Shown one piece after another: positions 1 through 64,000 of a DNA stretch of 64,000 nucleotides. The stretch is from a virus. Position 1 is the stretch's first letter; each line of letters begins with the position of its first letter. The notes beneath the pieces were generated by a model. That model was not told where the DNA came from and did no database searches. It saw only the letters and a program-made list of their open reading frames with translations. Made by a program: the position numbers and the translations under genes. The DNA lies in IMG/VR virus record IMGVR_UViG_3300029319_000006, positions 64,001 to 128,000 of that record. The stretch is one strand, 5' to 3'.

Positions 1-2855
1 TCTGGATACTTAAAGTCTCCTCCTAATGGTGCTCCATCCATCTGTTTGATAGAAGATAGATCTTGCACAGTAGTAAGTGTTTCAAGATATCCTGTAGCTG
101 TTGAAAATGAAAATATAGTTTCTCCAGGTAATGCAAAAGATCCTGTAGTCCAATTTATATCGTTTCTGTTAGCATATTGAGCGAATGAAGGTTGTCCTCC
201 ATCTGCTTCAGAAACTAGACTTCTCCATGTTGCATCTCCCCAGTTTTTAGGATTCAAAATCCCTTGACAAATACAGTCACCTTGTGAGAATCCACGACCC
301 ATAGCAACTGTAATTTCTTGCAATAACATCTGACTTCTATTAAGTAAGTCTTGTGCTCCTAATCTTCCAACTGAAGCGTTAGATACTGATGGAGCTAATC
401 TAATAGCAAATGCAGTTCTTGGAGTTGTTGTAACTCGGAAGTCATTAACCGAATGGTTAAATAAATATCCTCGGTCAAATTGGAATCCTCCATCCATAAC
501 TAAAGCTGAACCCCAATGTGATAATGTAGGTGAACAAGTGTTTGATATTTCAGCAACACCAGTATTTACTGAATGAGCTGCAACAGCACCAGCACTTACT
601 GTAACATTATTACCTTGTAAAAATTGAGTTAGAGTAGCAGCTCTTGCAACTCCTGTAAAGTTACCTGGACCATCTGTTGCACTTCTTCCCGTATAAGTCA
701 TTATTTCATTATCAATTAATAAAGTTCCATTGTCACTAAACTCATTTAATTCTTTTACAGGAATAGTTGATGCTGCACTATCAATAGTAGAAGTTAAAAA
801 GGTTATTGGACTATCATTATCGATTGCATATCTTACTGGTAAGTTACCTGATCTCATAAATGCTTCAGTATTTAAGTTATTGTTTCTAATTCTATGACAA
901 TATACCCATTTACCATCAGATCCTCTAACCATAAAGTGAACAAAACCAGCTCCATACCATGAATATTCAATTCCAATCATTTGCATTCTACTTGTATTGA
1001 AAGTGTATCCAGATGGACCAGTACCATCTAATTTATCTAAGTTCCATTTAGATTGAGGTACTCTTATTTGTGTTATTTTTTGTCCTCTTACTCCAGATGC
1101 AGTAATACCTCTATAATCTGGTGACATATTAAATGATGTATCACTTTCTACATTAGTTACAAAATGAGTCATACCTTTTATAGATATTTTAGATCCAGCT
1201 CTTAATTGTTCAGTAAATCTTGTATTGGATCCAACAACATTATTACTATTTTGTGTAACAGCTATTGTACCAGTAATATTAAATGTAGAAGTTCTTTGTA
1301 CAACAAATATTTGTTGTCCATCAAATTCCCAATATAATCCATTTTGATCATCAAACATTCCAGCTCTAACAGCAGCACCTACCCAATTTTTTACTTGAAC
1401 AGTTGCAATTTCAGAAAGTTGGCAAGTAGTATCTCCTAATGTTCCTGTTGCAATAACAGTAAATGTATAGTCATCTGTAATACTATTAACTGTATAAGTT
1501 CCAGAATATCCAGATGTTTCTAATCCAACTAATTCAACAGAAGCTCCAGCTTGTAACCCGTGATCAATATCATCAGTTTTTATAGTTATTGTAGCACCTG
1601 GAGATGTTCCACTTGCTGTAACAGCTTGTAAATCATATACAGGAGCAAATAATGTACCTGAAGAAAATAAGAATCCTTTACCAGATTGATATCTAAAATA
1701 TCGTTTTGTCTGACGAGTAACAGAAGCAGCATATGTTGGTGTCTTGGTTGATAATATAACACCACCATCTGAAGGTCTATGAAGAATAGTAGCATTACTA
1801 ATAGCAAATACTTGAGCATTTGCAGGACTTGTCACCGCAGCACCAGGTCTTGCATCATATTTCATTTGATTAGGTTCAGGGGATGCTTTCATAAAGAAAG
1901 GTCCTGATGCTTTATCTTTATTAGTACCAGTTCCCATTATAACGTGTAATGGTGTTCCAGGTACAAGTCCATGAGGTTTTGCAAAATGTAGTGTTATTTC
2001 CGACGGGTCCGCTCCGTCTGACGTAACGCTAGTTGGAGTAGGTAATGCAGCATTACTATACAAAGCTCCTTTTCTTACTAATGTTTCTTCTGTTTTTAAA
2101 CTATCACCATCTGAAGAGCCAACAACTCCTCTTGCATAATATTTTAATGTATGAGAGTTGGGGACAGATTCAATAATGTAACTTCCATCTGCTCTTGAAA
2201 ATCCAGATGTTCCAGCATTTAAGCTAGATACGTTTACAACATCTCCAACACTTAATCCATGAGCAGTGTTTATAGATCCATTTGCTGAATCTTTAAAAGT
2301 AACTGTTATAAGACTATTGGTTGTATTATCAGTTTGGAAATCAGTTATAATAGTATTTACTGAAAGATCAACACCAGGTAAATCATAGGTTGATGGATAT
2401 CCTTTTACTGATCCAAAACCAGCCCACTTAGTAGGTTGTAATCCATATTCAAAGTCAGCATCAATAAGTGACTCACCTTGAGATATTCTCATTCTTTCAA
2501 TAGCATCAGTACCAAAATCCCATGGTCTCATTTTCTGACCATAATCATATTTGTCTTCCGCAAAAATTTGAAGATCATCACTAGCACTCATTGCAGATGT
2601 ATCAGATTGTAAAATTAATCTAGTAAATCCATCGTGGGCAGTAGTAACAGTAGGCCAATTTGTACTTGTACTTGTAAAAAAGTTAGCTACGGTACCAGCA
2701 AAAGTGGTATCAGCAAAATTGTAAATAATTATATTATCTGTTACATTTGTTATGAGTAAAAATTTATCTAATGTGTATCGCCCAGGAACTTCAATATATC
2801 CTACACCTGCTGCACCTGGTACAAACACATAATCTCTTAGTAAATTCTTTGCCAT
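1..2855 (-). CDS. Large virion structural protein, 3' end runs off the window (absent from the ORF track)
   Basis: ATG at 2855 reads MAKNLLRDYVFVPGAAGVGYIEVPGRY...; the same frame at the window edge reads ...IKQMDGAPLGGDFKYP. Both ends were translated, the middle was only spot-checked. G/S/T-rich and directly downstream of the fibre genes. Confidence 0.75.
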   Translation of the reverse strand, partial: MAKNLLRDYVFVPGAAGVGYIEVPGRYTLDKFLLITNVTDNIIIYNFADTTFAGTVANFFTSTSTNWPTVTTAHDGFTRLILQSDTSAMSASDDLQIFAEDKYDYGQKMRPWDFGTDAIERMRISQGESLIDADFEYGLQPTKWAGFGSVKGYPSTYDLPGVDLSVNTIITDFQTDNTTNSLITVTFKDSANGSINTAHGLSVGDVVNVSSLNAGTSGFSRADGSYIIESVPNSHTLKYYARGVVGSSDGDSLKTEETLVRKGALYSNAALPTPTSVTSDGADPSEITLHFAKPHGLVPGTPLHVIMGTGTNKDKASGPFFMKASPEPNQMKYDARPGAAVTSPANAQVFAISNATILHRPSDGGVILSTKTPTYAASVTRQTKRYFRYQSGKGFLFSSGTLFAPVYDLQAVTASGTSPGATITIKTDDIDHGLQAGASVELVGLETSGYSGTYTVNSITDDYTFTVIATGTLGDTTCQLSEIATVQVKNWVGAAVRAGMFDDQNGLYWEFDGQQIFVVQRTSTFNITGTIAVTQNSNNVVGSNTRFTEQLRAGSKISIKGMTHFVTNVESDTSFNMSPDYRGITASGVRGQKITQIRVPQSKWNLDKLDGTGPSGYTFNTSRMQMIGIEYSWYGAGFVHFMVRGSDGKWVYCHRIRNNNLNTEAFMRSGNLPVRYAIDNDSPITFLTSTIDSAASTIPVKELNEFSDNGTLLIDNEIMTYTGRSATDGPGNFTGVARAATLTQFLQGNNVTVSAGAVAAHSVNTGVAEISNTCSPTLSHWGSALVMDGGFQFDRGYLFNHSVNDFRVTTTPRTAFAIRLAPSVSNASVGRLGAQDLLNRSQMLLQEITVAMGRGFSQGDCICQGILNPKNWGDATWRSLVSEADGGQPSFAQYANRNDINWTTGSFALPGETIFSFSTATGYLETLTTVQDLSSIKQMDGAPLGGDFKYP

Positions 2856-2862
2856 TTTCTTC

Positions 2863-4830
2863 CTATCCTAATGCGACTGAGAACGCTATTGTCTGAGCTC
2901 TTGTTGAAAAATTTGAAGCATCTGCAGAATCTCCTTTATCCCCTTTCGGTCCTCTTTGTCCTATTGATGTATAAATTTGCCAATTACTATTTATATAGAT
3001 GAATTCAATAATACTTTGACCTAAATCTAGAACAAAATTTTCTGCAAAACCTTCAATTGTAGAACCATTTCTATTGACAGTAACTGAATTTGTTGAAAAA
3101 TTAGCAACGTCAATTAATTTTACATAATCACCTGTTTGTGGATTTGCTGGTAAGGTAACAGTAAAACCTCCTCCAGAAGTATTTAATGCATATCTACCTG
3201 CATTTACAGCTGTAAAACCTGAAGTATATACTACGTAATTAGATGAAAAAGCTGCAAAGTCTGAATCAAAACCTAGATATGTTCCTCTTAATTTACCAAA
3301 ATTCCAAGTAGCTAATTCCCAATCAGTACCACCAACATTAATTGTTTGATCCGTTGGTGTACCACTATCAATACCATCCTGAACTAGATTACTAAATGCA
3401 TACCACTCACCATTATCAGCATCTCTAAAAAATCCAGCTCTTCTAATTGTTGTTCCACCATCTTTTGAATATCTACCAACAATACCAATATCAACTGTAT
3501 CTGCACTATTACTATCTGCAACTTTAATTAAGGAGTTAGTAACAGAAAGATCTGCTTGAGCATTTGATGTTTGAGTACCTGATACTGTTAAGTTTCCATA
3601 AACAACCACATCATTATTTACTGACATAGCATTAAATTGTACTGAGTCAGTAGTTCCTACTGGTTGTCCAATTGAAATTTGTCCAGCTCCACTTAAAGTA
3701 ACACCAGTACCTTGAGAAAAATGTGATCTTACTTCTGCTGGAGAAGGACCAACGTATGAAATAACTCCTGTAGAATTATTATACGTCATAGAACCATCAC
3801 CACCACCATCACTAACAGATATTGCTCTTTTAGCAGCAGAATCTGCTCTTGATGTTGTATAATATAAATTTGATCCTTCGGTTACATCTGTTGTAAATAT
3901 ACTTGCATTAATGTAAGAATCAACTCTAGTATCAAGATAATATAAATTAGTACCTTCAGGTAAATCTGTAGTTGATCTAGTTCCTAATGATGCAGCAGAT
4001 AATGTACCTTGTAGTTCTCCAGCTAATGCTTTTACATTGCTTGCTGCAATAATATCTTCACCACGTATATTCTTTCCAGCACCTATTCCTCCTACAGTAA
4101 CAATGGAACCTGATGTTTGAGTTGCTGCTTCTGTTGCATCATTTGTAGATATTCTTCCAGTATTACTAATTGTAATTAAATCATCAGCAGCAGAAGGAGG
4201 TGATAAACTAACTGGATTTTTTCCAACATTTCTTATAATATTAATTTGTGAATTAGTACCATCTAATCCAATAACTAATTTATTGCTTGCACTGTTTCCT
4301 CTTGTTCCTATAATATGATTTTGTTGATTCTTAACTCCTAATACTAAACCTGATCCATCTAAAGAGTCTTTAGATATAAAGGACAACAGAGCTTGTGTAC
4401 TATCTCCAAGATTCGTATCCATATTAAAAGATACACCACCAAACTGTTGACCAAACATAGGAGTAGAGTCTATAATAGGATCTACAATAGTTTTATTGGT
4501 AAGAGTTTGTGATCTTGTAGTTCTAATGTAAGTAGGAGTGAGAGGATCTAAGAAAGCACTATCTACTTTTACAGTAATAGCAGAATCAACTCTAGCTGTT
4601 GTATAATATAATTTAGTATTATGTTCAGTTAAATCAGCTGTATTTTTAAGAGAAAAATCACTATCGAAACCACCATATGCTCCTGTTAAACCTCCAGTAA
4701 TATTAGCTGTACCAGAAACAGTCATGTTACCAGTAACTACTGAATTTCCTCCAACAGTAAGATTGGTACCTATAGTAGCACTATCTCCTACAAATAAACC
4801 TTTTCTTACTTTAAAATCTTTAACTGCCAT
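2863..4830 (-). CDS. Tail fibre-like structural protein
   Basis: G/S/T-rich; TDLxEGxNLYY repeats; LNTSGGGFTVTLPANPQTGD fibre module; short Gly-X-Y stretch; C-terminal IAFSVALG. Confidence 0.75.
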   Translation of the reverse strand: MAVKDFKVRKGLFVGDSATIGTNLTVGGNSVVTGNMTVSGTANITGGLTGAYGGFDSDFSLKNTADLTEHNTKLYYTTARVDSAITVKVDSAFLDPLTPTYIRTTRSQTLTNKTIVDPIIDSTPMFGQQFGGVSFNMDTNLGDSTQALLSFISKDSLDGSGLVLGVKNQQNHIIGTRGNSASNKLVIGLDGTNSQINIIRNVGKNPVSLSPPSAADDLITISNTGRISTNDATEAATQTSGSIVTVGGIGAGKNIRGEDIIAASNVKALAGELQGTLSAASLGTRSTTDLPEGTNLYYLDTRVDSYINASIFTTDVTEGSNLYYTTSRADSAAKRAISVSDGGGDGSMTYNNSTGVISYVGPSPAEVRSHFSQGTGVTLSGAGQISIGQPVGTTDSVQFNAMSVNNDVVVYGNLTVSGTQTSNAQADLSVTNSLIKVADSNSADTVDIGIVGRYSKDGGTTIRRAGFFRDADNGEWYAFSNLVQDGIDSGTPTDQTINVGGTDWELATWNFGKLRGTYLGFDSDFAAFSSNYVVYTSGFTAVNAGRYALNTSGGGFTVTLPANPQTGDYVKLIDVANFSTNSVTVNRNGSTIEGFAENFVLDLGQSIIEFIYINSNWQIYTSIGQRGPKGDKGDSADASNFSTRAQTIAFSVALG

Positions 4831-4842
4831 AGTTCACTTTCC

Positions 4843-7800
4843 CTATGAGATTATTTGTTTAACTGGTTTAATATTAACTGTTCCCATCCCAGCTGCTCTT
4901 GTAAATTGTAATCTAATATTTGCTCCAGATACATCTGCAGATAATGTTCCTATATCACTATCATTTTCAAATGAACTTACCATACCATATTCAGCAAAAG
5001 AAACTGTTGACTTATTGTAAGTAACAAGTACCTTGGATACTTGTGATGCATCTATAACATCTTCTGACATATGAACTGTATACTCTATAGACATAAAATC
5101 TGAGTTGTGAGGAGTAGTATCAACAATAACTCCAGATCCAGATGTAGCTTGTACAAGTGTTGGAGTTGAACTTATAGATCCTAATGTATTAACTAAACTA
5201 TTTACTGTAGGACTTGCAGATGAATCAATATCTATTCTTCCTCCTGCAGTTAATGTAATACCATTACCTCCAGAAAAATGAGCTTTAACTTCAGCAGCAC
5301 TTGGTCCTGTATATGTAAATTTTCCAGATGCTGAATCATATGTCATAGATCCATCACCACCAGCGTCTATTAAACTAAACGCTTCTCTAGATCTCTTTTT
5401 AGTATAATCACTATCAAATAATGTAGTAGTAAAATTTCCACCATCAGCAGTGTTGATTGCAAACACTCCTGTAGCTGAATCAAAACTAATATTACTAATA
5501 CCAGCAACATCAATAAGACTTGCACTATCTATTTGACCTTGAGCATTTATTTTTATTCTTGGAATTTTAGTTCCTGATCCATAATGACCAGCTACCACTC
5601 CAGTGTTAGTAATACTTAAAGTATTAGATGCAGAATCAAAACTTAATCCTGTACCATTTAATGTAGTTTCATCTAATGCATCATTAAAGTCTGAATCAAA
5701 ATTAGCCTTTGTATAAATTGTTTCTACATCAAAGGAAAATCTTCCTAATGAACTATCATATGATAAATCTCCTCCTGCAGAAAAATAACTTCTTGGATTA
5801 TTACCTAATGATCCTACTAGAATTGTTCCTGTTGCATCAGGTAATTTTATAGTTCTTGCAGCAGTTGGACTATCCCAATCTAAAATACATTCATGTATTG
5901 AATTTTTATTATTATTCCATTCTAGATATTGATCTCTATGAAATACTATTCTATTATCATGGAAAACAGTATTAAGATGTATTCCTTCATCTTCAACAGA
6001 AATACTATTACCCATGGCATTTCCATGAGTAGTACAATAATATAATAAACTATCTGGTGCATTTAATGGTACAGCAAATACAACAGAAGCTCCTGGATTT
6101 CCAGCTACACCATTGACAGTAACACCAGTTGTATATGGATTTCCACTACCATCTTTAAAAGCTAATGGATGAGTACCATTAGTTCCAGCACTTTGATCAA
6201 ATGTATATGTAACACCTCTTTTTAGAGTTATAACTGGATTAGTTACACCATCTAGTACAAATTTGTTACCACCACTGCTTATAACTGTAACCACAAAAGT
6301 AGTTGAACCTGAAAAAGCACCTGATTTATTTACATTTAATTCAATACTACCTTCTTCTGATCCATTAGTAGTAGTTATAATAGATCCATTTATTGAACTA
6401 TATAATTGACTATTTCCTGAATCATCTTTTCCATAAAAGTTAATTCTTCCTAAAGTGTCTCCTGGAAGAGGAGAAACAGAAGTTCTATAAAGATCAAAAC
6501 TTGGAGATGCAATCCCTGATGCTTCATCAGAAATTAATTCCATATTAGTAAAATCACTAAATTGGTTTCCACCTTTTACCTTTAAGGATTCTTTACCACC
6601 AATAGTAAATTTAACTTCATCATCAGAACTAACTTCCATAATTGTATCACTATCAGCATCAAGAATAAATTGATTGCCTTTGATATTAACAGAACTATTT
6701 CTAATAATTTTACCATTTCGTCCAGCAGCAAGATCTTTATCAATAAAGTATAATGATAATTGAGATGAATCTATACCAAAAACTCCATTACTATCTTTAG
6801 TAACAGGAGAAGTTGTTGAAAAATGAGATCTTACTTCTAATGCAGTTGGACCATCATATGTAATAACACCAGTTGTAGCATTATAATTTAATGCTCCATC
6901 CCCCCCATTATCAGTAACACTAATAGCATTCTTAGCATCACTATCTGCTCTTGTAGAAAGATAATATAAATTTGTTCCCTCTGAAACATCTGATGTACTA
7001 TGAAAAGAAAGAAGATTAATATCTCTTCTTAATGGTCTATTGAATACCCAAGCTGCATCACTATGACTGTATATTAATGAAGCTCCAGATCCACCTAAAG
7101 TTAATCCACCATCATTACTAGCAGCAGAGTCTACAGCTGAATCGGCTAGTACTATATTTTTATCTTGTAAATTAACAGTAGTGGAATTAATCTGTGTTGT
7201 TGTTCCTTGTACTTGAAGGTTACCAAGAATTTTAACTGAACCAGTATTAGCATTATAAGCAGCTGGATCAATAATTAATTCAGCAGGACCTCTTAATGCT
7301 CCAGTTAATGTCACTTGGTTGAAAACTGGATTGGATGCAGAATCTAAAGGTTGTGGATTTTTGAAATTACCAGTTGTACTATCATAAAGTAAAGAATTAC
7401 TTGCAGAAAAATGTTTTCTTGTTTCATCTGCACTTGGTCCAGTGTACGTAAATATAGCATTGACACTATCATAAGAAAATGATCCATCACCTCCAGCATC
7501 ATTAGCAGAAAAAGCTGGTTTAACTGCTGCAATAGCTCTAGCATTAGAAAAATATAAATTAGTAGAACCTTCAGCTAAACTATCTGTAGTATATGCATCT
7601 AAAGTTGGAAAAGCTGATAATATAGTTCCTGTAGATAATTTTAAATCTAATCTACCTAATGATGGTTCATATCCAAAAGAATCAACTGTATTAGCTAATA
7701 CATTACTAGCTCCAGTAACAATACCTTTACTGTTTACTGTTATTAATGGAATTTGTGTTCCAGAACCAAATGTTCCAGGAGTAATTGCTTGTATTGGAAG

Positions 7801-8148
7801 TTTTATACTTGCTGGACGAGGAAATGCTTGACTATCAGCTTGAAAATCTGCACTATCAAATGTAATAGCGTGTTTTAAGTTGTCTTTTAATACTTGTCCT
7901 GCAGGATAAAAACCAAATTTTTGCCTATCAGAATCCCATCTTATTAAGTAAGAATAATTTCCTGGAGCAAACGCTTGACCTGATGCAATAGAATCAGATC
8001 CAGCTTTTGCAAAAAGCATTGCTCCATCTACATCATCTAAACCAGTTAAATTTCCATTAGAAACTTGACCAACACCGACAGGCCTTCCAATAGTAACTTT
8101 TTTTATAATAGTATTTTTCTTAATACTAGCATTAGCATTAGTTGCCAT
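4843..8148 (-). CDS. Long tail fibre-like protein with repeated modules and a cupredoxin-like domain
   Basis: Three DxGGDGx(3)Y...YxGP(S/T)AxExxxHFS modules; two GxxGSGTxIPxIxxNxxG motifs; YYCTTHGNAMG motif. Confidence 0.75.
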   Translation of the reverse strand: MATNANASIKKNTIIKKVTIGRPVGVGQVSNGNLTGLDDVDGAMLFAKAGSDSIASGQAFAPGNYSYLIRWDSDRQKFGFYPAGQVLKDNLKHAITFDSADFQADSQAFPRPASIKLPIQAITPGTFGSGTQIPLITVNSKGIVTGASNVLANTVDSFGYEPSLGRLDLKLSTGTILSAFPTLDAYTTDSLAEGSTNLYFSNARAIAAVKPAFSANDAGGDGSFSYDSVNAIFTYTGPSADETRKHFSASNSLLYDSTTGNFKNPQPLDSASNPVFNQVTLTGALRGPAELIIDPAAYNANTGSVKILGNLQVQGTTTQINSTTVNLQDKNIVLADSAVDSAASNDGGLTLGGSGASLIYSHSDAAWVFNRPLRRDINLLSFHSTSDVSEGTNLYYLSTRADSDAKNAISVTDNGGDGALNYNATTGVITYDGPTALEVRSHFSTTSPVTKDSNGVFGIDSSQLSLYFIDKDLAAGRNGKIIRNSSVNIKGNQFILDADSDTIMEVSSDDEVKFTIGGKESLKVKGGNQFSDFTNMELISDEASGIASPSFDLYRTSVSPLPGDTLGRINFYGKDDSGNSQLYSSINGSIITTTNGSEEGSIELNVNKSGAFSGSTTFVVTVISSGGNKFVLDGVTNPVITLKRGVTYTFDQSAGTNGTHPLAFKDGSGNPYTTGVTVNGVAGNPGASVVFAVPLNAPDSLLYYCTTHGNAMGNSISVEDEGIHLNTVFHDNRIVFHRDQYLEWNNNKNSIHECILDWDSPTAARTIKLPDATGTILVGSLGNNPRSYFSAGGDLSYDSSLGRFSFDVETIYTKANFDSDFNDALDETTLNGTGLSFDSASNTLSITNTGVVAGHYGSGTKIPRIKINAQGQIDSASLIDVAGISNISFDSATGVFAINTADGGNFTTTLFDSDYTKKRSREAFSLIDAGGDGSMTYDSASGKFTYTGPSAAEVKAHFSGGNGITLTAGGRIDIDSSASPTVNSLVNTLGSISSTPTLVQATSGSGVIVDTTPHNSDFMSIEYTVHMSEDVIDASQVSKVLVTYNKSTVSFAEYGMVSSFENDSDIGTLSADVSGANIRLQFTRAAGMGTVNIKPVKQIIS

Positions 8149-8162
8149 GCTCTCTCCTTAAA

Positions 8163-8510
8163 TCATCTTGTAACCGACGGGTTAACTATTATTTGACCTT
8201 CTAAAACTCTTTCAATAATATTATTACCATTACTATCTTGATTTGTAATTTCAACATCATAAACATATCTACTAGCTGTAAAAGAAGATGTTTGTTGATT
8301 AGTAAGTGTTAAGTTCAATATACCTGATGATCTTGGTGCTTGAAACATAACAGAAAAAGAAGTTGCAGAATCATTACTATGTGTTCTTCTAATTTTAGAC
8401 GCTGCAGTAAATCCTGTTAAATCTTTTACTGAACCATTTTGATTTGCTAATTCTAATTTTAGAGTGACATCAGAGCCTTGATCTATTGAAATATCTTCAT
8501 ACTGCGCCAT
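8163..8510 (-). CDS. Small virion/baseplate-associated protein
   Basis: IDQGSD...DLTGFTAASKIR...RYVYDVEI...RVLEG...VNPSVTR pattern typical of fibre-adjacent genes in marine T4-like phages; late promoter upstream. Confidence 0.6.
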   Translation of the reverse strand: MAQYEDISIDQGSDVTLKLELANQNGSVKDLTGFTAASKIRRTHSNDSATSFSVMFQAPRSSGILNLTLTNQQTSSFTASRYVYDVEITNQDSNGNNIIERVLEGQIIVNPSVTR

Positions 8511-8545
8511 TTTTAAAAAACTCTTAGTTTAGTTACTTTTTCCAT

Positions 8546-8553
8546 TATTTATA
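8546..8553 (-). promoter_or_regulatory. T4-type late promoter TATAAATA
   Basis: Exact TATAAATA on the minus strand about 36 nt upstream of the 8510 start. Confidence 0.75.
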
Positions 8554-9226
8554 AGAAATATTTTTCTAATCCTTGATACATGTAAGATTGTTCCTGACAA
8601 ATTAAACAAAGAGTTTTTCTAGGATCATGTGCCAAATGATTTTTCACATACTTGTAGGGTGTTGCATCATTTTTCCATCTGAAATAATAATCATAATCAA
8701 ACTTTAAGTATTTACAAATTGATAAATGATTGTAAGAAAGATATCTATCCAAACCACTATATTTTATCATATAGTAATCTTTATTATCAATAAAGTTTTG
8801 AAATACATGTGTCAAGGTTTTTGGATACATTCCAATAACAGAAGTGTTTATTTTTGCATCAAACTCCCATAAAATATCCTGATGATGTTGAAGATCAGGA
8901 TTAATAGTAAGAATTTTGTTTGGTTGAATTCTTTTCAATATAGAATCTATAGAATTTTGTATTACAATGTCTAAATCAAAATATAAGGTTGGAGAATTCC
9001 AAGGTAAGTTAAACAGTTGAATCTTCCACCAAAAAGATTCTAAGTCTAAACTTAAATCCAACGGAATTGGTCTTAGTTTCCAATCTAACAAATTATCATC
9101 TGTTAAGCAATAAAAAGAAAATGGTAGGGAACAATTTTTCTCTACCATTTTATAAAGTCGATCTACTCGATCTGAAGTATACTTTGTACCGTATTTAATG
9201 CATACTATATTATAATGGGTTTTCAA
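8549..9226 (-). CDS. Glycosyltransferase, GT-A fold
   Basis: CIKYGTKY N-terminus, CLTDD, WWKIQLF, YFDLDIVI (DxD), INTSV; paralog of 52884..53579. Confidence 0.75.
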   Translation of the reverse strand: MKTHYNIVCIKYGTKYTSDRVDRLYKMVEKNCSLPFSFYCLTDDNLLDWKLRPIPLDLSLDLESFWWKIQLFNLPWNSPTLYFDLDIVIQNSIDSILKRIQPNKILTINPDLQHHQDILWEFDAKINTSVIGMYPKTLTHVFQNFIDNKDYYMIKYSGLDRYLSYNHLSICKYLKFDYDYYFRWKNDATPYKYVKNHLAHDPRKTLCLICQEQSYMYQGLEKYFL

Positions 9227-9896
9227 GATCTTCTATGACCTCCTCCCAAAAATTATCTGCATCTTTAAATACGTATGCTACAGTTATTCTATAACAATTT
9301 GTATAAGCTGCATGATAACAAATTTTTTCTGGTTCCATATAGCTACCAAAATAAGTCATTTTACAATTCCAACCTTTTTGATCCTGTACACGAACTCTTT
9401 CTTTTTTATCTAAATCCCAATAATCAAACCAACCATCTCCTGTTTCAGACCAAGAACAAATAATGTTGTACCCAGGAGCATTAGCATTATTGTGCCAGGA
9501 AATAAATCCTCCAGGTGGATATGCAGCATTCAAAGCATTGTTGTTTGCAGATATAAAAGAAATAAGTTTAGTATTTAAATCTTTAGATGCATTACATATA
9601 TCTTCATGTGCTCTTTTATTCATAGGAAGTTTTTCTTGATCTTGCCATTTAAGTCCTGTATATCCTCTAAGAACTGCAGGAAAACCATCGTGAGCTCTAC
9701 CTTCACGCATAATTTTATTCATATAATCATCAGACACCCAATCTTCTTGTTTTTGTTCAAAATTACTTATTTGTGCTTTATTAGCAATAGCTGGTTTTCC
9801 ATTATCTTGAATAGTCATTAATTTATCTTTATATTCATCCAATATATCAATAAATTCTTGATTATTTAATTTTATATCTCTCACTGGTGTCATCAT
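9210..9896 (-). CDS. Putative 2OG-Fe(II) oxygenase/cupin-fold enzyme
   Basis: YPPGGFISWHNN...YHAA...R spacing resembles the double-stranded beta-helix HxD...H...R motif, here with HxN. Confidence 0.5.
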   Translation of the reverse strand: MMTPVRDIKLNNQEFIDILDEYKDKLMTIQDNGKPAIANKAQISNFEQKQEDWVSDDYMNKIMREGRAHDGFPAVLRGYTGLKWQDQEKLPMNKRAHEDICNASKDLNTKLISFISANNNALNAAYPPGGFISWHNNANAPGYNIICSWSETGDGWFDYWDLDKKERVRVQDQKGWNCKMTYFGSYMEPEKICYHAAYTNCYRITVAYVFKDADNFWEEVIEDLENPL

Positions 9897-9897
9897 T

Positions 9898-10704
9898 TTA
9901 CAAAATTCCTTTCTCGCTATACTTATCCATTCCAGAAGAATAATGATGTATTATAGGATGTTTAGAAGCATAAACATTTGGTTGAGTCCAGGGTAATCCA
10001 AAAGAACTATAATAATTCCATCTATAATTTTCTTCAAAAAATTTCCATTTGAGTTCTTTATATTTTGGTGAATGCCACAACAACCACCATAAAGTAAGTT
10101 GATCCCAAATCCAAAAACTTTTAGGAACTTCTTGTATCTCTATTGGTAATTCTATTGCAGCTCTTTGTTTTAAATATACATTATACCAATCCATCATAAA
10201 TTGTTTTACTAATGGATTAGTATTATTATATAAACAAACTCCTCCACAATGAGTAAGATGTTGAGGATTAGAACCAGTATATCCATTATCTAATGTATTT
10301 TCCCCCCATGACCATTCAGCAAAATGTCTAGCACCCTCTTTAGTAAGATTAACAAATCTCATATCATAGTTTTGTATTTGATCAAAAACTGTACATATAT
10401 CTTCATGGACTACTTCCATATCCACATCTAAGTACATAGTAATATCATATGGAGAATTTGCCATACCCCACATTTTTTCTCTGTTAGTACTTCCAGGTGT
10501 TGGTAAAATTTTATCGTAAGGAGTAAATAAAGTTTTTAAATTTTCATCTTCTAAAAAAAGTTTTTCTGTAAACAGAGTAATTTTAGCATCTGGCATATAA
10601 TCTAAAATAGTTTCTGCTAAAAAATATCCAGCTTTTAAAAAACTTTCAAATTTTGTAGCTACAAATACAAATCCTTTACTTAGATTCTTCTGATTGTTCA
10701 CCAT
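9898..10704 (-). CDS. Glycosyltransferase, GT-A fold
   Basis: REKMWGMANSPYDITMYLDVD (DxD), GGVCLY, WDQLTLW, RWN, IIHHY. Confidence 0.75.
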   Translation of the reverse strand: MVNNQKNLSKGFVFVATKFESFLKAGYFLAETILDYMPDAKITLFTEKLFLEDENLKTLFTPYDKILPTPGSTNREKMWGMANSPYDITMYLDVDMEVVHEDICTVFDQIQNYDMRFVNLTKEGARHFAEWSWGENTLDNGYTGSNPQHLTHCGGVCLYNNTNPLVKQFMMDWYNVYLKQRAAIELPIEIQEVPKSFWIWDQLTLWWLLWHSPKYKELKWKFFEENYRWNYYSSFGLPWTQPNVYASKHPIIHHYSSGMDKYSEKGIL

Positions 10705-11134
10705 TCATATTTTCCATTAATAATATAGTTGCATAAGCATTCAATTCAATAGTGTTTTTTGCTTTTCTTATTTTACTTTTTAATTTTCTATTATCAGATG
10801 CTTTTATTTCAGGTATCTCAAAAGCTGCTAATTTGTAATTAAAAAGTTCTTCAAGACGTTTAGTTTCCATAAGCTCTTTGTCTTTTTTTATTTTAGCTTC
10901 ACGTTGTTGCTTATGCCTTTTTAATCTTTCTTCTGTAAAAGCATCAATCTGTGATAATGAATTTTGTTTTAAGATTTCTTCATAATCAGTAGATATAACA
11001 CCTTTTTCATCATATTTGGAAACTTTTGCAACGCTAGTAGAAAACGATCCATCATCATGTGTAATATTAAGACGGACTGTCAATCTATCTTTCGCTGCAT
11101 TTTCCCAAAATGGATGTTTCCATTCTTTCTTCAT
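10676..11134 (-). CDS. Hypothetical protein, possibly a chaperone for the upstream fibre
   Basis: Charged helical ORF tightly coupled between the Tyr-rich protein and a glycosyltransferase. Confidence 0.45.
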   Translation of the reverse strand: MKKEWKHPFWENAAKDRLTVRLNITHDDGSFSTSVAKVSKYDEKGVISTDYEEILKQNSLSQIDAFTEERLKRHKQQREAKIKKDKELMETKRLEELFNYKLAAFEIPEIKASDNRKLKSKIRKAKNTIELNAYATILLMENMNGEQSEESK

Positions 11135-11143
11135 TTTTATCTC

Positions 11144-14101
11144 CTATGATATTCTAACGTATAATGTATAAGTTTCTTCAGTTCCACTAGATGCTTGTAT
11201 TGTAGTTCCTTCAAAGTCGGTAAGATATTCTTGTATATATCCTGTTTGATAATCTTGCTCGTAATAAGCAAGAAAGTTAGCTCCATCAAAAAATCCTTCA
11301 AAATCTCCAGCATATAGTTGTACATATGTAGCAACATACTGTTGTGTCTCTCCAACAGTTTCATAAACTGTTTCAAATGTTCCCGTATAATCTCCAGCTA
11401 TTGTACTTATATATCCTGTTTCATAAGGTACAGATTCAAATGTTCCTACATAAGTGCCTGTATAAAGTTTCGTATAATTAGCTTGAAAATAATTGACAAA
11501 ACTTCTTGTATACTGACTAGTGTAATTACGTACATAAGGTGGTCCTATATCTCTAACATAAGCTGGTCCTACTCCTAAATACATCAGACCAGCTGGTTGA
11601 TTCTGAGTATATACTCTTAAATAACCAAAACCAAAATAAGGACTACCAGATCCTGGAGCATACTGACCTCCAGTGAATCCTATAGCACCTTGATATTCAT
11701 TTTGATAGTAAACTAAAGGACCAAAACCAGTAGTAAAATAATTACCTGCATCTTCATTAGTATATGCTACGTTTCCAGTACCAGTAAAACTCTGTGTAGG
11801 AAGTCCAGCGTAAGGTTGAAGATTACTAACATAATCGACTGTTCGTATACCTAAAAATATTCTTACAAAAAATGATGAAAAATTTCTTGCACTTCCACTA
11901 TAAAATACTCTTCTACTTACTCCAAGATACGGGAACCCCACTACATATGAAACAACATTTCTATGATATATAGCATCAAAGACAGGCAAACCACCACCTG
12001 TGGCCCCACTTTGAGTTCCAAAAGCACCAGCTAGATCTGTTCCTGATACATAATAAAGTGGCATAATTACAGTTTGACCAGGTAAAGTTGTGTCGCCATC
12101 ATCAAGAAAATGTCTAACTGGATATCCAGTTCCACTAAGATAATTTGGAGATCCAGGACCACCAGGAAAAAATCTACGTGTATAAATTTCAGGACCTTGT
12201 ACATAAACAGGACCCATAGTTATTTGGCGAACATAGAAAGTAGAAACATTTCTAACGTAATAATTAGTACCTAAATAAAATTCTCTTGTATAAGTAGTTT
12301 CATAATTTGGATAATAATCAGGAAAAATATTAGCTCTTGAATAGTAACTTACATAAAAGAACTCTCCAGTAACAAAATATATCATATTGGCTGCACGAAC
12401 ATAATAACTAGAAGCTCCTGTATAAATATTTCCAAAATTACCTGGAGGTCCTGTTACATAATCTCCAGTTTCAGTAGTTCCATCACCAGGTCCAAGATAT
12501 GCTGAAAATCCAGTATATTGCTGGCCCTGATAATAAGCAACAAAATATGCTGTAAAAGGACGTAAAAAAGAACCAGTATAATTTCTTGCATAATTTCTTT
12601 GATATGATTCTTCCACATCTCTTTCATATGTTCCTGTATATGCTCTTGTATAAGCAGGACCGTCTTGAATACCTCCATAAACTTCTTCAAAAGTTCCTGT
12701 ATAAGCAGCTAGATAATCTTTTTGATATAGTGTATCATATGCTTTTAAGTATCCAGTTTCTCCTGGAATATCTGATTCATCACCACCTTCATATACTCTT
12801 GTATATGTTGCTGTATATTGGTTTGTATATCCTCTAACATAATTAATATTAAATGTGTTAGCAAAAGCTGCTACATATGCAACATCAGTTGTAGTTTTCT
12901 TTGTATCGGTAGCAGAACCTTTTGAAACCCATGTACCGGGATCTGTAGGAGCTCCATCTCCAGAAGTCCTTAGTTGATAAGTTCCAATTTTGCTATCTTG
13001 TATTCTTTTCTGAAATAATTTTCTAAAAGTTCTAGTTGATGCAGAATCCAAATCTCTTATACTAAAAAATTCAGAAGCAGCAGCTTCAGATCTATCTTGA
13101 ACAGTAATGGTGTTTCCCATTCCTTCACCATGAATATAACAAAAGTATCTTAAGCCAGAATCTGGAGCTGATGCATCTATTGTTATTTTTACATATCTTC
13201 TTAACTTACCGTTAGATGTTCCTCCTGAACTACGACCAGCATTAAAAGTTGTTGTATTGATATAATCAGAAGCTGAAACAACAGAACCATTTAAGTAATA
13301 TACAACTCCTGTTTGATAAGCTGATCCTCCATTTTTAAAAACTAGAGGGTGATCATCATTAGTAGAATCAGTCTGATCAAAAGTATAAGTGTTAAGTCTT
13401 TGAGCTGTTAAAGAAGGATTTTGAGCTCCATTAAGATAGTAATAATTTCCACTACCTGGATTTGCTACTGTAACATTAAAATTTATCGAATAAGATTTAT
13501 TAATATAAAGAGGAGCAGCAGAAGTTTGAAAAAATGAACTAGCATTACCAGTTCTTTGCCACACTTTATAATTTACAGTTGTACCATCTGTTTGAGTATC
13601 TGTAAATACAGTTCCTCTATCAGTATATCCTACTCCAGGAGATGCTTCAGAAAGTTTATAAGTTCCTAAACCATCATTAGTAAATGTATAAGTTAATGCT
13701 TTATCAATATTAGCATTGAGATCTGATTCTGGTACTTGTTTAAATCCAGTTTGTCCACCTCCATCAACCCACATTAATGGTCTGTATAAAGATAAATCTG
13801 AATCTTCCATAGCATAAGAAGAATCATATCTTTGATAAAGTCTGTAAGTGGTAGAGCCAGAGGTTATGCTTGTTCCAGGAGCTGTACCAACTGGTTCATT
13901 AAAAAATGTATCGGTAAATGTACCAACATCATTATATTTTCTACTACCAATTCTTTTAGTAGTAAGACGACCAACTTCATTAGAATCAGCTAAGCCAACG
14001 TATTCTAATAAATTAAAATATCCAAAATATTTACCGACTTCGGTATCGGTCATTTCTTTGATGCTTGTACCGCTACCGTCTCTTCTAAGTAAATTGCCCA
14101 T
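11144..14101 (-). CDS. Tyrosine-rich repeat virion protein (fibre/spike-like)
   Basis: (Y/F)xxx 4-residue periodicity over long stretches; cupredoxin-like YFCYIHGEGMG; late promoter upstream. Confidence 0.65.
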   Translation of the reverse strand: MGNLLRRDGSGTSIKEMTDTEVGKYFGYFNLLEYVGLADSNEVGRLTTKRIGSRKYNDVGTFTDTFFNEPVGTAPGTSITSGSTTYRLYQRYDSSYAMEDSDLSLYRPLMWVDGGGQTGFKQVPESDLNANIDKALTYTFTNDGLGTYKLSEASPGVGYTDRGTVFTDTQTDGTTVNYKVWQRTGNASSFFQTSAAPLYINKSYSINFNVTVANPGSGNYYYLNGAQNPSLTAQRLNTYTFDQTDSTNDDHPLVFKNGGSAYQTGVVYYLNGSVVSASDYINTTTFNAGRSSGGTSNGKLRRYVKITIDASAPDSGLRYFCYIHGEGMGNTITVQDRSEAAASEFFSIRDLDSASTRTFRKLFQKRIQDSKIGTYQLRTSGDGAPTDPGTWVSKGSATDTKKTTTDVAYVAAFANTFNINYVRGYTNQYTATYTRVYEGGDESDIPGETGYLKAYDTLYQKDYLAAYTGTFEEVYGGIQDGPAYTRAYTGTYERDVEESYQRNYARNYTGSFLRPFTAYFVAYYQGQQYTGFSAYLGPGDGTTETGDYVTGPPGNFGNIYTGASSYYVRAANMIYFVTGEFFYVSYYSRANIFPDYYPNYETTYTREFYLGTNYYVRNVSTFYVRQITMGPVYVQGPEIYTRRFFPGGPGSPNYLSGTGYPVRHFLDDGDTTLPGQTVIMPLYYVSGTDLAGAFGTQSGATGGGLPVFDAIYHRNVVSYVVGFPYLGVSRRVFYSGSARNFSSFFVRIFLGIRTVDYVSNLQPYAGLPTQSFTGTGNVAYTNEDAGNYFTTGFGPLVYYQNEYQGAIGFTGGQYAPGSGSPYFGFGYLRVYTQNQPAGLMYLGVGPAYVRDIGPPYVRNYTSQYTRSFVNYFQANYTKLYTGTYVGTFESVPYETGYISTIAGDYTGTFETVYETVGETQQYVATYVQLYAGDFEGFFDGANFLAYYEQDYQTGYIQEYLTDFEGTTIQASSGTEETYTLYVRIS

Positions 14102-14106
14102 ACTTT

Positions 14107-14134
14107 ATTATACTCTAATTTTATAAATTGTCAA
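14107..14134 (-). promoter_or_regulatory. sigma70-type promoter TTGACA-N16-TATAAT
   Basis: Perfect hexamers; the -10 element ends 5 nt before the ATG at 14101. Confidence 0.55.
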
Positions 14135-14137
14135 GTG

Positions 14138-14145
14138 TATTTATA
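14138..14145 (-). promoter_or_regulatory. T4-type late promoter TATAAATA
   Basis: Exact match in the intergenic gap. Confidence 0.75.
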
Positions 14146-14148
14146 AAG

Positions 14149-14667
14149 TTATTTTGGTGGCTGAGGCCAAACCACTTTATCTGGATCTTTTAAGTTATCC
14201 ATCATTTCTCTTAATGCTTTTCTATATTTTCTCCAAGGCATTACATCTTCTTCATTATCTAATCCTTTACTAATTTCAAGATCTGCTTGTGATAATAAAC
14301 TATTTCTTTGATCTCTTATTCCACCTAGCTTAATCATTTTAATATTTTCTAGATAATCCTTATCTTGTTGAGCTTTTGTTTTTAATATAGAGCCATCTGG
14401 ATGTTTAGTAGTAGAATGTCTATTAACTTCTTTATAAGTCACATACCATGTTTTATCTTCTCTTTGTTTTGCTTGATCAATCTTTACTATTTTTAAATCA
14501 GAAGAAGGTAAAGGTCTAGTACCAGTATCAATCACTTCATAACCTAAATTTTTTAAAAAATCTGGTTTTACAGGCCCAGGAGGAAAACTAGTGTTAGGAT
14601 TAGCTCTTTTTATTTCTCCAAGATTAGAAAATATTTTTTGTGTTTCTACATGTATCCAATTTTGCAT
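14149..14667 (-). CDS. Tail fibre assembly chaperone
   Basis: IRDQRNSLLSQAD...WRKYRKALREM...WPQPP C-terminal chaperone signature; follows a fibre gene. Confidence 0.75.
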   Translation of the reverse strand: MQNWIHVETQKIFSNLGEIKRANPNTSFPPGPVKPDFLKNLGYEVIDTGTRPLPSSDLKIVKIDQAKQREDKTWYVTYKEVNRHSTTKHPDGSILKTKAQQDKDYLENIKMIKLGGIRDQRNSLLSQADLEISKGLDNEEDVMPWRKYRKALREMMDNLKDPDKVVWPQPPK

Positions 14668-14680
14668 TATTTCTCCTATC

Positions 14681-17170
14681 CTAAGCTATAGCTAAAAATA
14701 AATAACTAGCTCCATTTATATTTATAGTATCAGTTGCATCAGAATGATTGGATAATTTGAATCCACCTTCCATTCCACTACCAGCAGCTCCAGCATTAAA
14801 ATAATTTCCTCTCCATCTATCATAGCTATTAAGAACTCTATTAGCGGCACCGTCATCAGTAGCAATTTGTTCACTAGTTGAAGGATTTGCACCAGTCCAA
14901 GGCCAAGCTATAACAGACGCTTCTCCAGAAGCGTTAATTACCATACCATTACCACCTGCAGTATTAGAACGAGGATCATTTAAAAACATATACCATTTAC
15001 CAGCATCATCATATCTTTTTATTAAGATAAATCTAGCTGGACCACTAAAACTACAATCCACTGTTAAATTAGAACCAGTTCCTGTATAAGTTCCTACTTT
15101 AGTTACTCCAGGAAATGTTTTCCATGCACAAAATTGGTATGGATGATTATTACCACTACCAATAAGTACATTTGTATTAACATACACATAATTATTACTA
15201 ACTAGCATTGGATCATATCCTAAAAATGGATGTTGAGTAGCATAATTAGCCGAGGTTACAGTTGTTTTAGCTTCACTAGAATTCAGTCTAATATAATCAG
15301 GCATATCATATAAACTACCAGTAGAAAATGCTTTGTGATAAACATACCAGTTATTATATGCACCACCATCCATAGGGTGTATCCAAACCATTTCAGCTCC
15401 ACCATCCAGATTGTGATAATGAAAACTAGCTCCCGCATCACCTTCAATACCTGAAGAGAAACTCATTACTTTAGGTCTAGCTTTAAAATAAGCAAATGTA
15501 ACATCTGCAGCGCTATTGTTGGTTCCCCCTGTAAACGGACTAGCTCCTCCAGCTGTAGTAGTGTAATCAACAGAGTTTATAAAATAACCATCTCTAAATT
15601 TTCCAAGGGTTTGCTGTAATGCTGTATTTGAACCACCAGCCTCATTATAAGCATTATGGAAATTTGTTGATATATTTTTCCCTGTATTAACTCTTGTTGC
15701 TCCATGATTTAATGCAAAGTAATGATTTGGAAATCTATTGTTTACAGTACAGACTTGACTTTTTTCATTTCCGCTTGTACCATCACCATTGAATATAACA
15801 AAATCAGGGGGTGATATTCCTTGAACATCTGAAGAATCAAATAACCCTTGAACCATTCCCGATTTGGGTTGATCATTTGTACGAGAATTGCCCCTGTTTG
15901 GATAATCTGAGAATGAAGGAGTAAGACCATCTCTTATAGAAACAACTTGTTCACCAGATACTGGTTCTTGTAACACAGAAGGTTTAGATACAGCTAAACC
16001 CATATAAAACACACCATTACTATTATGTGAAGCATTACTAGTCGTTATATAATATCCACCACTAAAAGCTCTATGATGTGTCGCGTTATTAAGAGTACCA
16101 TAATAAGAGGTATTATTATTTTTATTGTGACTTATATAATACTGAGAAGTTGTAGCACTACCTGCATTATATTCTCCTTCATATCCGCTTCCAGCGTTTA
16201 TACCTAACTTATCAAAATACATATACCAATGTGCATTACTTGGAGTAGTAGTATCATCATCCGCTCTTTTATGAAAAAACCATTGATCATCTGTAAACTT
16301 CCATCCCCCATTACTAAAACCTGATCCTTGAGTATTCCATCCTTTTTTACTAGTACCATCTCCATACCATCCAAAAGTGCGAATTGCAGGAGTCAGTCCA
16401 TCATGTGAAAAATCATATCCTCCTCCAAGCATTACTAATATACCTTCTTTACCAAAACCCGTAGATCTTACTGTTGTACCTAATTGTAATAAAGTAGAGG
16501 TATTACCTGGACTGTAATCCCAAAATGCTCCATCTCCTGCACCATAGGAACCTGGAGGAACACCACCGGTATTATCCCATTCTATATGATAATATTGACT
16601 ACTAGAACCCATGTCGGTGCCAATATTAGATTGCCAATATAGTGGTGCTTGAGTAGCATCAATTCTAAAATACCAAGCAGCAATAGGAGGAGAATTTAAA
16701 GGGTTTGGAACATCATCCCACCCAGTTGATGAATCCACTACCATACTTGCCATAAACTTTTCTTTTTTTCTAAAAGTTACAACAGCATATTCATCATTCT
16801 GGAGATTAATTTTAGTAGAGTTAGCCATTTTAAAGCCTTTTCTAACTCCATCTAATGTCAAACTTTGAATACCATTAGCGTCTGAAAAAGCAGAATTGCC
16901 AACTTCTTGTGAAAAATAACTTTGTAATCCACCATTATAATCTGTAGAAACGAATGCATGAGTACCACTACCTCCTCCATTTAAATTATAGAAAAACATG
17001 CAACCACCATCAACACTAATGTCGACTCCAGTTTCTATTTCTCTCTGAATTGCAGTGTTGCAGTAACTACTATTTCCAGTGTAATAAGTAACACTAAAAT
17101 AATCTTCTAAATAATCTTTTTTAGCAGAACCAGCGGCTGCTTGTAACATTTTTCTTGCAACTGAACTCAT
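14681..17170 (-). CDS. Tail fibre/receptor-binding protein
   Basis: Repeated YTGN/G(T/S)YTGTG...ILIKR...W modules common in marine phage fibres; chaperone gene follows. Confidence 0.65.
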   Translation of the reverse strand: MSSVARKMLQAAAGSAKKDYLEDYFSVTYYTGNSSYCNTAIQREIETGVDISVDGGCMFFYNLNGGGSGTHAFVSTDYNGGLQSYFSQEVGNSAFSDANGIQSLTLDGVRKGFKMANSTKINLQNDEYAVVTFRKKEKFMASMVVDSSTGWDDVPNPLNSPPIAAWYFRIDATQAPLYWQSNIGTDMGSSSQYYHIEWDNTGGVPPGSYGAGDGAFWDYSPGNTSTLLQLGTTVRSTGFGKEGILVMLGGGYDFSHDGLTPAIRTFGWYGDGTSKKGWNTQGSGFSNGGWKFTDDQWFFHKRADDDTTTPSNAHWYMYFDKLGINAGSGYEGEYNAGSATTSQYYISHNKNNNTSYYGTLNNATHHRAFSGGYYITTSNASHNSNGVFYMGLAVSKPSVLQEPVSGEQVVSIRDGLTPSFSDYPNRGNSRTNDQPKSGMVQGLFDSSDVQGISPPDFVIFNGDGTSGNEKSQVCTVNNRFPNHYFALNHGATRVNTGKNISTNFHNAYNEAGGSNTALQQTLGKFRDGYFINSVDYTTTAGGASPFTGGTNNSAADVTFAYFKARPKVMSFSSGIEGDAGASFHYHNLDGGAEMVWIHPMDGGAYNNWYVYHKAFSTGSLYDMPDYIRLNSSEAKTTVTSANYATQHPFLGYDPMLVSNNYVYVNTNVLIGSGNNHPYQFCAWKTFPGVTKVGTYTGTGSNLTVDCSFSGPARFILIKRYDDAGKWYMFLNDPRSNTAGGNGMVINASGEASVIAWPWTGANPSTSEQIATDDGAANRVLNSYDRWRGNYFNAGAAGSGMEGGFKLSNHSDATDTININGASYLFLAIA

Positions 17171-17182
17171 ATAAAAAACCTT

Positions 17183-19081
17183 TTATTTCACATCAACACC
17201 AGCTAAAAATCCATAGTAACTAGTACCACCATTATACGATACAAAAGTAAAAACAGTAACAGCATTTGCAGCTGATGCTATTGAAGGAGCAGTTCCTCCT
17301 GGCCAATCTACAGTTGCAGGCCAAGTTACTCCATTTGCTCCTGTTCCATCTTGTATAATTACCACAGTAAAAGCAGTAACCCCACCAACACCTGGAGAGG
17401 GCACTGATGGATTACTGAATGTAAAAGTAGTTCCTCCACTTTGAACTGTATGTACAAAGAAATTTGAATTATTTAGATCTAAGTCTTGCGTACTATTACT
17501 GCCAAGAGTAGATGTAACTACTGTTTCATGGTAAGATCCTGCTGTAACTCTTGAGGATAAATTAACATAGCCACTGGCATTAGCTGTTACTACTTTACTT
17601 GCTTCAGATGTACCTAGTGAGGTTATATCATTATAGTTAAGTTCTGCACCAGTAGCAGTAACAACCGTTCCTGCATATCTAAGATTTCCTGTTGGTATAG
17701 CAACAACTCCTGTACCAGCACACTGTAATTCCATATCAACATTTTGACCAGATTGAGTATTTGTTGATAATATTACAGTATCAGATCCTACACCAGTAGT
17801 TTGGATCTTTAAAAAATTATCTGCAGTTCCTGTTTTTGAAAAAACAATTCTAGGATTTCCATCACTATCAACAATTTTATCTTGTTCATGCATTGCAACA
17901 TTAACTAATCGTTTATTAGTTAAAGTATCAGAACTTGTTGGTGTTACATATCCAGCAGAAGCATGATTTCCATAACTAAAAGCTGTATCCCAATTTGAAC
18001 TATTATCAGGTATAACAGCATAAACTCCTGCATTATTTTTTTTCAATATACCATTATCAAATGAATCAAAATCAGCATCTAAGAGAGCGGTTGTAGATGT
18101 TGTATAAGCAGAATTCCAATTGGTAGAATTATCACTCACAATAGAATATGATCCAGCTCCACTTCTTTTCATTAAACCATTAGTACTAAAATCAGCATCC
18201 AATATAGAAGTTAATGAAGTTGTATAAGCAGAATTCCAATTTGAGAATGTAGACGGAATACCACCGACAGATAATCCTGATAATCTTGCTGAATCAGTTT
18301 CTCTTATAATATCCAAAGGACCTGTTTTTAGTCCAGCTTGCCATCTATCAGTATTTTCATTAAAATATACTACCGCACTATCAGTACCAGGTCTATCAAC
18401 TGCTAATCCTGGTCTATTTGCATTGTTTACAGCAATACCATCATTTACTACAACATAAGGATCAGCAACACGTTGATTACCAACAATAGTAACACCGCTT
18501 AAAGTAGCACTCGCTGCAACTAAACCACCACTTGCTCTTATTTGACCTGAGAAGACTGCACTATCATTAACTGTCAATGATCCACCTATAGTAGTACTAT
18601 CTAAAGTGGTTATTCCTTGTACATCTAAATTTCCTGTTATTGTACCACTATCTGCTAATAATCGATCAGCATTTAAAGTTCCATCAAAAAATCCATGTCT
18701 CCATTCTTTAGTACTATCTCCAATATCAAAACTATTATCTACGTCAGGAATAATATTTGAAGTAACATCTGCACTAAAAGAAACTGTATCTGTGTCAGCA
18801 TCACCTATTCTTAAGGCTCCTCCAACAACAACATCTCCTTGCATTCTTGCATCACCAACTACTCTTAATTTACCTCCAACTGTAACATTACCAGCAAATG
18901 CAGGTGAACTATCAGCAGCAGTAAATTTTCCTGCAACTTCATTTACAGCTCCTGTAATATTTTTGGAAGTCGTTACTAGAGTAGATACATCACCAACTGA
19001 ATCAATTAATTGATTGTGTCTTAATCTTTGTAAATTAAGATTGTCTGTAATATTAGTATGTGGTATCTTAGAATTAGGCAT
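17183..19081 (-). CDS. Tail fibre-like protein
   Basis: IIPDVDNSFDIG, TLTNK, IIQDGTG...VTWPATVDWPGGTAP fibre modules; internal repeats. Confidence 0.7.
   Translation of the reverse strand: MPNSKIPHTNITDNLNLQRLRHNQLIDSVGDVSTLVTTSKNITGAVNEVAGKFTAADSSPAFAGNVTVGGKLRVVGDARMQGDVVVGGALRIGDADTDTVSFSADVTSNIIPDVDNSFDIGDSTKEWRHGFFDGTLNADRLLADSGTITGNLDVQGITTLDSTTIGGSLTVNDSAVFSGQIRASGGLVAASATLSGVTIVGNQRVADPYVVVNDGIAVNNANRPGLAVDRPGTDSAVVYFNENTDRWQAGLKTGPLDIIRETDSARLSGLSVGGIPSTFSNWNSAYTTSLTSILDADFSTNGLMKRSGAGSYSIVSDNSTNWNSAYTTSTTALLDADFDSFDNGILKKNNAGVYAVIPDNSSNWDTAFSYGNHASAGYVTPTSSDTLTNKRLVNVAMHEQDKIVDSDGNPRIVFSKTGTADNFLKIQTTGVGSDTVILSTNTQSGQNVDMELQCAGTGVVAIPTGNLRYAGTVVTATGAELNYNDITSLGTSEASKVVTANASGYVNLSSRVTAGSYHETVVTSTLGSNSTQDLDLNNSNFFVHTVQSGGTTFTFSNPSVPSPGVGGVTAFTVVIIQDGTGANGVTWPATVDWPGGTAPSIASAANAVTVFTFVSYNGGTSYYGFLAGVDVK
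17990..18245. repeat. Intragenic tandem repeat, period about 120 nt (NWNSAYTT...LDADF...NG..K)
   Basis: Identical 23-mer GTTGTATAAGCAGAATTCCAATT at 18099-18121 and 18219-18241; a third degenerate copy (NWDTAF) near 17990. Confidence 0.85.
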
Positions 19082-19274
19082 TGGAAACTTTCTCTAAAAT
19101 CGTTTGAAGCATACCCTTCATATCTGAAACTTCTTTTTTTAAATTTTCTATTTCTAATCTTTGAGCATTCTTCCGTTTATTTATATTGACAATCATACCC
19201 GTGTCTTCATCTCTTCTTAAATCAGGAAATTCAGCTACTCTTTGTAATTGTCTTGGTTTATTCAATTTCATCAT
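19074..19274 (-). CDS. Small conserved hypothetical protein with coiled-coil C-terminus
   Basis: LRRDEDTGMIVNIN...IENLKKEVSDMKGML pattern seen next to structural genes in marine T4-like phages. Confidence 0.6.
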   Translation of the reverse strand: MMKLNKPRQLQRVAEFPDLRRDEDTGMIVNINKRKNAQRLEIENLKKEVSDMKGMLQTILEKVSNA

Positions 19275-20971
19275 GATGTAGCAATAGTCCTTATATTAGC
19301 AAATACTGGAGGATGAGTTTGTCTTGTTGTGTGCATAGTTATTTTTATTTGATACTCATCAAATGCTTTTAAATCAAAAACACTAAAAGCATATTCTCTA
19401 AATGCTGTATAATTATCAGTAGGAGCAATATCGTTATAACCCATACCTTTTACTTGTTTAGTTGTTTTACTAAATTCAACAAAACTTTGATCTGTTAATT
19501 TTGATCCATCATCACCAGCTGTTTTTGTTCTAAAATAAACACTAAATTCAGCTCCTTTTGGTCTTACAGCATCCATGTAAACTACAATAGATGTAGCAGA
19601 TGTTTCTAACTTATAAGGTATAGTTAGATGTTGTGCAGCAGCTGTTCCCCCTGAAGATGCAGAATCAGCTACAAATGATACTGATGATAAAGTATTTTTA
19701 CCAGTGGCTGCAGCAGCAGCTTGAAAATCAACTAATGCAGCTTCACAACCTACAAAAGATGTGTTAACATTAAAATGAGGGGCAACATTAGCATCATCAG
19801 TAATCATAGTTACAGTAAATTTACCTGAAGGATTACCACTAAGTCTTAAAGTTTCATTTTCAGTTGTAGCAATCATATGAGGATTTTTAAGTCTTATAGT
19901 TTTAAAAGGTAATAGTTTTATATCACTAGTAGTGTTATAAGCTGTTTCAGATCCTGCAAAACTTTTACTTGTTGTTAAATCTGCTTTTGCAAAAAGTGAA
20001 GTTTTCTTAGGTGTTACATTAGGAAGATTAAGATATATTTGATCTATACCATAATTTTCTGTAGCAAGTAATCCTGTTCCTCCAGCTCTTATACTTGCAG
20101 TAGCATTTGAATCAGCATTGAATGTATATCCAAAAGGATCAGCATTTACAATTGTTCTTTCACCTAATACACTTCTTCCAAACATTCCATTTATAGAACC
20201 ACTACTATCAAAACTATTCACTCCATCAGTTGATAATACAACTTTATCACCAGGTTGAAAACCATGTGAAGGATGTCTAACTTTTACTAATGTACTAGCT
20301 GCAGTAAATGTTAAAGGATCAAAACTATAGTGACTTAATCCATCTCTAACTGTAGATTCTGTTAATTTTTTAGGTCCTGGATTATTAGCAAACATAACAG
20401 CTGTGTGTTTAGTAGCTGTAGTAAATTGAGCTTTATAAACTTTAAATGTTACATCTTTACTATTATCTGCTTCCCAAGAAGTTCCATTAGAAGAACTATA
20501 ATATGCACCTTGTTCAGTAGATGAATTAAATGTGTAAAATTCTTGTGTACTTCCATATAAGTAATTTAAATTTTTAGCAATATACATCTGATATTGTCCA
20601 GCTGGAGCTGAAGTGTATATTACAAATGAACATAATGTGTTAGCAGGCACATATATTGGATGTCTAAATTCAAATTTAAATTCTCTAGCAGCAGCAAAAG
20701 TTGTACCAGCAAAAGATCCACCAGGATCAGTTTTAGCTCTGATTTGTGCTGCAGTAGCTGTAACTCTTGTACCAGGAATATATCTAATAGAAGAAGGTGC
20801 ACCATCTTCACTTGTTGGTCTCATTTCTATTGTGATTCCATAATCATCATCTGCTGGTGCTTTGGCAAAGAATATGCCAATTGCAGTTAATGTACTAGCT
20901 TGATCAACAACAAAGGTTTGAGCTGTTGGATTTCTTTGTTCTGCTAGTTGAAGTAAACCTGCTTGAGCCAT
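19271..20971 (-). CDS. Virion structural protein (DUF4815-like, C-terminal part)
   Basis: PTAQTF...IGIFF, SSNGTSW...DVTFKVYKAQF, FREYAF...FDEYQIKI...IRTIAT. Confidence 0.65.
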   Translation of the reverse strand: MAQAGLLQLAEQRNPTAQTFVVDQASTLTAIGIFFAKAPADDDYGITIEMRPTSEDGAPSSIRYIPGTRVTATAAQIRAKTDPGGSFAGTTFAAAREFKFEFRHPIYVPANTLCSFVIYTSAPAGQYQMYIAKNLNYLYGSTQEFYTFNSSTEQGAYYSSSNGTSWEADNSKDVTFKVYKAQFTTATKHTAVMFANNPGPKKLTESTVRDGLSHYSFDPLTFTAASTLVKVRHPSHGFQPGDKVVLSTDGVNSFDSSGSINGMFGRSVLGERTIVNADPFGYTFNADSNATASIRAGGTGLLATENYGIDQIYLNLPNVTPKKTSLFAKADLTTSKSFAGSETAYNTTSDIKLLPFKTIRLKNPHMIATTENETLRLSGNPSGKFTVTMITDDANVAPHFNVNTSFVGCEAALVDFQAAAAATGKNTLSSVSFVADSASSGGTAAAQHLTIPYKLETSATSIVVYMDAVRPKGAEFSVYFRTKTAGDDGSKLTDQSFVEFSKTTKQVKGMGYNDIAPTDNYTAFREYAFSVFDLKAFDEYQIKITMHTTRQTHPPVFANIRTIATS

Positions 20972-22186
20972 TTATTTCTCCCTCACAAATAGTCCTACAA
21001 TAAATGTTTGTAAAACTCGATAATAATATCTTGTTGCTATTTTTAGTTCAAACGGTCTTTTTCCATTACCCCATTCTAAACACTCTTTGAATTCTTTATA
21101 AACTTTTTCAGCTGTTCCATTTGCTATGTGTTTACGACCAAGATATCTATAACCTCTTCTCATAGCTTCTCCCCACCATTTATTGTGAAGATTTTTCTTA
21201 CACCAATCAACTGCATTAGCTTTATCACTAGAAAGAAAAGCACCACTAGATACAGCATGAGTAGCTATAACACAACTATTATTTGAAGACTCTTTTCCTC
21301 CATTACCTTTATCACCTTGAACAGCTTCTGACCATGTTTCAGCTATATATCCACCATCACTATGTTTAGCATCTCCTTGTCCAGCTACACCTAATGCAGT
21401 AGCACTAGTACCAGTTCCTGCTTGATTATGATAAGCTAATGAATTATTAATATTTTCTATTGTATCGTGATATGTGTAGGTTCCACTCCAATTTGTAACT
21501 TGATAATACCCATATTCTTTATCATTGCCTCCATCATCATTTTTTGAAGTAGTTGTATTTGGAGTAGCTGTAGGTTGAGCATTAGTAGTAGGAGTTACTT
21601 CAGGTTCTTGCCATACTTGTTCTATTGCTGTATAAGTGTATGATGAAGTAGTACTATATTGATAATAATTTTCATATTGTCCATAACCTTTAAAAATAGC
21701 TGTTCCATAAGATTTACATTTAGCTTTATTTGGAGAGGATATATCAATAGCCATAAAAGTGTGTCCATCTGTATTCAATGGCCAACTTATGTCCGCATTA
21801 CTTTGTAAATAAAATACTCCTCTTAGTATTCCATTAGCAGTTGATGTTACTGGAGTATTTACAGCTCCTCCATTAGTAGCACCACTGTAAGCTAAATTAC
21901 TTGCTGAAGGAAATGATGTAGCATTTACATATTGTTCACCAGGTTCTTTTAATGAAGAATTACCTGATGCAGAAGTGAAATCTGATTCACTATAAGAAGT
22001 ATTTACAAATCTAGTAACTTCTTTATTTCCAAAAAATATCCAATGAGGAATATTAGGTCTTAGTCCGGTAAATTCAAAATATATAAATTTTGGTCTGTGC
22101 ACTGGAATGGGATCATAACCAACTACAGATTCATGTGTTGTTGTTTGATAACCAGTTTTTTGTACAGATACGTCTACATATGGCAT
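20972..22186 (-). CDS. Virion structural protein (DUF4815-like, middle part) with a C-terminal CVIAT domain
   Basis: RPKFIYFEFTGLRPN...FF motif; C-terminal CVIATHA...GYRYLG. Confidence 0.55.
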   Translation of the reverse strand: MPYVDVSVQKTGYQTTTHESVVGYDPIPVHRPKFIYFEFTGLRPNIPHWIFFGNKEVTRFVNTSYSESDFTSASGNSSLKEPGEQYVNATSFPSASNLAYSGATNGGAVNTPVTSTANGILRGVFYLQSNADISWPLNTDGHTFMAIDISSPNKAKCKSYGTAIFKGYGQYENYYQYSTTSSYTYTAIEQVWQEPEVTPTTNAQPTATPNTTTSKNDDGGNDKEYGYYQVTNWSGTYTYHDTIENINNSLAYHNQAGTGTSATALGVAGQGDAKHSDGGYIAETWSEAVQGDKGNGGKESSNNSCVIATHAVSSGAFLSSDKANAVDWCKKNLHNKWWGEAMRRGYRYLGRKHIANGTAEKVYKEFKECLEWGNGKRPFELKIATRYYYRVLQTFIVGLFVREK

Positions 22187-22195
22187 TTTATTTCC

Positions 22196-25165
22196 TTAGT
22201 CGTTTGTAACTACTTCGTTTGTACCCTTAACAATAAGTGAAGAGTTAGAAGTTGAAGAATAACTTTGATCAACTTTTCTTCTTACTGTAAAATAATCTCC
22301 TTCCGGAATCAATTCACTAGAAGCTATATGTTGAGGTGTTTCAAATTGATTTACATTTTCTATTGAAGTAGCTTTTTGTTGGCTAAAGTCTGCTACTGAT
22401 TCAGTATACTTAGGCCAAATTGTACTTCCTTTTACTACACATAATCCACCAGAAGCTGCTGAGTCATATGTCATTCCAATTGCTTTATGATATATTTTTG
22501 GTGTAAGTACATTTACAGATGGCATTTTATTGATTCTAGCTCTATACTCATCATTATACCAATCGGATTGTAATTTATCCTGAAAATTATCTCCTGTCAA
22601 TCCTTCCATTTGTCTTATTGTACTTTGATTATTAGGATCATACACTTCCATTTTAGCTAAATTTAATTCAGCTGCAGATAAGGTATATAATCTTTCTAAG
22701 TTACCAAGTCTTCTATCAATTCTATTGATATCAGCCATCTTATATCCTTGGTAATTATATGTAAAAGTTCCAGCATCATTTTTATTCATAGTAAATGGAT
22801 TCAAATGTATTTCATGTAATATCATATCAGCTGGATCAATATTATTTGGCATAGTAGGTTTGACTGCAGCAGTACCATAATTATAAATTAGTTGACCTTG
22901 AGGAGTCATTGTTATAGCATCAGTTCTAGGATTAAAATATTTTGCTGTTCCTATTTGTAAATTATCTTGATTCCTTGGTAAAAATTCTATTCTACTGATA
23001 CCTCCAGAAAAAGTTCCATTGGCTGGATTCTTAGATGGTCTCATATCAATACAATCTGCTAATCTATAATTTTGACCAGCTGGACTACTGAATGAAGGTA
23101 TTTTATCATAATCTAAGTTTACATATGAATTTGGTCCAAAAAATCCAGTATTTCCAGCACTTGGTGTTGAATGTAAAAAATACCTATACTGTACATTAAT
23201 TGTACCAGCAGGAGCAGAAACTCCAGACTTTAATGTTCCAGTTCCTGGTCCATAAAAATTATCTGTTTGACCATTATTAAAGTTAAATTTATATGTAATA
23301 TCTTCATTAGTTGTATCATCAATAACTTTATGAAACTTAAATATATCATTTTTAGTAACAGTGAAAACACCACTAGATAAAGATAAACTTGAATCAGTTT
23401 GAAATAATCCAGTAGTAGGATCTGGTGTTAACGTTTTTGTTTTTAAAACAAGAGATCTGTTTTCAAATGTTAATAATTTTGCATTTCCAGCAGGAACATT
23501 TCCAGGAGTTGTTGCACCATTTTTATATCCTGTTGTAATAGTTTTTGATGTGGATGTCCCAGTCATAGAGAGATTACTATAGATATCTCCACTATCCATC
23601 ACCCATAACCATTGATCAGTATCGTCAAAAGTTCCTGTTGTAGTTGAAACTGCATTTGAAGGATTAGTTAATCCTGTTTTTACTACACCTATCGTACCAG
23701 TAACAGATGATGTTTCACTAACTCTTGCTCTTGGCATTCTAAATAATAAATTGTTGTCTTGTTTATCAATAAGGTCAAAGTTACCTAAAACATTTTTTAA
23801 ATTAACAAAACTTGTACCACTTGTTCCAACACTTCTTACATCACCTAGATTATTATTACTATCTAAACTTATATCAAATACATGAGTTTTAAGAGTAGAT
23901 CCAAATTTATCAACCATTCTTACTTTAGCAGTTCCAATAGTTGTTCCTCCATGATCTCTAGCATTTTTTAAGTTTACTGTTCCATAAGTTGGTATTTCTC
24001 CAATCATACCAAAAGAACTATCAATATTTGAAAGAAAATAATTTCCGTAATTAGCACCAACAAATTCATTAGTTATTATATTAATATTTTCATCTACGTT
24101 AGGATCGTTTGGTTTTCTAACTCTGAATGGTAATGGATTATCACGAGTAATTTTATTACCTTTGATAAATGCAGTACCACTAGATATTTCAATTGATAAA
24201 AAGTCTGTACTTGCACTATCATCTTTTATTGTTATATCAAATTCACCTATTGCACTTCTCTCAATAAAATCTCCAGTAATAGCATCTGTTCTAGCATTTA
24301 ATATTTTAGCAATATTACCTAAAGTTCTATCTGATGTACTAATATTACTTACAATCTTACCATTCTTAATTTCATATATTGAATAGAATGTATCTCCTGC
24401 AGATATCGCATCTTGAGTAGTAAGAGTTAATATAATTTGTAATCTATCAGCACCAGGCGAAGTAAGATTTGGAGTAGCTCCAGCATTATCAAACAATGCT
24501 ACATTATCTGATGAAGTCACTATTTGTTGAGTTACTTTAAATCCAACTGTTTTAGATGGAGTGGCACTAAATTTATCAAGAACTAATGTTTGAGCTTCCA
24601 CATGAATTAAATGACCAGCAGCATAAGTGTCAAAAGATGGTACTTCTATGATTGAACCACTTCCCACAGCATCACTAACATTCTCAATAGTTATATTACC
24701 TAAAGTCGAAGACAGAACAGCTCCTGGAGCAAACTGTTTGGGTTGAGAGGTATCAGTGGCTACGGATGAACCTCCTGTTTTACCTTTACCCATTCTTACC
24801 ATAATTACATCTTGAGCTGCATCAGGTATAATTGCTTTTACTGTAGCAAATAAATCTCCATCATTAATTATTGTACCTTTTAAAGCAGCATGACCAGTTG
24901 GTAATGAAGTTACTTTGATATATGTGTAAGAAAATGAATCTGATCCTGCGGCTAATGTTCCAGAATTATTAAATATTGCTCCTTCACTTACAATAAATTT
25001 AGCAAGTCTTTCAATTTCTTTTTGTATAATTGTTTGAGATTGAGTTAATTCTCTAGCTTGTAATGCTTTACCTGAATTAAATAATATACGGTGGTAATGA
25101 TCACTGTCTCTATAATCATCATTATATGTACTTAAAAAAGTTGTTTTTGATACGTTAGTAACCAT
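22196..25165 (-). CDS. Virion structural protein (DUF4815-like, N-terminal part)
   Basis: YNDDY...YHRILFNSGKALQARELTQSQTIIQ, PGADRL, DCIDMRP, YKMADI...LERLYTLS. Confidence 0.75.
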   Translation of the reverse strand: MVTNVSKTTFLSTYNDDYRDSDHYHRILFNSGKALQARELTQSQTIIQKEIERLAKFIVSEGAIFNNSGTLAAGSDSFSYTYIKVTSLPTGHAALKGTIINDGDLFATVKAIIPDAAQDVIMVRMGKGKTGGSSVATDTSQPKQFAPGAVLSSTLGNITIENVSDAVGSGSIIEVPSFDTYAAGHLIHVEAQTLVLDKFSATPSKTVGFKVTQQIVTSSDNVALFDNAGATPNLTSPGADRLQIILTLTTQDAISAGDTFYSIYEIKNGKIVSNISTSDRTLGNIAKILNARTDAITGDFIERSAIGEFDITIKDDSASTDFLSIEISSGTAFIKGNKITRDNPLPFRVRKPNDPNVDENINIITNEFVGANYGNYFLSNIDSSFGMIGEIPTYGTVNLKNARDHGGTTIGTAKVRMVDKFGSTLKTHVFDISLDSNNNLGDVRSVGTSGTSFVNLKNVLGNFDLIDKQDNNLLFRMPRARVSETSSVTGTIGVVKTGLTNPSNAVSTTTGTFDDTDQWLWVMDSGDIYSNLSMTGTSTSKTITTGYKNGATTPGNVPAGNAKLLTFENRSLVLKTKTLTPDPTTGLFQTDSSLSLSSGVFTVTKNDIFKFHKVIDDTTNEDITYKFNFNNGQTDNFYGPGTGTLKSGVSAPAGTINVQYRYFLHSTPSAGNTGFFGPNSYVNLDYDKIPSFSSPAGQNYRLADCIDMRPSKNPANGTFSGGISRIEFLPRNQDNLQIGTAKYFNPRTDAITMTPQGQLIYNYGTAAVKPTMPNNIDPADMILHEIHLNPFTMNKNDAGTFTYNYQGYKMADINRIDRRLGNLERLYTLSAAELNLAKMEVYDPNNQSTIRQMEGLTGDNFQDKLQSDWYNDEYRARINKMPSVNVLTPKIYHKAIGMTYDSAASGGLCVVKGSTIWPKYTESVADFSQQKATSIENVNQFETPQHIASSELIPEGDYFTVRRKVDQSYSSTSNSSLIVKGTNEVVTND

Positions 25166-25174
25166 TTTTTATCC

Positions 25175-26569
25175 TCAAAGTTGAACGACGAGTTTTATAT
25201 CGTCTGTACTAGCAGTCGTTCGAGTTTGTGCAGAAGCATTATTAATAAAGAATATTTCACCTGAATATCTGTCTACATCAGGTCTTATGTTATGTTGTCC
25301 TGTTGCAATTGTTCTTGTACTACCCAATCCTTCAACAGTAATTGTTTCTCCTGATCTAAATGGAGTAAATCCTGATGCTTCATCTTGATGATACCATATT
25401 GTAGAATCTTGAATAAAATCTACCCAAGCCTTAGCATTACTGTCTCCTGTTATTTCAACATCATTTGCAAAAGCAAAAGAACTAGAAATTGGTGATGTAA
25501 CTCTAATTTTCTTTAAACAGTTTCCTGCTGTACCTTGAAACTTATTTCTAGATGCACTGTCTACTAATGGATTTTTCCATAATGCTATTTGTCTATAATC
25601 ATTATCAACTATCCAATTACCAGAAACATTTCCTTCTGGTTTAATATGAAACATCATAGCTGAAGCTCTTAAATCATTTATTGGATTAGCTCCAAGACCG
25701 TTACTATCGTGAGCAAAAACTGGAACAACAGTAGCGTTAGTTCCTCCAGGTGAAGTTATTCTTATATTAGCTTGTTTATAACCAGATCCTAAAAATGGTG
25801 ATATGTCTGTGGTTCCAGAACTTTCACCAACTTCTACAGCTGTTATAACACCAGATCCTACAACAGCGTATGCTTTGGCTCCATTTCCATCACCTACTAC
25901 AGTCAAAGAAGTAGTTGCACTGTCATATCCAGATCCACCATTAGTTACTCTATATCCTAAGATTTGGCCAGACACAGCAGCATTTTGAATTGTAAACTGA
26001 GCAAATCCAGGATCAGTTGCTGAAGCAGAATCAACTTTCTTTACAGGCATAAAATTAGATGTAGTAAAAAAGTTTGTATCAGCAGTAGAAATAGAATACA
26101 TAAATTTCCAGATATATCCATCTGCTTCAATTGGTAATGATACATTAGTATGATCTGGTTTAACAGTAGAAACTTGGTTGTTACCTAAAGAATCTTTACC
26201 CACTCTTAAACATACGTATACATTATTTTCTGCTGTTTTTACATAATAAGATGTAGCTGGATGTCCTGTAGAATTATCATTATATTGTGCATATTGTGTA
26301 TTAGTTGTCCAATCTTTGATAGGTACCACATGAGAAAATGCTTCAATAGCTTTTACAGACTGTAAATTATATCTAAACAATCTAGTTTCTCTATCTGTAA
26401 CATTTGGTGTTGGTGCAACATCTGTATTTGCTATAGGATCCCATTGTTGTGATCTACCAACTGCTATATAGTAATTATTATTAGAATCACCAAGTTTTGT
26501 ACCCGTCGCTTCATCAAACAATTGACTTAGAAATGTTCTTTTAATTTTATCTGTAATAATTGCTGTCAT
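25175..26569 (-). CDS. gp8: Baseplate wedge subunit
   Basis: YYIAVGR, NVYVCL, DGYIWKFMY, FMPV, NDYRQI, SGEIFFINN, DDIKLVVQL. Confidence 0.85.
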   Translation of the reverse strand: MTAIITDKIKRTFLSQLFDEATGTKLGDSNNNYYIAVGRSQQWDPIANTDVAPTPNVTDRETRLFRYNLQSVKAIEAFSHVVPIKDWTTNTQYAQYNDNSTGHPATSYYVKTAENNVYVCLRVGKDSLGNNQVSTVKPDHTNVSLPIEADGYIWKFMYSISTADTNFFTTSNFMPVKKVDSASATDPGFAQFTIQNAAVSGQILGYRVTNGGSGYDSATTSLTVVGDGNGAKAYAVVGSGVITAVEVGESSGTTDISPFLGSGYKQANIRITSPGGTNATVVPVFAHDSNGLGANPINDLRASAMMFHIKPEGNVSGNWIVDNDYRQIALWKNPLVDSASRNKFQGTAGNCLKKIRVTSPISSSFAFANDVEITGDSNAKAWVDFIQDSTIWYHQDEASGFTPFRSGETITVEGLGSTRTIATGQHNIRPDVDRYSGEIFFINNASAQTRTTASTDDIKLVVQL

Positions 26570-26581
26570 AATTGTTTCCTA

Positions 26582-27580
26582 TTAAGATACTGTATGTCCT
26601 TCACCACCCATCACATACCAGTTTGTTCCGTCCCAGATAAGTGTTGCTGTATCGAATTGTTGAAATGTTACTCCTGTTGATCCTTGAGGGAATTGAGCTG
26701 CAGTGATACTTAATACTAAATCACCAGCACCTGATTGTCTTATTACATGCAAGTTAAGAGTTTTACTTGCAGGACCATTAGGTAATGTTACTGTACCAGC
26801 ACCACCTTGTAATAATAATAAACTTTTTGTGAGTGATGCAGTATCACCATTTGATAATGTTTCTGAAGATAATCCATATTGATTTATGTTTACAATTCCT
26901 GTACCTTTGGAAGAAATATCTAAACCTATATTAGCGTCTGTGCTTCCAATAACTGATAAACTAGGTGTATTACCATTTGATACACCAGTAACTTTTATTC
27001 TATTTCTTGTGTTTCCTACATCAGTAAATGAAATAACTGGATTGCCTGTAGAATCAGAAAGATGAGTTGTAATTTTAGGAGAGGATATGGTAGGTGAAGC
27101 TAAAGATTTATTTGTTAATGTTTGATTATGAGCTTCCATTACCATTACATCATTACTACCTAAAAGAGGTAAAACAACATTTCTATTTGCTGCCAGATTA
27201 CTTGGTACAAAATTATAATGATGTGATGAATCTAAATCTTTTATTTTAAATCTATCAAATGTAGCACTATCTATAGATGGTTGAGTTAAAGTTTTATTAG
27301 TTAAAGTTTGAGATGCTGTATTTAATGTTACTTCACCAGATGCATTAGGAAAATCAATATTTCTTTCTGCAGTTGGATTTACATGACCAATCTTTGTTCT
27401 AAAAGATGCTCCAATGAAATCTACACCACTATCAGTAAGAGCAGATACACCAGCACCTCCTCCGCCAACTAATGTGTAAAGTTCAGTAAAATTTTCATTA
27501 ATTTTAGTACCAGCAGTTCTTAACGTATCGCCTGTACCATCATTAGCTGAAGTACCAGTATTAATTGTTTGTCTTGCCAT
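26582..27580 (-). CDS. gp9/gp10-like baseplate wedge tail fibre connector
   Basis: ARQTINTGTSANDGTGDTLRTAGTKINENFTELY N-terminal signature; QTLTNK repeats. Confidence 0.75.
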   Translation of the reverse strand: MARQTINTGTSANDGTGDTLRTAGTKINENFTELYTLVGGGGAGVSALTDSGVDFIGASFRTKIGHVNPTAERNIDFPNASGEVTLNTASQTLTNKTLTQPSIDSATFDRFKIKDLDSSHHYNFVPSNLAANRNVVLPLLGSNDVMVMEAHNQTLTNKSLASPTISSPKITTHLSDSTGNPVISFTDVGNTRNRIKVTGVSNGNTPSLSVIGSTDANIGLDISSKGTGIVNINQYGLSSETLSNGDTASLTKSLLLLQGGAGTVTLPNGPASKTLNLHVIRQSGAGDLVLSITAAQFPQGSTGVTFQQFDTATLIWDGTNWYVMGGEGHTVS

Positions 27581-27604
27581 GTTTTATCTCTTTTTTCTTA
27601 ACAT

Positions 27605-27612
27605 TATTTATA
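27605..27612 (-). promoter_or_regulatory. T4-type late promoter TATAAATA
   Basis: Exact intergenic match upstream of 27580. Confidence 0.75.
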
Positions 27613-27621
27613 TGTGTAAAA

Positions 27622-28689
27622 TCAAGGTCCTGTTGGATAATGAGCAGAATCTGCACTATTTGAAGAAGAATCAAACAATGTCCTATATCTATGCTCATCA
27701 AATCTTGGAAGTAGAATAACACCTGATGGTGAATCTCTATCCATTCTAATTGCTGTTGCAGTTTCAGAATCATCCATTAAGAATGAATTAGGTGTAATCA
27801 GTTCTCTAAATGTTAGTGTAGCAGTACTATCCATTATAGTTGTAAGACTTCTTTCTATGTCTTTTTCTACATCTGCTCTAATCATACCAATAGTACCATC
27901 ACCTCTTTGAATAAGTGTAGTATCTACACTACCAAGTAAATTCATATTAGCTATAGTTTCTGTAGAAGTAGTAAATACTGGTTTTGATCCTGGTCCTGAT
28001 TCTCTTAATGATTGAATAACATTACCATTTACTAATTCTAAAACAATTTGAGCTGCTAGATGAGCTCCAGCTGGGTGAACAAATAATTTATAAGCATCTT
28101 CCCATTGTTGTACAGGAATTGCACTTTTTATGAGAATAGACATTACTTGAAATTGTCCATTATCAGTTAAAAACTTTTGAGATTCTGATCCTAATACACC
28201 AGCAGCAGTTTTAATTTGCTGACCTGATGAATTAACACTATCTAAATTATAATCTATAGCAGGACCTACATGAAAAATATTTTCTTTTGGATAGATTACT
28301 TGAGGATCATCATTAAAAAATCCACGGAAGAATTGTTGTATACTATATTTGGTACCTTTAGATCTATATAATTGATTTGAAAACTTTATTGCTTCTCTTT
28401 TATTTAAGAATCCTCCAAATGTAGCATTACCTAATAATAACTCATCTTCTAAAAATTTTAATAAATCTTCTGGAACTTGAGTAGCGTCTCTACTTGAATA
28501 TAAATCATGGATTTGACCAGAAGGTTTTCCAGATGAATCCATATATTCATAATATGCATCAAACAATGCTTTTAACTTAGGATAATCAATACCAAAATAC
28601 TCTGGTAGAATATTATCAACTTCTGCTCTTTGCAGATTTAATAATCTTCTATTAAGATCAGTAGTAGTTTTATCTTGTTCGTATTCCAT
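27622..28689 (-). CDS. Baseplate wedge protein, short gp7-like
   Basis: LPEYF...YYEYM, LYRSKGT...FFR, LFVHPAG; follows gp6. Confidence 0.65.
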   Translation of the reverse strand: MEYEQDKTTTDLNRRLLNLQRAEVDNILPEYFGIDYPKLKALFDAYYEYMDSSGKPSGQIHDLYSSRDATQVPEDLLKFLEDELLLGNATFGGFLNKREAIKFSNQLYRSKGTKYSIQQFFRGFFNDDPQVIYPKENIFHVGPAIDYNLDSVNSSGQQIKTAAGVLGSESQKFLTDNGQFQVMSILIKSAIPVQQWEDAYKLFVHPAGAHLAAQIVLELVNGNVIQSLRESGPGSKPVFTTSTETIANMNLLGSVDTTLIQRGDGTIGMIRADVEKDIERSLTTIMDSTATLTFRELITPNSFLMDDSETATAIRMDRDSPSGVILLPRFDEHRYRTLFDSSSNSADSAHYPTGP

Positions 28690-30695
28690 TAATTTGCAGC
28701 ATCAGTTGTTACAGGAGTTGTTACAGACAAAGTTGGATCAAATACAAATCTATCATTTCTTACAGGAGCTAGCACACTTTGGTTAGCTGGAACTACAGAC
28801 AATTTCAATTGAGTTTCACCACCTGATAATGCAGTTGGATTAAAAAATTGTATTGTAACAGTTCCATCATTAGCATTGTAACTTCCAATGTTATCTGTTA
28901 TTACAACACCTCCTGCAGCTGTAACTATTTGTAAAGTATTAGAATTTAATAAATTTTTGATTAAACATAGTTGACTATTAAAAGTAAATTCTGTAGATGT
29001 TACTATAAATGTATCATTATCTGGAACAGCAATAGAAGCAGGAAATTGTAAAGTTTGACTTATCCTGTTGACAGCTAAAGATAATTTGTTTATATTAAAT
29101 GTTGTGCTGTTACTAGACAAATTATTATTTTGCATGTAAGTAGCTGCATCATTATATGCTTTATTTGTAACAAAAGAAACTATTTTATCCAATTGAGTTG
29201 TTGTAACAGTTCCTGGACTAGTTAATAAGGATTTAATTGTTGCAATTAAGTTTGGAACTGATGGTGCAAATCTTTGTTGCATTCTAACATTAGCTCTTGA
29301 TGATAAAATAGCTGTAGAAGATTCATCAATTAAAGATAACATATTTGATCTTCTAAATGATTGATCAAATTTACCTGTATTATTTGAAAAATAATTTGCT
29401 ACAGTAGTATCCACATTTGCTTGTACAGCATTCACTGTAAGATCAGTTAACTTAGGATTAAATTGAAAAAATGTATCTACTTCAACAAATGTTGTTACTG
29501 GATCTACAAATCTTAGATTAAATGATACTACAGCTAATTGTGCAGCTAAATCTAAAATTCCTAATTTAGTTGCTGATATAGTATCATCAGATACTGAATC
29601 TTCAAATAATATAGAAACATATACAGCTCCAAATTCTTGTAATGCATTATCTTGACCACCCCAAGATGTTATATCACTTATCAAACCTCCATAATTTTTA
29701 AGAATCATAGCTGAATAATCAGCTGCAGTCACCATTCTATTTTGAGTAGCATATTGAAATGGAGCATTTTGTCTCATAGATTCAATGCTTTCCTTATCTT
29801 TACCACCAGCAGAATTGATAAATGTTGTTACATTTAATGTAGCTGATATAGTACCAGAATTGAAAGTAGCTTGGGGAGTAAAAACACTAGCTCCATTTGC
29901 TGCAGCACCTTTAGTAGAAAGATACTGTAATTCAATTCTATTTCCTGCACTTGGAGCAATACCAAAAGTAGAACCATCACCAAAAGATAGTTCAAAGAAT
30001 CCATTTGGAGATTCTTTTAATATATAAACTGTTGAATTAGCACTTAGACTTGTTGCCTTAGTTATATTTTGAAAGGTTGTAGATTGTGTTGATGTAGTAC
30101 TATCAAATACTTTTACTGTTACAGATTCAGAATTCAAAGTTGTATCTGGAATAATATAAACAGGATTATCTTCATATTCTCCAACTAAAAATGTTTTAGT
30201 TTTTAAAGTACCTTCAGATATTGGAATTCTATTCAAACCATCAGAAGTTTTGAATTCATAAAAACCACTACCATTATCTGTAGCTTCAAATGGTTCAATA
30301 GTTTGGAATACATAACTTATATCATCTACTGTCGTATTAAATTTAGTATATGCTGGTAAACTTACTTTAGATGCTCTTCCTGCAGCAGTTGAATTGAATG
30401 TAAGTCTTACCGTTCCTATAGAAGATGCATCTGTATCAGGAATATAACCTATACCCTCAGCTAAAGAAACCATAGAAGATCTTAATTGAGCTGTTGGTAA
30501 ATAAGATTCATTCAATGCAAAGTTTGCTATAAGACCATTTATGTGAGTATTATATGCCAGAACATCTAAAATATTATTTAATCCTGAAGCCTCAAAATTA
30601 TAATCTTTAAACTCTTCTTTATTTTCAAAGAAAGTTTTTAAATTACTTTTTATATTATTAAAGTCTAACGCTGTTGATCTTATTGTTGTCGCCAT
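28689..30695 (-). CDS. gp6: Baseplate wedge subunit
   Basis: LDFNNIKSNLK...DYNFEASGL..LDVLAYNTH, QNRMVTAADY, WGGQDN. Confidence 0.92.
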   Translation of the reverse strand: MATTIRSTALDFNNIKSNLKTFFENKEEFKDYNFEASGLNNILDVLAYNTHINGLIANFALNESYLPTAQLRSSMVSLAEGIGYIPDTDASSIGTVRLTFNSTAAGRASKVSLPAYTKFNTTVDDISYVFQTIEPFEATDNGSGFYEFKTSDGLNRIPISEGTLKTKTFLVGEYEDNPVYIIPDTTLNSESVTVKVFDSTTSTQSTTFQNITKATSLSANSTVYILKESPNGFFELSFGDGSTFGIAPSAGNRIELQYLSTKGAAANGASVFTPQATFNSGTISATLNVTTFINSAGGKDKESIESMRQNAPFQYATQNRMVTAADYSAMILKNYGGLISDITSWGGQDNALQEFGAVYVSILFEDSVSDDTISATKLGILDLAAQLAVVSFNLRFVDPVTTFVEVDTFFQFNPKLTDLTVNAVQANVDTTVANYFSNNTGKFDQSFRRSNMLSLIDESSTAILSSRANVRMQQRFAPSVPNLIATIKSLLTSPGTVTTTQLDKIVSFVTNKAYNDAATYMQNNNLSSNSTTFNINKLSLAVNRISQTLQFPASIAVPDNDTFIVTSTEFTFNSQLCLIKNLLNSNTLQIVTAAGGVVITDNIGSYNANDGTVTIQFFNPTALSGGETQLKLSVVPANQSVLAPVRNDRFVFDPTLSVTTPVTTDAAN

Positions 30696-30699
30696 TTTT

Positions 30700-31146
30700 C
30701 TATCTCAACCTTGTAACTGTAGTAGTAAATGTGATAAATTCGGAAGTATTCACAACTTGATATTCTATAGTCACACTTAGATCATTTCTTTCCGCATTTA
30801 TATTTGTTTCTAATCTCAGCAATTTAGCTCTTGGCTCGTATGTATTACATGCTGATATTATTTGTTCTTTTAATTCTTCTTCTGAATCATCATCCGCTAA
30901 TTCAAATAACATTGCTCTAATATTAGCACCAAAAAAAGGTTGGAATGGTTTTTCAAAAAAATTAGTTTGTATCAAATTTTTTAATGCTTGCGTAACAGCT
31001 GCAGCATCATTTTTTTTAAAAAGTTCACCATTAGGTTTGGCAGTAAAAGATAAATCTACATCTCTGTATTGACGAGTTCTACTAGTAACAATAGTACTAG
31101 TATTTTGCTTACCATCCTGGGTAGAAAAAACTCTAGTTGTTGCCAT
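30700..31146 (-). CDS. gp25: Baseplate wedge subunit
   Basis: AVTQALKNLIQT...EKPFQPFFG...LFE...YEPR. Confidence 0.9.
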   Translation of the reverse strand: MATTRVFSTQDGKQNTSTIVTSRTRQYRDVDLSFTAKPNGELFKKNDAAAVTQALKNLIQTNFFEKPFQPFFGANIRAMLFELADDDSEEELKEQIISACNTYEPRAKLLRLETNINAERNDLSVTIEYQVVNTSEFITFTTTVTRLR

Positions 31147-31168
31147 GTTTAACCTCTTTAACCATTAT

Positions 31169-33664
31169 TTATGGCTCTTTGTCCCCAACATTAAATCCTT
31201 TTTCTTTAAGAACAAAATATGCCCAAGGATAATAATATAAACTACTTCTTGACAGATTATCTCCCCAACAAGCCTTGCCTGTTGTTCTTATATCAAAATG
31301 AATTAACTCTCCACCTTTACTTCTACCAAAAAATGCAGCTCCTTTATTTGTGTATATTCCTATACCAGTCAATCCTTCATCACAAGCAATTCTCAATAGT
31401 TGTGCTCTTTGTTGATTATTTAAACCATATACAGAAATATCAACAGCATTTCCAAGTGTATGTTGACTTGTTAATCCTGCACCTTTACTTTTTGTTTTAG
31501 GATTCTTTGGATTTCTAAATCCACTTACAACAGTTAGTTTTTTTCCAAATTTTATAGAAACTCTTTCCAATTTTTGAATCAAAATAGGATCTACTCTTCT
31601 AGCTGCTTCAGGTATACTCCAAATTAAATTATTTGAAGTTCCTGCAACAGGATATGTTATATTAGGAATAGGAGATAATGGTTCTCTTAACATACATTCT
31701 ACTAATTCACCCTGTGATAGTTTATGACCATTATATTCTGTTGATACTTCTCTGTTAAAAGTTCCTGTATAATCAGATCCTAATTTAGGCATTGTAATTA
31801 TTAATCTAGCAGTTATTACAGGCCTTCTTGCAAGATCACAATCTAAACTATCATAAGATAAAATTAACTGTTCAAAATAAGCATTATCTTTTAAGTAAGC
31901 AGCTATGTCAAATAATCTTTCACTTGATTCAAAACCATTTGCATCTATTGCTCTATAAACTACAGCTCTACCTTGTGATTTCAAATCATTTATACTATTT
32001 TTCTCAATTGTTTCTGTAGGACCAGGTTTATATAATCCTTCAGTGGCTTCTAATGACACACCAGCAAACTCTTTTTGATTTCTTTTAATTTTATCAAATA
32101 TAATAGTTTGTAAATATAATGCAGCAGCTATTTCTTTTCTTTTTTGCAAATCTTTTATATGCAACATATTAGTAGGATCTTCTGTACCTAAAAATTTAGA
32201 TATAGACATTCCATTAGCTATTTTTGTTGCAATAGTAATATCTGCTTTTGTAAATGGATTAAATTTAGGATCTGGAGGAAAAGAAGATAAAACATATCTA
32301 GGTATATGAACAGCTGCATGATCAGGATGAATTGGATCAGTAGCAGATCCTGATAAAAGAGTAGATGATTCTCCATCTAAAACTCTTCCTACTGCAGGAG
32401 GTACAGCATCATTATATGTTCTACAAATAGTATCTTCTTCTAATAAACTTTGAATAAATTGTCTATTGTTTCTATTACTTGAAGCTCTTAACTTGGATCT
32501 AGCTGCTTCTACTGTAAGATCAATATTAGATATTCCATTATATCTAACAGTTTTATCCAAATTATCTTTTATAAAGTTACCATCATCAATAGCTACATTT
32601 CTTATTCCACCTTGAGATTTACTAACAAAATTTGCAACTGTATTAGATGCATTATCTGGATTTACAAAGGTATCCATTGCAGTATTAGTAGCTGTATATC
32701 CAGCAGCAGAACCCTGAGTATTTTCAGCATAGCCTTGGGAATTAGTTTCATCAGCAGTAATTGCTTGTAAAGCTGTTCCTTGTAAATCACCATGAAATGT
32801 TGGAGCAGTAACTGCTGTTTTAACATCTATATTGTTACCTGAGAAGTTTACTCCTTCTCCACCTATTATACTTCCACTTCCTCCTTGTATTGTCATATTG
32901 TTTGCTGATAAACTTATATTATCTGAAGTAGTATTAATATGTGTTTTTGCAGTAACATTCATTTTACCACCAGAAAACATTGATAAGTTTTGTCCTATAT
33001 TATTTTCTAAGTCTCCTTTTACATTATGTTGATGATTTCCTAATATAACATCAGTTTGTTTTTCTGTAACATAATTAGTTAGATTACCAATAACTCTATT
33101 AATTGATCCTTTAGAAACTGTTTTAAATTCAGAACCAAAAATGTTTTCTGTTTTATTACCTCTAGTAGTTATATTGAAATCAAGACAATCAATATTAAAC
33201 TCACCTTTAACTTTCATTGTCACATTACCGTTGTAAACTACGTTAGCATCTCCTTCTACAACTAATACTTGATCACCACCAGTAATATCAACTTTATTAC
33301 CAATTGAGTTTATACTAACTCCTCCATCTGGTCTAAGTTCTACTCCTGCTCCTGAATTGTGATAAATTAAAATTCTTTCATTACCTGGTGTATCATCAAT
33401 TTCAAAACTATGGCCAGTAATTGATTTTTGAATTCTATTTAATCCATATGTTGAGTTTATAAACTCATCTGCAAGTGCTTCTTTAGCTTGTGTAGATCCA
33501 GAAGCTAATTTTAAATCATTTCTATCTTCACCTCTTGCTTCTTTGTTAGCATTACTAGTGTACATGTATTCTGGAACAGGATGTTGACCAGTAACATCTT
33601 CTGGTAAATTATTAGTTGTTGTTCTGCCTAAATTTTCAAGCTCTTTATCATTAAAATCAGACAT
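31169..33664 (-). CDS. gp5 C-terminal (beta-helix) protein fused to a peptidase M15 domain
   Basis: GHSFEIDDTPGNERI.. gp5 motif; VxG repeats; C-terminal VSGFR...SQHTLGNAVDI...IHFDIR. Confidence 0.75.
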   Translation of the reverse strand: MSDFNDKELENLGRTTTNNLPEDVTGQHPVPEYMYTSNANKEARGEDRNDLKLASGSTQAKEALADEFINSTYGLNRIQKSITGHSFEIDDTPGNERILIYHNSGAGVELRPDGGVSINSIGNKVDITGGDQVLVVEGDANVVYNGNVTMKVKGEFNIDCLDFNITTRGNKTENIFGSEFKTVSKGSINRVIGNLTNYVTEKQTDVILGNHQHNVKGDLENNIGQNLSMFSGGKMNVTAKTHINTTSDNISLSANNMTIQGGSGSIIGGEGVNFSGNNIDVKTAVTAPTFHGDLQGTALQAITADETNSQGYAENTQGSAAGYTATNTAMDTFVNPDNASNTVANFVSKSQGGIRNVAIDDGNFIKDNLDKTVRYNGISNIDLTVEAARSKLRASSNRNNRQFIQSLLEEDTICRTYNDAVPPAVGRVLDGESSTLLSGSATDPIHPDHAAVHIPRYVLSSFPPDPKFNPFTKADITIATKIANGMSISKFLGTEDPTNMLHIKDLQKRKEIAAALYLQTIIFDKIKRNQKEFAGVSLEATEGLYKPGPTETIEKNSINDLKSQGRAVVYRAIDANGFESSERLFDIAAYLKDNAYFEQLILSYDSLDCDLARRPVITARLIITMPKLGSDYTGTFNREVSTEYNGHKLSQGELVECMLREPLSPIPNITYPVAGTSNNLIWSIPEAARRVDPILIQKLERVSIKFGKKLTVVSGFRNPKNPKTKSKGAGLTSQHTLGNAVDISVYGLNNQQRAQLLRIACDEGLTGIGIYTNKGAAFFGRSKGGELIHFDIRTTGKACWGDNLSRSSLYYYPWAYFVLKEKGFNVGDKEP

Positions 33665-35158
33665 TTATTTCTCCAACGTTGCTAATGTTTCTTGATCTAA
33701 TGGATCAGAAGTTTTAGGATCATAGTCTTCTGAATTAGGCCTCTTCAAACGACTTTTTAGTAATACTTGAATATCTAATGCTTCAGTATTTACATCATAA
33801 ACCCATCCAACATCTTTTGCACTAAAAATTTGTATTCCAGGTTTTGCTGTAATTATTTGTTCTAACAATTCTACTAAGTTATCAACTTGTCCAGGTTTTA
33901 TTTTATTATCTTGAGATGTTTCATCTACATTGATTCCAATAATTATTGATTTCTCAAAATGATTATTTGTAATACATCTAGTGTTTTTTGATTCAATTTC
34001 TAATGGTCTTCCTCTATAAGTTATAGAATCATACCCAATATAAAAATGTTGATTGATACCATGATTATAAGCATCAACATACAATTGATGATATTCTTCA
34101 ACAGTTGTATCTTTTTTAGGAAGAAACATTACAATTACTTCTTTTATATCTCTTTCTAAATTTAACACTTCAGGAGTTATTTCATTTCCTATAATAGGTT
34201 TTAACACTTTACCATCTAATAAAGTATTTTCTTCTCTCCATAAATTTTTAAATATATCTGTTCTTTGTATTTCTAAATCTAATGGTGAAATATCAGGATT
34301 AAGTAAATTATTACTGGCTTTGTTGTTTATTTGTTTTACTAAATCAGATAATTCAAGCAATGTTTTATCAGAATATTCTGTTAATATAAGAGCAGCTTTA
34401 TCATATCTTTCATTATTAGCAAACTGAACTACTTTTTGTAAATCTTCTTCAGTGATATTTTTTGCAATACCATCCTTGTATAAAGCAGGAGATAAAATAC
34501 TTTCTGCAGATCTAAATGTTTTTTCTACTAAGTTTTCAATTGTAGATCCAAATCCACTTTGTGATTTTTTTAGTAGTTGAGATGAAGAGTTTAAAATGTT
34601 GGCAACAGCTTTATTAGCTACCTTACTTTGAGATGATATAGTTTTATATGCATTATCAATAACACTTTGAATATTTGGATCATCATGTTCATCTAAATCA
34701 ATTAATCTTCTAACAGCAGTTTCAATTTCAACCTTTTCAATATTTTCAACATTATTCTTTAGAGCAGTTGATAGAGCTTCAGGATAAGGAGCAGATATTA
34801 CTACATCTAAAAAACCATTTTGGGAATTTTCTGATACTCCTGTTATAGCTGTATAATTAGTTATTTCATCACTAGTGAGAGTTTTTATTGTTTTATTACT
34901 AGCTGATTTATCTAATTGCATTATACTCAAATCTTCAACTTGAGAAGGTTTAGATTCTTTAACTCCATCTACAACATTTTGAGAAGCATTTACTACAGTC
35001 TTGAATCCTCCTTTTATCTCACCATCTTCTGTAAATAAATGAGACTTTGCAACATCAAAGTTTTTTACAACAGTATCAACTTCAACAGCTCTTGTTTCAT
35101 CATTTAGAGAAGAATTAAGTTCATTTACTTTATCTTGGAATTTTTCTCTGTTACTCAT
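33665..35158 (-). CDS. Baseplate hub-associated protein with a degenerate amidase-like C-terminal domain
   Basis: HFYIGYDSITYRGRPLE...SIIIGI...Q...L resembles the amidase_2 fold; the usual Zn-ligand histidines are not evident. Confidence 0.45.
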   Translation of the reverse strand: MSNREKFQDKVNELNSSLNDETRAVEVDTVVKNFDVAKSHLFTEDGEIKGGFKTVVNASQNVVDGVKESKPSQVEDLSIMQLDKSASNKTIKTLTSDEITNYTAITGVSENSQNGFLDVVISAPYPEALSTALKNNVENIEKVEIETAVRRLIDLDEHDDPNIQSVIDNAYKTISSQSKVANKAVANILNSSSQLLKKSQSGFGSTIENLVEKTFRSAESILSPALYKDGIAKNITEEDLQKVVQFANNERYDKAALILTEYSDKTLLELSDLVKQINNKASNNLLNPDISPLDLEIQRTDIFKNLWREENTLLDGKVLKPIIGNEITPEVLNLERDIKEVIVMFLPKKDTTVEEYHQLYVDAYNHGINQHFYIGYDSITYRGRPLEIESKNTRCITNNHFEKSIIIGINVDETSQDNKIKPGQVDNLVELLEQIITAKPGIQIFSAKDVGWVYDVNTEALDIQVLLKSRLKRPNSEDYDPKTSDPLDQETLATLEK

Positions 35159-35159
35159 A

Positions 35160-36104
35160 TTATCCTACTACAAATTGTTGTGAAGATTTGTAATTTGCTG
35201 TTACCTTCAATGATTCATAATATCCATCAAAGGCTTGTTTAGCATTTTGTTGTCTCTCATTCAATTCATTATCTGAATAAGCAGCTACTTCATATTTTCT
35301 TAAAAAATACCATGTAGCATTAGATTCTCCTGGACCTTGATCAAAGTTAGTAGTTTTAAATGGATCAGATAAATGATTCCAAACTTTATGAGCTGGATTT
35401 GTTTTCATATCTATTATTAAAAATTCTAACTGAGTAAAGAAGTCTTCCCAAGGCTTGTTTCTAGTTTCAGCAAACGACACTAATTGCTGATATCTTCCAA
35501 CATTAGCATTCCATTGTGCTAATCCAAAAGAGTTTTCTATTGAACTTCTATTTTCTGCAGTTGGATCCAGAAGTGATTCTTTCATAAGGTTGCCTGTTAT
35601 ACCAGCTGCAGCTCTTGTAGATAATCCAGCTTTAACTAGATACTGCATTATAATAATCATTTTTGTATTAAAATCACTGTCACCATTATTATATAATGTT
35701 TCTAGTTTTTTGTCAAGTATTATACCTTGAGTAACATATTGAGAAGTTAATGGTTGCCCTGGATTTGTTTTATCAATTCTATCTCTTTGTACACTAGAAG
35801 GAATTCCTTGATGTCCTAAACTTCCTAATATTAAAGGTTTTTGTGAAGCAGATCCATCTAAGAAAATTCCAAACACAAAAGCACCTTCTAACAATTGAGG
35901 AATAAGTCCAATACCAGATACTCCTCCTTCAGTAGTAGGAATCATACACTTTGCATAAGGTAAATCTTTATCAGGAACATCTGGAGAATGTAAACCGATT
36001 ACTCTTATTTGTACTCTATCAAATAAACCATCTTTTGAAGAACCAGTAACACTTCTAACAACTCTAGCAAGAAACCATCTATTATTATCACCATAATAAT
36101 TCAT
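35160..36104 (-). CDS. gp5: gp5 N-terminal OB-fold fused to a phage tail lysozyme
   Basis: RVQIRVIGLH...DLPYA...VFGIFLDG...PLILGS; AAAGITGNLMKES...GLAQW...QLEF. Confidence 0.8.
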   Translation of the reverse strand: MNYYGDNNRWFLARVVRSVTGSSKDGLFDRVQIRVIGLHSPDVPDKDLPYAKCMIPTTEGGVSGIGLIPQLLEGAFVFGIFLDGSASQKPLILGSLGHQGIPSSVQRDRIDKTNPGQPLTSQYVTQGIILDKKLETLYNNGDSDFNTKMIIIMQYLVKAGLSTRAAAGITGNLMKESLLDPTAENRSSIENSFGLAQWNANVGRYQQLVSFAETRNKPWEDFFTQLEFLIIDMKTNPAHKVWNHLSDPFKTTNFDQGPGESNATWYFLRKYEVAAYSDNELNERQQNAKQAFDGYYESLKVTANYKSSQQFVVG

Positions 36105-37477
36105 GTTGTTAATGGCCTTTCTGCTATTCTACCAATACTAGCTACCACATTATGTCTACTTCTTGGTATATCTATTATGTGACGTTTAGCTGTCATAATA
36201 TAATTTCCTGACCTTTTCTCATCATCTAATTTAAAGTTTTCAGGATCAGAATTTAACATTTCTAATTCTATTTGATGTCCTACACTTACATTAATATTAT
36301 TCAATGAAAATAATAAACCAGGAACAGTAATAGTATGTGGATTTCTAAACAGATATTTTATAAAATTATTTTTTATTATTGTTAATCTTTTTGATATTTC
36401 TCCTCCATAGTATCCTTCTAAACTAGATTCAGTAAAAGCATTCATGGAAAATGTAAAATATTTTCTACTAGTATATTCTTCTAATGGATCTGTCTTTAAT
36501 CCATCTGGATCTGTTGATTCTCTAAATCTAGTATCAATTGGAATAACATTTTGATCTGCAGGAAGAATACCAATTGCTGCAAGTTTTTCATATTCTTCTT
36601 TCATGTTTATTTGAGCATTCATAAACTCACCAGTGTTAACATCAAGATGAGAATAATTAGAACCTATGGCTCCAAGTTTTGCCATATCTAAAGTTCTTTC
36701 TAATCTACCAGAAGAATAATCACTTACTATTAATGCTTTTTCTTCTGGTGTTAAATCACCAGTTCCTCCGGCTAATGGTGTAGCTCCAACAGAATATATA
36801 AATGGTTTACCTTTATTAAATGGATCTCTTTCTAAAATACTTTCTAAATCAGTAAGTATTCTTTCTTTATATCCCAAACTACTAAATAAAAAATATGGAA
36901 GACCATTTTCAGTATGCATTTTGTTTACTATATTAGAAGCAGCTTCTAATGGTGTCATCCAAGGAACAATGTATCTTATTTCTGCTCCTTCTGGTTCTTT
37001 ACAATAATCAGGAACAAGACTTAAATTTAAATTTTCTGCTAATATTTTGGATACAACTTCTTTAGATGTTCCAGTGTATGATTTACTGATAGGTCTAAGA
37101 TAACTAAAGTAAGCACAATTTTCTAATATATCTAATTCTAACAGAGAAGTTGTATCATTAACTTTTACAGTTCTTCTTATACTTGTAATCATAAATGTTT
37201 TTTCAATTAATCCTTCTTGACTTGCAGGATTTTTCAATACAATTTTTACTCTTTCTGTACCAGACATTTGAGTAATTCTATACAAATCATTATCATCAGC
37301 TATAACTAATTTACCAGTTAGGTAAGGTATCATTATATTTTCAAATATATTAAGTTCTACAGCAGTAGGAGCAGCTGTTTCTTGACCAGCTATATGTAAT
37401 TTAAGATTGTCTCTAAATCTTTCTGATGAAATTGATATTTCTACAATTTCAATTTGTTCAGCTGATAATAGTTGCAT
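36101..37477 (-). CDS. Baseplate hub protein, gp27-like
   Basis: Lies between gp53 and gp5; NIFENI..PYLTG, PYFLF, VPG, SGNYI...RH motifs. Confidence 0.6.
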   Translation of the reverse strand: MQLLSAEQIEIVEISISSERFRDNLKLHIAGQETAAPTAVELNIFENIMIPYLTGKLVIADDNDLYRITQMSGTERVKIVLKNPASQEGLIEKTFMITSIRRTVKVNDTTSLLELDILENCAYFSYLRPISKSYTGTSKEVVSKILAENLNLSLVPDYCKEPEGAEIRYIVPWMTPLEAASNIVNKMHTENGLPYFLFSSLGYKERILTDLESILERDPFNKGKPFIYSVGATPLAGGTGDLTPEEKALIVSDYSSGRLERTLDMAKLGAIGSNYSHLDVNTGEFMNAQINMKEEYEKLAAIGILPADQNVIPIDTRFRESTDPDGLKTDPLEEYTSRKYFTFSMNAFTESSLEGYYGGEISKRLTIIKNNFIKYLFRNPHTITVPGLLFSLNNINVSVGHQIELEMLNSDPENFKLDDEKRSGNYIMTAKRHIIDIPRSRHNVVASIGRIAERPLTT

Positions 37478-37480
37478 ATT

Positions 37481-38515
37481 TTATTGTCTCAAAAGTCTTT
37501 GAAATTCAGAATGAATTTGACTTACTACTTCTGGTGTGAATATTTTTATTAATCTTAGATCGTTATTTTGATTTGTTAATCTATCTATATTTCTTATTTT
37601 AGTTAATCCGCTTGTTCCAGATGTTTCATTATCTACACCTCTTCCTGTATCAGTTAAGATAGGAAGATCTGCATAATTACCATCTGTATCTTCATAATGA
37701 TGAATTGCTTGGTCTTGATCACTAGTTGATAATATTCTTAAAATAGATGTACTTGCTCCAGACCATTGAGTTGTATCAGACACACCTCTTACAGAAAACA
37801 AATCAACATTATCAGCAATTGTATTAGATGATAATACAGCAGTAGCTGTTGCTTGATTACCTGATGGATCTGTTGGACTTGAAATAGTAACTGTAGGAGC
37901 ACTTACATAATTATCTCCTCCTTCTGTTACAGTAATAGAAGTAATATTTCCTGATGCATTAATAACAGCTGCAGCCTTAGCTCCACTACCTGAACCACCA
38001 GAGAATGTAATAGTAGGTAAAGAAGTATATCCAGAACCACCTGAATTCAATGTTATAGATCTAACTTCTAAAATTGGTTTAACAATTATCTGTCCTAAAT
38101 CTAAATCTTTAGATAAAATTTTTGCTTTGAATGGTGGATTAGAAAAAGGTTCTCTAGCAACAATATCTCCAACATAAAATTTACCATGTAAAGATCTATT
38201 AGTTGATAATACTGTATTAGGATAATATTTTTTGGATAAAGTAAAAATTTCACTTTCCGATAATGGCCATCCTTGTTGTCTTAGTTTATCATTCAGTAAA
38301 TAAAATGTCCAATAATAATCTTGAGTACCATATAATTGATAAGATAGGTTATCTGGTCTTTCATTATCTTTTATGTGATACAGTTCATAAAATGATAAAT
38401 CATCTTTAAATTGATCTACAATATCTACATAAGCTGTTAAATTTTGAAATGCAGCTGAATTTATCTCATCTCCAAAATTATAACTTACAAATGGAAAATT
38501 TTTAAAAAAGGACAT
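37481..38515 (-). CDS. gp53: Baseplate wedge subunit with an inserted GSGYT module
   Basis: FFKNFP..Y, YHIKDNERPDNLSYQLYG...YYW..L.N...WP, HHYE. Confidence 0.85.
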   Translation of the reverse strand: MSFFKNFPFVSYNFGDEINSAAFQNLTAYVDIVDQFKDDLSFYELYHIKDNERPDNLSYQLYGTQDYYWTFYLLNDKLRQQGWPLSESEIFTLSKKYYPNTVLSTNRSLHGKFYVGDIVAREPFSNPPFKAKILSKDLDLGQIIVKPILEVRSITLNSGGSGYTSLPTITFSGGSGSGAKAAAVINASGNITSITVTEGGDNYVSAPTVTISSPTDPSGNQATATAVLSSNTIADNVDLFSVRGVSDTTQWSGASTSILRILSTSDQDQAIHHYEDTDGNYADLPILTDTGRGVDNETSGTSGLTKIRNIDRLTNQNNDLRLIKIFTPEVVSQIHSEFQRLLRQ

Positions 38516-39642
38516 TAATAACCTCCAGTAGCTACTTCACGTTTAGTGAGAGTTCTTACTTCTGTAAATTGAAGACTTAAATCTGTTTCTTGAACTTCAC
38601 CATCTGTATGAAATGACATGCCTGTTGGATTATAGTTTACATCAACGGCAGATAAGTGACAAGGTAAAATTCCTGTAGCAACATTTTTTACCTTTCCTAA
38701 ATTAGTTTTGTATAATAACTTAATATGAAATTCAGATGGATATCTTAATGCTGCAGATACACCAAAATTATTAGTTTGTTCAGGATACATTTCTTCTCTA
38801 AAAAATTGTATTATACTTTTTACAGATCTAGCTTCGTCTGGAGAAGTAGGAATCATTTTAAACGTAAACCTAAATGATCTTAAATTAGGTCCTTGTAACA
38901 TAGATCTACGATTAGGGTTTACAGCTATTCCTGTTGTAGTACTTACTGCACCTGATACTTCACTACTTACTCTTCTTGATAATCTTAACAATGCAATTTG
39001 TGCAGCTTCAGTTTGTGCACCTTTTCTTAACAATTCTGGTAATGCTTCAAAAGATTCTGTAATAGTACCATATGCATTAGATAACATTTGCATTCCAGTT
39101 TGATTACTCTGTAATCCTTGTTCTATTGCATTACCCAATATTCCTAAATCTATATTAGTGTAAGATACTGTATCCTGAAACTGTAATGCATTAGGAAGAT
39201 ATAATCTACAAGTTCTTCCTTTACCAATGTATTCAGGTAGTGGAGGTCTATCATCTCTTTTTGCATCTTGTATTTGTTTAGGAGTAGGTTGAATTGGTTT
39301 AATATCAACTTCCTTATTACCTGGTCCTACAGTATTATAATTATCTGAATTATTATCTTTTTTAATACCTAATAGATCAAAACCACCAGCACCTTTACTA
39401 ATATCTGTTACTAACGAATCAGCAAATGCACCTAACGGTTTAGGTGTTTTTTGTTTAGCAGTAAATGTGATATATCCTCCATAATCTTGTACGTTTTCCA
39501 ATGGAAATCTAAGTTGTTGAGGTGCTGTATCATTTACATTACCAGTACCTGGATTAATTCTAGCAGTTAATCCACTTGCAACTGTATCGAATACATTTGA
39601 TAACGGATTTGCTTTTGCAAATAGATTTGTGATATCTACCAT
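38515..39642 (-). CDS. gp48: Baseplate tail tube cap
   Basis: LYLP, VNP...GPNLRSFRFTFKMIP.S.DEA..V..II.FFR...YP, L.LQFTE. Confidence 0.85.
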   Translation of the reverse strand: MVDITNLFAKANPLSNVFDTVASGLTARINPGTGNVNDTAPQQLRFPLENVQDYGGYITFTAKQKTPKPLGAFADSLVTDISKGAGGFDLLGIKKDNNSDNYNTVGPGNKEVDIKPIQPTPKQIQDAKRDDRPPLPEYIGKGRTCRLYLPNALQFQDTVSYTNIDLGILGNAIEQGLQSNQTGMQMLSNAYGTITESFEALPELLRKGAQTEAAQIALLRLSRRVSSEVSGAVSTTTGIAVNPNRRSMLQGPNLRSFRFTFKMIPTSPDEARSVKSIIQFFREEMYPEQTNNFGVSAALRYPSEFHIKLLYKTNLGKVKNVATGILPCHLSAVDVNYNPTGMSFHTDGEVQETDLSLQFTEVRTLTKREVATGGY

Positions 39643-39675
39643 TTAATTCTCCACTAAATACAAAATAGTTAACAA

Positions 39676-39683
39676 TATTTATA
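39676..39683 (-). promoter_or_regulatory. T4-type late promoter TATAAATA for the baseplate operon
   Basis: Exact match in the divergent gp48/gp4 gap. Confidence 0.75.
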
Positions 39684-39691
39684 AGGCAATA

Positions 39692-40201
39692 ATGGCATAT
39701 TCTGGTCGCTATAAAGTCAAAAACAGATCCAAGTACAAAGGTAATGCTGATGAAGTAGTGTTTAGATCACTATGGGAAGCTAAAGTTTTCAAGTGGTGTG
39801 ATACTAATTCTCAAATAAAATTTTGGGGTTCTGAAGAAGTTGTCATACCTTATTTCTATGAAGTAGATAAAAAATATCACAGATATTTTATGGATTTAAA
39901 AATTACTTATAGTAATGGTAAAACAATATTAGTGGAAATAAAACCTGAAAAAGAAACTATTCCTCCTGATTTCAAAGGAAAGAGAACAAAAAGATATATT
40001 ACAGAAGGAATGACATATGTAAAAAATATGAATAAATGGGCAGCTGCACAAAACTATGCAGCAGATAGAGGATGGGGATTTGAAATATGGACAGAAAAAC
40101 ATTTACAAGCCATGAAATTATTACCCAATCCTAAGAATGAACTTAAACCTCTTCCTAAGCTAAAAAGATTAAAACCACTAAGATCTAAAAAAAGAAGATA
40201 A
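39692..40201 (+). CDS. gp4: Head completion protein (TnsA-like nuclease fold)
   Basis: KYKG...FRSLWE...WCD...WGSEE..IPY...HRYFMD...VEIKP...N..KW.AA. Confidence 0.92.
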   Translation: MAYSGRYKVKNRSKYKGNADEVVFRSLWEAKVFKWCDTNSQIKFWGSEEVVIPYFYEVDKKYHRYFMDLKITYSNGKTILVEIKPEKETIPPDFKGKRTKRYITEGMTYVKNMNKWAAAQNYAADRGWGFEIWTEKHLQAMKLLPNPKNELKPLPKLKRLKPLRSKKRR

Positions 40202-40204
40202 ATA
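40197..40204 (+). promoter_or_regulatory. Late promoter variant GATAAATA
   Basis: NATAAATA ending 5 nt before the gp2 ATG. Confidence 0.45.
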
Positions 40205-40209
40205 CTGTT

Positions 40210-40794
40210 ATGGCAAATTTGTTTAGAAACTTAGAACAACAGGCATTTAAAGCAGGGATTACTCCTAGAACTCAACAATCCAGAGAATGGTTTAGGAAAA
40301 AAGCTGCTGGTCTTAGAAGAATTAATAGAAATGCTTTGATGAGAGAAAAAGAACTAATAAGTTCTCCAAAGCATATTATTGGTTCTATGCAAATGTTTTT
40401 TTATGATCCAAAGACAAAAGATACATTACCTTATTATGATACATTTCCTCTTTCTGTCATAATAGGACCAGCTGATGGAGGATTTATGGGATTAAATTTG
40501 CATTATCTTCCTCCAATATTGAGAGCTAAATTTTTGGATAGCTTGTTAGATTTAGCAAGTAATAAAACATATGATGAAGATACAAAATTTAATATTAGAT
40601 ATAGTATGTTAAAAAGAGCTGCAAAATTTAGATATTTCAAACCATGTATAAAACATTATCTTTCCAGTAATGTAAGAAGTAAATTTTCTACAGTTTCTGC
40701 TACTGAATGGGAAATTGCAACATTTTTGCCAACAGCTCAATGGAAAAAGTCCAATTCCAGTAATGTTTATTCTCAATCAAGAAGGATGATTTAA
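40210..40794 (+). CDS. gp2: DNA end protector protein
   Basis: FFYDPKTKDTLPYYDTFPL...GLNLHYLPP..R...KPCIKHYL. Confidence 0.92.
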   Translation: MANLFRNLEQQAFKAGITPRTQQSREWFRKKAAGLRRINRNALMREKELISSPKHIIGSMQMFFYDPKTKDTLPYYDTFPLSVIIGPADGGFMGLNLHYLPPILRAKFLDSLLDLASNKTYDEDTKFNIRYSMLKRAAKFRYFKPCIKHYLSSNVRSKFSTVSATEWEIATFLPTAQWKKSNSSNVYSQSRRMI

Positions 40795-41531
40795 TGGTAC
40801 AATCAATTGATCAGTTAAAAAGTTTAGTAAGTGCTAAAGATGGTATAGCACGTCCTAATCTTTTTAGAATAAAATTTCCATCATTACCAGGAGCATCATC
40901 AGAAGAAATAAACATTTTATGTAAAGATGTTCAACTTCCAGGAAGACAAATTTTAAGTAACGAAAGAAGAATTGGTCTTAAAAGAGAAAAAGTACCTTAT
41001 GGTTATGCTGTAGAAGATATATCTTTAACATTTCATGTTTTAAATGATTATGGTATAAAAGAGTATTTTGAATCTTGGCAAAACCTAGCTATAAATCAAC
41101 AAACACAAGAAGTTGGTTATCAGAGAGGATATGGAGGATATGCTAGACAAGTTGAAATAGAACAATTCAAGAAGGTGACAAAACTTCCTAATAAATTTAC
41201 TTCAAGTATATCTAAAAGTTCTAATTCATTTCTACCTAAGTTAAGTGATCTTGATATAGTTCAAAGTTTTTTTGGTATACAAGATGAAATAAATGATTTA
41301 GTTGTTTATAAATGTAAATTAATTGATGCTTATCCAACTACATTAACAGCTATTCAACTTAATAATGAATTAGATGGAGTTGTAGAATTGAACATACAAT
41401 TGTCTTACACAAATTGGGAATCACCATTTGTACTTTCTCCATCTAATATAAAAGATGCAATTCAAACTAAAATAAGTTCAACGATAGTAGGATTTTTAAA
41501 TGACGGGATTAATAATTTAATTAAAATATAA
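40794..41531 (+). CDS. Tail tube initiator, gp54/gp19-like
   Basis: GIARPNLF...LC..VQLPG...PY...LTF...FESWQ...AYP...L.Y..W. Confidence 0.75.
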   Translation: MVQSIDQLKSLVSAKDGIARPNLFRIKFPSLPGASSEEINILCKDVQLPGRQILSNERRIGLKREKVPYGYAVEDISLTFHVLNDYGIKEYFESWQNLAINQQTQEVGYQRGYGGYARQVEIEQFKKVTKLPNKFTSSISKSSNSFLPKLSDLDIVQSFFGIQDEINDLVVYKCKLIDAYPTTLTAIQLNNELDGVVELNIQLSYTNWESPFVLSPSNIKDAIQTKISSTIVGFLNDGINNLIKI

Positions 41532-41543
41532 TAAGGATTTGAT

Positions 41544-42245
41544 ATGGCACTACCCAGACTAAATGATGTACCAAAATATACATTAAAAATACCATCAACA
41601 AAAAAGGAGATTACTTACAGACCATTTTTAGTTAAAGAGCAAAAAGTTTTACTTATGGCTCTTGAATCTCAAAATGATAAACAAATATTACAAGCAGTAT
41701 TAGATACAATTGAAGCATGTGTACTTGATAAAATAAATGCAACTAATTTAGCACTATTTGATTTAGAATATGTATTTTTAAAAATTAGATCTGTAAGTGT
41801 AGGAGAAGGAGCAGAAGTTACAATAAAATGTCAAAAGTGTGAGAATCCAGTAAAGACTAAAATAGATTTAAATAGTATTACTTTTGATAAAATGCCTGAA
41901 AATAGAATTAAAATAAATGACAAATATACTATACAAATGATGTATCCAACTTTTAATACTACTATATCAGGAGTATCTAATTCTACATTAGCAGAACAAG
42001 TATATATTTCTGCAATAGGATGTTTAGATAAACTACTTACAAATGATGAAGTGATAGATTTTAAAGATGAAACAGAAGAAGAAAAAAAGGCTTTCTTAGA
42101 AAGTTTAACTGCTCTTCAGTTTGAAAGTATAATTGAATTTGTAAATAATTTACCACGTTTGAGAAAAGAAGTAGAATATAAATGTGAAGAATGTAATACT
42201 ATTAATAAAACTACCCTGGAGGGGTTACAAGATTTTTTATCCTAG
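41544..42245 (+). CDS. gp26: Baseplate hub assembly protein
   Basis: MALP...PKY...PST...YRPFLVKEQK.LL.A, FDLEYVFLKIRS.SVGE, two CxxC, LEGLQDF. Confidence 0.9.
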   Translation: MALPRLNDVPKYTLKIPSTKKEITYRPFLVKEQKVLLMALESQNDKQILQAVLDTIEACVLDKINATNLALFDLEYVFLKIRSVSVGEGAEVTIKCQKCENPVKTKIDLNSITFDKMPENRIKINDKYTIQMMYPTFNTTISGVSNSTLAEQVYISAIGCLDKLLTNDEVIDFKDETEEEKKAFLESLTALQFESIIEFVNNLPRLRKEVEYKCEECNTINKTTLEGLQDFLS

Positions 42246-42430
42246 GCCTTTCCCATGATTCTTTGACAAATCATTATCATGTAAATTATCAGTTAATACA
42301 AAACCACAAATATTCCTTAACTGATGTAGAAACAATGATACCATGGGAGAGGGAAATTTATTTAACTATGCTTATTGATGATATTAAAAAACAAAATGAA
42401 GAAGCACAAAAACAAAATATGCAAAGGTAA
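42233..42430 (+). CDS. gp51: gp51-like baseplate hub assembly frame, -1 relative to gp26 (absent from the ORF track)
   Basis: Translates FFILGLSHDSLTNHYHVNYQLIQNHKYSLTDVETMIPWEREIYLTMLIDDIKKQNEEAQKQNMQR*; YSL..E.MIPWER.IY signature; no ATG before the conserved region. Confidence 0.8.
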   Translation, partial: FFILGLSHDSLTNHYHVNYQLIQNHKYSLTDVETMIPWEREIYLTMLIDDIKKQNEEAQKQNMQR

Positions 42431-42433
42431 GTC

Positions 42434-44122
42434 ATGTCTAATTTAAAAAATGTAGTAGAAGAACTACAAAATCAGCAGGAAGGTCTTAATGATGTTAATT
42501 CTAGTATTCAACAATTAATTAAGATACAAACAGATCAACTTAAATCAGAAAGAAGACAAGCTGGTGATGACTTAGAAAAACAAATCGAATCTAATCGAAA
42601 GAAAAAAGCTGGAACACAGTCAAGAGCTCCTGCTCCTAGATCTTTTGCACAAGGTTTAGGTCAAGGTACTGGTATTAGTGCAGTACTTGGAGGTGTCCAA
42701 GGTTTATTTCCTTCTTTTGCTGGTGCTTTAGGTGGTGCATCATTAGCAGGATTATTAGGAAAATTTACTGGAAGATTAGTATTAGGATCAATTGGTTTCT
42801 TTTTAGGTAAGGAGTATTTGGATAAACATGTAGATAAACTTACTAATATGTTAAATTTAGATACTATCAATATATTTGGAGAAGATTATGATACATCTAA
42901 AATAGTTTCTGGATTAACTGGAGCATTTGCATTAGTATTAGGTCCTGCTGCAATAGGAGCTGCTGTAAAAAGATTCTTTGGAGGAGCTTCATTTAGAAAT
43001 CAAATACTTGGAGGTCCTTCTGGTGGTGCTGGTCCAAGAAGAGGATTTGGCTTTATAGGAAGATTAGGATTAGGTGCTGCAGTTCTTACAATAGGTAGTT
43101 TATTAGGAGATAAAATTGGTGAATTAACAAGCAATCAAGACTTAGATGATGCAGTAACAGCAGCTGCTTCAACAGCTGGTTTACTAATGATGTTTAACCC
43201 AAAAGTTGGTATACTTGCTGGTTTAGCTGTTTTTGCTTATAAAGGTTTTCAGGCTTTAGATAAATGGCTAGATGGCAAAAAAGCTGAAGCTATGAAAGAG
43301 TTACAAAGAGAATTAGATAGTACAGTAATTCCTGGCACTACCAAATATTATTCAGATATGTCAGCTGAAGATTTTAGAAATTTAGAAGAAAAATCTTTAG
43401 GATTTAATGTAGCTTCAAGATTACAAACTAGAGCAGCTGATGCATATACTGGAGGCTATATGGAAGCATCTGGAAATGAAAGTGCTTCATATAGAACCAG
43501 AGCAGCAGAATTAGGAAATGCTGCTAAAATAGCTATGGTTAATATGAGTTTAAAAGATGGTAATAATAAAAAAAGAGTTATTGATGCAAAACTAGAAGCT
43601 GCTGTTGAAGGTAATGCTTTAGTTGCATCTGAATTAGCAAATTTTTATTATAATAAGTTTGGTTCGGATTACTTATCAGCTATAGATAATGATTTACAAA
43701 GAGCTGATGGTATATTTGCTCCAGGTCTATATGGAATAACTGAAGACAAAAGAAAAGCATTTTTAAATAATATTAATAATTTACAAATGGAGAGAATGAG
43801 AGGTTCAGGAGATGGAAATTATGACTCTCTTATTTTACAAAATACCAGTGGTGCTAAAAAACCAGGATATTTAAGTAAAATTACAGGAGCAATTAGTAAT
43901 TTTATGGGAAGAGGCTTAGCTGATATATCTAATCCTGGAATGACTAATCAACCTTCTGTGTTTATTGATAATAGTAACAGCAATAATAGTACTGTTAATA
44001 ACAATGGAAAAACCTCCGCAACAAGTTCTGGATCAAGTGGTTCAGCCACTGACTTTGATGTCATATTTGATCCATTAGTTATATACGGAGGTGGTTCTAA
44101 AGGAGTTAGTCCAGAATATTAA
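42434..44122 (+). CDS. Probable tape measure protein (gp29-like)
   Basis: Coiled-coil N-terminus, Gly/Ala-rich hydrophobic helices, N/S-rich C-terminus; follows gp26/gp51. Confidence 0.6.
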   Translation: MSNLKNVVEELQNQQEGLNDVNSSIQQLIKIQTDQLKSERRQAGDDLEKQIESNRKKKAGTQSRAPAPRSFAQGLGQGTGISAVLGGVQGLFPSFAGALGGASLAGLLGKFTGRLVLGSIGFFLGKEYLDKHVDKLTNMLNLDTINIFGEDYDTSKIVSGLTGAFALVLGPAAIGAAVKRFFGGASFRNQILGGPSGGAGPRRGFGFIGRLGLGAAVLTIGSLLGDKIGELTSNQDLDDAVTAAASTAGLLMMFNPKVGILAGLAVFAYKGFQALDKWLDGKKAEAMKELQRELDSTVIPGTTKYYSDMSAEDFRNLEEKSLGFNVASRLQTRAADAYTGGYMEASGNESASYRTRAAELGNAAKIAMVNMSLKDGNNKKRVIDAKLEAAVEGNALVASELANFYYNKFGSDYLSAIDNDLQRADGIFAPGLYGITEDKRKAFLNNINNLQMERMRGSGDGNYDSLILQNTSGAKKPGYLSKITGAISNFMGRGLADISNPGMTNQPSVFIDNSNSNNSTVNNNGKTSATSSGSSGSATDFDVIFDPLVIYGGGSKGVSPEY

Positions 44123-45036
44123 TCTTCGTTAGCTAACTTAGAAAAATAAGCCATAGTGTCATCATCATCCAATGCAGTCTCTGCAGTTTTAGCTTTAGGA
44201 GCTGGTTCTGATTTTATTGGTGGCTCTGGATCAGTTTTAAAGTTATCATATGGAATCTCATCATCTAAAGCAATCTCTTCTTTTACAGTACGAGGAGAGC
44301 TTTCTCCTAATACAGAAGCCAATCTTACTTTTAATTCATCATAAGACTTATAATTCTTAGGATCAGTCCATTCTGATAGATCTTGTTGTTTGTTATAGAT
44401 CTCTTCTAACTTTGCTTCATCATCTGATATTGCAGATGGTGATTTAAAAGTAGATGTATCATAATTAGGATATCCTTCTACTTTTCTAATCTTTAAAGTA
44501 AAGTCTGCACCCTTCCACATATCAAATGGATTGACTGGTGACTCATCTGGAAATTGAGGTTGCATACTATCCATAATCTTATCAAAGATCTTTTTACCAA
44601 ATCTAAATAGTTTTACAGTACCATCATTTTCCGGATTAGCAGGATCATTAACAATAAGAACATTAGCTACATATCGTAAGTTTCTCTTACGTTGTCTTAC
44701 TAGTGCCTTAGCAGCATTAGAACCATCTTGATTCCAAAGTCTACTATTCATTTCACCAACAGGATCTTGTTGTCCAATAGATGTTAAAGATTTCTCAATA
44801 TACCATTGACCAGTTGGTCCTTTGAAAGCATGTTCCCAATATCTAACCCATGGAGTAGCAGCTCCTGCATCTCCTGGTAAGAATCGAATAACAGCATAAC
44901 CATTACCAGCTTTATCTCTAGTAGGTTTCCAAAATCTATCATCAGTGAATGTTTTAGGTTCGGCAGGTCCATTGCCTGCCATTTCAACTAGTTTAGATAA
45001 ATCAGTTGATTTACTTTTTAACTCTGCAAAGCTCAT
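44119..45036 (-). CDS. gp32: Single-stranded DNA-binding protein
   Basis: DDRFWKP..DKAGNGYAVIRFLP, FGKKIFDKI, NPFD.W.GA.F.LK, acidic C-terminus. Confidence 0.95.
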   Translation of the reverse strand: MSFAELKSKSTDLSKLVEMAGNGPAEPKTFTDDRFWKPTRDKAGNGYAVIRFLPGDAGAATPWVRYWEHAFKGPTGQWYIEKSLTSIGQQDPVGEMNSRLWNQDGSNAAKALVRQRKRNLRYVANVLIVNDPANPENDGTVKLFRFGKKIFDKIMDSMQPQFPDESPVNPFDMWKGADFTLKIRKVEGYPNYDTSTFKSPSAISDDEAKLEEIYNKQQDLSEWTDPKNYKSYDELKVRLASVLGESSPRTVKEEIALDDEIPYDNFKTDPEPPIKSEPAPKAKTAETALDDDDTMAYFSKLANED

Positions 45037-45085
45037 ATATATCTCCTATTGTTTATATTCAGTGTGTACAGTGTATATTATTATA

Positions 45086-45652
45086 TTACTTTTTCCAGAT
45101 CCAGGCAACTAGTGCATCTCTGGTTCCTTTATTTATTTGATTAACTTTATGGAAAGTTCGTGAATCAAAAAATAATGTTTCTCCAACTTCCAAAGGTACG
45201 GGATGAACACCTTGATCATTTCCTTTAATCCAAAATTCACCACCGGATAAATCATCACTCTTAGATAAAATAGTAGAAGTAGAAAAAATTCTTCTTAACT
45301 TTTCTCCAGGTTGATCAATAGCATCACGATGCATTTTAAAAAAATCTCCTTGAACATACTTTATGTATTGAAGCTCACCTATCTTGTATTGATCTTTAAA
45401 CAGAGAATCATTCCATAAAGGAATTATATCTAAAATTTGATTACACAAATTAGGATAATTTTCTGGTATAACTGGAGCTATAACACATTTTCTACTAGAA
45501 GGATTAACATAACTATTTTTTTGTCCTGTTTGTTCATTATAGTTTACTACAGTTCCAGGACGAAAATCCAAATTATCAGATATTAGTCGTTTAATATCCT
45601 CAGTACTTATTTGTTTTCTTTTTATATAAAGTTTTTGTAAATCATATTCCAT
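45086..45652 (-). CDS. 2OG-Fe(II) oxygenase (prolyl 4-hydroxylase-like)
   Basis: QYIKY..GDFFKMHRD...GGEF...FDSRTFHKV...G.R.ALVAW. Confidence 0.85.
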   Translation of the reverse strand: MEYDLQKLYIKRKQISTEDIKRLISDNLDFRPGTVVNYNEQTGQKNSYVNPSSRKCVIAPVIPENYPNLCNQILDIIPLWNDSLFKDQYKIGELQYIKYVQGDFFKMHRDAIDQPGEKLRRIFSTSTILSKSDDLSGGEFWIKGNDQGVHPVPLEVGETLFFDSRTFHKVNQINKGTRDALVAWIWKK

Positions 45653-45653
45653 A

Positions 45654-45944
45654 TCAATCCACTGGTAATGTATTTCCTCGAGGCAAAAAATTTAAATTCT
45701 GTGCCTCTGCTTCAACTTTTTCTTTAATAGATGGTGCAATGTATTTGTTTACATCCTCTACTTCTAAATCAACTATAAATTCACAAACATATATGATAGC
45801 ATCCATATAAGAAAGTTTATGATCTTTTACGGTACTTTCTATTAGTTTTGTAAATCTTACTTTTGTTAAAAATTGATTTTCTTTTTCTGTAGGGTTTGAT
45901 TGTTGGGTTGTCATCTTCGTACATTTCCTGTGTATAAACTGCAC
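45654..45944 (-). CDS. gp33: Late transcription coactivator; real start possibly 45914
   Basis: F...IE..V...SYMDAI...C...IKEKVEAEA..LNFL; near gp32. Confidence 0.8.
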   Translation of the reverse strand: MQFIHRKCTKMTTQQSNPTEKENQFLTKVRFTKLIESTVKDHKLSYMDAIIYVCEFIVDLEVEDVNKYIAPSIKEKVEAEAQNLNFLPRGNTLPVD

Positions 45945-46404
45945 CTATATCTTCGTAGAAAAATCCAACGCTTCTCTTAGGAGTACCATCAGCATTATAT
46001 GCCATATGATCTTTTCGTACTCTATATTTAATTAAATGTTGATGATGTTCACCATAGAATAGATCTTTGTATACACCATCTCTCAAATAACTTTGAAGAT
46101 TTGATAAATAGGTATCTTCTATATTGAAAGCATCTCTTTGTTTAGAGTCATTAGATTTATTCCAGTTCTTCATACCAGAAAGTTTATCTTTACAAGTTTT
46201 AATCCATCCTTTAACTTTTTTAGGAGATAATGGATGGTCGTCAGGTAAAAATCTGATATCTTCATGGATAGTTAAGTTAGCTGAAGTTTTTTTGTTTTCT
46301 CTAGCTTTATTTATACGGTCTCTTAAAACTTGCCTTTGAGCTTCAGTAAGGTTACGTTTCCTTCTAATTTTTTTAATTGGTCTGTTCATAATAATATCCT
46401 CCAT
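45817..46404 (-). CDS. Basic hypothetical protein; real start probably 46389
   Basis: GGAGG upstream of MNRP; own promoter; LPDDHPLS..VK.WI, YLRDG motifs. Confidence 0.6.
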   Translation of the reverse strand: MEDIIMNRPIKKIRRKRNLTEAQRQVLRDRINKARENKKTSANLTIHEDIRFLPDDHPLSPKKVKGWIKTCKDKLSGMKNWNKSNDSKQRDAFNIEDTYLSNLQSYLRDGVYKDLFYGEHHQHLIKYRVRKDHMAYNADGTPKRSVGFFYEDIGAVYTQEMYEDDNPTIKPYRKRKSIFNKSKIYKTNRKYRKRS

Positions 46405-46410
46405 TAGATT

Positions 46411-46448
46411 ATTATCGCATAGCTCATTAAAAAAGTCAACAGTTAATT
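46411..46448 (-). promoter_or_regulatory. Early promoter AATTAACTG-TTGACT-N17-GATAAT
   Basis: One of four near-identical intergenic motifs. Confidence 0.75.
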
Positions 46449-46452
46449 TAAA

Positions 46453-46713
46453 TTATATTTTACAAAAGTATTTTACGTTCTCAACTCTAAACGATCTAAA
46501 TGCTTCTTTGTTAATATCCCAAGCTCTAATAACTTTGTCATTAGGTTGAGTCTCTTTACCTTTCAATTCATAATTAATTTTATCAGGATTAAGAGTACAT
46601 ATCATGTCTCTCTCTTCACCATTTACTTTTGTAAATATTACATTACAATCAGATTCACGTAAATCACGTATCATTTCATCTCTATAGAATTCCATTTTTT
46701 TATCCCCAGTCAT
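46453..46713 (-). CDS. Sm-like/SH3 beta-barrel (WYL_2-like) protein
   Basis: V.FTKVNGEERDM.CTL...WD..K.AFRSFR. Confidence 0.7.
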   Translation of the reverse strand: MTGDKKMEFYRDEMIRDLRESDCNVIFTKVNGEERDMICTLNPDKINYELKGKETQPNDKVIRAWDINKEAFRSFRVENVKYFCKI

Positions 46714-46921
46714 TATCTAATCCAGTTGTTTGTCTATAACGATCACCATAATACTGTTCAGCATATTTAGATTCATCTGTATAATAGAAATCATCATTAG
46801 TTAATCCATTATATTGAACACGTTTAGCTCTAGCTTGTCTTTCTTGTTTACGCATAAACTTAGCTGACTCATTCTTGAGTAATCGTACAAATTTTTCTTG
46901 TGGTGTTAATCTCTTAGCCAA
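46700..46921 (-). CDS. Hypothetical protein with TTG start
   Basis: GGAGG ribosome binding site upstream; promoter upstream. Confidence 0.6.
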   Translation of the reverse strand: MAKRLTPQEKFVRLLKNESAKFMRKQERQARAKRVQYNGLTNDDFYYTDESKYAEQYYGDRYRQTTGLDNDWG

Positions 46922-47013
46922 TTTATTAGTCCTCCTATTCCTTCAACAATAATTGTAAGTATAATTAGTATGCTTAAAAACATAAAACATCCTACCACTG
47001 CTCCCATTATCAT
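46906..47013 (-). CDS. 35-aa hydrophobic membrane peptide (absent from the ORF track)
   Basis: MIMGAVVGCFMFLSILIILTIIVEGIGGLINWLRD*, preceded by GAAAGGAG. Confidence 0.5.
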   Translation of the reverse strand: MIMGAVVGCFMFLSILIILTIIVEGIGGLINWLRD

Positions 47014-47043
47014 ATCTCCTTTCAATAATGTCAACAATTAATT
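47006..47043 (-). promoter_or_regulatory. Early promoter AATTAATTG-TTGACA-N17-GATAAT
   Basis: Variant copy of the repeated motif. Confidence 0.65.
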
Positions 47044-47640
47044 TAATAATTCGAAAATTTCTTTCCAATTTTTTACTTTTGTAATTTCTTCTTTATTACA
47101 ATCAAAATTCATATTATGACCATGTTCAATCAATATTGAAGATAATCCCCAATCTCTACCAGATATAGCATTATCAATTTTATCTTCTATCCAAAATAAT
47201 CCTGAATCTTTCCATGGTCTGAAACATTCATCTTTATCAGCAGCAGTTCCTAAAAAAGTAAATCCATCAAATACAGTTTCACCAAACATTTTTCTTAGAT
47301 TCATTTTTCTAAGTTCACATGCATATGGATTTTTAGAAAGAGAAGTAATAACATGAAAGACATATCCAAGTTCTTCGTGTAACTTTCTTACATATTGAAT
47401 TGCATCTCTCTGAGGAGGTAAGAATCCCATTGCTGCAGATTCATTAAAATGTTTAACTAATGATTTAGCTACATCACTAGATAACTCATATCTTTCTTTC
47501 ATATCATAACTGTATTTGTTTACAGGATCTTCACTAATTGTATAACCATTAGCTTGCATCCATGTATTGAAAGCATATTCCCAATTTAAAAGTACACCGT
47601 CACAATCTACAAGGATTAATCTATCAAGTTGTTTATTCAT
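47038..47640 (-). CDS. HAD-family hydrolase, 5'(3')-nucleotidase-like
   Basis: LVDCDGVLL motif I, VITS, WIEDK..N, H.HN. Confidence 0.8.
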   Translation of the reverse strand: MNKQLDRLILVDCDGVLLNWEYAFNTWMQANGYTISEDPVNKYSYDMKERYELSSDVAKSLVKHFNESAAMGFLPPQRDAIQYVRKLHEELGYVFHVITSLSKNPYACELRKMNLRKMFGETVFDGFTFLGTAADKDECFRPWKDSGLFWIEDKIDNAISGRDWGLSSILIEHGHNMNFDCNKEEITKVKNWKEIFELLN

Positions 47641-47996
47641 TATAGATTTCCTAACTTCTTTTGCTCAGCAGCAGCTTCCTGCATTATTTGAGTAAATGTA
47701 GGCTCAAGTGCTTCCTCGAACCTTTCCCAATCATGTCTACTATACTGATAATGTCTATTTTGAGCATAAGGCGCCCAACCAAAGAATGTTCTAAAATGAG
47801 CTTTTCTATTACAAAGACCATTGTTGAACAAATCGTATATTAGATTCTGAGCTACACGAAACTTATCTAGTTTCTTGTTTGTTGATCTTGAATTTTCACA
47901 TTTACCTGATAAAGGTACTAACTCATTGAGTTGTTCTCTAAGAGCTTCAAATCCTTCGTTTGTAGCCCATGAATTTTTAAATAATTCTAATTGCAT
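47640..47996 (-). CDS. Hypothetical protein
   Basis: TAATG-coupled ORF; FRVAQNLIYDLFNNGLCN motif. Confidence 0.65.
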   Translation of the reverse strand: MQLELFKNSWATNEGFEALREQLNELVPLSGKCENSRSTNKKLDKFRVAQNLIYDLFNNGLCNRKAHFRTFFGWAPYAQNRHYQYSRHDWERFEEALEPTFTQIMQEAAAEQKKLGNL

Positions 47997-48346
47997 TATT
48001 CAATCTCCTTAAATCCAAAACTAGATACTTTAAATCTTTTACCATTCCAAAATGCATTTTCATTTTCCATATGCACAACCATTTCATCAAAAGTCATTGT
48101 AGATCTAAGACCTAAATATCTTCTATTCTTTTCATCCCAATGTAGTGGAGCTAAAACTTCAACATTATCGTTAGCATCCATTCCTATTTTCTTGCTCCAA
48201 GAACCACCCAAATTTTGAGTCCAACGATATGCATACTCAAGTACATCATCAATATCTTTAACATTAGACGGATTTGGAATATTAACTAGAGCAACAGGAG
48301 TAGGTGTTTCATCTCTCATTGCTTTGTGTATAACTGTGATTTTCAT
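47996..48346 (-). CDS. Hypothetical early protein; start moved from 48379 to MKITV
   Basis: GAAGGAG ribosome binding site before the ATG at 48346; the track start overlaps the promoter; LEYAYRWTQN...LRST motifs. Confidence 0.65.
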   Translation of the reverse strand: MKITVIHKAMRDETPTPVALVNIPNPSNVKDIDDVLEYAYRWTQNLGGSWSKKIGMDANDNVEVLAPLHWDEKNRRYLGLRSTMTFDEMVVHMENENAFWNGKRFKVSSFGFKEIE

Positions 48347-48371
48347 ATTAACTCCTTCATTTCTTAATATC

Positions 48372-48409
48372 CTTATCACTTATTTTTAAACAAAAGTCAA
48401 CAGTTAATT
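48372..48409 (-). promoter_or_regulatory. Early promoter AATTAACTG-TTGACT-N17-GATAAG
   Basis: Copy of the repeated motif. Confidence 0.75.
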
Positions 48410-48443
48410 TCAAAAAAACACATTTTTTTTAATTTTTTTTATA

Positions 48444-48451
48444 TATAAATA
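48444..48451 (+). promoter_or_regulatory. T4-type late promoter TATAAATA
   Basis: Exact match ending 21 nt before the GT25-like gene. Confidence 0.7.
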
Positions 48452-48472
48452 GATAAAAAATAGAGGTATAAG

Positions 48473-49195
48473 ATGTTATTTAAAACTATAATGATAAGAG
48501 TAAAAAATGATATAATTTCTGAATCTTATGCTGAATATTGTAAACAATCTTGGGAGTTTGCAAATATAAGATTTTATGATGCAGTTACTCCATCTCAAGT
48601 ACATTTACAAGATGGTAAATTAAAATTTGGAAGAAAAAACAATAAAGATTTAACTCCTACAGAAAAGGCATGTTTTTATAGTCAGTACAATTTATGGAAA
48701 AAGTGTGCTAAAGAAAGAATACCTATATTAGTGTTGGAACATGATGCATATTGTACTAATAGATCTGCAATTGAATTTAATCCTAATTTAGGTGTTCAGT
48801 TTTTTGGTCAACATGCTATGGAAGCTGTAATGTATCATCCAGATTTTTGTAATATAATAGTAGAACATTGTCAAGGTGATCATTGGGTTACAGGACCAAT
48901 GAAATTAGTAGATGCATTGTTAGGATATTTCAATCCTGGAGCTCAAAGTAGATATGGAATTCCTCATGCAAGATATCAAGGAAGATTGGCACCAGTTAAA
49001 TCTTGTATTGATGAGAGATATGGTACAACAGTAAAACATTTTAATGGTTCTACTACAGCAGATAGAGTAAAAGGAGCAGATAGAGAATTATTTAAAATGA
49101 TTGATCTTAGACCAACTAAAAGAAAAATGGAATTACGTTTAAGAGATGCAAAATTAGTAATTCCTTCTGAGCAGGAAGTAGTAACAGAAGATTAA
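48473..49195 (+). CDS. GT25-like glycosyltransferase
   Basis: FYDAVTP...TEKACFYSQYNLWKKC...PILVLEHDA. Confidence 0.7.
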   Translation: MLFKTIMIRVKNDIISESYAEYCKQSWEFANIRFYDAVTPSQVHLQDGKLKFGRKNNKDLTPTEKACFYSQYNLWKKCAKERIPILVLEHDAYCTNRSAIEFNPNLGVQFFGQHAMEAVMYHPDFCNIIVEHCQGDHWVTGPMKLVDALLGYFNPGAQSRYGIPHARYQGRLAPVKSCIDERYGTTVKHFNGSTTADRVKGADRELFKMIDLRPTKRKMELRLRDAKLVIPSEQEVVTED

Positions 49196-49797
49196 TAATA
49201 ATATCCTATAACCATAAATCTTGTATAATTTTCCATTTTCATACTATCTTGATATAAAATATCAGTAATATTATTTTTTAAAGCTAACTCTTCTGTAGAT
49301 TCAACTAAATTAATATGTCCTTTTACCCCTTCATAATCATTTGATTGTAGTGCATATGTAGGTCCATAATCAGCAGAAATATCTTTCATGTGTTCACAGC
49401 TACAATTAATAACCAAGTCATAATTACTATGAGGTTCTGAATAATCTAATGCATCACATTGTATACTATTATAATTTTTTTCCATATTATTAATATCAAA
49501 ATACAAATCTCTTTGTTTGTGAACTATTGGATTAATATCAACAAAATCATACCAACCAACATTACAATTGTATTTCATTAATTCATAAAGAAGAATAGAA
49601 TTCCAACTTCCAAGAACTAATACATTATCCCATTTTGTTCCAAATTTAGATATTTCTTCAACTAACCAAGATTTACATTTTATTTGATTAGGTCTAAAAC
49701 TTTCTGCAAATTGTTTATCTAATTTTTTAGACATAAACATTTGAAAAGATATTTCAGTTACTTTTCCTAGTATATCAAACCCTGGATTTTGAAGCAT
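49192..49797 (-). CDS. SAM-dependent methyltransferase-like protein; start probably 49797
   Basis: K.WL, VLVLGSW, FVDIN, DLVINCSCEHM, ALQSNDY, RFMVIG; TAATG overlap with the guaC stop. Confidence 0.55.
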   Translation of the reverse strand: MLQNPGFDILGKVTEISFQMFMSKKLDKQFAESFRPNQIKCKSWLVEEISKFGTKWDNVLVLGSWNSILLYELMKYNCNVGWYDFVDINPIVHKQRDLYFDINNMEKNYNSIQCDALDYSEPHSNYDLVINCSCEHMKDISADYGPTYALQSNDYEGVKGHINLVESTEELALKNNITDILYQDSMKMENYTRFMVIGYYY

Positions 49798-50966
49798 TAA
49801 GTAAATACCGTATTGTACTGTTGAGTACATCTAATAAATGTGGTGCACTTACTCAATTGTTTTAATTTGTTAGCTCCAACATATGTACATGTAGATCTTA
49901 CTCCACCAAGTATTTCTTGTATAGTAGATTCTACTCCACCTTTATATGGTACCATTACTTCTCTTCCTTCAGCAGCTCTGTAATCTTTCAATCCTCCAAA
50001 GTGTTTGTCATTTGCAGCTTGACTACTCATTCCATAAAATAGAACTTGTTTTTCAATTCTGTGAATTCTGTTTATAGAACCACCATGATGTAACATTGTT
50101 CTATGAGATCCTTCATCTAATATTTCACTAGTAATATATTCTTTTTGTACAATATTTCCACCACCTTCATCATGTCCTGCAAGCATACCACCTAACATTA
50201 CAAAATCTGCTCCTCCAGCAAATGCTTTAGCAATGTCACCTGGGCATGTACAGCCTCCATCAGCAATGATATGTCCACCAAGGCCATGAGCAGCATCAGC
50301 ACACTCCATAATAGCACTAAGCTGAGGATAACCAACACCAGTTTGAATACGAGTAGTGCAAACGCTCCCAGGACCGATCCCAACTTTAACAATATCTGCT
50401 CCACTTAAAATCAACTCCTCTGTCATTTCACCAGTTACTACATTTCCAGCAATAATAACTATATTAGGATAATTAAACCTAAATTTCTTTACAAAGTCAA
50501 CAAATCTTTCACTATAACCATTAGCAACATCAATACAAACATATTTTAATAATCTATTACATTGTTCATATACTTTACGAAACTTTTCATGGTCTTGGTC
50601 AGTTATTCCAATACTCATAGCAACATAATCTGCACGTAAACCAATAGGAACTTTATCAGTTCCTTCATGGTCAAAATAATCTACTAATTGTTGTACTGTA
50701 TAAGTTTTTACTAAACAAGTCATAATTCTTTGTTTAGCTAATGTGTCAGCCATTGTCATAGTACCAACACCATCCATATTACTAGCTATAATAGGAATGC
50801 CTCTATAATGTTTATCTTCTTGAAATTTAGGATGACCACTATACTCATAGTTCCGAAAAGTAAATCCACGAGAAAGTTCTATTTCTTTTCTACTTCCTAG
50901 AGTACTTCTTTTAGGACGGATTAATACATCCTTGAAGTCTAACTTCACATCTTGTTCTATTCTCAT
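49797..50966 (-). CDS. guaC: GMP reductase
   Basis: [72 protein letters not shown]. Confidence 0.95.
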
Positions 50967-51271
50967 TATACACCAAAACTCTCACCACATCCGCAACTTG
51001 CTGTTGCATTAGGATTAATCACTTTTAAATAAGATCCACCAAGTTCTTTAACATAATCAATTGTACATCCAAAAACAAACATTTCTGCCATTGGGTCTAA
51101 CCACAAATTCTCTACTGTTGGTTCCTTATCTGTTATTCCCCATTCGTATTGGAAACCAGCACAGCCTCCACCTCTAACCGAAAGTGATACATTTGGTTTT
51201 CCAACAGATTGTAAATACTCTTTTGCTGAGTCTGTCAGCTTAAGAGGTATTTTCAGGGTAGTGCCTTGCAA
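50966..51271 (-). CDS. iscA: A-type Fe-S carrier (IscA/HesB family)
   Basis: GGGCAGFQY...[14 protein letters not shown]. Confidence 0.9.
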
Positions 51272-51467
51272 TGGTTTCTATTATCTCCTGGTGTTTAGCT
51301 ATCTCACATATCTCTTTTTCTAAAGATTCAACAACACAACTATGTTCACCTATTCCGGCTGGAGCAGAAAGATAAATTTCTACATTTGCTTTATGCACTT
51401 CTATCATACCTTGAGCTTTTGCAATTATTGCGTCCAGCATCATTTTTCTTTTCTCGCTGAGGTTCAT
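51240..51467 (-). CDS. Conserved hypothetical protein
   Basis: HKANVEIYL..P.GIGEH motif; AGGAG ribosome binding site. Confidence 0.65.
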   Translation of the reverse strand: MNLSEKRKMMLDAIIAKAQGMIEVHKANVEIYLSAPAGIGEHSCVVESLEKEICEIAKHQEIIETIARHYPENTS

Positions 51468-51572
51468 TTTTTCTCCTATTTTTCACATCAGTTTTGTCAA
51501 TTGGTTCAACTTTTCTTGTATTTGTTACGTAATAATTATTAGGTGATATTTGATAAACATTTATCATAGTTG

Positions 51573-51580
51573 TATTTATA
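51573..51580 (-). promoter_or_regulatory. T4-type late promoter TATAAATA
   Basis: Exact match overlapping the upstream stop codon. Confidence 0.55.
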
Positions 51581-51872
51581 CCATTCTTAATTGTTTTACT
51601 GCACCCTCAACTCTTGGTGGATATCTTCCTAAAAATGTTCCTGCTTTTAAAGCATCTCTTACAATATGTTGTTTATGTATATGATCTATAATATCCCAAT
51701 TTTCATCTATTTTTCTAGCTAATCTATCAAACAATGCATCACTTAATATTGGATTATCTTCTTCATAGTACGCATAAGCTGCCATAAGATACCATGGTAT
51801 AGTCATATTAACATTATTATCAACTTTATCTAAACATTCCTTATCGTACAATTTGTTCTCCTCTTTCGGCAT
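51576..51872 (-). CDS. Stand-alone NAD-dependent ligase domain Ia-like protein
   Basis: AYYEEDNPILSDALFDRL matches the LigA domain Ia pattern YY..D.P.I.D..YD.L. Confidence 0.6.
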   Translation of the reverse strand: MPKEENKLYDKECLDKVDNNVNMTIPWYLMAAYAYYEEDNPILSDALFDRLARKIDENWDIIDHIHKQHIVRDALKAGTFLGRYPPRVEGAVKQLRMV

Positions 51873-52227
51873 AAAAAGCCTCCGTTAATTCTTTTTCTAT
51901 TCTATACGCTTCCTGTTCAAATGGTCTTTCATAATATGGTAAATCGGTACTCATATCTACCTTTCTCAGATATTGATTCACATGAACTAATTCATGGAAT
52001 AAAGTTGTAATGATTTCTAGTGGGGAGAGAGAACCGTCGAATCTGATCGTAAAATCACGATCATCTTCATGCATGCAATCGCCATTGACTCCTTGGTTAC
52101 GTATTCTAATAATATTTATAAAAATATTTTTATGTCTAGGAAATAAAGATTTACTACCAAATAATAATACATCTGATATAAGATCTTGTAATTTTTTAGT
52201 TCTTATATTTTCAAAACTAATTAACAT
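51841..52227 (-). CDS. Zincin-like metallopeptidase domain protein
   Basis: TLFHELVHVNQY (HExxH)...PFEQEAY. Confidence 0.7.
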   Translation of the reverse strand: MLISFENIRTKKLQDLISDVLLFGSKSLFPRHKNIFINIIRIRNQGVNGDCMHEDDRDFTIRFDGSLSPLEIITTLFHELVHVNQYLRKVDMSTDLPYYERPFEQEAYRIEKELTEAFYAERGEQIVR

Positions 52228-52232
52228 ACTTA

Positions 52233-52270
52233 CTTATCGCATATTAAAACACAAAAGTCAACAGTTAATT
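52233..52270 (-). promoter_or_regulatory. Early promoter AATTAACTG-TTGACT-N17-GATAAG
   Basis: Copy of the repeated motif; the -10 element ends 5 nt before the ATG at 52227. Confidence 0.75.
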
Positions 52271-52891
52271 TTTAGTTCTTATTTCTACATTTTTTCCGAC
52301 AGGAAATTTTATCTGGTTATGAGGATGATATAGTATCCACTGAACATTTTGAAACTCATTGAATATTCCTTGCCAGATTGGTCTCCATCTATCATTAAGT
52401 CTAACATTATTAGTAGCACCTCGATCAGAGTTCAATACAAAGTCTGTATAACTTCTCAGATTCATATCAAACAAACTATCGAATCCGTACATATGAATTT
52501 CATCACATTTTAATTTATTAGCTGTATAATGAGCAGCCATATGTCCACAATTAAAGTTAGTATATCCTTGACCTACTTGTCCTTCTTCACCTGGCATTCT
52601 TGCATATGGAGGTAACACAGTATAAAATTCTTTAATTTTATGACCAAATCTCATTTTAAAATTACCTTGATTTTGATCATACCAAACTTTAGGTCTATAT
52701 CCTAGAGTCCAATCATATTGAATTTGTACACTTCCCTCAGTTAATGCATTACACATTTTAAAATCTACTATACATGAAGTATAAAAATTTAAATGAAAAG
52801 GAGGTTGATTACACGCTATATGTAAACCTCTAGCTGGTTTATACATTGCAACTTGATCACCATTACCAATAATATGTGCTACTTTACTCAT
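52265..52891 (-). CDS. Putative Maf/sialyltransferase-like transferase
   Basis: AHIIGNG...ACN...VD...NCGHMA...IHMYGFDS pattern; end of the glycan cluster. Confidence 0.45.
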   Translation of the reverse strand: MSKVAHIIGNGDQVAMYKPARGLHIACNQPPFHLNFYTSCIVDFKMCNALTEGSVQIQYDWTLGYRPKVWYDQNQGNFKMRFGHKIKEFYTVLPPYARMPGEEGQVGQGYTNFNCGHMAAHYTANKLKCDEIHMYGFDSLFDMNLRSYTDFVLNSDRGATNNVRLNDRWRPIWQGIFNEFQNVQWILYHPHNQIKFPVGKNVEIRTKN

Positions 52892-53579
52892 TATGCCAAT
52901 ATTCTTTTATCCATTGTTGGGGTTCATATGTAGCCATTGGTGTTACTATAGTTTCTGTCATAGCTTGTATAATACTTGGTCTGCCATGAAAACAAATTAT
53001 AGACACATTCTCTTTAGGAGGTCTTGGATACACATTGTACTTATATGATTTTAATTTACCTGGATATTTGTTTTGAAGTAATGTTCTATTATAAGGATTC
53101 ATTTTACTACTAAGGTATTCTCCATCACCTCTAAATCTATCAATAACATGATCATATCCTAATACAAATTCATTCCAAAGATAATTGTTAGGATTAAAGT
53201 CCCAAGACATTACTCCTGTTTGTAACACTCCTTTTAAATGAGGTTGATGAGCATTAACTGCTCCAACATCTTCTATACCCATAAACCAACTATCATCTGT
53301 TAATAACCAATCTAGGTTTCCTGTAATCAAAGTATCTAAATCCAAATACACCATTCTTTCAGAAGTTTTTTGAGCAGGATCAAACATTTGTAATTTATTC
53401 CACCAACCTTCATATCCAGGTCTAAGAACTTTTACATCTATTCCACTTATTGCTTTATCACTATAACATACAAAATTATGATCTATTGTAGTGTTTCGTT
53501 TGACTGCAGCTTTTAAATTATAAACATAATCAATTGGAAATTTATTTCCCCAATAAACACATGCTACTGTTGGTTTCAT
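52884..53579 (-). CDS. Glycosyltransferase, GT-A fold
   Basis: CVYWGNKF..DYV..L, GWWNKLQMF, YLDLDTLI, GDGEY, SYK, ICFHGRP. Confidence 0.8.
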   Translation of the reverse strand: MKPTVACVYWGNKFPIDYVYNLKAAVKRNTTIDHNFVCYSDKAISGIDVKVLRPGYEGWWNKLQMFDPAQKTSERMVYLDLDTLITGNLDWLLTDDSWFMGIEDVGAVNAHQPHLKGVLQTGVMSWDFNPNNYLWNEFVLGYDHVIDRFRGDGEYLSSKMNPYNRTLLQNKYPGKLKSYKYNVYPRPPKENVSIICFHGRPSIIQAMTETIVTPMATYEPQQWIKEYWHNE

Positions 53580-54097
53580 TTTTTATCCTCCATAATTAAA
53601 GATACAATATCAATATCAATTGGTTTAGGTCTTGTATATTTTAAATCTATTATAGTACCAGCTCCTAAAACCTTAGCTCCTGTTTGTTGTATCAAAGATT
53701 TAGTAGCCATAATACTTCCGCCTGTTGCTACTAAATCATCTATAATTATACACCTACTTGTGTGTCCTAACAACCCTTTTTGTAATGTTAATTCTGATTG
53801 ACCATATTCTAAATTATATTTTTGATATAGTAACTTACCTGGATAAGCTGAGTTTGGTTTTCGGACCATTAAAAATGGAATATCTTTTATCATAGATAAT
53901 GCACTACCAACAACAAAACCTCTACTTTCAATACCAACTATATGAGTTGGTCCTTTAAATTTTTTTACTTTTTTAGCTAATTGGTAAATGCTATATCTGA
54001 ATGCACCACTACTAAACAAACTATTCATATCATAAAAATTTACACCTTTGACAGGATAGTTAGGTATAGTTCTAATATAATCTAATATTAGTTTCAT
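53576..54097 (-). CDS. apt: Adenine phosphoribosyltransferase
   Basis: IRTIPNYP.KGV.FYD, GIESRGF, VRK...PG, Y.LEYG, IIDDLVATGGS PRPP motif. Confidence 0.88.
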   Translation of the reverse strand: MKLILDYIRTIPNYPVKGVNFYDMNSLFSSGAFRYSIYQLAKKVKKFKGPTHIVGIESRGFVVGSALSMIKDIPFLMVRKPNSAYPGKLLYQKYNLEYGQSELTLQKGLLGHTSRCIIIDDLVATGGSIMATKSLIQQTGAKVLGAGTIIDLKYTRPKPIDIDIVSLIMEDKK

Positions 54098-54741
54098 ACT
54101 TCCTCAATAATATAATTTTCATTATACATATGTTTTGCTAGACAACCATACTGTCTTTGAATAGTAGAAAAATTTTCTTTTACTTCTACAGGCCATGGAT
54201 AATATTCTTCTAACCAAGGAAATGTTTGTAAGTTTAAAAATATATCTGTAGGAGCTCCTCTAGTAATTCCTGTTTCTACCATTATTTTAGCTGCATTAGG
54301 TTTGACTCTATATGCATGAGCACCTGGAAAATATGGTTTAGATACAAGTCTATTTCTTCCTAAAGCCATAGGAGTGTTAAATTTACCATATGATGGTTTT
54401 CCAAAAGATATACAACCATTGTGTTCAATTGAAGGGATATTTTCCATTATAACTGCATCATGTTCAAATATAGTAACTTCTTCTCCAGATTCCATACTAT
54501 ACATCCATAAAGATAAATGAGAACAAAAAGCTGCCATAGCATTATGTTCTCTTGAATATTGACTATTATTAAATTGTTCTGTGTTTATTTTATGTTCAGA
54601 AATAAAATCAAAACATGTATGAGGGGTGAATGCTTGATAATAATCTATTTCCAAACCAAACTTTTTTCCAGACTCTACACATCTATCAGCAGCTTGATGA
54701 GATTTATCATTATCAATTATAGTTATAACAAAGTGTTTCAT
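54094..54741 (-). CDS. GT25-like glycosyltransferase
   Basis: AFTP...AAFCSHLSLW...IFEHDA...GAHAY.V.P..A. Confidence 0.75.
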   Translation of the reverse strand: MKHFVITIIDNDKSHQAADRCVESGKKFGLEIDYYQAFTPHTCFDFISEHKINTEQFNNSQYSREHNAMAAFCSHLSLWMYSMESGEEVTIFEHDAVIMENIPSIEHNGCISFGKPSYGKFNTPMALGRNRLVSKPYFPGAHAYRVKPNAAKIMVETGITRGAPTDIFLNLQTFPWLEEYYPWPVEVKENFSTIQRQYGCLAKHMYNENYIIEEV

Positions 54742-54743
54742 AA

Positions 54744-55868
54744 TTATCCTTGGGTAGTAGAAGCAACTCCTTGTAATGTTGTGTAGTATGGATAAACTAC
54801 TCTCATTAAATGTCCACCCATCAATTGTTTACACATAAGAGCATCATTTGGCCACAATCCAACATCATCAATTATTTCAAATAATTTTCTAGCAGGACCT
54901 GGGTTCATTAAATATGCTGAATTACCAGCTAAACCTTGTGGTACAGATTTATCATCCACCCAAGGTACTTCTCTATAAAAATGCTTAGGTTTGTTTTCTC
55001 CTGTTACACCATTTTGTAACATATTCATAGCATTATCTAAAGAGCTATTCATATTAGGATTAAAAAGTTTCTTGTCAATTTGACTAGAAGCTATTTTTTC
55101 TCCTTGACTGTTGTGATGTACTCGTTTCATTAAATTAGCTTCTACTATTTCATCACCTACAACACTAGGTGAAAAAGCTCCACCCCAGCCATCAGGTATG
55201 ATTTTATTATCTGCTATACTATTACCAGAATTAAGAACTTTTTCATAGTATAAGTGTGCCTTTCGTGTTGCTCCTAATGGATTATTCAACCCTATAACAC
55301 AATTTCTTTTTTCCCAACCAGGTGGCATTTCTTGATAATCAAATTTTCTTGTAAAAATAGCATCATGTTCCAATACCATAATTGGTGTGTTTATCATTAA
55401 ACAGAATCTCCATACATTCATATGAGATAACAAACATGCAACTACTTTTTTTTGATCTTTTGCGCCATAAGCATGAACTTTCAAACCAGATCTTAAATCT
55501 ATTTTCTGTGTCCCTGGTTTTACAGGCCATGTCCAATCAGTAATTTTTTTACTAAAACTTTGTAATGCAGGTTGTAAAGTTTCAGGAGTAACAGCTGGAA
55601 TAATAAAAGGAGACAACTTAGAATTAGTAGCTTGTATTGATCTAATACATTTACGAGCAGCTGCAATACTATTTGTATTGTTTATGTCTGTAATGATACC
55701 AGCACATATTTCAGATTGAATTCTTCCATCTTGTGGACTAAGTCTTTCAAATTCAGGTACTAGATTTTTTTTAAATTGTTCTACAGTTTCAGCTTTTGAT
55801 AAATTCTCACTTCGTCGAATTTTATCTTCATTTTCTCTAGCTGTTGCACCTTTTGTAACATCTACCAT
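54744..55868 (-). CDS. GT25-like glycosyltransferase with insertion
   Basis: AVTP...ACLLSHMNVW...PIMVLEHDA...GLAGNSAYLMNP...WPNDA. Confidence 0.75.
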   Translation of the reverse strand: MVDVTKGATARENEDKIRRSENLSKAETVEQFKKNLVPEFERLSPQDGRIQSEICAGIITDINNTNSIAAARKCIRSIQATNSKLSPFIIPAVTPETLQPALQSFSKKITDWTWPVKPGTQKIDLRSGLKVHAYGAKDQKKVVACLLSHMNVWRFCLMINTPIMVLEHDAIFTRKFDYQEMPPGWEKRNCVIGLNNPLGATRKAHLYYEKVLNSGNSIADNKIIPDGWGGAFSPSVVGDEIVEANLMKRVHHNSQGEKIASSQIDKKLFNPNMNSSLDNAMNMLQNGVTGENKPKHFYREVPWVDDKSVPQGLAGNSAYLMNPGPARKLFEIIDDVGLWPNDALMCKQLMGGHLMRVVYPYYTTLQGVASTTQG

Positions 55869-55886
55869 AAGTTTTCCTTTTTATTG

Positions 55887-55894
55887 TATTTATG
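55887..55894 (-). promoter_or_regulatory. Late promoter variant CATAAATA
   Basis: NATAAATA 19 nt upstream of the 55868 start. Confidence 0.4.
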
Positions 55895-56603
55895 GTTCTA
55901 TTAATCCACGTTCTACAAGTTCCTCATAATTTTTCATCTTTGCTCCATATACTCCTTGTGAATCATCATAAGGTTTTTTTCTTATGTGAATCATATAACA
56001 ATTTTCTACATTAGGTAAGTAATGACTATAACACCATTTTTCATCTAAACATTTATCGTATATACTATAACCTAAATTTCCATGTACGGCAAGCATATGC
56101 ATAATACCTTCTTCAACATATGGATGTGGACTTATTTGTCTCATCATTGCTCGAGTTACTGGATTAATTTGAGCTCTAAATGCTTGTCTTACTTCTCTTG
56201 GTAATACATAACAAGCTCCAGACCATAATTGAACATCTCGACTAGTAAAACCTGGAAACAGTTGAACAAAGGCTGGATGTTGTCTATTTTTATGAACATC
56301 ATCATAACATGCAACTCCTTTAGCTTCAAATACATTTTCTGTCATCCCTTTACGAACAAACATATCTGAGTCTAACATAACAACAGTATCATATTCATCA
56401 TATTCTTCATTAAGCATAGCAAGTTTTTGACATTGCATTCGAAGATCTTCCATAAATGGTTTACCATCTAATAGTTTATATTCCGCACCTAAACTTTTTG
56501 CATACCTTTCTATATTAGCTACACTTTTTTCTACAATCGGATGTGAATTTTGACCCAAGTATTTTTCATGTGGTTGAAAATGTTGAAGAATAATATTTTT
56601 CAT
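55890..56603 (-). CDS. Glycosyltransferase, GT-A fold
   Basis: YAKSLGAEY..L, QKL, YDTVVMLDSDMF, IH. Confidence 0.7.
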   Translation of the reverse strand: MKNIILQHFQPHEKYLGQNSHPIVEKSVANIERYAKSLGAEYKLLDGKPFMEDLRMQCQKLAMLNEEYDEYDTVVMLDSDMFVRKGMTENVFEAKGVACYDDVHKNRQHPAFVQLFPGFTSRDVQLWSGACYVLPREVRQAFRAQINPVTRAMMRQISPHPYVEEGIMHMLAVHGNLGYSIYDKCLDEKWCYSHYLPNVENCYMIHIRKKPYDDSQGVYGAKMKNYEELVERGLIEP

Positions 56604-57283
56604 AATATTTCTAATCCATATATTTCTCTTACTACTTGAGGTATATTATTTTTTCTTGCATTACAAAAGTGTAAAAGAGTAGCATCTTTATGAGCCTCTT
56701 CAGGTAAATCACAAAATCTATCATGTGGTAATTGTAATTCCTTATGATCTTTTAATATTCCAGTTATATGAAATAGATGGTGAGTCAATATCTCATCATT
56801 AGGTGGTAATCCATCAGAAGATTTGTTATTATCTATTATATCCTTTTTTAGAGCTTTTCTCAACTCTTTTCTGTATTCTTTTTTTAATTTTACACAATTA
56901 CCAAAGAACATAGGTTGACCTTTATGATATAAGGTAGGCCATTTTCTACCATTTTTACTAGCATCTACTTTAGACATACCTTTTAAATGTAATCTACCAA
57001 TACCTTCATAATTAAATATATTATCTATATTCTTTGTAGCAATCATATCCATATCTAATAATAACACATCATCATATGAATCAAATTTTTGACTAAGTAC
57101 ATATAATTTTTGTAGTATTAACCAAGGCTTTTCTTGTTTCTGTTTTACCATATCCATCATTGGATAATCTTTTAGTAAAAGATATTCACTATTAATTGAT
57201 TTAGCATATTTCCTTATAGTTTGTTCTGCCATTGATGTCCATTGAGGAAAATCACCACACCAATGTTGTACAATTAAATTCAT
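56600..57283 (-). CDS. Glycosyltransferase, GT-A fold (paralog of neighbour)
   Basis: YAKSINSEY.LL, QKL, YDDVLLLDMDM, LLHF. Confidence 0.7.
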   Translation of the reverse strand: MNLIVQHWCGDFPQWTSMAEQTIRKYAKSINSEYLLLKDYPMMDMVKQKQEKPWLILQKLYVLSQKFDSYDDVLLLDMDMIATKNIDNIFNYEGIGRLHLKGMSKVDASKNGRKWPTLYHKGQPMFFGNCVKLKKEYRKELRKALKKDIIDNNKSSDGLPPNDEILTHHLFHITGILKDHKELQLPHDRFCDLPEEAHKDATLLHFCNARKNNIPQVVREIYGLEIL

Positions 57284-57879
57284 CTTGAAAACACCATCAC
57301 ATATCCTCCATGTCTTGCAAGACCTGGACCTTTGCAGATTGTATCTTTTAACTTAAATCCATATAATTTAATTATATCTGTAATTTCTGATCCTACAGCA
57401 TTTAAAGGATCTTGTTGAGTAACACCTTTCATATTCTGATAATCAGACCATTCTATAGCTAATATACCAAACTCTGAAACTTGATTACACCATGTCTGTA
57501 ACGTAAGTTTTACATCATTAGTATGATCTAATGAATTAGAATAAACAATATCATGCTGGCCAATCCATTCATCTTTTTGTTTATTAAAATCCCAAACTTC
57601 TGTCATAGGAGCATACTTAGCTTTTTCACAAATCTCTGTACCAACAATCTCACATTCTGGTAAATAAAAATTAAAATGTCTTTGTTCTTCTCCACTTCTT
57701 GTTCCATGACATAAGACACTTGATATATTAATATTATTTTGTTTTGTATATTCAACTATTTTTTCAATAGTAGCTTGTCTAACATAAACTGTTCTATTAT
57801 ATTTGAAATCTGTAGTCTTTTTTTGAGAATTTATATAATCATTATAATCTTGATATTCATAACTTTTCATAATTTCCAT
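57280..57879 (-). CDS. SAM-dependent methyltransferase
   Basis: VLCHGTRSGEE, VGTEI, WDFN, DIVYSNSLDH. Confidence 0.7.
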   Translation of the reverse strand: MEIMKSYEYQDYNDYINSQKKTTDFKYNRTVYVRQATIEKIVEYTKQNNINISSVLCHGTRSGEEQRHFNFYLPECEIVGTEICEKAKYAPMTEVWDFNKQKDEWIGQHDIVYSNSLDHTNDVKLTLQTWCNQVSEFGILAIEWSDYQNMKGVTQQDPLNAVGSEITDIIKLYGFKLKDTICKGPGLARHGGYVMVFSR

Positions 57880-58673
57880 TCCGTTACTGGTAAGTTAACA
57901 ACTCTATCAATTTTTTCAGGGTCAAACTTATTAGCTCCTGCTAATTGTACATGAACAAAATTACTTTGATCTCTAAGATCTACTACGGGTCTTGGATCTT
58001 TTGTATCTGGTTGATAATGTACACTACTGTTCCATTTATAATCCATTGTTATCCAATTCATTTTAGCTACTTCTAACATAGCATGTAGATATGGTTGATC
58101 ACAAGTATAAAATTCTGGTAATCCTGAATTTTGAATCATAGAAGTATATAATTGAAATTTTAGAAATTTATATTTTGCTTTTAACATTCCAGGTTTAGAA
58201 TAAACTACAACTCCTGAATTATATACTTTAGGTAAACCAGATTTTGTTCTTGGAAGTTTCACGTTAAAGAATGCTTCTATAATTTTTACCCATCTTTCAT
58301 CATTCATATTATTAATACCAGCAATAGTATGTTTAGTTCTTACATCAGGAGCATTCCATTCTTCACATATTCCTATATCAATTGGTGTTCCTTTAAATTG
58401 ATCAAATATATTTTCTGTTAATCCTATTACTGGAAATACATCAGTATCTACATATAAAACATAATCATAATGTTCAGACATATAATCATTAAATATAGGT
58501 TTAAATGATCCATAATGAGAGGAAAAAGAACCTAAATTAGTAACAAACTTAGGATTATGTTCGTATACATATTCAGAATTTATTTCCTCAGCATAACGTC
58601 TCATACATTTTACGCTATGTTCACTTTCGCTGGTTTCTTCACCATCTCTGTATTGATATATTAATGTCCTCAT
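57867..58673 (-). CDS. Glycosyltransferase, GT-A fold
   Basis: YDYVLYVDTDVF, YNSGVVV, DQPYL, KWN, FVH. Confidence 0.8.
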   Translation of the reverse strand: MRTLIYQYRDGEETSESEHSVKCMRRYAEEINSEYVYEHNPKFVTNLGSFSSHYGSFKPIFNDYMSEHYDYVLYVDTDVFPVIGLTENIFDQFKGTPIDIGICEEWNAPDVRTKHTIAGINNMNDERWVKIIEAFFNVKLPRTKSGLPKVYNSGVVVYSKPGMLKAKYKFLKFQLYTSMIQNSGLPEFYTCDQPYLHAMLEVAKMNWITMDYKWNSSVHYQPDTKDPRPVVDLRDQSNFVHVQLAGANKFDPEKIDRVVNLPVTEWKL

Positions 58674-59365
58674 TAGAAACCCTTGTATCTTTTTTGATAA
58701 TTATGTATTTGTTGAACTATATCTTTTTTAATAAAAACTGCATCAATTTGATTCCATATTCCTTTTCTTATTGCTACATGATGTACTCCTGATGGAACAA
58801 AATCATGTTCATATAATGTTTCTATATATTGATCAAAACGTGGAGCTCCTTTGTTATACCACATAATAGGCATTTCAGTTATAATAGCTTTTGTATGTTT
58901 CAATGCTTCTTTGCTACCATTAAATATATCTATTTCTGATCCTTGAGTATCTATTTTTATAAAATCAGGTTGAGGTAATTTGTTTTGTTTAATTAAACTA
59001 TCTAAAGTAATAGTTGTTACATCTATACTATGATTTTCTAAGTAGTTATCAGTCATTTCTTGATATACGCTGTTACCGGTAGTTTGTTCTCTATCATTAT
59101 CTGATAAGTAAAATTTTACTTCTTTATCATCTTTATCAGACAACACAGCATATATTGAATGACTATGGTTATCATCTAATAATTTATTTCCTGCAAAAGC
59201 CTCAATCAAGTAAAACATAGTTTCTCTTGGAAATTTATGTTTCCATTTTCTGTACCATTTTCCTTCATTAGCTCCTATGTCATACACATTCTTAAATGTT
59301 ATTCCAGCATCTAACAATTCTTGAAGAATAAATTCTAATGTTCTTTCTGGGGATCCTGTAATCAT
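58673..59365 (-). CDS. FkbM-family methyltransferase
   Basis: YDIGANEG, TLDS, DFIKIDTQGSE. Confidence 0.88.
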   Translation of the reverse strand: MITGSPERTLEFILQELLDAGITFKNVYDIGANEGKWYRKWKHKFPRETMFYLIEAFAGNKLLDDNHSHSIYAVLSDKDDKEVKFYLSDNDREQTTGNSVYQEMTDNYLENHSIDVTTITLDSLIKQNKLPQPDFIKIDTQGSEIDIFNGSKEALKHTKAIITEMPIMWYNKGAPRFDQYIETLYEHDFVPSGVHHVAIRKGIWNQIDAVFIKKDIVQQIHNYQKRYKGF

Positions 59366-59366
59366 T

Positions 59367-60509
59367 TTACCACTCCGGTGATGTTAGTATATTATCAGGA
59401 TCTAAATTATCTTTCATCTTTTCAGCTATAAATTTAATATCATCTATAAGAGTATTTGAAAGAGTAATTGGTTCAAAACCTAAACTACGAAGACCTTGAT
59501 TATCTACTTCTAATTCATTTTCTTTTAATTCTTTTCTTGGATTAGGTACATATTGAATATTCGCACCATATTTTTCAGCACATAATTCTGCTAATTCCTT
59601 TACATTTCTTACTTCAGCAACTTGATTAAATATTCTTACTTTATTTCCTTCAGGGATACTTTCTACTGCTAATTTTATACAATTAGCTGTATCTTGAATA
59701 TGAATAAAAGCTCTAGTCTGACCTCCAGTTCCATAAACTGTTATATCATTACCAGTTGCTGCCTGAGAAATAAATCTATTTAATACTGTTCCATAGATAC
59801 CATCATAATCAAATCTGTTCACTAATTTTGGATCTAACATAGTTTCTTCTGTTTGAGTTCCCCAACATATACCTTGATGAAGATCAGTAATTTTGATACC
59901 CCAGTTTTTATTATAGAACTGAAATAGGATTTGGTCAAGAGATTTTGTCATATGATAAACACTACCAGGATTAGTTGGATAAAGTACATCAACATCTTTT
60001 TGTGTTGAATTAACTTTTATATTTAAATATCCTTCTGGTATTTTACCAAAATCTTTAGAATATCCATATACACCCATAGTACCTAAATGAACTAAATGAC
60101 ATTCAGGAACAATATTAACAATAGCATTTAGAATATTATGTGTAGTCGTAATATTGTTTTCAACAGTATATCTTCTATGCATTTCAGAAAGCATTGAATA
60201 TGGAGCAGATCTTTGTTCTGCAAAATGAATTATAACTTCTGGTTTCATTTTTTGAACATAATTCGTAAATCCTAAATAATTTATAGCAACATCAATCTGT
60301 CCAAATTTTAATGGCATACCATGTCTTAAAGCTGCATCTATTCTATTCTCCATTGATTCAATATTAGTAAGAGAATTACTATGTGTCTCTTTATCAATTT
60401 TCCTTCTGGAAAAATTATCTAATATGTGAACATCATGTCCAGCTTTAGCTAACTTCAATGAAGTTGGCCAACCACAAAAACCATCTCCTCCTAAAACTAA
60501 AATTCTCAT
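59367..60509 (-). CDS. sqdB: UDP-sulfoquinovose synthase
   Basis: GGDGFCGWPT, DNFSRR, HFAEQRSAPYSM, HLGTMGVYG, PGSVYHMTK, TDLHQG, NRFDYDG.YGTVLNRF, YGTGGQTRAFIHI. Confidence 0.93.
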   Translation of the reverse strand: MRILVLGGDGFCGWPTSLKLAKAGHDVHILDNFSRRKIDKETHSNSLTNIESMENRIDAALRHGMPLKFGQIDVAINYLGFTNYVQKMKPEVIIHFAEQRSAPYSMLSEMHRRYTVENNITTTHNILNAIVNIVPECHLVHLGTMGVYGYSKDFGKIPEGYLNIKVNSTQKDVDVLYPTNPGSVYHMTKSLDQILFQFYNKNWGIKITDLHQGICWGTQTEETMLDPKLVNRFDYDGIYGTVLNRFISQAATGNDITVYGTGGQTRAFIHIQDTANCIKLAVESIPEGNKVRIFNQVAEVRNVKELAELCAEKYGANIQYVPNPRKELKENELEVDNQGLRSLGFEPITLSNTLIDDIKFIAEKMKDNLDPDNILTSPEW

Positions 60510-60712
60510 TTTAAATCTGTACCTTCCTCATGGCATGATAATTGAATTGAATAATATTGATTACTTTCATGCCAAGACCAATTATCTAAATTAGCCATTG
60601 CTTCACATTGTTCTAATGGCATAGGTTGATTAAGAACATATTGATTTCCTATATAAACCCAATCCGTTCCTGTATTTCCCCATAAAGAAAATACTAATAA
60701 ATATTTTACCAT
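60506..60712 (-). CDS. Small hypothetical protein
   Basis: Overlapping-coupled ORF with a hydrophobic N-terminus and two Cys. Confidence 0.5.
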   Translation of the reverse strand: MVKYLLVFSLWGNTGTDWVYIGNQYVLNQPMPLEQCEAMANLDNWSWHESNQYYSIQLSCHEEGTDLK

Positions 60713-61668
60713 TGATTGCTCCCATAATAATTTCTATACCATTGTACAAATTCTTTTACACCTATTTCAATAGGAGTTTTAGGATTATATCCTAACTGTC
60801 TTATTTTAGTTGTATCAGACCATGTTTCTTTAGCATCTGCATCATGTTTTGGTCTCATAGTTTTTGCAGATGTCTTACCTAATTCTTTTTCGATTATTTC
60901 TATAAAATCTAATAGCTGAACTTGTCTACCATTACCTATATTATATATTTCTCTTTTACTCATGTTATTTGATATGATGTGTATACCGTCTACTATATCA
61001 TCAATATATGTAAAATCTCTTTTCATATCTCCATGATTAAATACTTCAATAGGTTTATCATTAAGTATTTTATCAGTGAATCCAAATAAAGCCATATCAG
61101 GTCTACCCCATGGTCCATAAACTGTAAAGAACCTTAGACCTATTGCATTAGGTATTTTAGATATATGAAACATATGTTCATTCAATTGTTTAGTATATCC
61201 ATAAGGACTTAGCTGAGGTCCTAACTTATCTGATTCTTTCCAAGGTAAAGGATTACCATGCATAACACAAGATGTTGAAGCATAAATTACATTTTCAACA
61301 TCATGTTTTTCTAATACTTGTATCAAATTTAAAGTACCAGTAACATTATTATCAACATACTCTTGAGCGTTATCCATAGAATATCTGACTCCAGCCATAG
61401 CTGCTAAATGTATAACCAAATGAGGTTTTATTTTTTTAATATATTTGTCTAAACCATGTAAATCGTATAAGTCAAGATTCTTACATTTAATTTCATATTT
61501 TTCTTTTAAATATTTGGCTCTGTCTCTTTTCAATTTAGGATCATAATACATATTAAAATTATCAAATCCATAAACTTCATATTCACCACTTTCTTCTAAA
61601 TTAATAGCTGTATGAAATCCAATGAATCCAGCCATTCCTGTTATTACTACTTTAAGAGCCATTAACAT
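60706..61668 (-). CDS. UDP-glucuronate 4-epimerase-like SDR
   Basis: TGMAGFIGFH, DNFNMYYDPKLK, HLAAMAGVRYS, GLRFFTVYGPWGRPDMA, RDFTYIDDIV. Confidence 0.88.
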   Translation of the reverse strand: MLMALKVVITGMAGFIGFHTAINLEESGEYEVYGFDNFNMYYDPKLKRDRAKYLKEKYEIKCKNLDLYDLHGLDKYIKKIKPHLVIHLAAMAGVRYSMDNAQEYVDNNVTGTLNLIQVLEKHDVENVIYASTSCVMHGNPLPWKESDKLGPQLSPYGYTKQLNEHMFHISKIPNAIGLRFFTVYGPWGRPDMALFGFTDKILNDKPIEVFNHGDMKRDFTYIDDIVDGIHIISNNMSKREIYNIGNGRQVQLLDFIEIIEKELGKTSAKTMRPKHDADAKETWSDTTKIRQLGYNPKTPIEIGVKEFVQWYRNYYGSNQW

Positions 61669-62440
61669 CCTCCATTAATTGTTTAATATTTTCTCCTCTA
61701 TTAGGCAATAAATCTTTCAAAAAGAAATGTACAAAATTGCATTCGTTTATTCTAGTATTAGCAGTATACAACCCATTCCATTTCCAGTCAAGGTTTTTTA
61801 TTTTCATGTTTTCTTCTCTAATCCATGTATTAAGAAGTGTCTGATCTGTCGACCATTTCCATGCTCCTTGACCATCTATAAAATCTTTAAACCTAGGTCT
61901 TCTTAAAAACTCTGTAGGTGTTTGACCTTTTAGATATGGAAGTATTGATTGGTTCATAACCATTACACCCATATTCATAAACTCACCACCTAATTGATTC
62001 CATTTCCAATCTACAGTTTTAATATTATGATACTGCATTTGTGAATAATTAATTATTTTTGCCTTATACTGTTCTGTGATAGGCATTTCTCTTTCTACTA
62101 CAGCAGCAAAATGATAATCACTAGGCACGCTATCAAAAATGGACTCACTGACAGAGCTCCGAACAAATACATCAGCGTCAATAACACAGACACTGTCATA
62201 GGTTTCAAGATAATTGAACGAATTTTCTTTCTCATAGATTGGAAGGAAGCCACCATATTTTTCATAAGATTCATTACTCCTATTTGTTGCGAACACATCA
62301 GGTTTAATTCTAAGAATTGGTTGGCGCTGTATTGCGTAATAAGCACCTATTCTACTTGCATATTGTTTTACTGAATCGGTACAACGATCGTATAGATTGG
62401 ATCTATTTCCCGTGTACACTTGGTAGATCAATGTCTTCAT
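61652..62440 (-). CDS. Glycosyltransferase, GT-A fold
   Basis: YDSVCVIDADVF, NMGVMVMN, DQTLLN, KWN, FVHFF. Confidence 0.8.
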   Translation of the reverse strand: MKTLIYQVYTGNRSNLYDRCTDSVKQYASRIGAYYAIQRQPILRIKPDVFATNRSNESYEKYGGFLPIYEKENSFNYLETYDSVCVIDADVFVRSSVSESIFDSVPSDYHFAAVVEREMPITEQYKAKIINYSQMQYHNIKTVDWKWNQLGGEFMNMGVMVMNQSILPYLKGQTPTEFLRRPRFKDFIDGQGAWKWSTDQTLLNTWIREENMKIKNLDWKWNGLYTANTRINECNFVHFFLKDLLPNRGENIKQLMEDVNGS

Positions 62441-63050
62441 AATCTAAGCCTATAAAATGTCTTTTTGGAGTGTAATGTTCTATGGTATTTAGTCCTTCAA
62501 TATTTACTTGTTCTATAAAGTAAAAATCATTCATTTCTTTTTGTTTTTTAGTATTCATAAAATTAGCTATATGACCATCACTATTCATTTTTATTGTTTT
62601 ACATATTGCATTGGAAATTAATCTTTCAGCAAAAAGAGGAGTAATATAATATCCAGATCCTACTGATAGATCTTTAGTACCATCTTCTCTTCTTATATAA
62701 GATAAAATTTTATATCCTTCAAACAAAATATCTTGTTCTATTGGTTTTATTAATTTTGAATCGTGTTCAATAATTATCATAGGTCTCCATTCTCTAAGAC
62801 ATTTGCACCACAAATCAAAATGGCTATACCACACGGCTTTTTCAGTAGCAGAAAATTCTCTATCTTTCCTTGCTACTGTGCCTTGTTTTAAACCAAATTT
62901 TAGTTGATTTCTATAAACTAAATCTTTAGCAGTAGTTGCTTCGTGATAAAATAAATCATAATCTCTCCAACTGTGTTTTACATGATTCACATATAATTCA
63001 GAAAGAGGATGTTCTGACATCCTTATCATAAATATTTTAAATTTTTTCAC
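62403..63050 (-). CDS. GT25-like glycosyltransferase
   Basis: TEKAVWYSHFDLWCKC...PMIIIEHDS...GYYITP..A..L; paralog of 48473..49195. Confidence 0.7.
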   Translation of the reverse strand: MKKFKIFMIRMSEHPLSELYVNHVKHSWRDYDLFYHEATTAKDLVYRNQLKFGLKQGTVARKDREFSATEKAVWYSHFDLWCKCLREWRPMIIIEHDSKLIKPIEQDILFEGYKILSYIRREDGTKDLSVGSGYYITPLFAERLISNAICKTIKMNSDGHIANFMNTKKQKEMNDFYFIEQVNIEGLNTIEHYTPKRHFIGLDYEDIDLPSVHGK

Positions 63051-63736
63051 TACATCCCATGAACATTTATTGGAAATGCATATCTTGCCATATTCATTTC
63101 TGATCCAAACTTAACAGTATTTAAAAAATCACCATGATTTTCTTCTGCTATCCATCTTTTCCATGATCTCGATAAAAACTCATCAAGAGGAATATCGATA
63201 CCAATTGGTGAATTTTTATACAAATTAGATTTACATATTTGATTAACTAAAGACCAAGCCATTTTAGGTGTAATAAAAGTCCCAAAAGAAAATAAAGCCT
63301 TGTTGGTCACAGAACCTTTAGCTAAAGGCCAAAATTTAAAGTATCTTGTATCCATGAATATTTTATCATCAATAAAATCTAAACTACCATATACAAAGGG
63401 ATCAGATAAAAAATTTCTATGAAGTTTAGCCCCCTGTTGAGTTATTATTACAGCATCATCTTCAAGCCTTCTTATTTTTCTTAAAATGTTAACATAAGAA
63501 AACCATTCTGATATTTTTTGTTTACCCAACATTTTAAATAAAGGAATTTGGTAATCATATCCACCTTGATCTAATTTAGATATCCAAGCATATTCTTGTA
63601 CAATACAATTTGTAAATCCTGATGCATAAAAGGAATTTTTTGTTAAATCAATAGCTCTTTGACCTTCAAATGTATAGGGGTCTCCAATAATATATACTTT
63701 AATATCTGGATCTAAAAAATGGCTTTTGTAGGTCAT
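63050..63736 (-). CDS. Divergent GT25-like or hypothetical protein
   Basis: EWFSY...VIITQQGA...GTFITP..A..L parallels the GT25 neighbours but lacks EHD. Confidence 0.4.
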   Translation of the reverse strand: MTYKSHFLDPDIKVYIIGDPYTFEGQRAIDLTKNSFYASGFTNCIVQEYAWISKLDQGGYDYQIPLFKMLGKQKISEWFSYVNILRKIRRLEDDAVIITQQGAKLHRNFLSDPFVYGSLDFIDDKIFMDTRYFKFWPLAKGSVTNKALFSFGTFITPKMAWSLVNQICKSNLYKNSPIGIDIPLDEFLSRSWKRWIAEENHGDFLNTVKFGSEMNMARYAFPINVHGM

Positions 63737-64000
63737 CTGTAATCTTCTAAACTAAATTTTGTTCCATACATCTTATAGTTTTTACGATCGTGATTAGTAT
63801 ACACTAAAACTTCAGGGTCATCAACTAAAAAATCACAAGTTTTACAAAAGTCTGGATAATCACCATCTCTATGTTGTTGTCTAAGTTTATTGTATTTATC
63901 TCCATTCCATATGTCAACTATTTTATTTTCACTACCATGTCCTAAAACAGCTTCATCATCTCTTCCAAGCACTTGACAACAAGGGTGAACAGCTCCAGTT
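63733..64000 (-). CDS. C-terminal SPASM domain of a radical SAM protein, 5' end outside the window
   Basis: Frame continues upstream as TGAVHPCCQVLG...IWNG..Y..LR..H...CKTCD. Confidence 0.75.
   Translation of the reverse strand, partial: TGAVHPCCQVLGRDDEAVLGHGSENKIVDIWNGDKYNKLRQQHRDGDYPDFCKTCDFLVDDPEVLVYTNHDRKNYKMYGTKFSLEDYR

Follow-up and report, generated by a model that had tools for sequence, protein, structure and literature searches.

A hydrophobic-Asp-Ser-(Ala/Asp) motif conserved in tail fibres and outer baseplate proteins of a clade of marine T4-like phages: a probable tag for serine modification

In Bacteroidota, O-glycosylation follows the sequon D-(S/T)-(A/I/L/V/M/T) (PMC8729774, PMC8550257) and acts solely on proteins exported from the cytoplasm (PMC8729774). 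That system depends on an oligosaccharyltransferase yet to be identified and uses Thr as freely as Ser, and sequon avoidance in some of its abundant proteins has been taken as selection. According to Freeman et al. (2023), as cited in PMC12801897, mycobacteriophage virions are glycosylated by phage-encoded glycosyltransferases. The transferase genes lie near structural genes, and it is in the cytoplasm that their products act on virion proteins of the same phage. Their targets are reportedly capsid and tail-tube subunits, and we know of no defined short sequon in these phages. Maf enzymes (PF01973 superfamily) and the GT42 enzymes Cst-I/Cst-II work in the cytoplasm with soluble donors; the former place sugars onto Ser/Thr of a filament protein (flagellin) before its assembly, at sites without a strict sequon. 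Serines beside Asp are O-glycosylated stepwise in the cytoplasm by SdgA/SdgB, in the staphylococcal Ser-Asp repeat adhesins, and GtfA/B build glycans on serine-rich repeat adhesins that GT8-like enzymes such as GlyE extend; in these cases the targets run on as long SD or serine-rich repeats without interruption. The pelagimyophage host recognition cluster is a fibre region with interspersed glycosyltransferases, GT8 being the commonest, which Zaragoza-Solas et al. (2020) read as modifiers of the host O-chain, mentioning no fibre motif (PMC7029224).

We examined a 64,000-nucleotide window (IMGVR_UViG_3300029319_000006:64001-128000; this whole stretch is meant wherever the window is mentioned). 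Its source is an uncultured marine T4-like phage with a genome of 147 kb, and, like the pelagimyophage cluster, it has a marine T4-like structural module in which fibre genes are interspersed with glycosyltransferases (Table 1). The original prediction was that Asp-Ser (DS) dipeptides concentrate in fibres and outer baseplate proteins as sites of phage-encoded O-glycosylation. Its hand counts of DS per protein all proved exact, and the observation itself is confirmed: the three fibres of 1101, 655 and 632 aa, gp8 and the gp7-like protein together hold 66 DS against 26 expected (about 2.5-fold; z 8.6), placing DS first among 400 dipeptides. The proposed comparison with composition shuffles bore this out, as neither SD (20 vs 25.8 expected) nor ES (4 vs 8.2) was enriched in the five pooled proteins; in the DS-enriched proteins NS was not enriched either, DT was depleted (13 vs 23.8 expected, z −2.5) and DTA stood at 3 vs 2.5 expected. 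The contrast proteins were DS-poor, with one DS in gp32 and none in GuaC or SqdB in addition to the low counts in gp6 and the gp5-like protein. DS was also at or below expectation in capsid-, sheath- and portal-sized proteins, and not enriched in fibre-like proteins of 981, 829 and 989 aa. With no enrichment in capsid or sheath, the idea of a sequon-directed coat over the virion overstates the case.

Table 1. Features of the window, with observed and expected DS counts where calculated (positions counted from the first nucleotide of the window)
Feature	Position	Strand	Remarks
Tail fibre, 655 aa	2863..4830	−	14 DS vs 5.0 expected (z 4.4), 7 as DS[AD]; motif-rich at, for example, residues 250-410; contains NLYYTxxR, a widespread module, with DS after it here
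Tail fibre, 1101 aa	4843..8148	−	Richest carrier: 27 DS vs 10.3 expected (z 5.7), 14 as DS[AD]; PHROG tail fibre; modules in common with the 655-aa and 434-aa fibres
Tail-fibre assembly protein	8163..8510	−	PHROG 3304; flanked by the cassette and the DS-rich fibres
GT8-like retaining GT-A, DxD motif	8549..9226	−	PHROG 1962; embedded among fibre genes
Aspartyl/asparaginyl beta-hydroxylase (AspH)-like 2OG oxygenase	9210..9896	−	Atlas score 0.92; fibre cassette; lead only
Second GT-A, nucleotide-diphospho-sugar transferase-like	9898..10704	−	Atlas score 0.97; fibre cassette
Tail fibre, 632 aa	17183..19081	−	10 DS vs 5.2 expected (z 2.3); weaker enrichment, partly within beta-helix-like repeats; PHROG
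gp8-like baseplate wedge, 464 aa	25175..26569	−	8 DS vs 2.8 expected (z 3.3)
gp9/10-like wedge/fibre connector	26582..27580	−	4 DS vs 1.9 expected
gp7-like wedge protein, 355 aa	27622..28689	−	7 DS vs 2.4 expected (z 3.2)
gp6-like inner wedge	28689..30695	−	DS-poor contrast: 2 DS vs 3.7 expected
gp5-like hub/spike with M15 peptidase domain	31169..33664	−	DS-poor contrast: 1 DS vs 3.7 expected
Further GT25-like copies	48473-49195; 62403-63050	+; −	Pfam PF01755
208-aa conserved protein	52265..52891	−	Candidate motif-reading/modifying enzyme; remote GT42 (Cst-II)/Maf-like features
Two adjacent GT25-like genes	54094..55868	−	Pfam PF01755
Sugar island	55890..62440	−	Four paralogous GT-A/GT8-like genes, FkbM methyltransferase, two NDP-sugar epimerase/dehydratases

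The actual motif is longer than the dipeptide, namely hydrophobic-D-S-(A/D), much as the original prediction had it with (F/Y/I/V/L/A)-D-S-(A/S/D). In the enriched proteins DSA reaches 26 (2.6 expected) and DSD 11 (2.4 expected), whereas in the rest of the genome both stay at background (12 vs 9.4 and 6 vs 10). The residue before DS is hydrophobic at 43–57% of sites (49% in one tally, background 29%), and the residue after it is Ala at 35% (background 8%) and Asp at 20%; the wider class ALVIMT accounts for 70 of 144 sites (background 40%). Further downstream, the flank is polar at +2 and +3 and returns to hydrophobic at +5 to +7. The same extended context recurs in several unrelated folds (gp8, the gp7-like and gp9/10-like proteins, and fibres), in the window proteins as isolated motifs spaced 7 to more than 100 residues apart.

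Could chance, composition, a post hoc choice of proteins or a DNA-level signal account for the excess? In an unbiased scan of the whole 147-kb genome (20,959 protein-by-dipeptide tests), DS in the 1101-aa fibre ranked first and DS in the 655-aa fibre seventh, but the top p-value (1.1e-5), taken alone, fails Bonferroni correction over that number of tests, and DS over the whole genome is close to expectation (194 vs 183). The weight is therefore carried by the tripeptide context and by replication in relatives. After look-alike sites were collapsed, DS still stood at 60 vs 25.8 expected (p 6e-9); DS[AD] was at 29 vs 4.0, a value never reached in 2000 shuffles (maximum 12); enrichment recurs in these proteins in genomes of only 36–47% identity, partly at other positions; and none of 169 non-structural neighbours of GT25 genes is enriched. 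The serine codons of DS are mixed (AGT, TCT and TCA), which places the signal at the protein level and rules out a DNA motif, even though GAT-AGT makes up half, a mild unexplained bias. Chance and composition are thus excluded by the shuffles and by the recurrence in distant relatives, which in effect refutes an artefact of any of these kinds; we regard one as very improbable. Paralogous duplication alone likewise fails, given what remains after collapsing look-alikes and given that gp8 and the gp7-like protein are not built of repeats.

The excess was seen in more than 40 related marine contigs, in which DS columns are about 90% conserved against an overall identity of about 55%. Five DS columns of gp8 are kept in at least 24 of 29 near relatives (24–28) and five of the gp7-like protein in at least 20 of 25 (20–25), with D-to-N or S-to-T changes almost never found at these columns; in the gp9/10-like protein, summed over ten genomes, DS reaches 49 vs 19.7 expected. 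Inner baseplate proteins show the opposite, DS being under-represented: gp6 homologues of near relatives have 11 vs 70.7 expected, a depletion not seen in outgroups. All carriers form one clade in the gp8 tree (100/100 support). The four cultured relatives HTVC008M, Mosig, Melnitz and syn9 show no DS excess, nor do the fibres and gp8 of these four phages, Syn33 and CRP-207, ruling out that fibres or gp8 are DS-rich in general. At the clade's DS columns, outgroup gp8 has ES, NS, DA, TS or TT, and the NLYYTxxR fibre module of Roseobacter phage CRP-207 and cyanophage Syn33 carries TA, RS, DD, DT or SN; moreover, the DS columns of gp8 differ in part between sub-clades. With homologous modules lacking DS and positions shifting in this way, DS is not required by the fold. 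As read from these alignments, the excess is a clade-specific, selected and positionally conserved protein-level motif, which arose in several unrelated folds with gain and turnover.

Selection of this kind might still be structural. Hydrophobic-D-S-(A/D) could be a capping or turn element (Asp as N-cap with a hydrophobic staple, or an Asx-type turn) that starts the building blocks of fibres and baseplate loops, spread by module duplication and lineage preference with no enzyme involved. DS does lie at strand-to-loop transitions, with the alternation of hydrophobic and polar flanks described above, and it often opens tandem repeat units in fibres, as in the relatives G019, whose repeat-built fibre of 1406 aa has 24 DSA, and G027; three motif classes recur among the window's own fibres, which share paralogous modules. 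The opening of tandem repeats thus also fits structural capping and counts against glycosylation. Such an element should, however, normally tolerate the D-to-N and S-to-T changes that are almost never seen, and DT is depleted; modules homologous to these fold without DS in phages beyond the clade, and the motif was gained in parallel in non-repeat proteins of differing folds while its positions turned over. The preference for Ala or Asp after DS is confined to the enriched proteins, the excess outlasts the collapsing of look-alikes, and the depletion in gp6 and gp5 is left unexplained. We therefore consider the structural account unlikely, if still a serious one. In an AF2 model of gp8, DS falls in loops between strands, at a pLDDT of 51 that is too poor for mapping exposure; PDB sequence searches with the fibres and cassette ORFs returned no matches.

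A clade-specific motif present in several folds and depleted from the inner baseplate fits a site read by an enzyme acting in trans, and so does its co-occurrence with a transferase-like gene. This gene, for the 208-aa protein, is the only one found to track the motif fully (11 of 11 enriched genomes, none of four non-enriched ones). It is single-copy, at 44–72% identity, in all 16 clade genomes searched (15 IMG/VR genomes and C48C1), and absent from HTVC008M, Mosig, syn9 and Melnitz. Structural-region DS[AD] observed/expected ratios are 1.9–6.4 in 11 scored carriers (G000 and ten of the 16) and 0.6–1.0 in four non-carriers. With all carriers in one clade, this co-occurrence counts as one evolutionary event only, and the same distribution may hold for many other genes. 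The gene adjoins the sugar-gene island and in most genomes has transferase genes a few kb away at most; the contigs found for distant relatives in other phage types were of 1–7 kb and uninformative.

What this protein does can be suggested from remote similarity. The family overall has invariant GNG(D/P), CN and (S/C)GH...YGFDS, close members showing GNGD...CN...CGH...YGFDS and distant ones GNGPS...GCN...SGH...WGxDS. A profile of distant members searched against the PDB gave the Campylobacter sialyltransferases Cst-I/Cst-II as eight of the top nine matches (E 0.12–0.35), and HMMER aligns the family motifs onto the same motifs of Cst-II; the order shared with Maf and GT42 enzymes is an N-terminal GNG(P/D)S...CN followed by SG...G(F/I)D. 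PF01973 scores 11.7 bits against the 208-aa protein, below its cut-off of 34.6, and matches 3 of 14 close members (E 0.06–0.22) and none of 41 distant ones. As every match lies below significance thresholds, the protein is at best weakly suggested to be GT42/Maf-like; it is also far smaller (about 200 aa), and the phage genome has no match to a CMP-sugar pathway, NeuB and CMP-sugar synthetase both having been sought. These sub-threshold matches, the missing NeuB and CMP-sugar synthetase and the single-event co-occurrence count against glycosylation. A GT9 heptosyltransferase identity was also considered and gave no match.

Other transferases follow the motif less closely. The original prediction put about 13 glycosyltransferase-like proteins in the window; about 12 ORFs are supportable to some degree, several of them weakly. 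The GT8-like protein among the fibre genes is modelled well (AF2 pLDDT 88), its top Foldseek matches being LgtC, glycogenin, LARGE1 and GlyE, but its family, phrog_1962, also occurs in the non-enriched Mosig, which speaks against it as the motif enzyme. The two GT-A genes between fibre genes are conserved in synteny, and the AspH-like oxygenase beside a transferase is conserved in many relatives, yet the whole cassette (GT-A, AspH-like, GT8-like) is absent from G018, G019 and G020, whose fibres are rich in DS[AD] (40 DS vs 10.5 expected in the G019 fibre), so that it is not a necessary motif enzyme. GT25-like genes are found in clade contigs and absent from five cultured relatives; their candidacy is weakened by C48C1, which has DS[AD]-rich fibres without them. 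Co-occurrence of DS with transferases across relatives, which the original prediction had proposed to look for, thus holds for the 208-aa gene and breaks down for the cassette and for GT25. The proposal that DS marks glycosylation sites fares likewise, gaining from the conserved clade-specific motif and the 208-aa gene and losing from the transferases, most of which do not track it.

The evidence for a reader acting in trans applies equally to a recognition site of another kind, whether for a different serine modification (phosphate, acyl or nucleotide), for beta-hydroxylation of the Asp, or for binding of a metal or partner; in one variant the AspH-like oxygenase would hydroxylate the Asp and the new hydroxyl might afterwards be glycosylated. 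This oxygenase does sit between two transferases within the fibre operon, an arrangement reminiscent of collagen, in which hydroxylysine is glycosylated by a hydroxylase together with GT25 enzymes, and the function of the 208-aa protein is only putative. Against this stand the absence of the oxygenase cassette from G018–G020 and the AspH-like genes of the non-enriched phage Mosig; neither a kinase nor any further modifying enzyme was observed to follow the motif, and sugar enzymes dominate the genomic neighbourhood. A non-sugar site is in our judgement rather improbable.

We consider instead that the DS motif probably marks serines for modification, most likely by a sugar. One marine T4-like clade has installed and maintained hydrophobic-Asp-Ser-(Ala/Asp) in fibres and in gp7-, gp8- and gp9/10-like proteins, in loops right after a hydrophobic strand and at the starts of fibre repeat units. 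In the scheme we favour, a phage-encoded cytoplasmic enzyme would read the motif and modify the serine before or during tail assembly, with the 208-aa GT42/Maf-like protein starting a glycan. Its extension would fall to sugar-tailoring enzymes and to GT-A, GT8-like and GT25-like transferases, a set that varies, so that the glycan would differ between phages. That the motif is the recognition site of such an enzyme, with O-glycosylation the best candidate reaction, a 208-aa starter and other transferases as extenders, seems to us nearly, though not quite, an even call. More tentative is the proposal that these phages, an abundant marine clade, run their own sequon-directed serine O-glycosylation system, cytoplasmic, with a GT42/Maf-like reader of about 200 aa and changing glycosyltransferase extenders, and restricted to fibres and outer baseplate.

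Such a system would resemble that of Bacteroidota in its three residues, with Asp directly before the acceptor and Ala often after it, and in the depletion of the motif from some proteins. The original prediction had named that sequon as established background. In T4-like phages, the cytoplasm is where tails and fibres are put together. The phage motif is not the Bacteroidota sequon, because Thr is avoided, Asp, which lies outside that sequon at +1, is favoured, and export-only modification contrasts with cytoplasmic tails; an oligosaccharyltransferase of a Bacteroidota host is ruled out by compartment and by Ser/Thr specificity, and the candidate enzymes here are soluble transferases of the phage. 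As in mycobacteriophages, transferase genes adjoin those of the putatively modified structural proteins, here two GT-A genes among the fibre genes, but the hosts and phage groups are unrelated to the present ones, the candidate targets are fibres and outer baseplate, and the motif is defined. The phage motifs also differ from Sdg and Gtf targets in being isolated, with defined flanks and SD unenriched. The cultured pelagimyophages HTVC008M and Mosig have neither motif excess nor 208-aa gene. The published host O-chain reading of pelagimyophage transferases (PMC7029224) counts against glycosylation of the fibres.

Should the serines prove to be modified, phages would gain their first defined sequon for modifying proteins, and a host-recognition apparatus its first case of sequon-directed glycosylation. 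Glycosyltransferases of marine myophages, now taken as host-surface remodellers, would need re-reading, and the 'LPS genes' of pelagimyophage host-recognition clusters would be reassigned from host- to self-modification. Only the receptor-binding fibres and outer baseplate would then bear a sugar layer, specific to the phage, and as a fibre glycan could mask or stabilise the fibres or join in binding, host range would have a further determinant. A function would also be found for a large protein family that lacks annotation: the 208-aa family comprises 1462 sequence clusters and belongs to no Pfam family. Among 50,697 phage records the gene was found in one, C48C1 (OQ984149), a deposited complete genome that carries both the motif and the 208-aa gene.

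The source IMG/VR viral contig spans 146,762 bp, and its bases 64001-128000 (G+C ~31%) encode a T4-like tail and baseplate module. Genes recognised in this window include those for gp5-, gp6-, gp7-, gp8-, gp9/10-, gp25/53-like and DUF4815 proteins, several fibres with assembly chaperones, gp32 and a sugar-enzyme island, and the closest named relatives are Phage C48C1, pelagimyophages and cyanomyophages. Earlier hand counts of the Asp-Ser (DS) dipeptide were every one exact on recount. Pooled over the 1101-, 655- and 632-aa fibres, gp8 and the 355-aa gp7-like protein, DS occurs 66 times versus 26 expected (z 8.6) and ranks first in enrichment among all 400 dipeptides, with SD, ES and NS at expectation and DT depleted. 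DS remains in excess once look-alike sites are collapsed (60 versus 25.8 expected), and DS[AD], or Asp-Ser-(Ala/Asp), is found 29 times versus 4.0 expected, a value not reached in any of 2000 shuffles. The true unit of the motif is a tri- or tetrapeptide, not the dipeptide. DSA and DSD number 26 and 11 (2.6 and 2.4 expected) in the genome's eight enriched proteins, and 12 and 6 (9.4 and 10 expected) in all the others; of 144 non-redundant DS sites, 49% have a hydrophobic residue at -1, while the +1 residue is Ala in 35% and Asp in 20%. Because serine codons at these sites are mixed, the signal lies at the protein level. GAT-AGT encodes half of the DS pairs in the six enriched genes, where AGT makes up only 30% of Ser codons, a mild codon-pair bias. 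The best single-genome p value is 1.1e-5 among 20,959 protein-by-dipeptide tests, so the case draws its strength from context and replication and not from that p value.

The same pattern was found in 29 near-relative contigs (gp8 at 35-74% identity), where observed/expected DS is 2.4 in gp8, 2.6 in gp7-like and 2.0 in gp9/10-like proteins, and 0.16 in gp6 and 0.27 in gp5. At ~55% overall identity, individual DS columns are kept in 24-28 of 29 gp8 and 20-25 of 25 gp7-like sequences, and D-to-N and S-to-T replacements are nearly absent at the conserved columns. Among 13 further genomes with gp8 at 36-47% identity, 12 have a gp8 DS excess and fibres are in excess too, as in one fibre of G027 (28 DS versus 9.4 expected) and one of G019 (40 versus 10.5, 24 of these DSA). 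The latter consists mostly of tandem units of ~43 residues, each with two motifs of the types NVLDSxNV and LVDSAYVQ. No DS excess was found in the cultured relatives HTVC008M, Mosig, Melnitz and syn9, from which all enriched genomes and C48C1 are separated as one clade in the gp8 tree (100/100 support). The motif is thus inherited, conserved and clade-specific. Its proposed location in fibres and outer baseplate held, but the notion of a virion coat did not, since enrichment is lacking in capsid-, portal- and sheath-sized proteins and in the structural proteins of 981, 829 and 989 aa.

Some gp8 DS columns are common to sub-clades and others private to one, with ES, NS, DA, TS or TT at these columns in outgroups. 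Clade members have DS(A/D) after the widespread fibre module NLYYTxxR, where outgroups have DA or NA. In residue-by-residue alignments of the 655-aa fibre module, DS corresponds to TA, RS and SN in Roseobacter phage CRP-207 and to DD and DT in cyanophage Syn33, whose aligned fibre proteins have no DS excess. The gp8 and fibre folds thus do not require DS. D-S comes after a hydrophobic stretch, and the two or three residues behind it are polar before hydrophobic ones resume, a context that suggests a loop following a strand, and a low-confidence predicted gp8 model places the sites between strands. A structural capping role, with which the start of each tandem-repeat unit at a DS motif in some fibres agrees, seems to us the less likely reading.

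The original prediction had tied DS enrichment to the transferases, a link that broke down across related genomes for two gene sets. The fibre cassette, whose order (orf152, GT, oxygenase, (GT), chaperone) is kept in many relatives and C48C1, is absent from the related genomes G018, G019 and G020, all with DS[AD]-rich fibres, and therefore cannot be required. GT25-like genes are present in those clade contigs that cover the sugar island, with relatives on at least 285 IMG/VR contigs and one weak match among 50,697 deposited phage records; C48C1 lacks them yet has DS[AD]-rich fibres, so neither are they necessary. Co-occurrence did hold for a 208-aa gene, single-copy and 44-72% identical in 15 of 15 clade genomes examined and C48C1, its only carrier among the same records, and absent from all four non-enriched relatives. 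Structural-region observed/expected DS[AD] is 1.9-6.4 in 11 carriers and 0.6-1.0 in four non-carriers, an association that amounts to a single evolutionary event.

Features of the tail, fibre and sugar-gene regions (window numbering unless a related genome is named)
Feature	Coordinates	Strand	Remarks
Collagen-like Gly-X-Y run	~2920-2960		RGPKGDKGDS, Lys at Y position; C-terminal part of 655-aa fibre
Fibre operon	8163-14101	-	Two GT-A genes and oxygenase between 985-aa fibre and DS-rich fibres
GT8-like transferase	8549-9226	-	Fibre operon; pLDDT 88; nearest folds LgtC, glycogenin, LARGE1, GlyE
AspH-like oxygenase	9210-9896	-	Fibre operon; aspartyl/asparaginyl beta-hydroxylase-like, 2OG
GT-A	9898-10704	-	Fibre operon
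985-aa fibre	11144-14101		
2OG-Fe(II) oxygenase	45086-45652	-	Additional; PF13640, prolyl-hydroxylase type; adjoins gp32
Four GT25-like genes	48473-49195; 54094-55868; 62403-63050	+; -; -	
208-aa ORF	52265-52891	-	Candidate enzyme
1406-aa fibre of G019	G019:C1:34070-38290		Locus L236

The 208-aa family comprises 1462 metagenome clusters and has no Pfam domain or name. Its invariant motifs (GNGD, CN, CGH and YGFDS in close members; GNGPS, GCN, SGH and WGxDS in distant ones) were aligned by HMMER with the corresponding motifs of the Campylobacter sialyltransferases Cst-I and Cst-II, which provide eight of the nine top PDB matches, but only at E 0.12-0.35; matches to PF01973 are below threshold, and the genome contains no NeuB or CMP-sugar synthetase. 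The DS motif is most readily understood as the recognition site of a trans-acting factor, because it was gained in parallel in unrelated folds, is kept exact yet turns over in position, is avoided in neighbouring inner proteins, is dispensed with by the same modules in other phages, and is limited to genomes that have in common one conserved set of enzyme-like genes lying among sugar genes. Enzymatic modification of some kind is probable; O-glycosylation of the serine would be the most economical chemistry, and we consider it plausible, if slightly short of probable. Capping nevertheless retains appreciable probability, because the gene link is one evolutionary event and the 208-aa protein is only weakly assigned as an enzyme.

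The likeness to the Bacteroidota sequon is one of form only: the phage motif excludes Thr and favours Asp at +1, and the compartment of that system does not fit (PMC8729774). Self-glycosylation by phage enzymes is an idea shared with mycobacteriophages, from which the present case departs in its targets and in the addition of a sequon. In mechanism, the nearest parallels are the Maf, Sdg and Gtf/GT8 enzymes, which glycosylate filament and adhesin proteins in the cytoplasm. Pelagimyophage transferases have been read as modifiers of the host O-chain (PMC7029224), which could apply to part of the sugar island here. This window contributes a comparison with CRP-207 and Syn33 at the level of residues, evidence that neither the fibre cassette nor GT25 is necessary, a complete co-occurrence table of the 208-aa gene in which C48C1 is included, and the profile link to Cst-I/II.

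Collagen hydroxylysine galactosyltransferases belong to the GT25 family, and the genome has 2OG oxygenases besides GT25-like genes; the collagen-like run in the 655-aa fibre might represent another type of modification site. The second strongest protein-by-dipeptide signal of the genome is YV in the 985-aa fibre (19 versus 7.1 expected, p 1.7e-4), which suggests a Tyr-containing repeat.

Follow-up and report, generated by a model that had tools for sequence, protein, structure and literature searches.

Between position 52265 and the end of the window (a 64,000-nucleotide stretch from an uncultured, marine, T4-like phage) lies a minus-strand run of genes that forms most of an island encoding about 20 soluble enzymes. 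The sequence-only reading had described a tightly coupled 12-kb run. The coupling is confirmed, as 13 of 17 junctions overlap and the widest gap is 21 nt, and the island is indeed present, but its real length is ~13.5 kb because the run 52265-64000 extends 1.7 kb beyond the window and ends at ~65727. The whole record comprises 146.7 kb and is only 84% complete; the baseplate protein of this phage shares 26-33% identity with cultured relatives. The window ends within a radical SAM/SPASM gene and holds its C-terminal part (63733..64000, minus; Pfam PF04055 and PF13186, CxxxCxxC), while the full gene (L002:733-1692) begins beyond the window end, with a GT9-like gene (L002:1692-2522; ESM Atlas) and the conserved 82-aa gene u82 (L002:2479-2727) upstream of it. 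The radical SAM and GT9-like genes always co-occur in relatives. The 228-aa protein that follows (63050..63736, minus) has no match in Pfam, PHROGs or NCBIfam, and hhalign links it to no island family.

The island's transferase set consists of four GT8-like enzymes, one other DxD enzyme, three GT25-like enzymes, one protein of the Maf/sialyltransferase fold and the GT9-like enzyme. The GT8-like genes a (55890..56603), b (56600..57283), c (57867..58673) and d (61652..62440), all on the minus strand, form one family according to hhalign (probability 97-100%); their Pfam GT8/Mannosyl_trans3 matches are weak, and the DxD motif is kept in at least 95% of homologues. GT8-like d, with D88/D90 invariant, is the conserved head-end transferase and was found in 36 of 40 loci selected for SqdB as well as in most loci selected for the Maf-like gene. 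GT8-like c usually lies directly after SqdB in relatives, which makes it a candidate sulfoquinovosyltransferase. Together with a 231-aa transferase (52884..53579, minus; phrog_1962, conserved DxD), a paralogue of which resides inside the tail-fibre block at 8549-9226, these genes account for the roughly five GT-A enzymes claimed from the sequence. The three GT25-like genes, also grouped by hhalign, comprise a (54094..54741, minus; weak PF01755 match), which adjoins the Maf-like gene in a conserved arrangement, b (54744..55868, minus; 374 aa), which has an extra N-terminal region and matches Pfam PF01755 above the cut-off with 39 bits, and c (62403..63050, minus). A fourth, inverted GT25-like gene lies outside the island (48473..49195, plus; Pfam PF01755, 35.5 bits).

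The last gene of the island (52265..52891, minus) is its conserved anchor and encodes a 208-aa protein with a predicted Maf/sialyltransferase fold (AF2 pLDDT 87), in agreement with the earlier assignment. The model matches Maf 5mu5 best (VIA Z 10.9 over 166/208 residues), followed by Cst-I (Z 9.9); as the two scores are effectively tied, the fold cannot separate a protein from a lipid-linked acceptor. In Foldseek, GT42/GT29 sialyltransferases top the list as weak matches, while at the sequence level Pfam PF01973 is reached with an E-value of only 0.22 and a PDB profile search came back empty. The fold is common to Maf flagellin glycosyltransferases and GT42 sialyltransferases (PDB 5mu5, 2p56, 1ro7), but the phage protein, although of the same fold class, has one third of the size of Maf. 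Its GNG start motif presumably resembles that of CstII; a CMP-sugar synthesis gene was not found in the phage record. The family contains 1,567 unnamed homologue clusters, all of about 200 aa, and looks phage-only, with contigs of up to ~160 kb among the 120 listed.

Sugar supply and methylation are represented by four further genes. A UDP-sulfoquinovose synthase of the SqdB/SQD1 type (59367..60509, minus) aligns end to end with SQD1 1qrr at 290 bits and keeps the catalytic Thr (GTMGVYG) and Y-H-x-x-K (YHMTK); it scores 351 bits against NF041015, which is under the equivalog cut-off of 575, and shares 61-64% identity with the SqdB proteins that named bacterial genomes encode. It differs from the SQD1/SqdB/Agl3 synthases in lying within a transferase operon in which no sulfolipid synthase was recognised. 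A putative viral copy of SqdB has been mentioned in a Mu-like virus (PMC7785012). The UDP-glucuronate 4-epimerase-type SDR (60706..61668, minus) matches 5u4q with 247 bits and the B. cereus UDP-GlcA 4-epimerase 6zl6 with 159 bits, and carries S-T-S where dehydratases have T-D-E, in addition to YGYTK and RFFTVYGPWGRPDMA. A 68-aa ORF between the two (60506..60712, minus) is an insert specific to the source genome; family searches gave no match, and it is missing between UGAE and SqdB in L003 and L004. The two methyltransferases are of the FkbM family (58673..59365, minus; Pfam PF05050 60.7 bits, TIGR01444 66.7 bits) and class-I SAM-like (57280..57879, minus; 199 aa); the latter is assigned by the ESM Atlas only (Methyltransf_11 clusters, features 0.96-0.99, TM 0.83-0.90), with no match in Pfam or PDB sequence searches. 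All these enzymes had been named by the sequence-only reading, as had the radical SAM/SPASM gene; left out of its list was an adenine phosphoribosyltransferase.

Judging from the sequence, the nine to ten glycosyltransferases and two methyltransferases are co-transcribed and translationally coupled, and their product should be a methylated sugar chain with a negative charge, as proposed earlier. SqdB should provide UDP-sulfoquinovose and the epimerase UDP-galacturonate; the substrate of the epimerase probably comes from a nucleotide-sugar dehydrogenase-like enzyme whose gene lies outside the island, in the replication module, along with an RfaE-domain-II-like gene. The island's Maf-like gene occurs in at least 519 IMG/VR stretches. 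In the 76 full islands recovered (3.9-13.6 kb) the ends are fixed, running u82-GT8 ... GT25-Maf with at least one GT25-like gene each, while the centre swaps methyltransferases, sulfotransferase, SqdB, epimerase or Glf; in 58 islands picked regardless of SqdB, only three carry it. Such a pattern, constant at both ends and hypervariable between them, would be in keeping with an exposed glycan under diversifying selection.

This type of block is already known in such phages, and the sulfo-sugar content is the new part. Glycosyltransferase-rich “LPS gene” regions have been published for pelagimyophages (Zaragoza-Solas 2020, PMC7029224) and the cyanomyophages S-SCSM2R, S-SCSM1 and P-SSM2 (PMC12801897), which are likewise marine and T4-like, carry many GT8/GT25-type transferases with nucleotide-sugar epimerases/dehydrogenases, and hold them in a plastic position between core modules. 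The fixed u82-GT8 ... GT25-Maf-like skeleton is not described in these papers, in which SqdB, sulfotransferases and the Maf-fold gene also go unmentioned. Mycobacteriophages Che8, Corndog and Myrna glycosylate their own virion proteins with phage-encoded transferases (Freeman 2023, as cited in PMC12363180); the cassettes concerned are small, belong to siphoviruses with actinobacterial hosts, modify capsid and tail-tube proteins and, unlike the island, are reportedly devoid of sulfo-sugar/uronate genes. The chlorovirus PBCV-1 offers an analogy, as it encodes soluble cytoplasmic GT-A enzymes with a methyltransferase attached and combines early expression with a late acceptor and atypical attachment sites (PMC5408694); it infects eukaryotes, however, its capsid glycans are N-linked, and its genes are scattered instead of forming one operon.

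None of the island proteins contains a transmembrane helix, the top 19-residue hydropathy being that of the Rossmann beta1 strand of the epimerase, which supports the proposed soluble, stepwise pathway. The absence of a flippase, polymerase or integral membrane transferase holds beyond the window as well: no wzx/wzy, ABC exporter or initiating phosphoglycosyltransferase was recognised within the 146.7-kb record, and its sole multi-pass membrane protein is flanked by PstS-like and BMP-like binding proteins. The step from a missing flippase to cytoplasmic acceptors, on the other hand, fails, because GT8, GT25, GT42-like and GT9 enzymes are peripheral inner-membrane enzymes that extend the LOS/LPS core, the product of which is exported by the host.

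The reading preferred here, at somewhat under an even chance (about 0.45), is nevertheless that the island may act in the cytoplasm to glycosylate tail-fibre and baseplate proteins of the phage itself, for which the mycobacteriophages and PBCV-1 provide precedents. This virion-protein reading loses its argument from the flippase but keeps several hints: the Maf-type fold, the paralogue in the fibre block, the GT25 paralogue behind a late promoter (TATAAATA 22 nt upstream of the gene at 48473, kept in 3 of 4 informative relatives) and an excess of D-S-[A/D]. This motif occurs 48 times in the source genome against 18.3 expected, with 14 vs 1.6 and 7 vs 0.7 in two large structural-block proteins, and 33 times vs 19.3 in C48C1, the only Maf-positive GenBank phage, whose fibre connector has 15 vs 3.2; the Maf-negative HTVC008M has 14 vs 15.1. 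In this comparison of three genomes, the excess in fibre/baseplate proteins is limited to Maf-positive phages. The conserved core (head-end GT8, GT25 and Maf-like) would start and complete a short chain on serines in [F/V/A/Y]-D-S-[A/D] motifs of outer virion proteins. The swappable centre would set its decoration, with O-methyl groups in most relatives and negative charge in some via SqdB, sulfotransferase or uronic acid; sulfoquinovose would be transferred by a GT8-like enzyme adjoining SqdB.

Host surface remodelling, though rather unlikely overall, has to be taken seriously as a rival, since each of the four transferase families also builds LOS with no phage flippase involved. Here the enzymes would extend lipid A-core on the cytoplasmic side of the inner membrane, leaving the host's MsbA/Lpt to export an altered, methylated, anionic LOS, so that superinfection is blocked or progeny are kept from sticking to cell debris. 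The Pfam matches fall on “LPS biosynthesis” models, and the RfaE-domain-II-like and dehydrogenase-like genes of the replication module favour the same view. Expression counts against virion acceptors too: the operon is headed by a sigma-70-type promoter that precedes RNase H and is conserved in relatives, and a conserved T4-type late promoter is lacking for the island, TATAAATA being depleted on the sense strand (22 observed vs 78.5 expected in 577 kb of islands) and never preceding a core gene there. The sequence-only reading had held that early-only expression would speak against such acceptors; the promoters point partly that way, but the argument is weak, because the soluble PBCV-1 glycosyltransferases are early genes and a late capsid protein is glycosylated all the same (PMC5408694). 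By analogy with chloroviruses, the promoter would yield enzymes ahead of the structural proteins that last until assembly. The published interpretation of the pelagimyophage and cyanomyophage clusters, host O-chain or cell-wall modification or DNA glucosylation (PMC7029224, PMC12801897), also sides largely with the host surface. Against LOS stand the Maf-like anchor family, found only on phage-sized contigs among the matches listed, the two paralogues, one within the fibre block and one with a late promoter, and the motif excess that follows the Maf-like gene in three genomes. Sulfoquinovose, sulfation and extensive O-methylation are, as far as we know, uncommon features of LOS cores, and no lytic marine phage is known to rebuild LOS.

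Membrane lipid remodelling, in which SqdB would feed SQDG or another glycolipid and save phosphorus in a phosphate-starved host, is very improbable. The intact SqdB with its identity to bacterial SqdB, the PstS-like phosphate-binding protein and the GT8-like genes on the flanks of SqdB would suit it, as SqdD, the sulfolipid transferase of Rhodobacter, belongs to the glycogenin-like (GT8) enzymes. However, phage GT8 profile HMMs match no ORF beside cellular sqdB (E > 0.1), neither an SqdX/SQD2-type GT4 gene nor an acyltransferase was recognised in the island, and SqdB is rare among unselected islands, where it sits amid methyltransferases and other transferases. Least probable of all is T-even-style glycosylation of modified bases in phage DNA, which T4-like ancestry and early-type expression beside replication genes would suit, but for which no thymidylate-synthase-type hydroxymethylase was found (not a final absence, given the completeness of the record) and ten transferases with O-methyltransferases exceed any DNA glycosylation system known to us.

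The adenine phosphoribosyltransferase (53576..54097, minus; NCBIfam NF002636, 148 bits, cut-off 125) is a purine-salvage gene and probably lies outside the glycan pathway. None of 120 related loci carries this cassette, and one metagenome contig has 16 different letters in its place.

From window position 52265 to the end of the window all credible ORFs lie on the minus strand, and 13 of the 17 ORF junctions overlap, with 21 nt as the widest gap. With the 18.7 kb past the window end added and the full record laid out, this run of glycan genes continues outside it with a GT9-like gene and then u82, a conserved gene of 82 aa, and ends near 65727. The coupled run and the gene families of the 12-kb minus-strand island described in the sequence-only reading are thus confirmed, with its length corrected to ~13.5 kb and one overlooked gene added, an adenine phosphoribosyltransferase (53576-54097, minus strand). 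The source is a 146,762-bp linear IMG/VR viral record (CheckV completeness 84%, GC ~30%), classed from its sequence as a T4-like myovirus. Genes for a T4-type RNase H, SegE, DUF6267 and a class II ribonucleotide reductase lie immediately beyond the window, and DNA polymerase B, UvsX and a DnaB-like helicase are encoded elsewhere in the record. Cultured phages are distant, as the 464-aa baseplate wedge protein shares 33% identity with 'Phage C48C1' and 26-29% with Pelagibacter phages. The 147-kb phage has about 12 glycosyltransferases in total; a cyanomyophage with 13 has been termed a possible record (PMC12801897).

The GT-A, GT25-like, methyltransferase and radical SAM/SPASM families named beforehand were recovered by hhalign, Pfam, PHROG and ESM Atlas comparisons and by DxD motifs. 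Four minus-strand genes (61652, 57867, 56600 and 55890) are grouped with one another in a single GT8-like family by hhalign probabilities of 97-100% and by blastp links, and their DxD motifs (DSD, DMD, DTD and DAD, residues 76-90) are at least 95% conserved within each family. Their Pfam matches to GT8/Mannosyl_trans3 are borderline and none reaches the PF01501 gathering score, the sole match being that of 61652 with 23.5 bits against 24.3; the four are classed as GT8-like and not as proven GT8. Of the GT25-like genes, three are on the minus strand (54094, 54744 and 62403) and a fourth is on the plus strand at 48473. The PF01755 cut-off of 24 is exceeded by 54744 (39.1 bits) and 48473 (35.5 bits); 54094 and 62403 lie slightly under it and are linked to the group by hhalign at 97-99%. 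The remaining minus-strand members are a glycosyltransferase at 52884 (phrog_1962 match and DxD), an FkbM methyltransferase at 58673, a radical SAM/SPASM enzyme from 63733 onward, and a class-I methyltransferase-like protein at 57280 (u199), assigned by ESM Atlas features and structure only. The GT9-like gene beyond the window end is likewise assigned by ESM Atlas only, and its AF2 model has a pLDDT of 44.5. No hhalign ties to GT25 or other families were found for 63050 (u228), and neither it nor 60506 was assigned to a family. PDB-sequence profile searches with the Maf-like, u199, u276 and GT8d (61652) alignments gave no matches.

Both sugar-nucleotide enzymes of the sequence-only reading, SqdB and a UDP-glucuronate epimerase, hold up. 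The product of 59367 gives an end-to-end alignment with Arabidopsis SQD1 (1qrr; 290 bits over residues 2-380), and its start, MRILVLGGDGFCG, has the N-terminal Rossmann GxxGxxG pattern. Its GTMGVYG and YHMTK motifs align with GTMGEYG and YHLSK of SQD1, retaining the catalytic Thr and Tyr-His-x-x-Lys, which we take to be T145, Y182, H183 and K186 of SQD1. Because its score against the NCBIfam equivalog NF041015 (351 bits; runner-up family 57 bits) is under the cut-off of 575, it is filed as SqdB-type and not as a proven equivalog. The product of 60706 fits the UDP-glucuronate 4-epimerase type, with 6zl6 of B. cereus (159 bits) and MoeE5 (110 bits) among its matches. Its top match, 5u4q (247 bits), is called a dehydratase by the depositors, yet the sequence reads SSSSVYG; 60706 lacks the dehydratase T-D-E motif and has ASTSCV, YGYTK and RFFTVYGPWGRPDMA. 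Two genes outside the window, beside UvsX in the replication module (G000:C1:25218-26592; L124:5218-6592), may supply the island with UDP-glucuronate and ADP-heptose: one is nucleotide-sugar dehydrogenase-like and short (310 aa), the other encodes an RfaE-domain-II/TagD-like nucleotidyltransferase. In C48C1, genes for a 'UDP-glucose dehydrogenase' and a 'nucleotide-sugar epimerase' adjoin a DNA repair protein gene. No close SqdB was found in GenBank phages, and no literature was found that ties together sulfoquinovose, phage glycosyltransferases and virions. A Mu-like virus has been noted to carry a putative UDP-sulfoquinovose synthase (PMC7785012).

The gene at 52265, read beforehand as Maf/sialyltransferase-like, matches that description at the level of fold and not at the level of sequence. 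Its AF2 model is confident (pLDDT 87) and superimposes on the Maf flagellin glycosyltransferase 5mu5 with a VIA Z of 10.9 over 166 aligned residues and on Cst-I (2p56) with a Z of 9.9; the Foldseek top ten are all sialyltransferases, with weak E-values of 5e-3 or weaker. The predicted structure thus has the catalytic-domain fold of Maf (DUF115/MptE-like)/GT42 enzymes. Against PF01973 the protein scores 11.7 bits (E 0.22; cut-off 34.6), and its PDB-sequence profile matches include no sialyltransferase. A CMP-sugar donor for an enzyme of the Maf/GT42 type would have to be supplied by the host, since the record has no KdsB/NeuA-type cytidylyltransferase gene.

The island belongs to a widespread and modular cassette. 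SqdB occurs at 58-77% identity in 40 IMG/VR loci and the Maf-like gene in at least 519 IMG/VR stretches, the best 80 of which were analysed; homologues of the Maf-like gene make up a very abundant, unnamed family of 1,567 clusters. The skeleton is fixed and runs from RNase H through DUF6433, u76, an optional u200, u82 and GT8d to a variable centre, followed by GT25a (54094), an optional further gene, the Maf-like gene, a zincin peptidase and a ligase-Ia domain. The 76 distinct complete islands measure 3.9 to 13.6 kb, placing the present one near the upper end, and every one has at least one GT8-like and at least one GT25-like gene. Among the 58 islands chosen via the Maf-like gene, a selection that is unbiased regarding SqdB, at least one methyltransferase (from four or more unrelated families) is found in 51, a sulfotransferase (PF03567) in 18, the epimerase and UDP-galactopyranose mutase in 6 each, and SqdB in 3. 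GT8-like genes adjoin SqdB nearly always, and SqdB and the sulfotransferase occur together in just 2 of the 39 islands having either (of all 76, a biased sample). The closest relatives, L003 and L004, have almost the whole gene set in common with the present island, with the phosphoribosyltransferase missing. Marine metagenomes of at least four studies, dated 2014 to 2025, contain near-identical copies of the island (window 54000-63900; 62-100% of sampled words), and the genotype has thus lasted in the sea; long metagenome contigs span 50514-60381 with ~1% differences.

Such an island would act as a soluble, operon-encoded assembly line, with a conserved core of GT8, GT25 and Maf-like enzymes around a swappable centre, and would use UDP-sulfoquinovose, UDP-galacturonate and sugars of the host to build a short anionic glycan with O-methyl groups. 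We favour virion fibre and baseplate proteins as its acceptors, with a probability of about 0.45. A soluble stepwise pathway to a methylated anionic glycan on virion proteins had been proposed from the sequence; the soluble operon and the anionic and methyl genes bear this out, and the argument for the acceptor does not stand. That argument went from the lack of a flippase, polymerase or membrane transferase to cytoplasmic acceptors. The lack itself holds for the whole record by hydropathy and family searches: hydrophobic segments strong enough for a membrane helix are missing from all island proteins, and neither Wzx/Wzy, flanking sequence included, nor an ABC exporter or initiating phosphoglycosyltransferase was found in the record, which is 84% complete. 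The inference fails, as LOS-extending families likewise need no dedicated flippase.

Remodelling of the host LOS by the island enzymes is a serious rival, which we consider less likely than virion acceptors. Enzymes of the GT8, GT25, GT42 and GT9 families extend LOS in Haemophilus, Neisseria and Campylobacter, where no dedicated flippase is needed. Protein-modifying branches exist in every one of these families too (glycogenin, collagen galactosyltransferase, Maf and the TibC-type heptosyltransferases), so the family names do not decide the acceptor. The GT8-rich 'LPS' genes of pelagimyophages have been read as host O-chain modification (PMC7029224).

The timing of expression bears on virion acceptors as well. 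A gap of 144 nt upstream of RNase H contains the sole perfect sigma-70 consensus of the region (TTGACA-17-TATAAT), and relatives retain TTGAC/TTGCAC-N17-TATAAT at the matching position. The next early-type element comes after the Maf-like gene (52233-52270). Inside the island the sense strand has no terminator-like site other than a weak stem of 5 bp at 54929-54916, which lacks a clear T run. The T4-type late promoter TATAAATA was not found directly upstream of the island genes or operon; its sole copy in the present island falls within u82 and precedes the GT9-like gene by 76 nt. A CATAAATA occupies part of the gap of 21 nt at 55869-55889, before 54744, and is not conserved. Tightly overlapping relatives are without it; the alignments of relatives begin inside the protein, so that their upstream regions are not comparable. 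Over the 76 islands (577 kb), TATAAATA was counted 22 times on the sense strand, where 78.5 copies were expected, and never before a core gene. With a sigma-70-type promoter in this position and no late promoters, the island is by position an early or middle operon. Early-only expression had been named beforehand as a finding that would speak against virion proteins; the promoter position weakens that hypothesis and does not refute it, since the soluble glycosyltransferases of PBCV-1 are early genes, yet glycosylate a late capsid protein (PMC5408694).

Synthesis of the sulfolipid SQDG is very improbable. In the cellular sqdB loci compared (Neptuniibacter, Halomonas, Rhodobacteraceae and Luminiphilus; 61-64% identity) no flanking ORF is matched by the phage family HMMs (E > 0.1), neither SqdX/SQD2 (GT4) nor SqdD/SqdC/SqdA lies beside the phage SqdB, and there are 0 GT4 matches among the island proteins. 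DNA modification is likewise very improbable, a thymidylate-synthase-type hydroxymethylase being absent from the record, and what remains of the probability falls to an acceptor other than virion, LOS, sulfolipid or DNA.

For virion acceptors, the distribution of D-S-[A/D] in ORFs of at least 300 aa is no more than suggestive, as three genomes are a small sample. Two genomes with the Maf-like gene have an excess of this motif, the present phage with 48 observed against 18.3 expected and C48C1, the only GenBank phage with the gene, with 33 against 19.3; HTVC008M, a comparison phage without it, has 14 against 15.1. The excess, which tracks the Maf-like gene in these three genomes, is centred in the present phage on two structural-block proteins (14 against 1.6 and 7 against 0.7 expected); the fibre connector of C48C1 has 15 against 3.2. 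The residue preceding the motif is hydrophobic at 22 of 38 sites. Further hints come from the inverted GT25-like gene at 48473, which has TATAAATA 22 nt upstream, kept in three of four informative relatives, and from a phrog_1962 paralogue inside the fibre block (8549-9226).

It can be suggested, tentatively, that a large marine T4-like clade coats its tail fibres and baseplate with a strain-variable, often sulfonated, sulfated and O-methylated phage-built O-glycan at [F/V/A/Y]-D-S-[A/D], with a phage-only Maf-fold transferase as the conserved key enzyme. T4-like phages are among the chief killers of ocean bacteria, and the covering of their host-recognition organs decides which hosts can be infected. 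If true, a sulfo-sugar glycoprotein system would be described for the first time in a virus, and a virion glycan coat for the first time in abundant ocean phages; both the abundant unnamed family and the Asp-Ser motif excess would be accounted for. With a charged, methylated and fast-diversifying coat on the fibres, host range and virion stickiness would be unpredictable from protein sequence alone. Were host LOS rebuilt instead, this would be a lytic-phage form of seroconversion that alters receptor landscapes in the sea. Under either reading, phage-made UDP-sulfoquinovose could add a new source of what is a major organosulfur sugar in the sea.

Several observations stand beside these results. 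The sole multi-pass membrane protein of the record (334 aa, 5 to 9 helices; genome 7068-8072, ~110 kb from the island) has no match in Pfam, PHROGs or NCBIfam and was rejected as a glycan exporter on its size and its context between PstS-like and BMP-like binding proteins only. Its gene, which encodes up to nine hydrophobic segments, forms a row of three at G000:C1:5972-9032 (L123), outside the window, with those of a BMP-family binding protein and a PstS-like phosphate-binding protein, and the trio is probably a phage-carried nutrient-uptake module. A GT9-like paralogue outside the window (G000:C1:30909-31739; L124:10909-11739; 25% identity over 129 residues) has TATAAATA ending 6 nt before its start. 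On the antisense strand of the islands TATAAATA occurs 3 times against 56.5 expected; because the antisense form makes no stop codon, the depletion may reflect selection against stray late promoters. In the gap upstream of RNase H (window 68320-68463; L002:5320-5463) the -10 box coincides in part with an AGGAGG-ATG, from which a small coiled-coil-like ORF reads into the RNase H start; this stretch may therefore encode protein in addition to, or in place of, acting as a promoter. Many relatives have a GC-rich hairpin directly upstream of u76, between DUF6433 and u76 (L046:2251-2288, L056:2638-2679 and L093:3136-3193, among others); its stems vary yet stay self-complementary, and it lacks a clear T run. 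At the head of the island it may serve in processing or stability or act as a weak terminator; the gap is missing in the present genome. A 44-kb contig labelled 'MAG: Bacteroidetes bacterium' (L127, JAHEGS010000004.1) has the phage island GT8d-SqdB-GT8c-u199-GT8b-GT8a-GT25-...-Maf-like. The contig is therefore of phage origin, and its place in a Bacteroidetes MAG reflects a binning error or else hints faintly at the host. The adenine phosphoribosyltransferase gene behaves as a clean presence/absence cassette: none of 120 related loci has it, and in one metagenome contig (run X11) the stretch from 53569 to 54101 is swapped for 16 other letters; other samples retain the gene.
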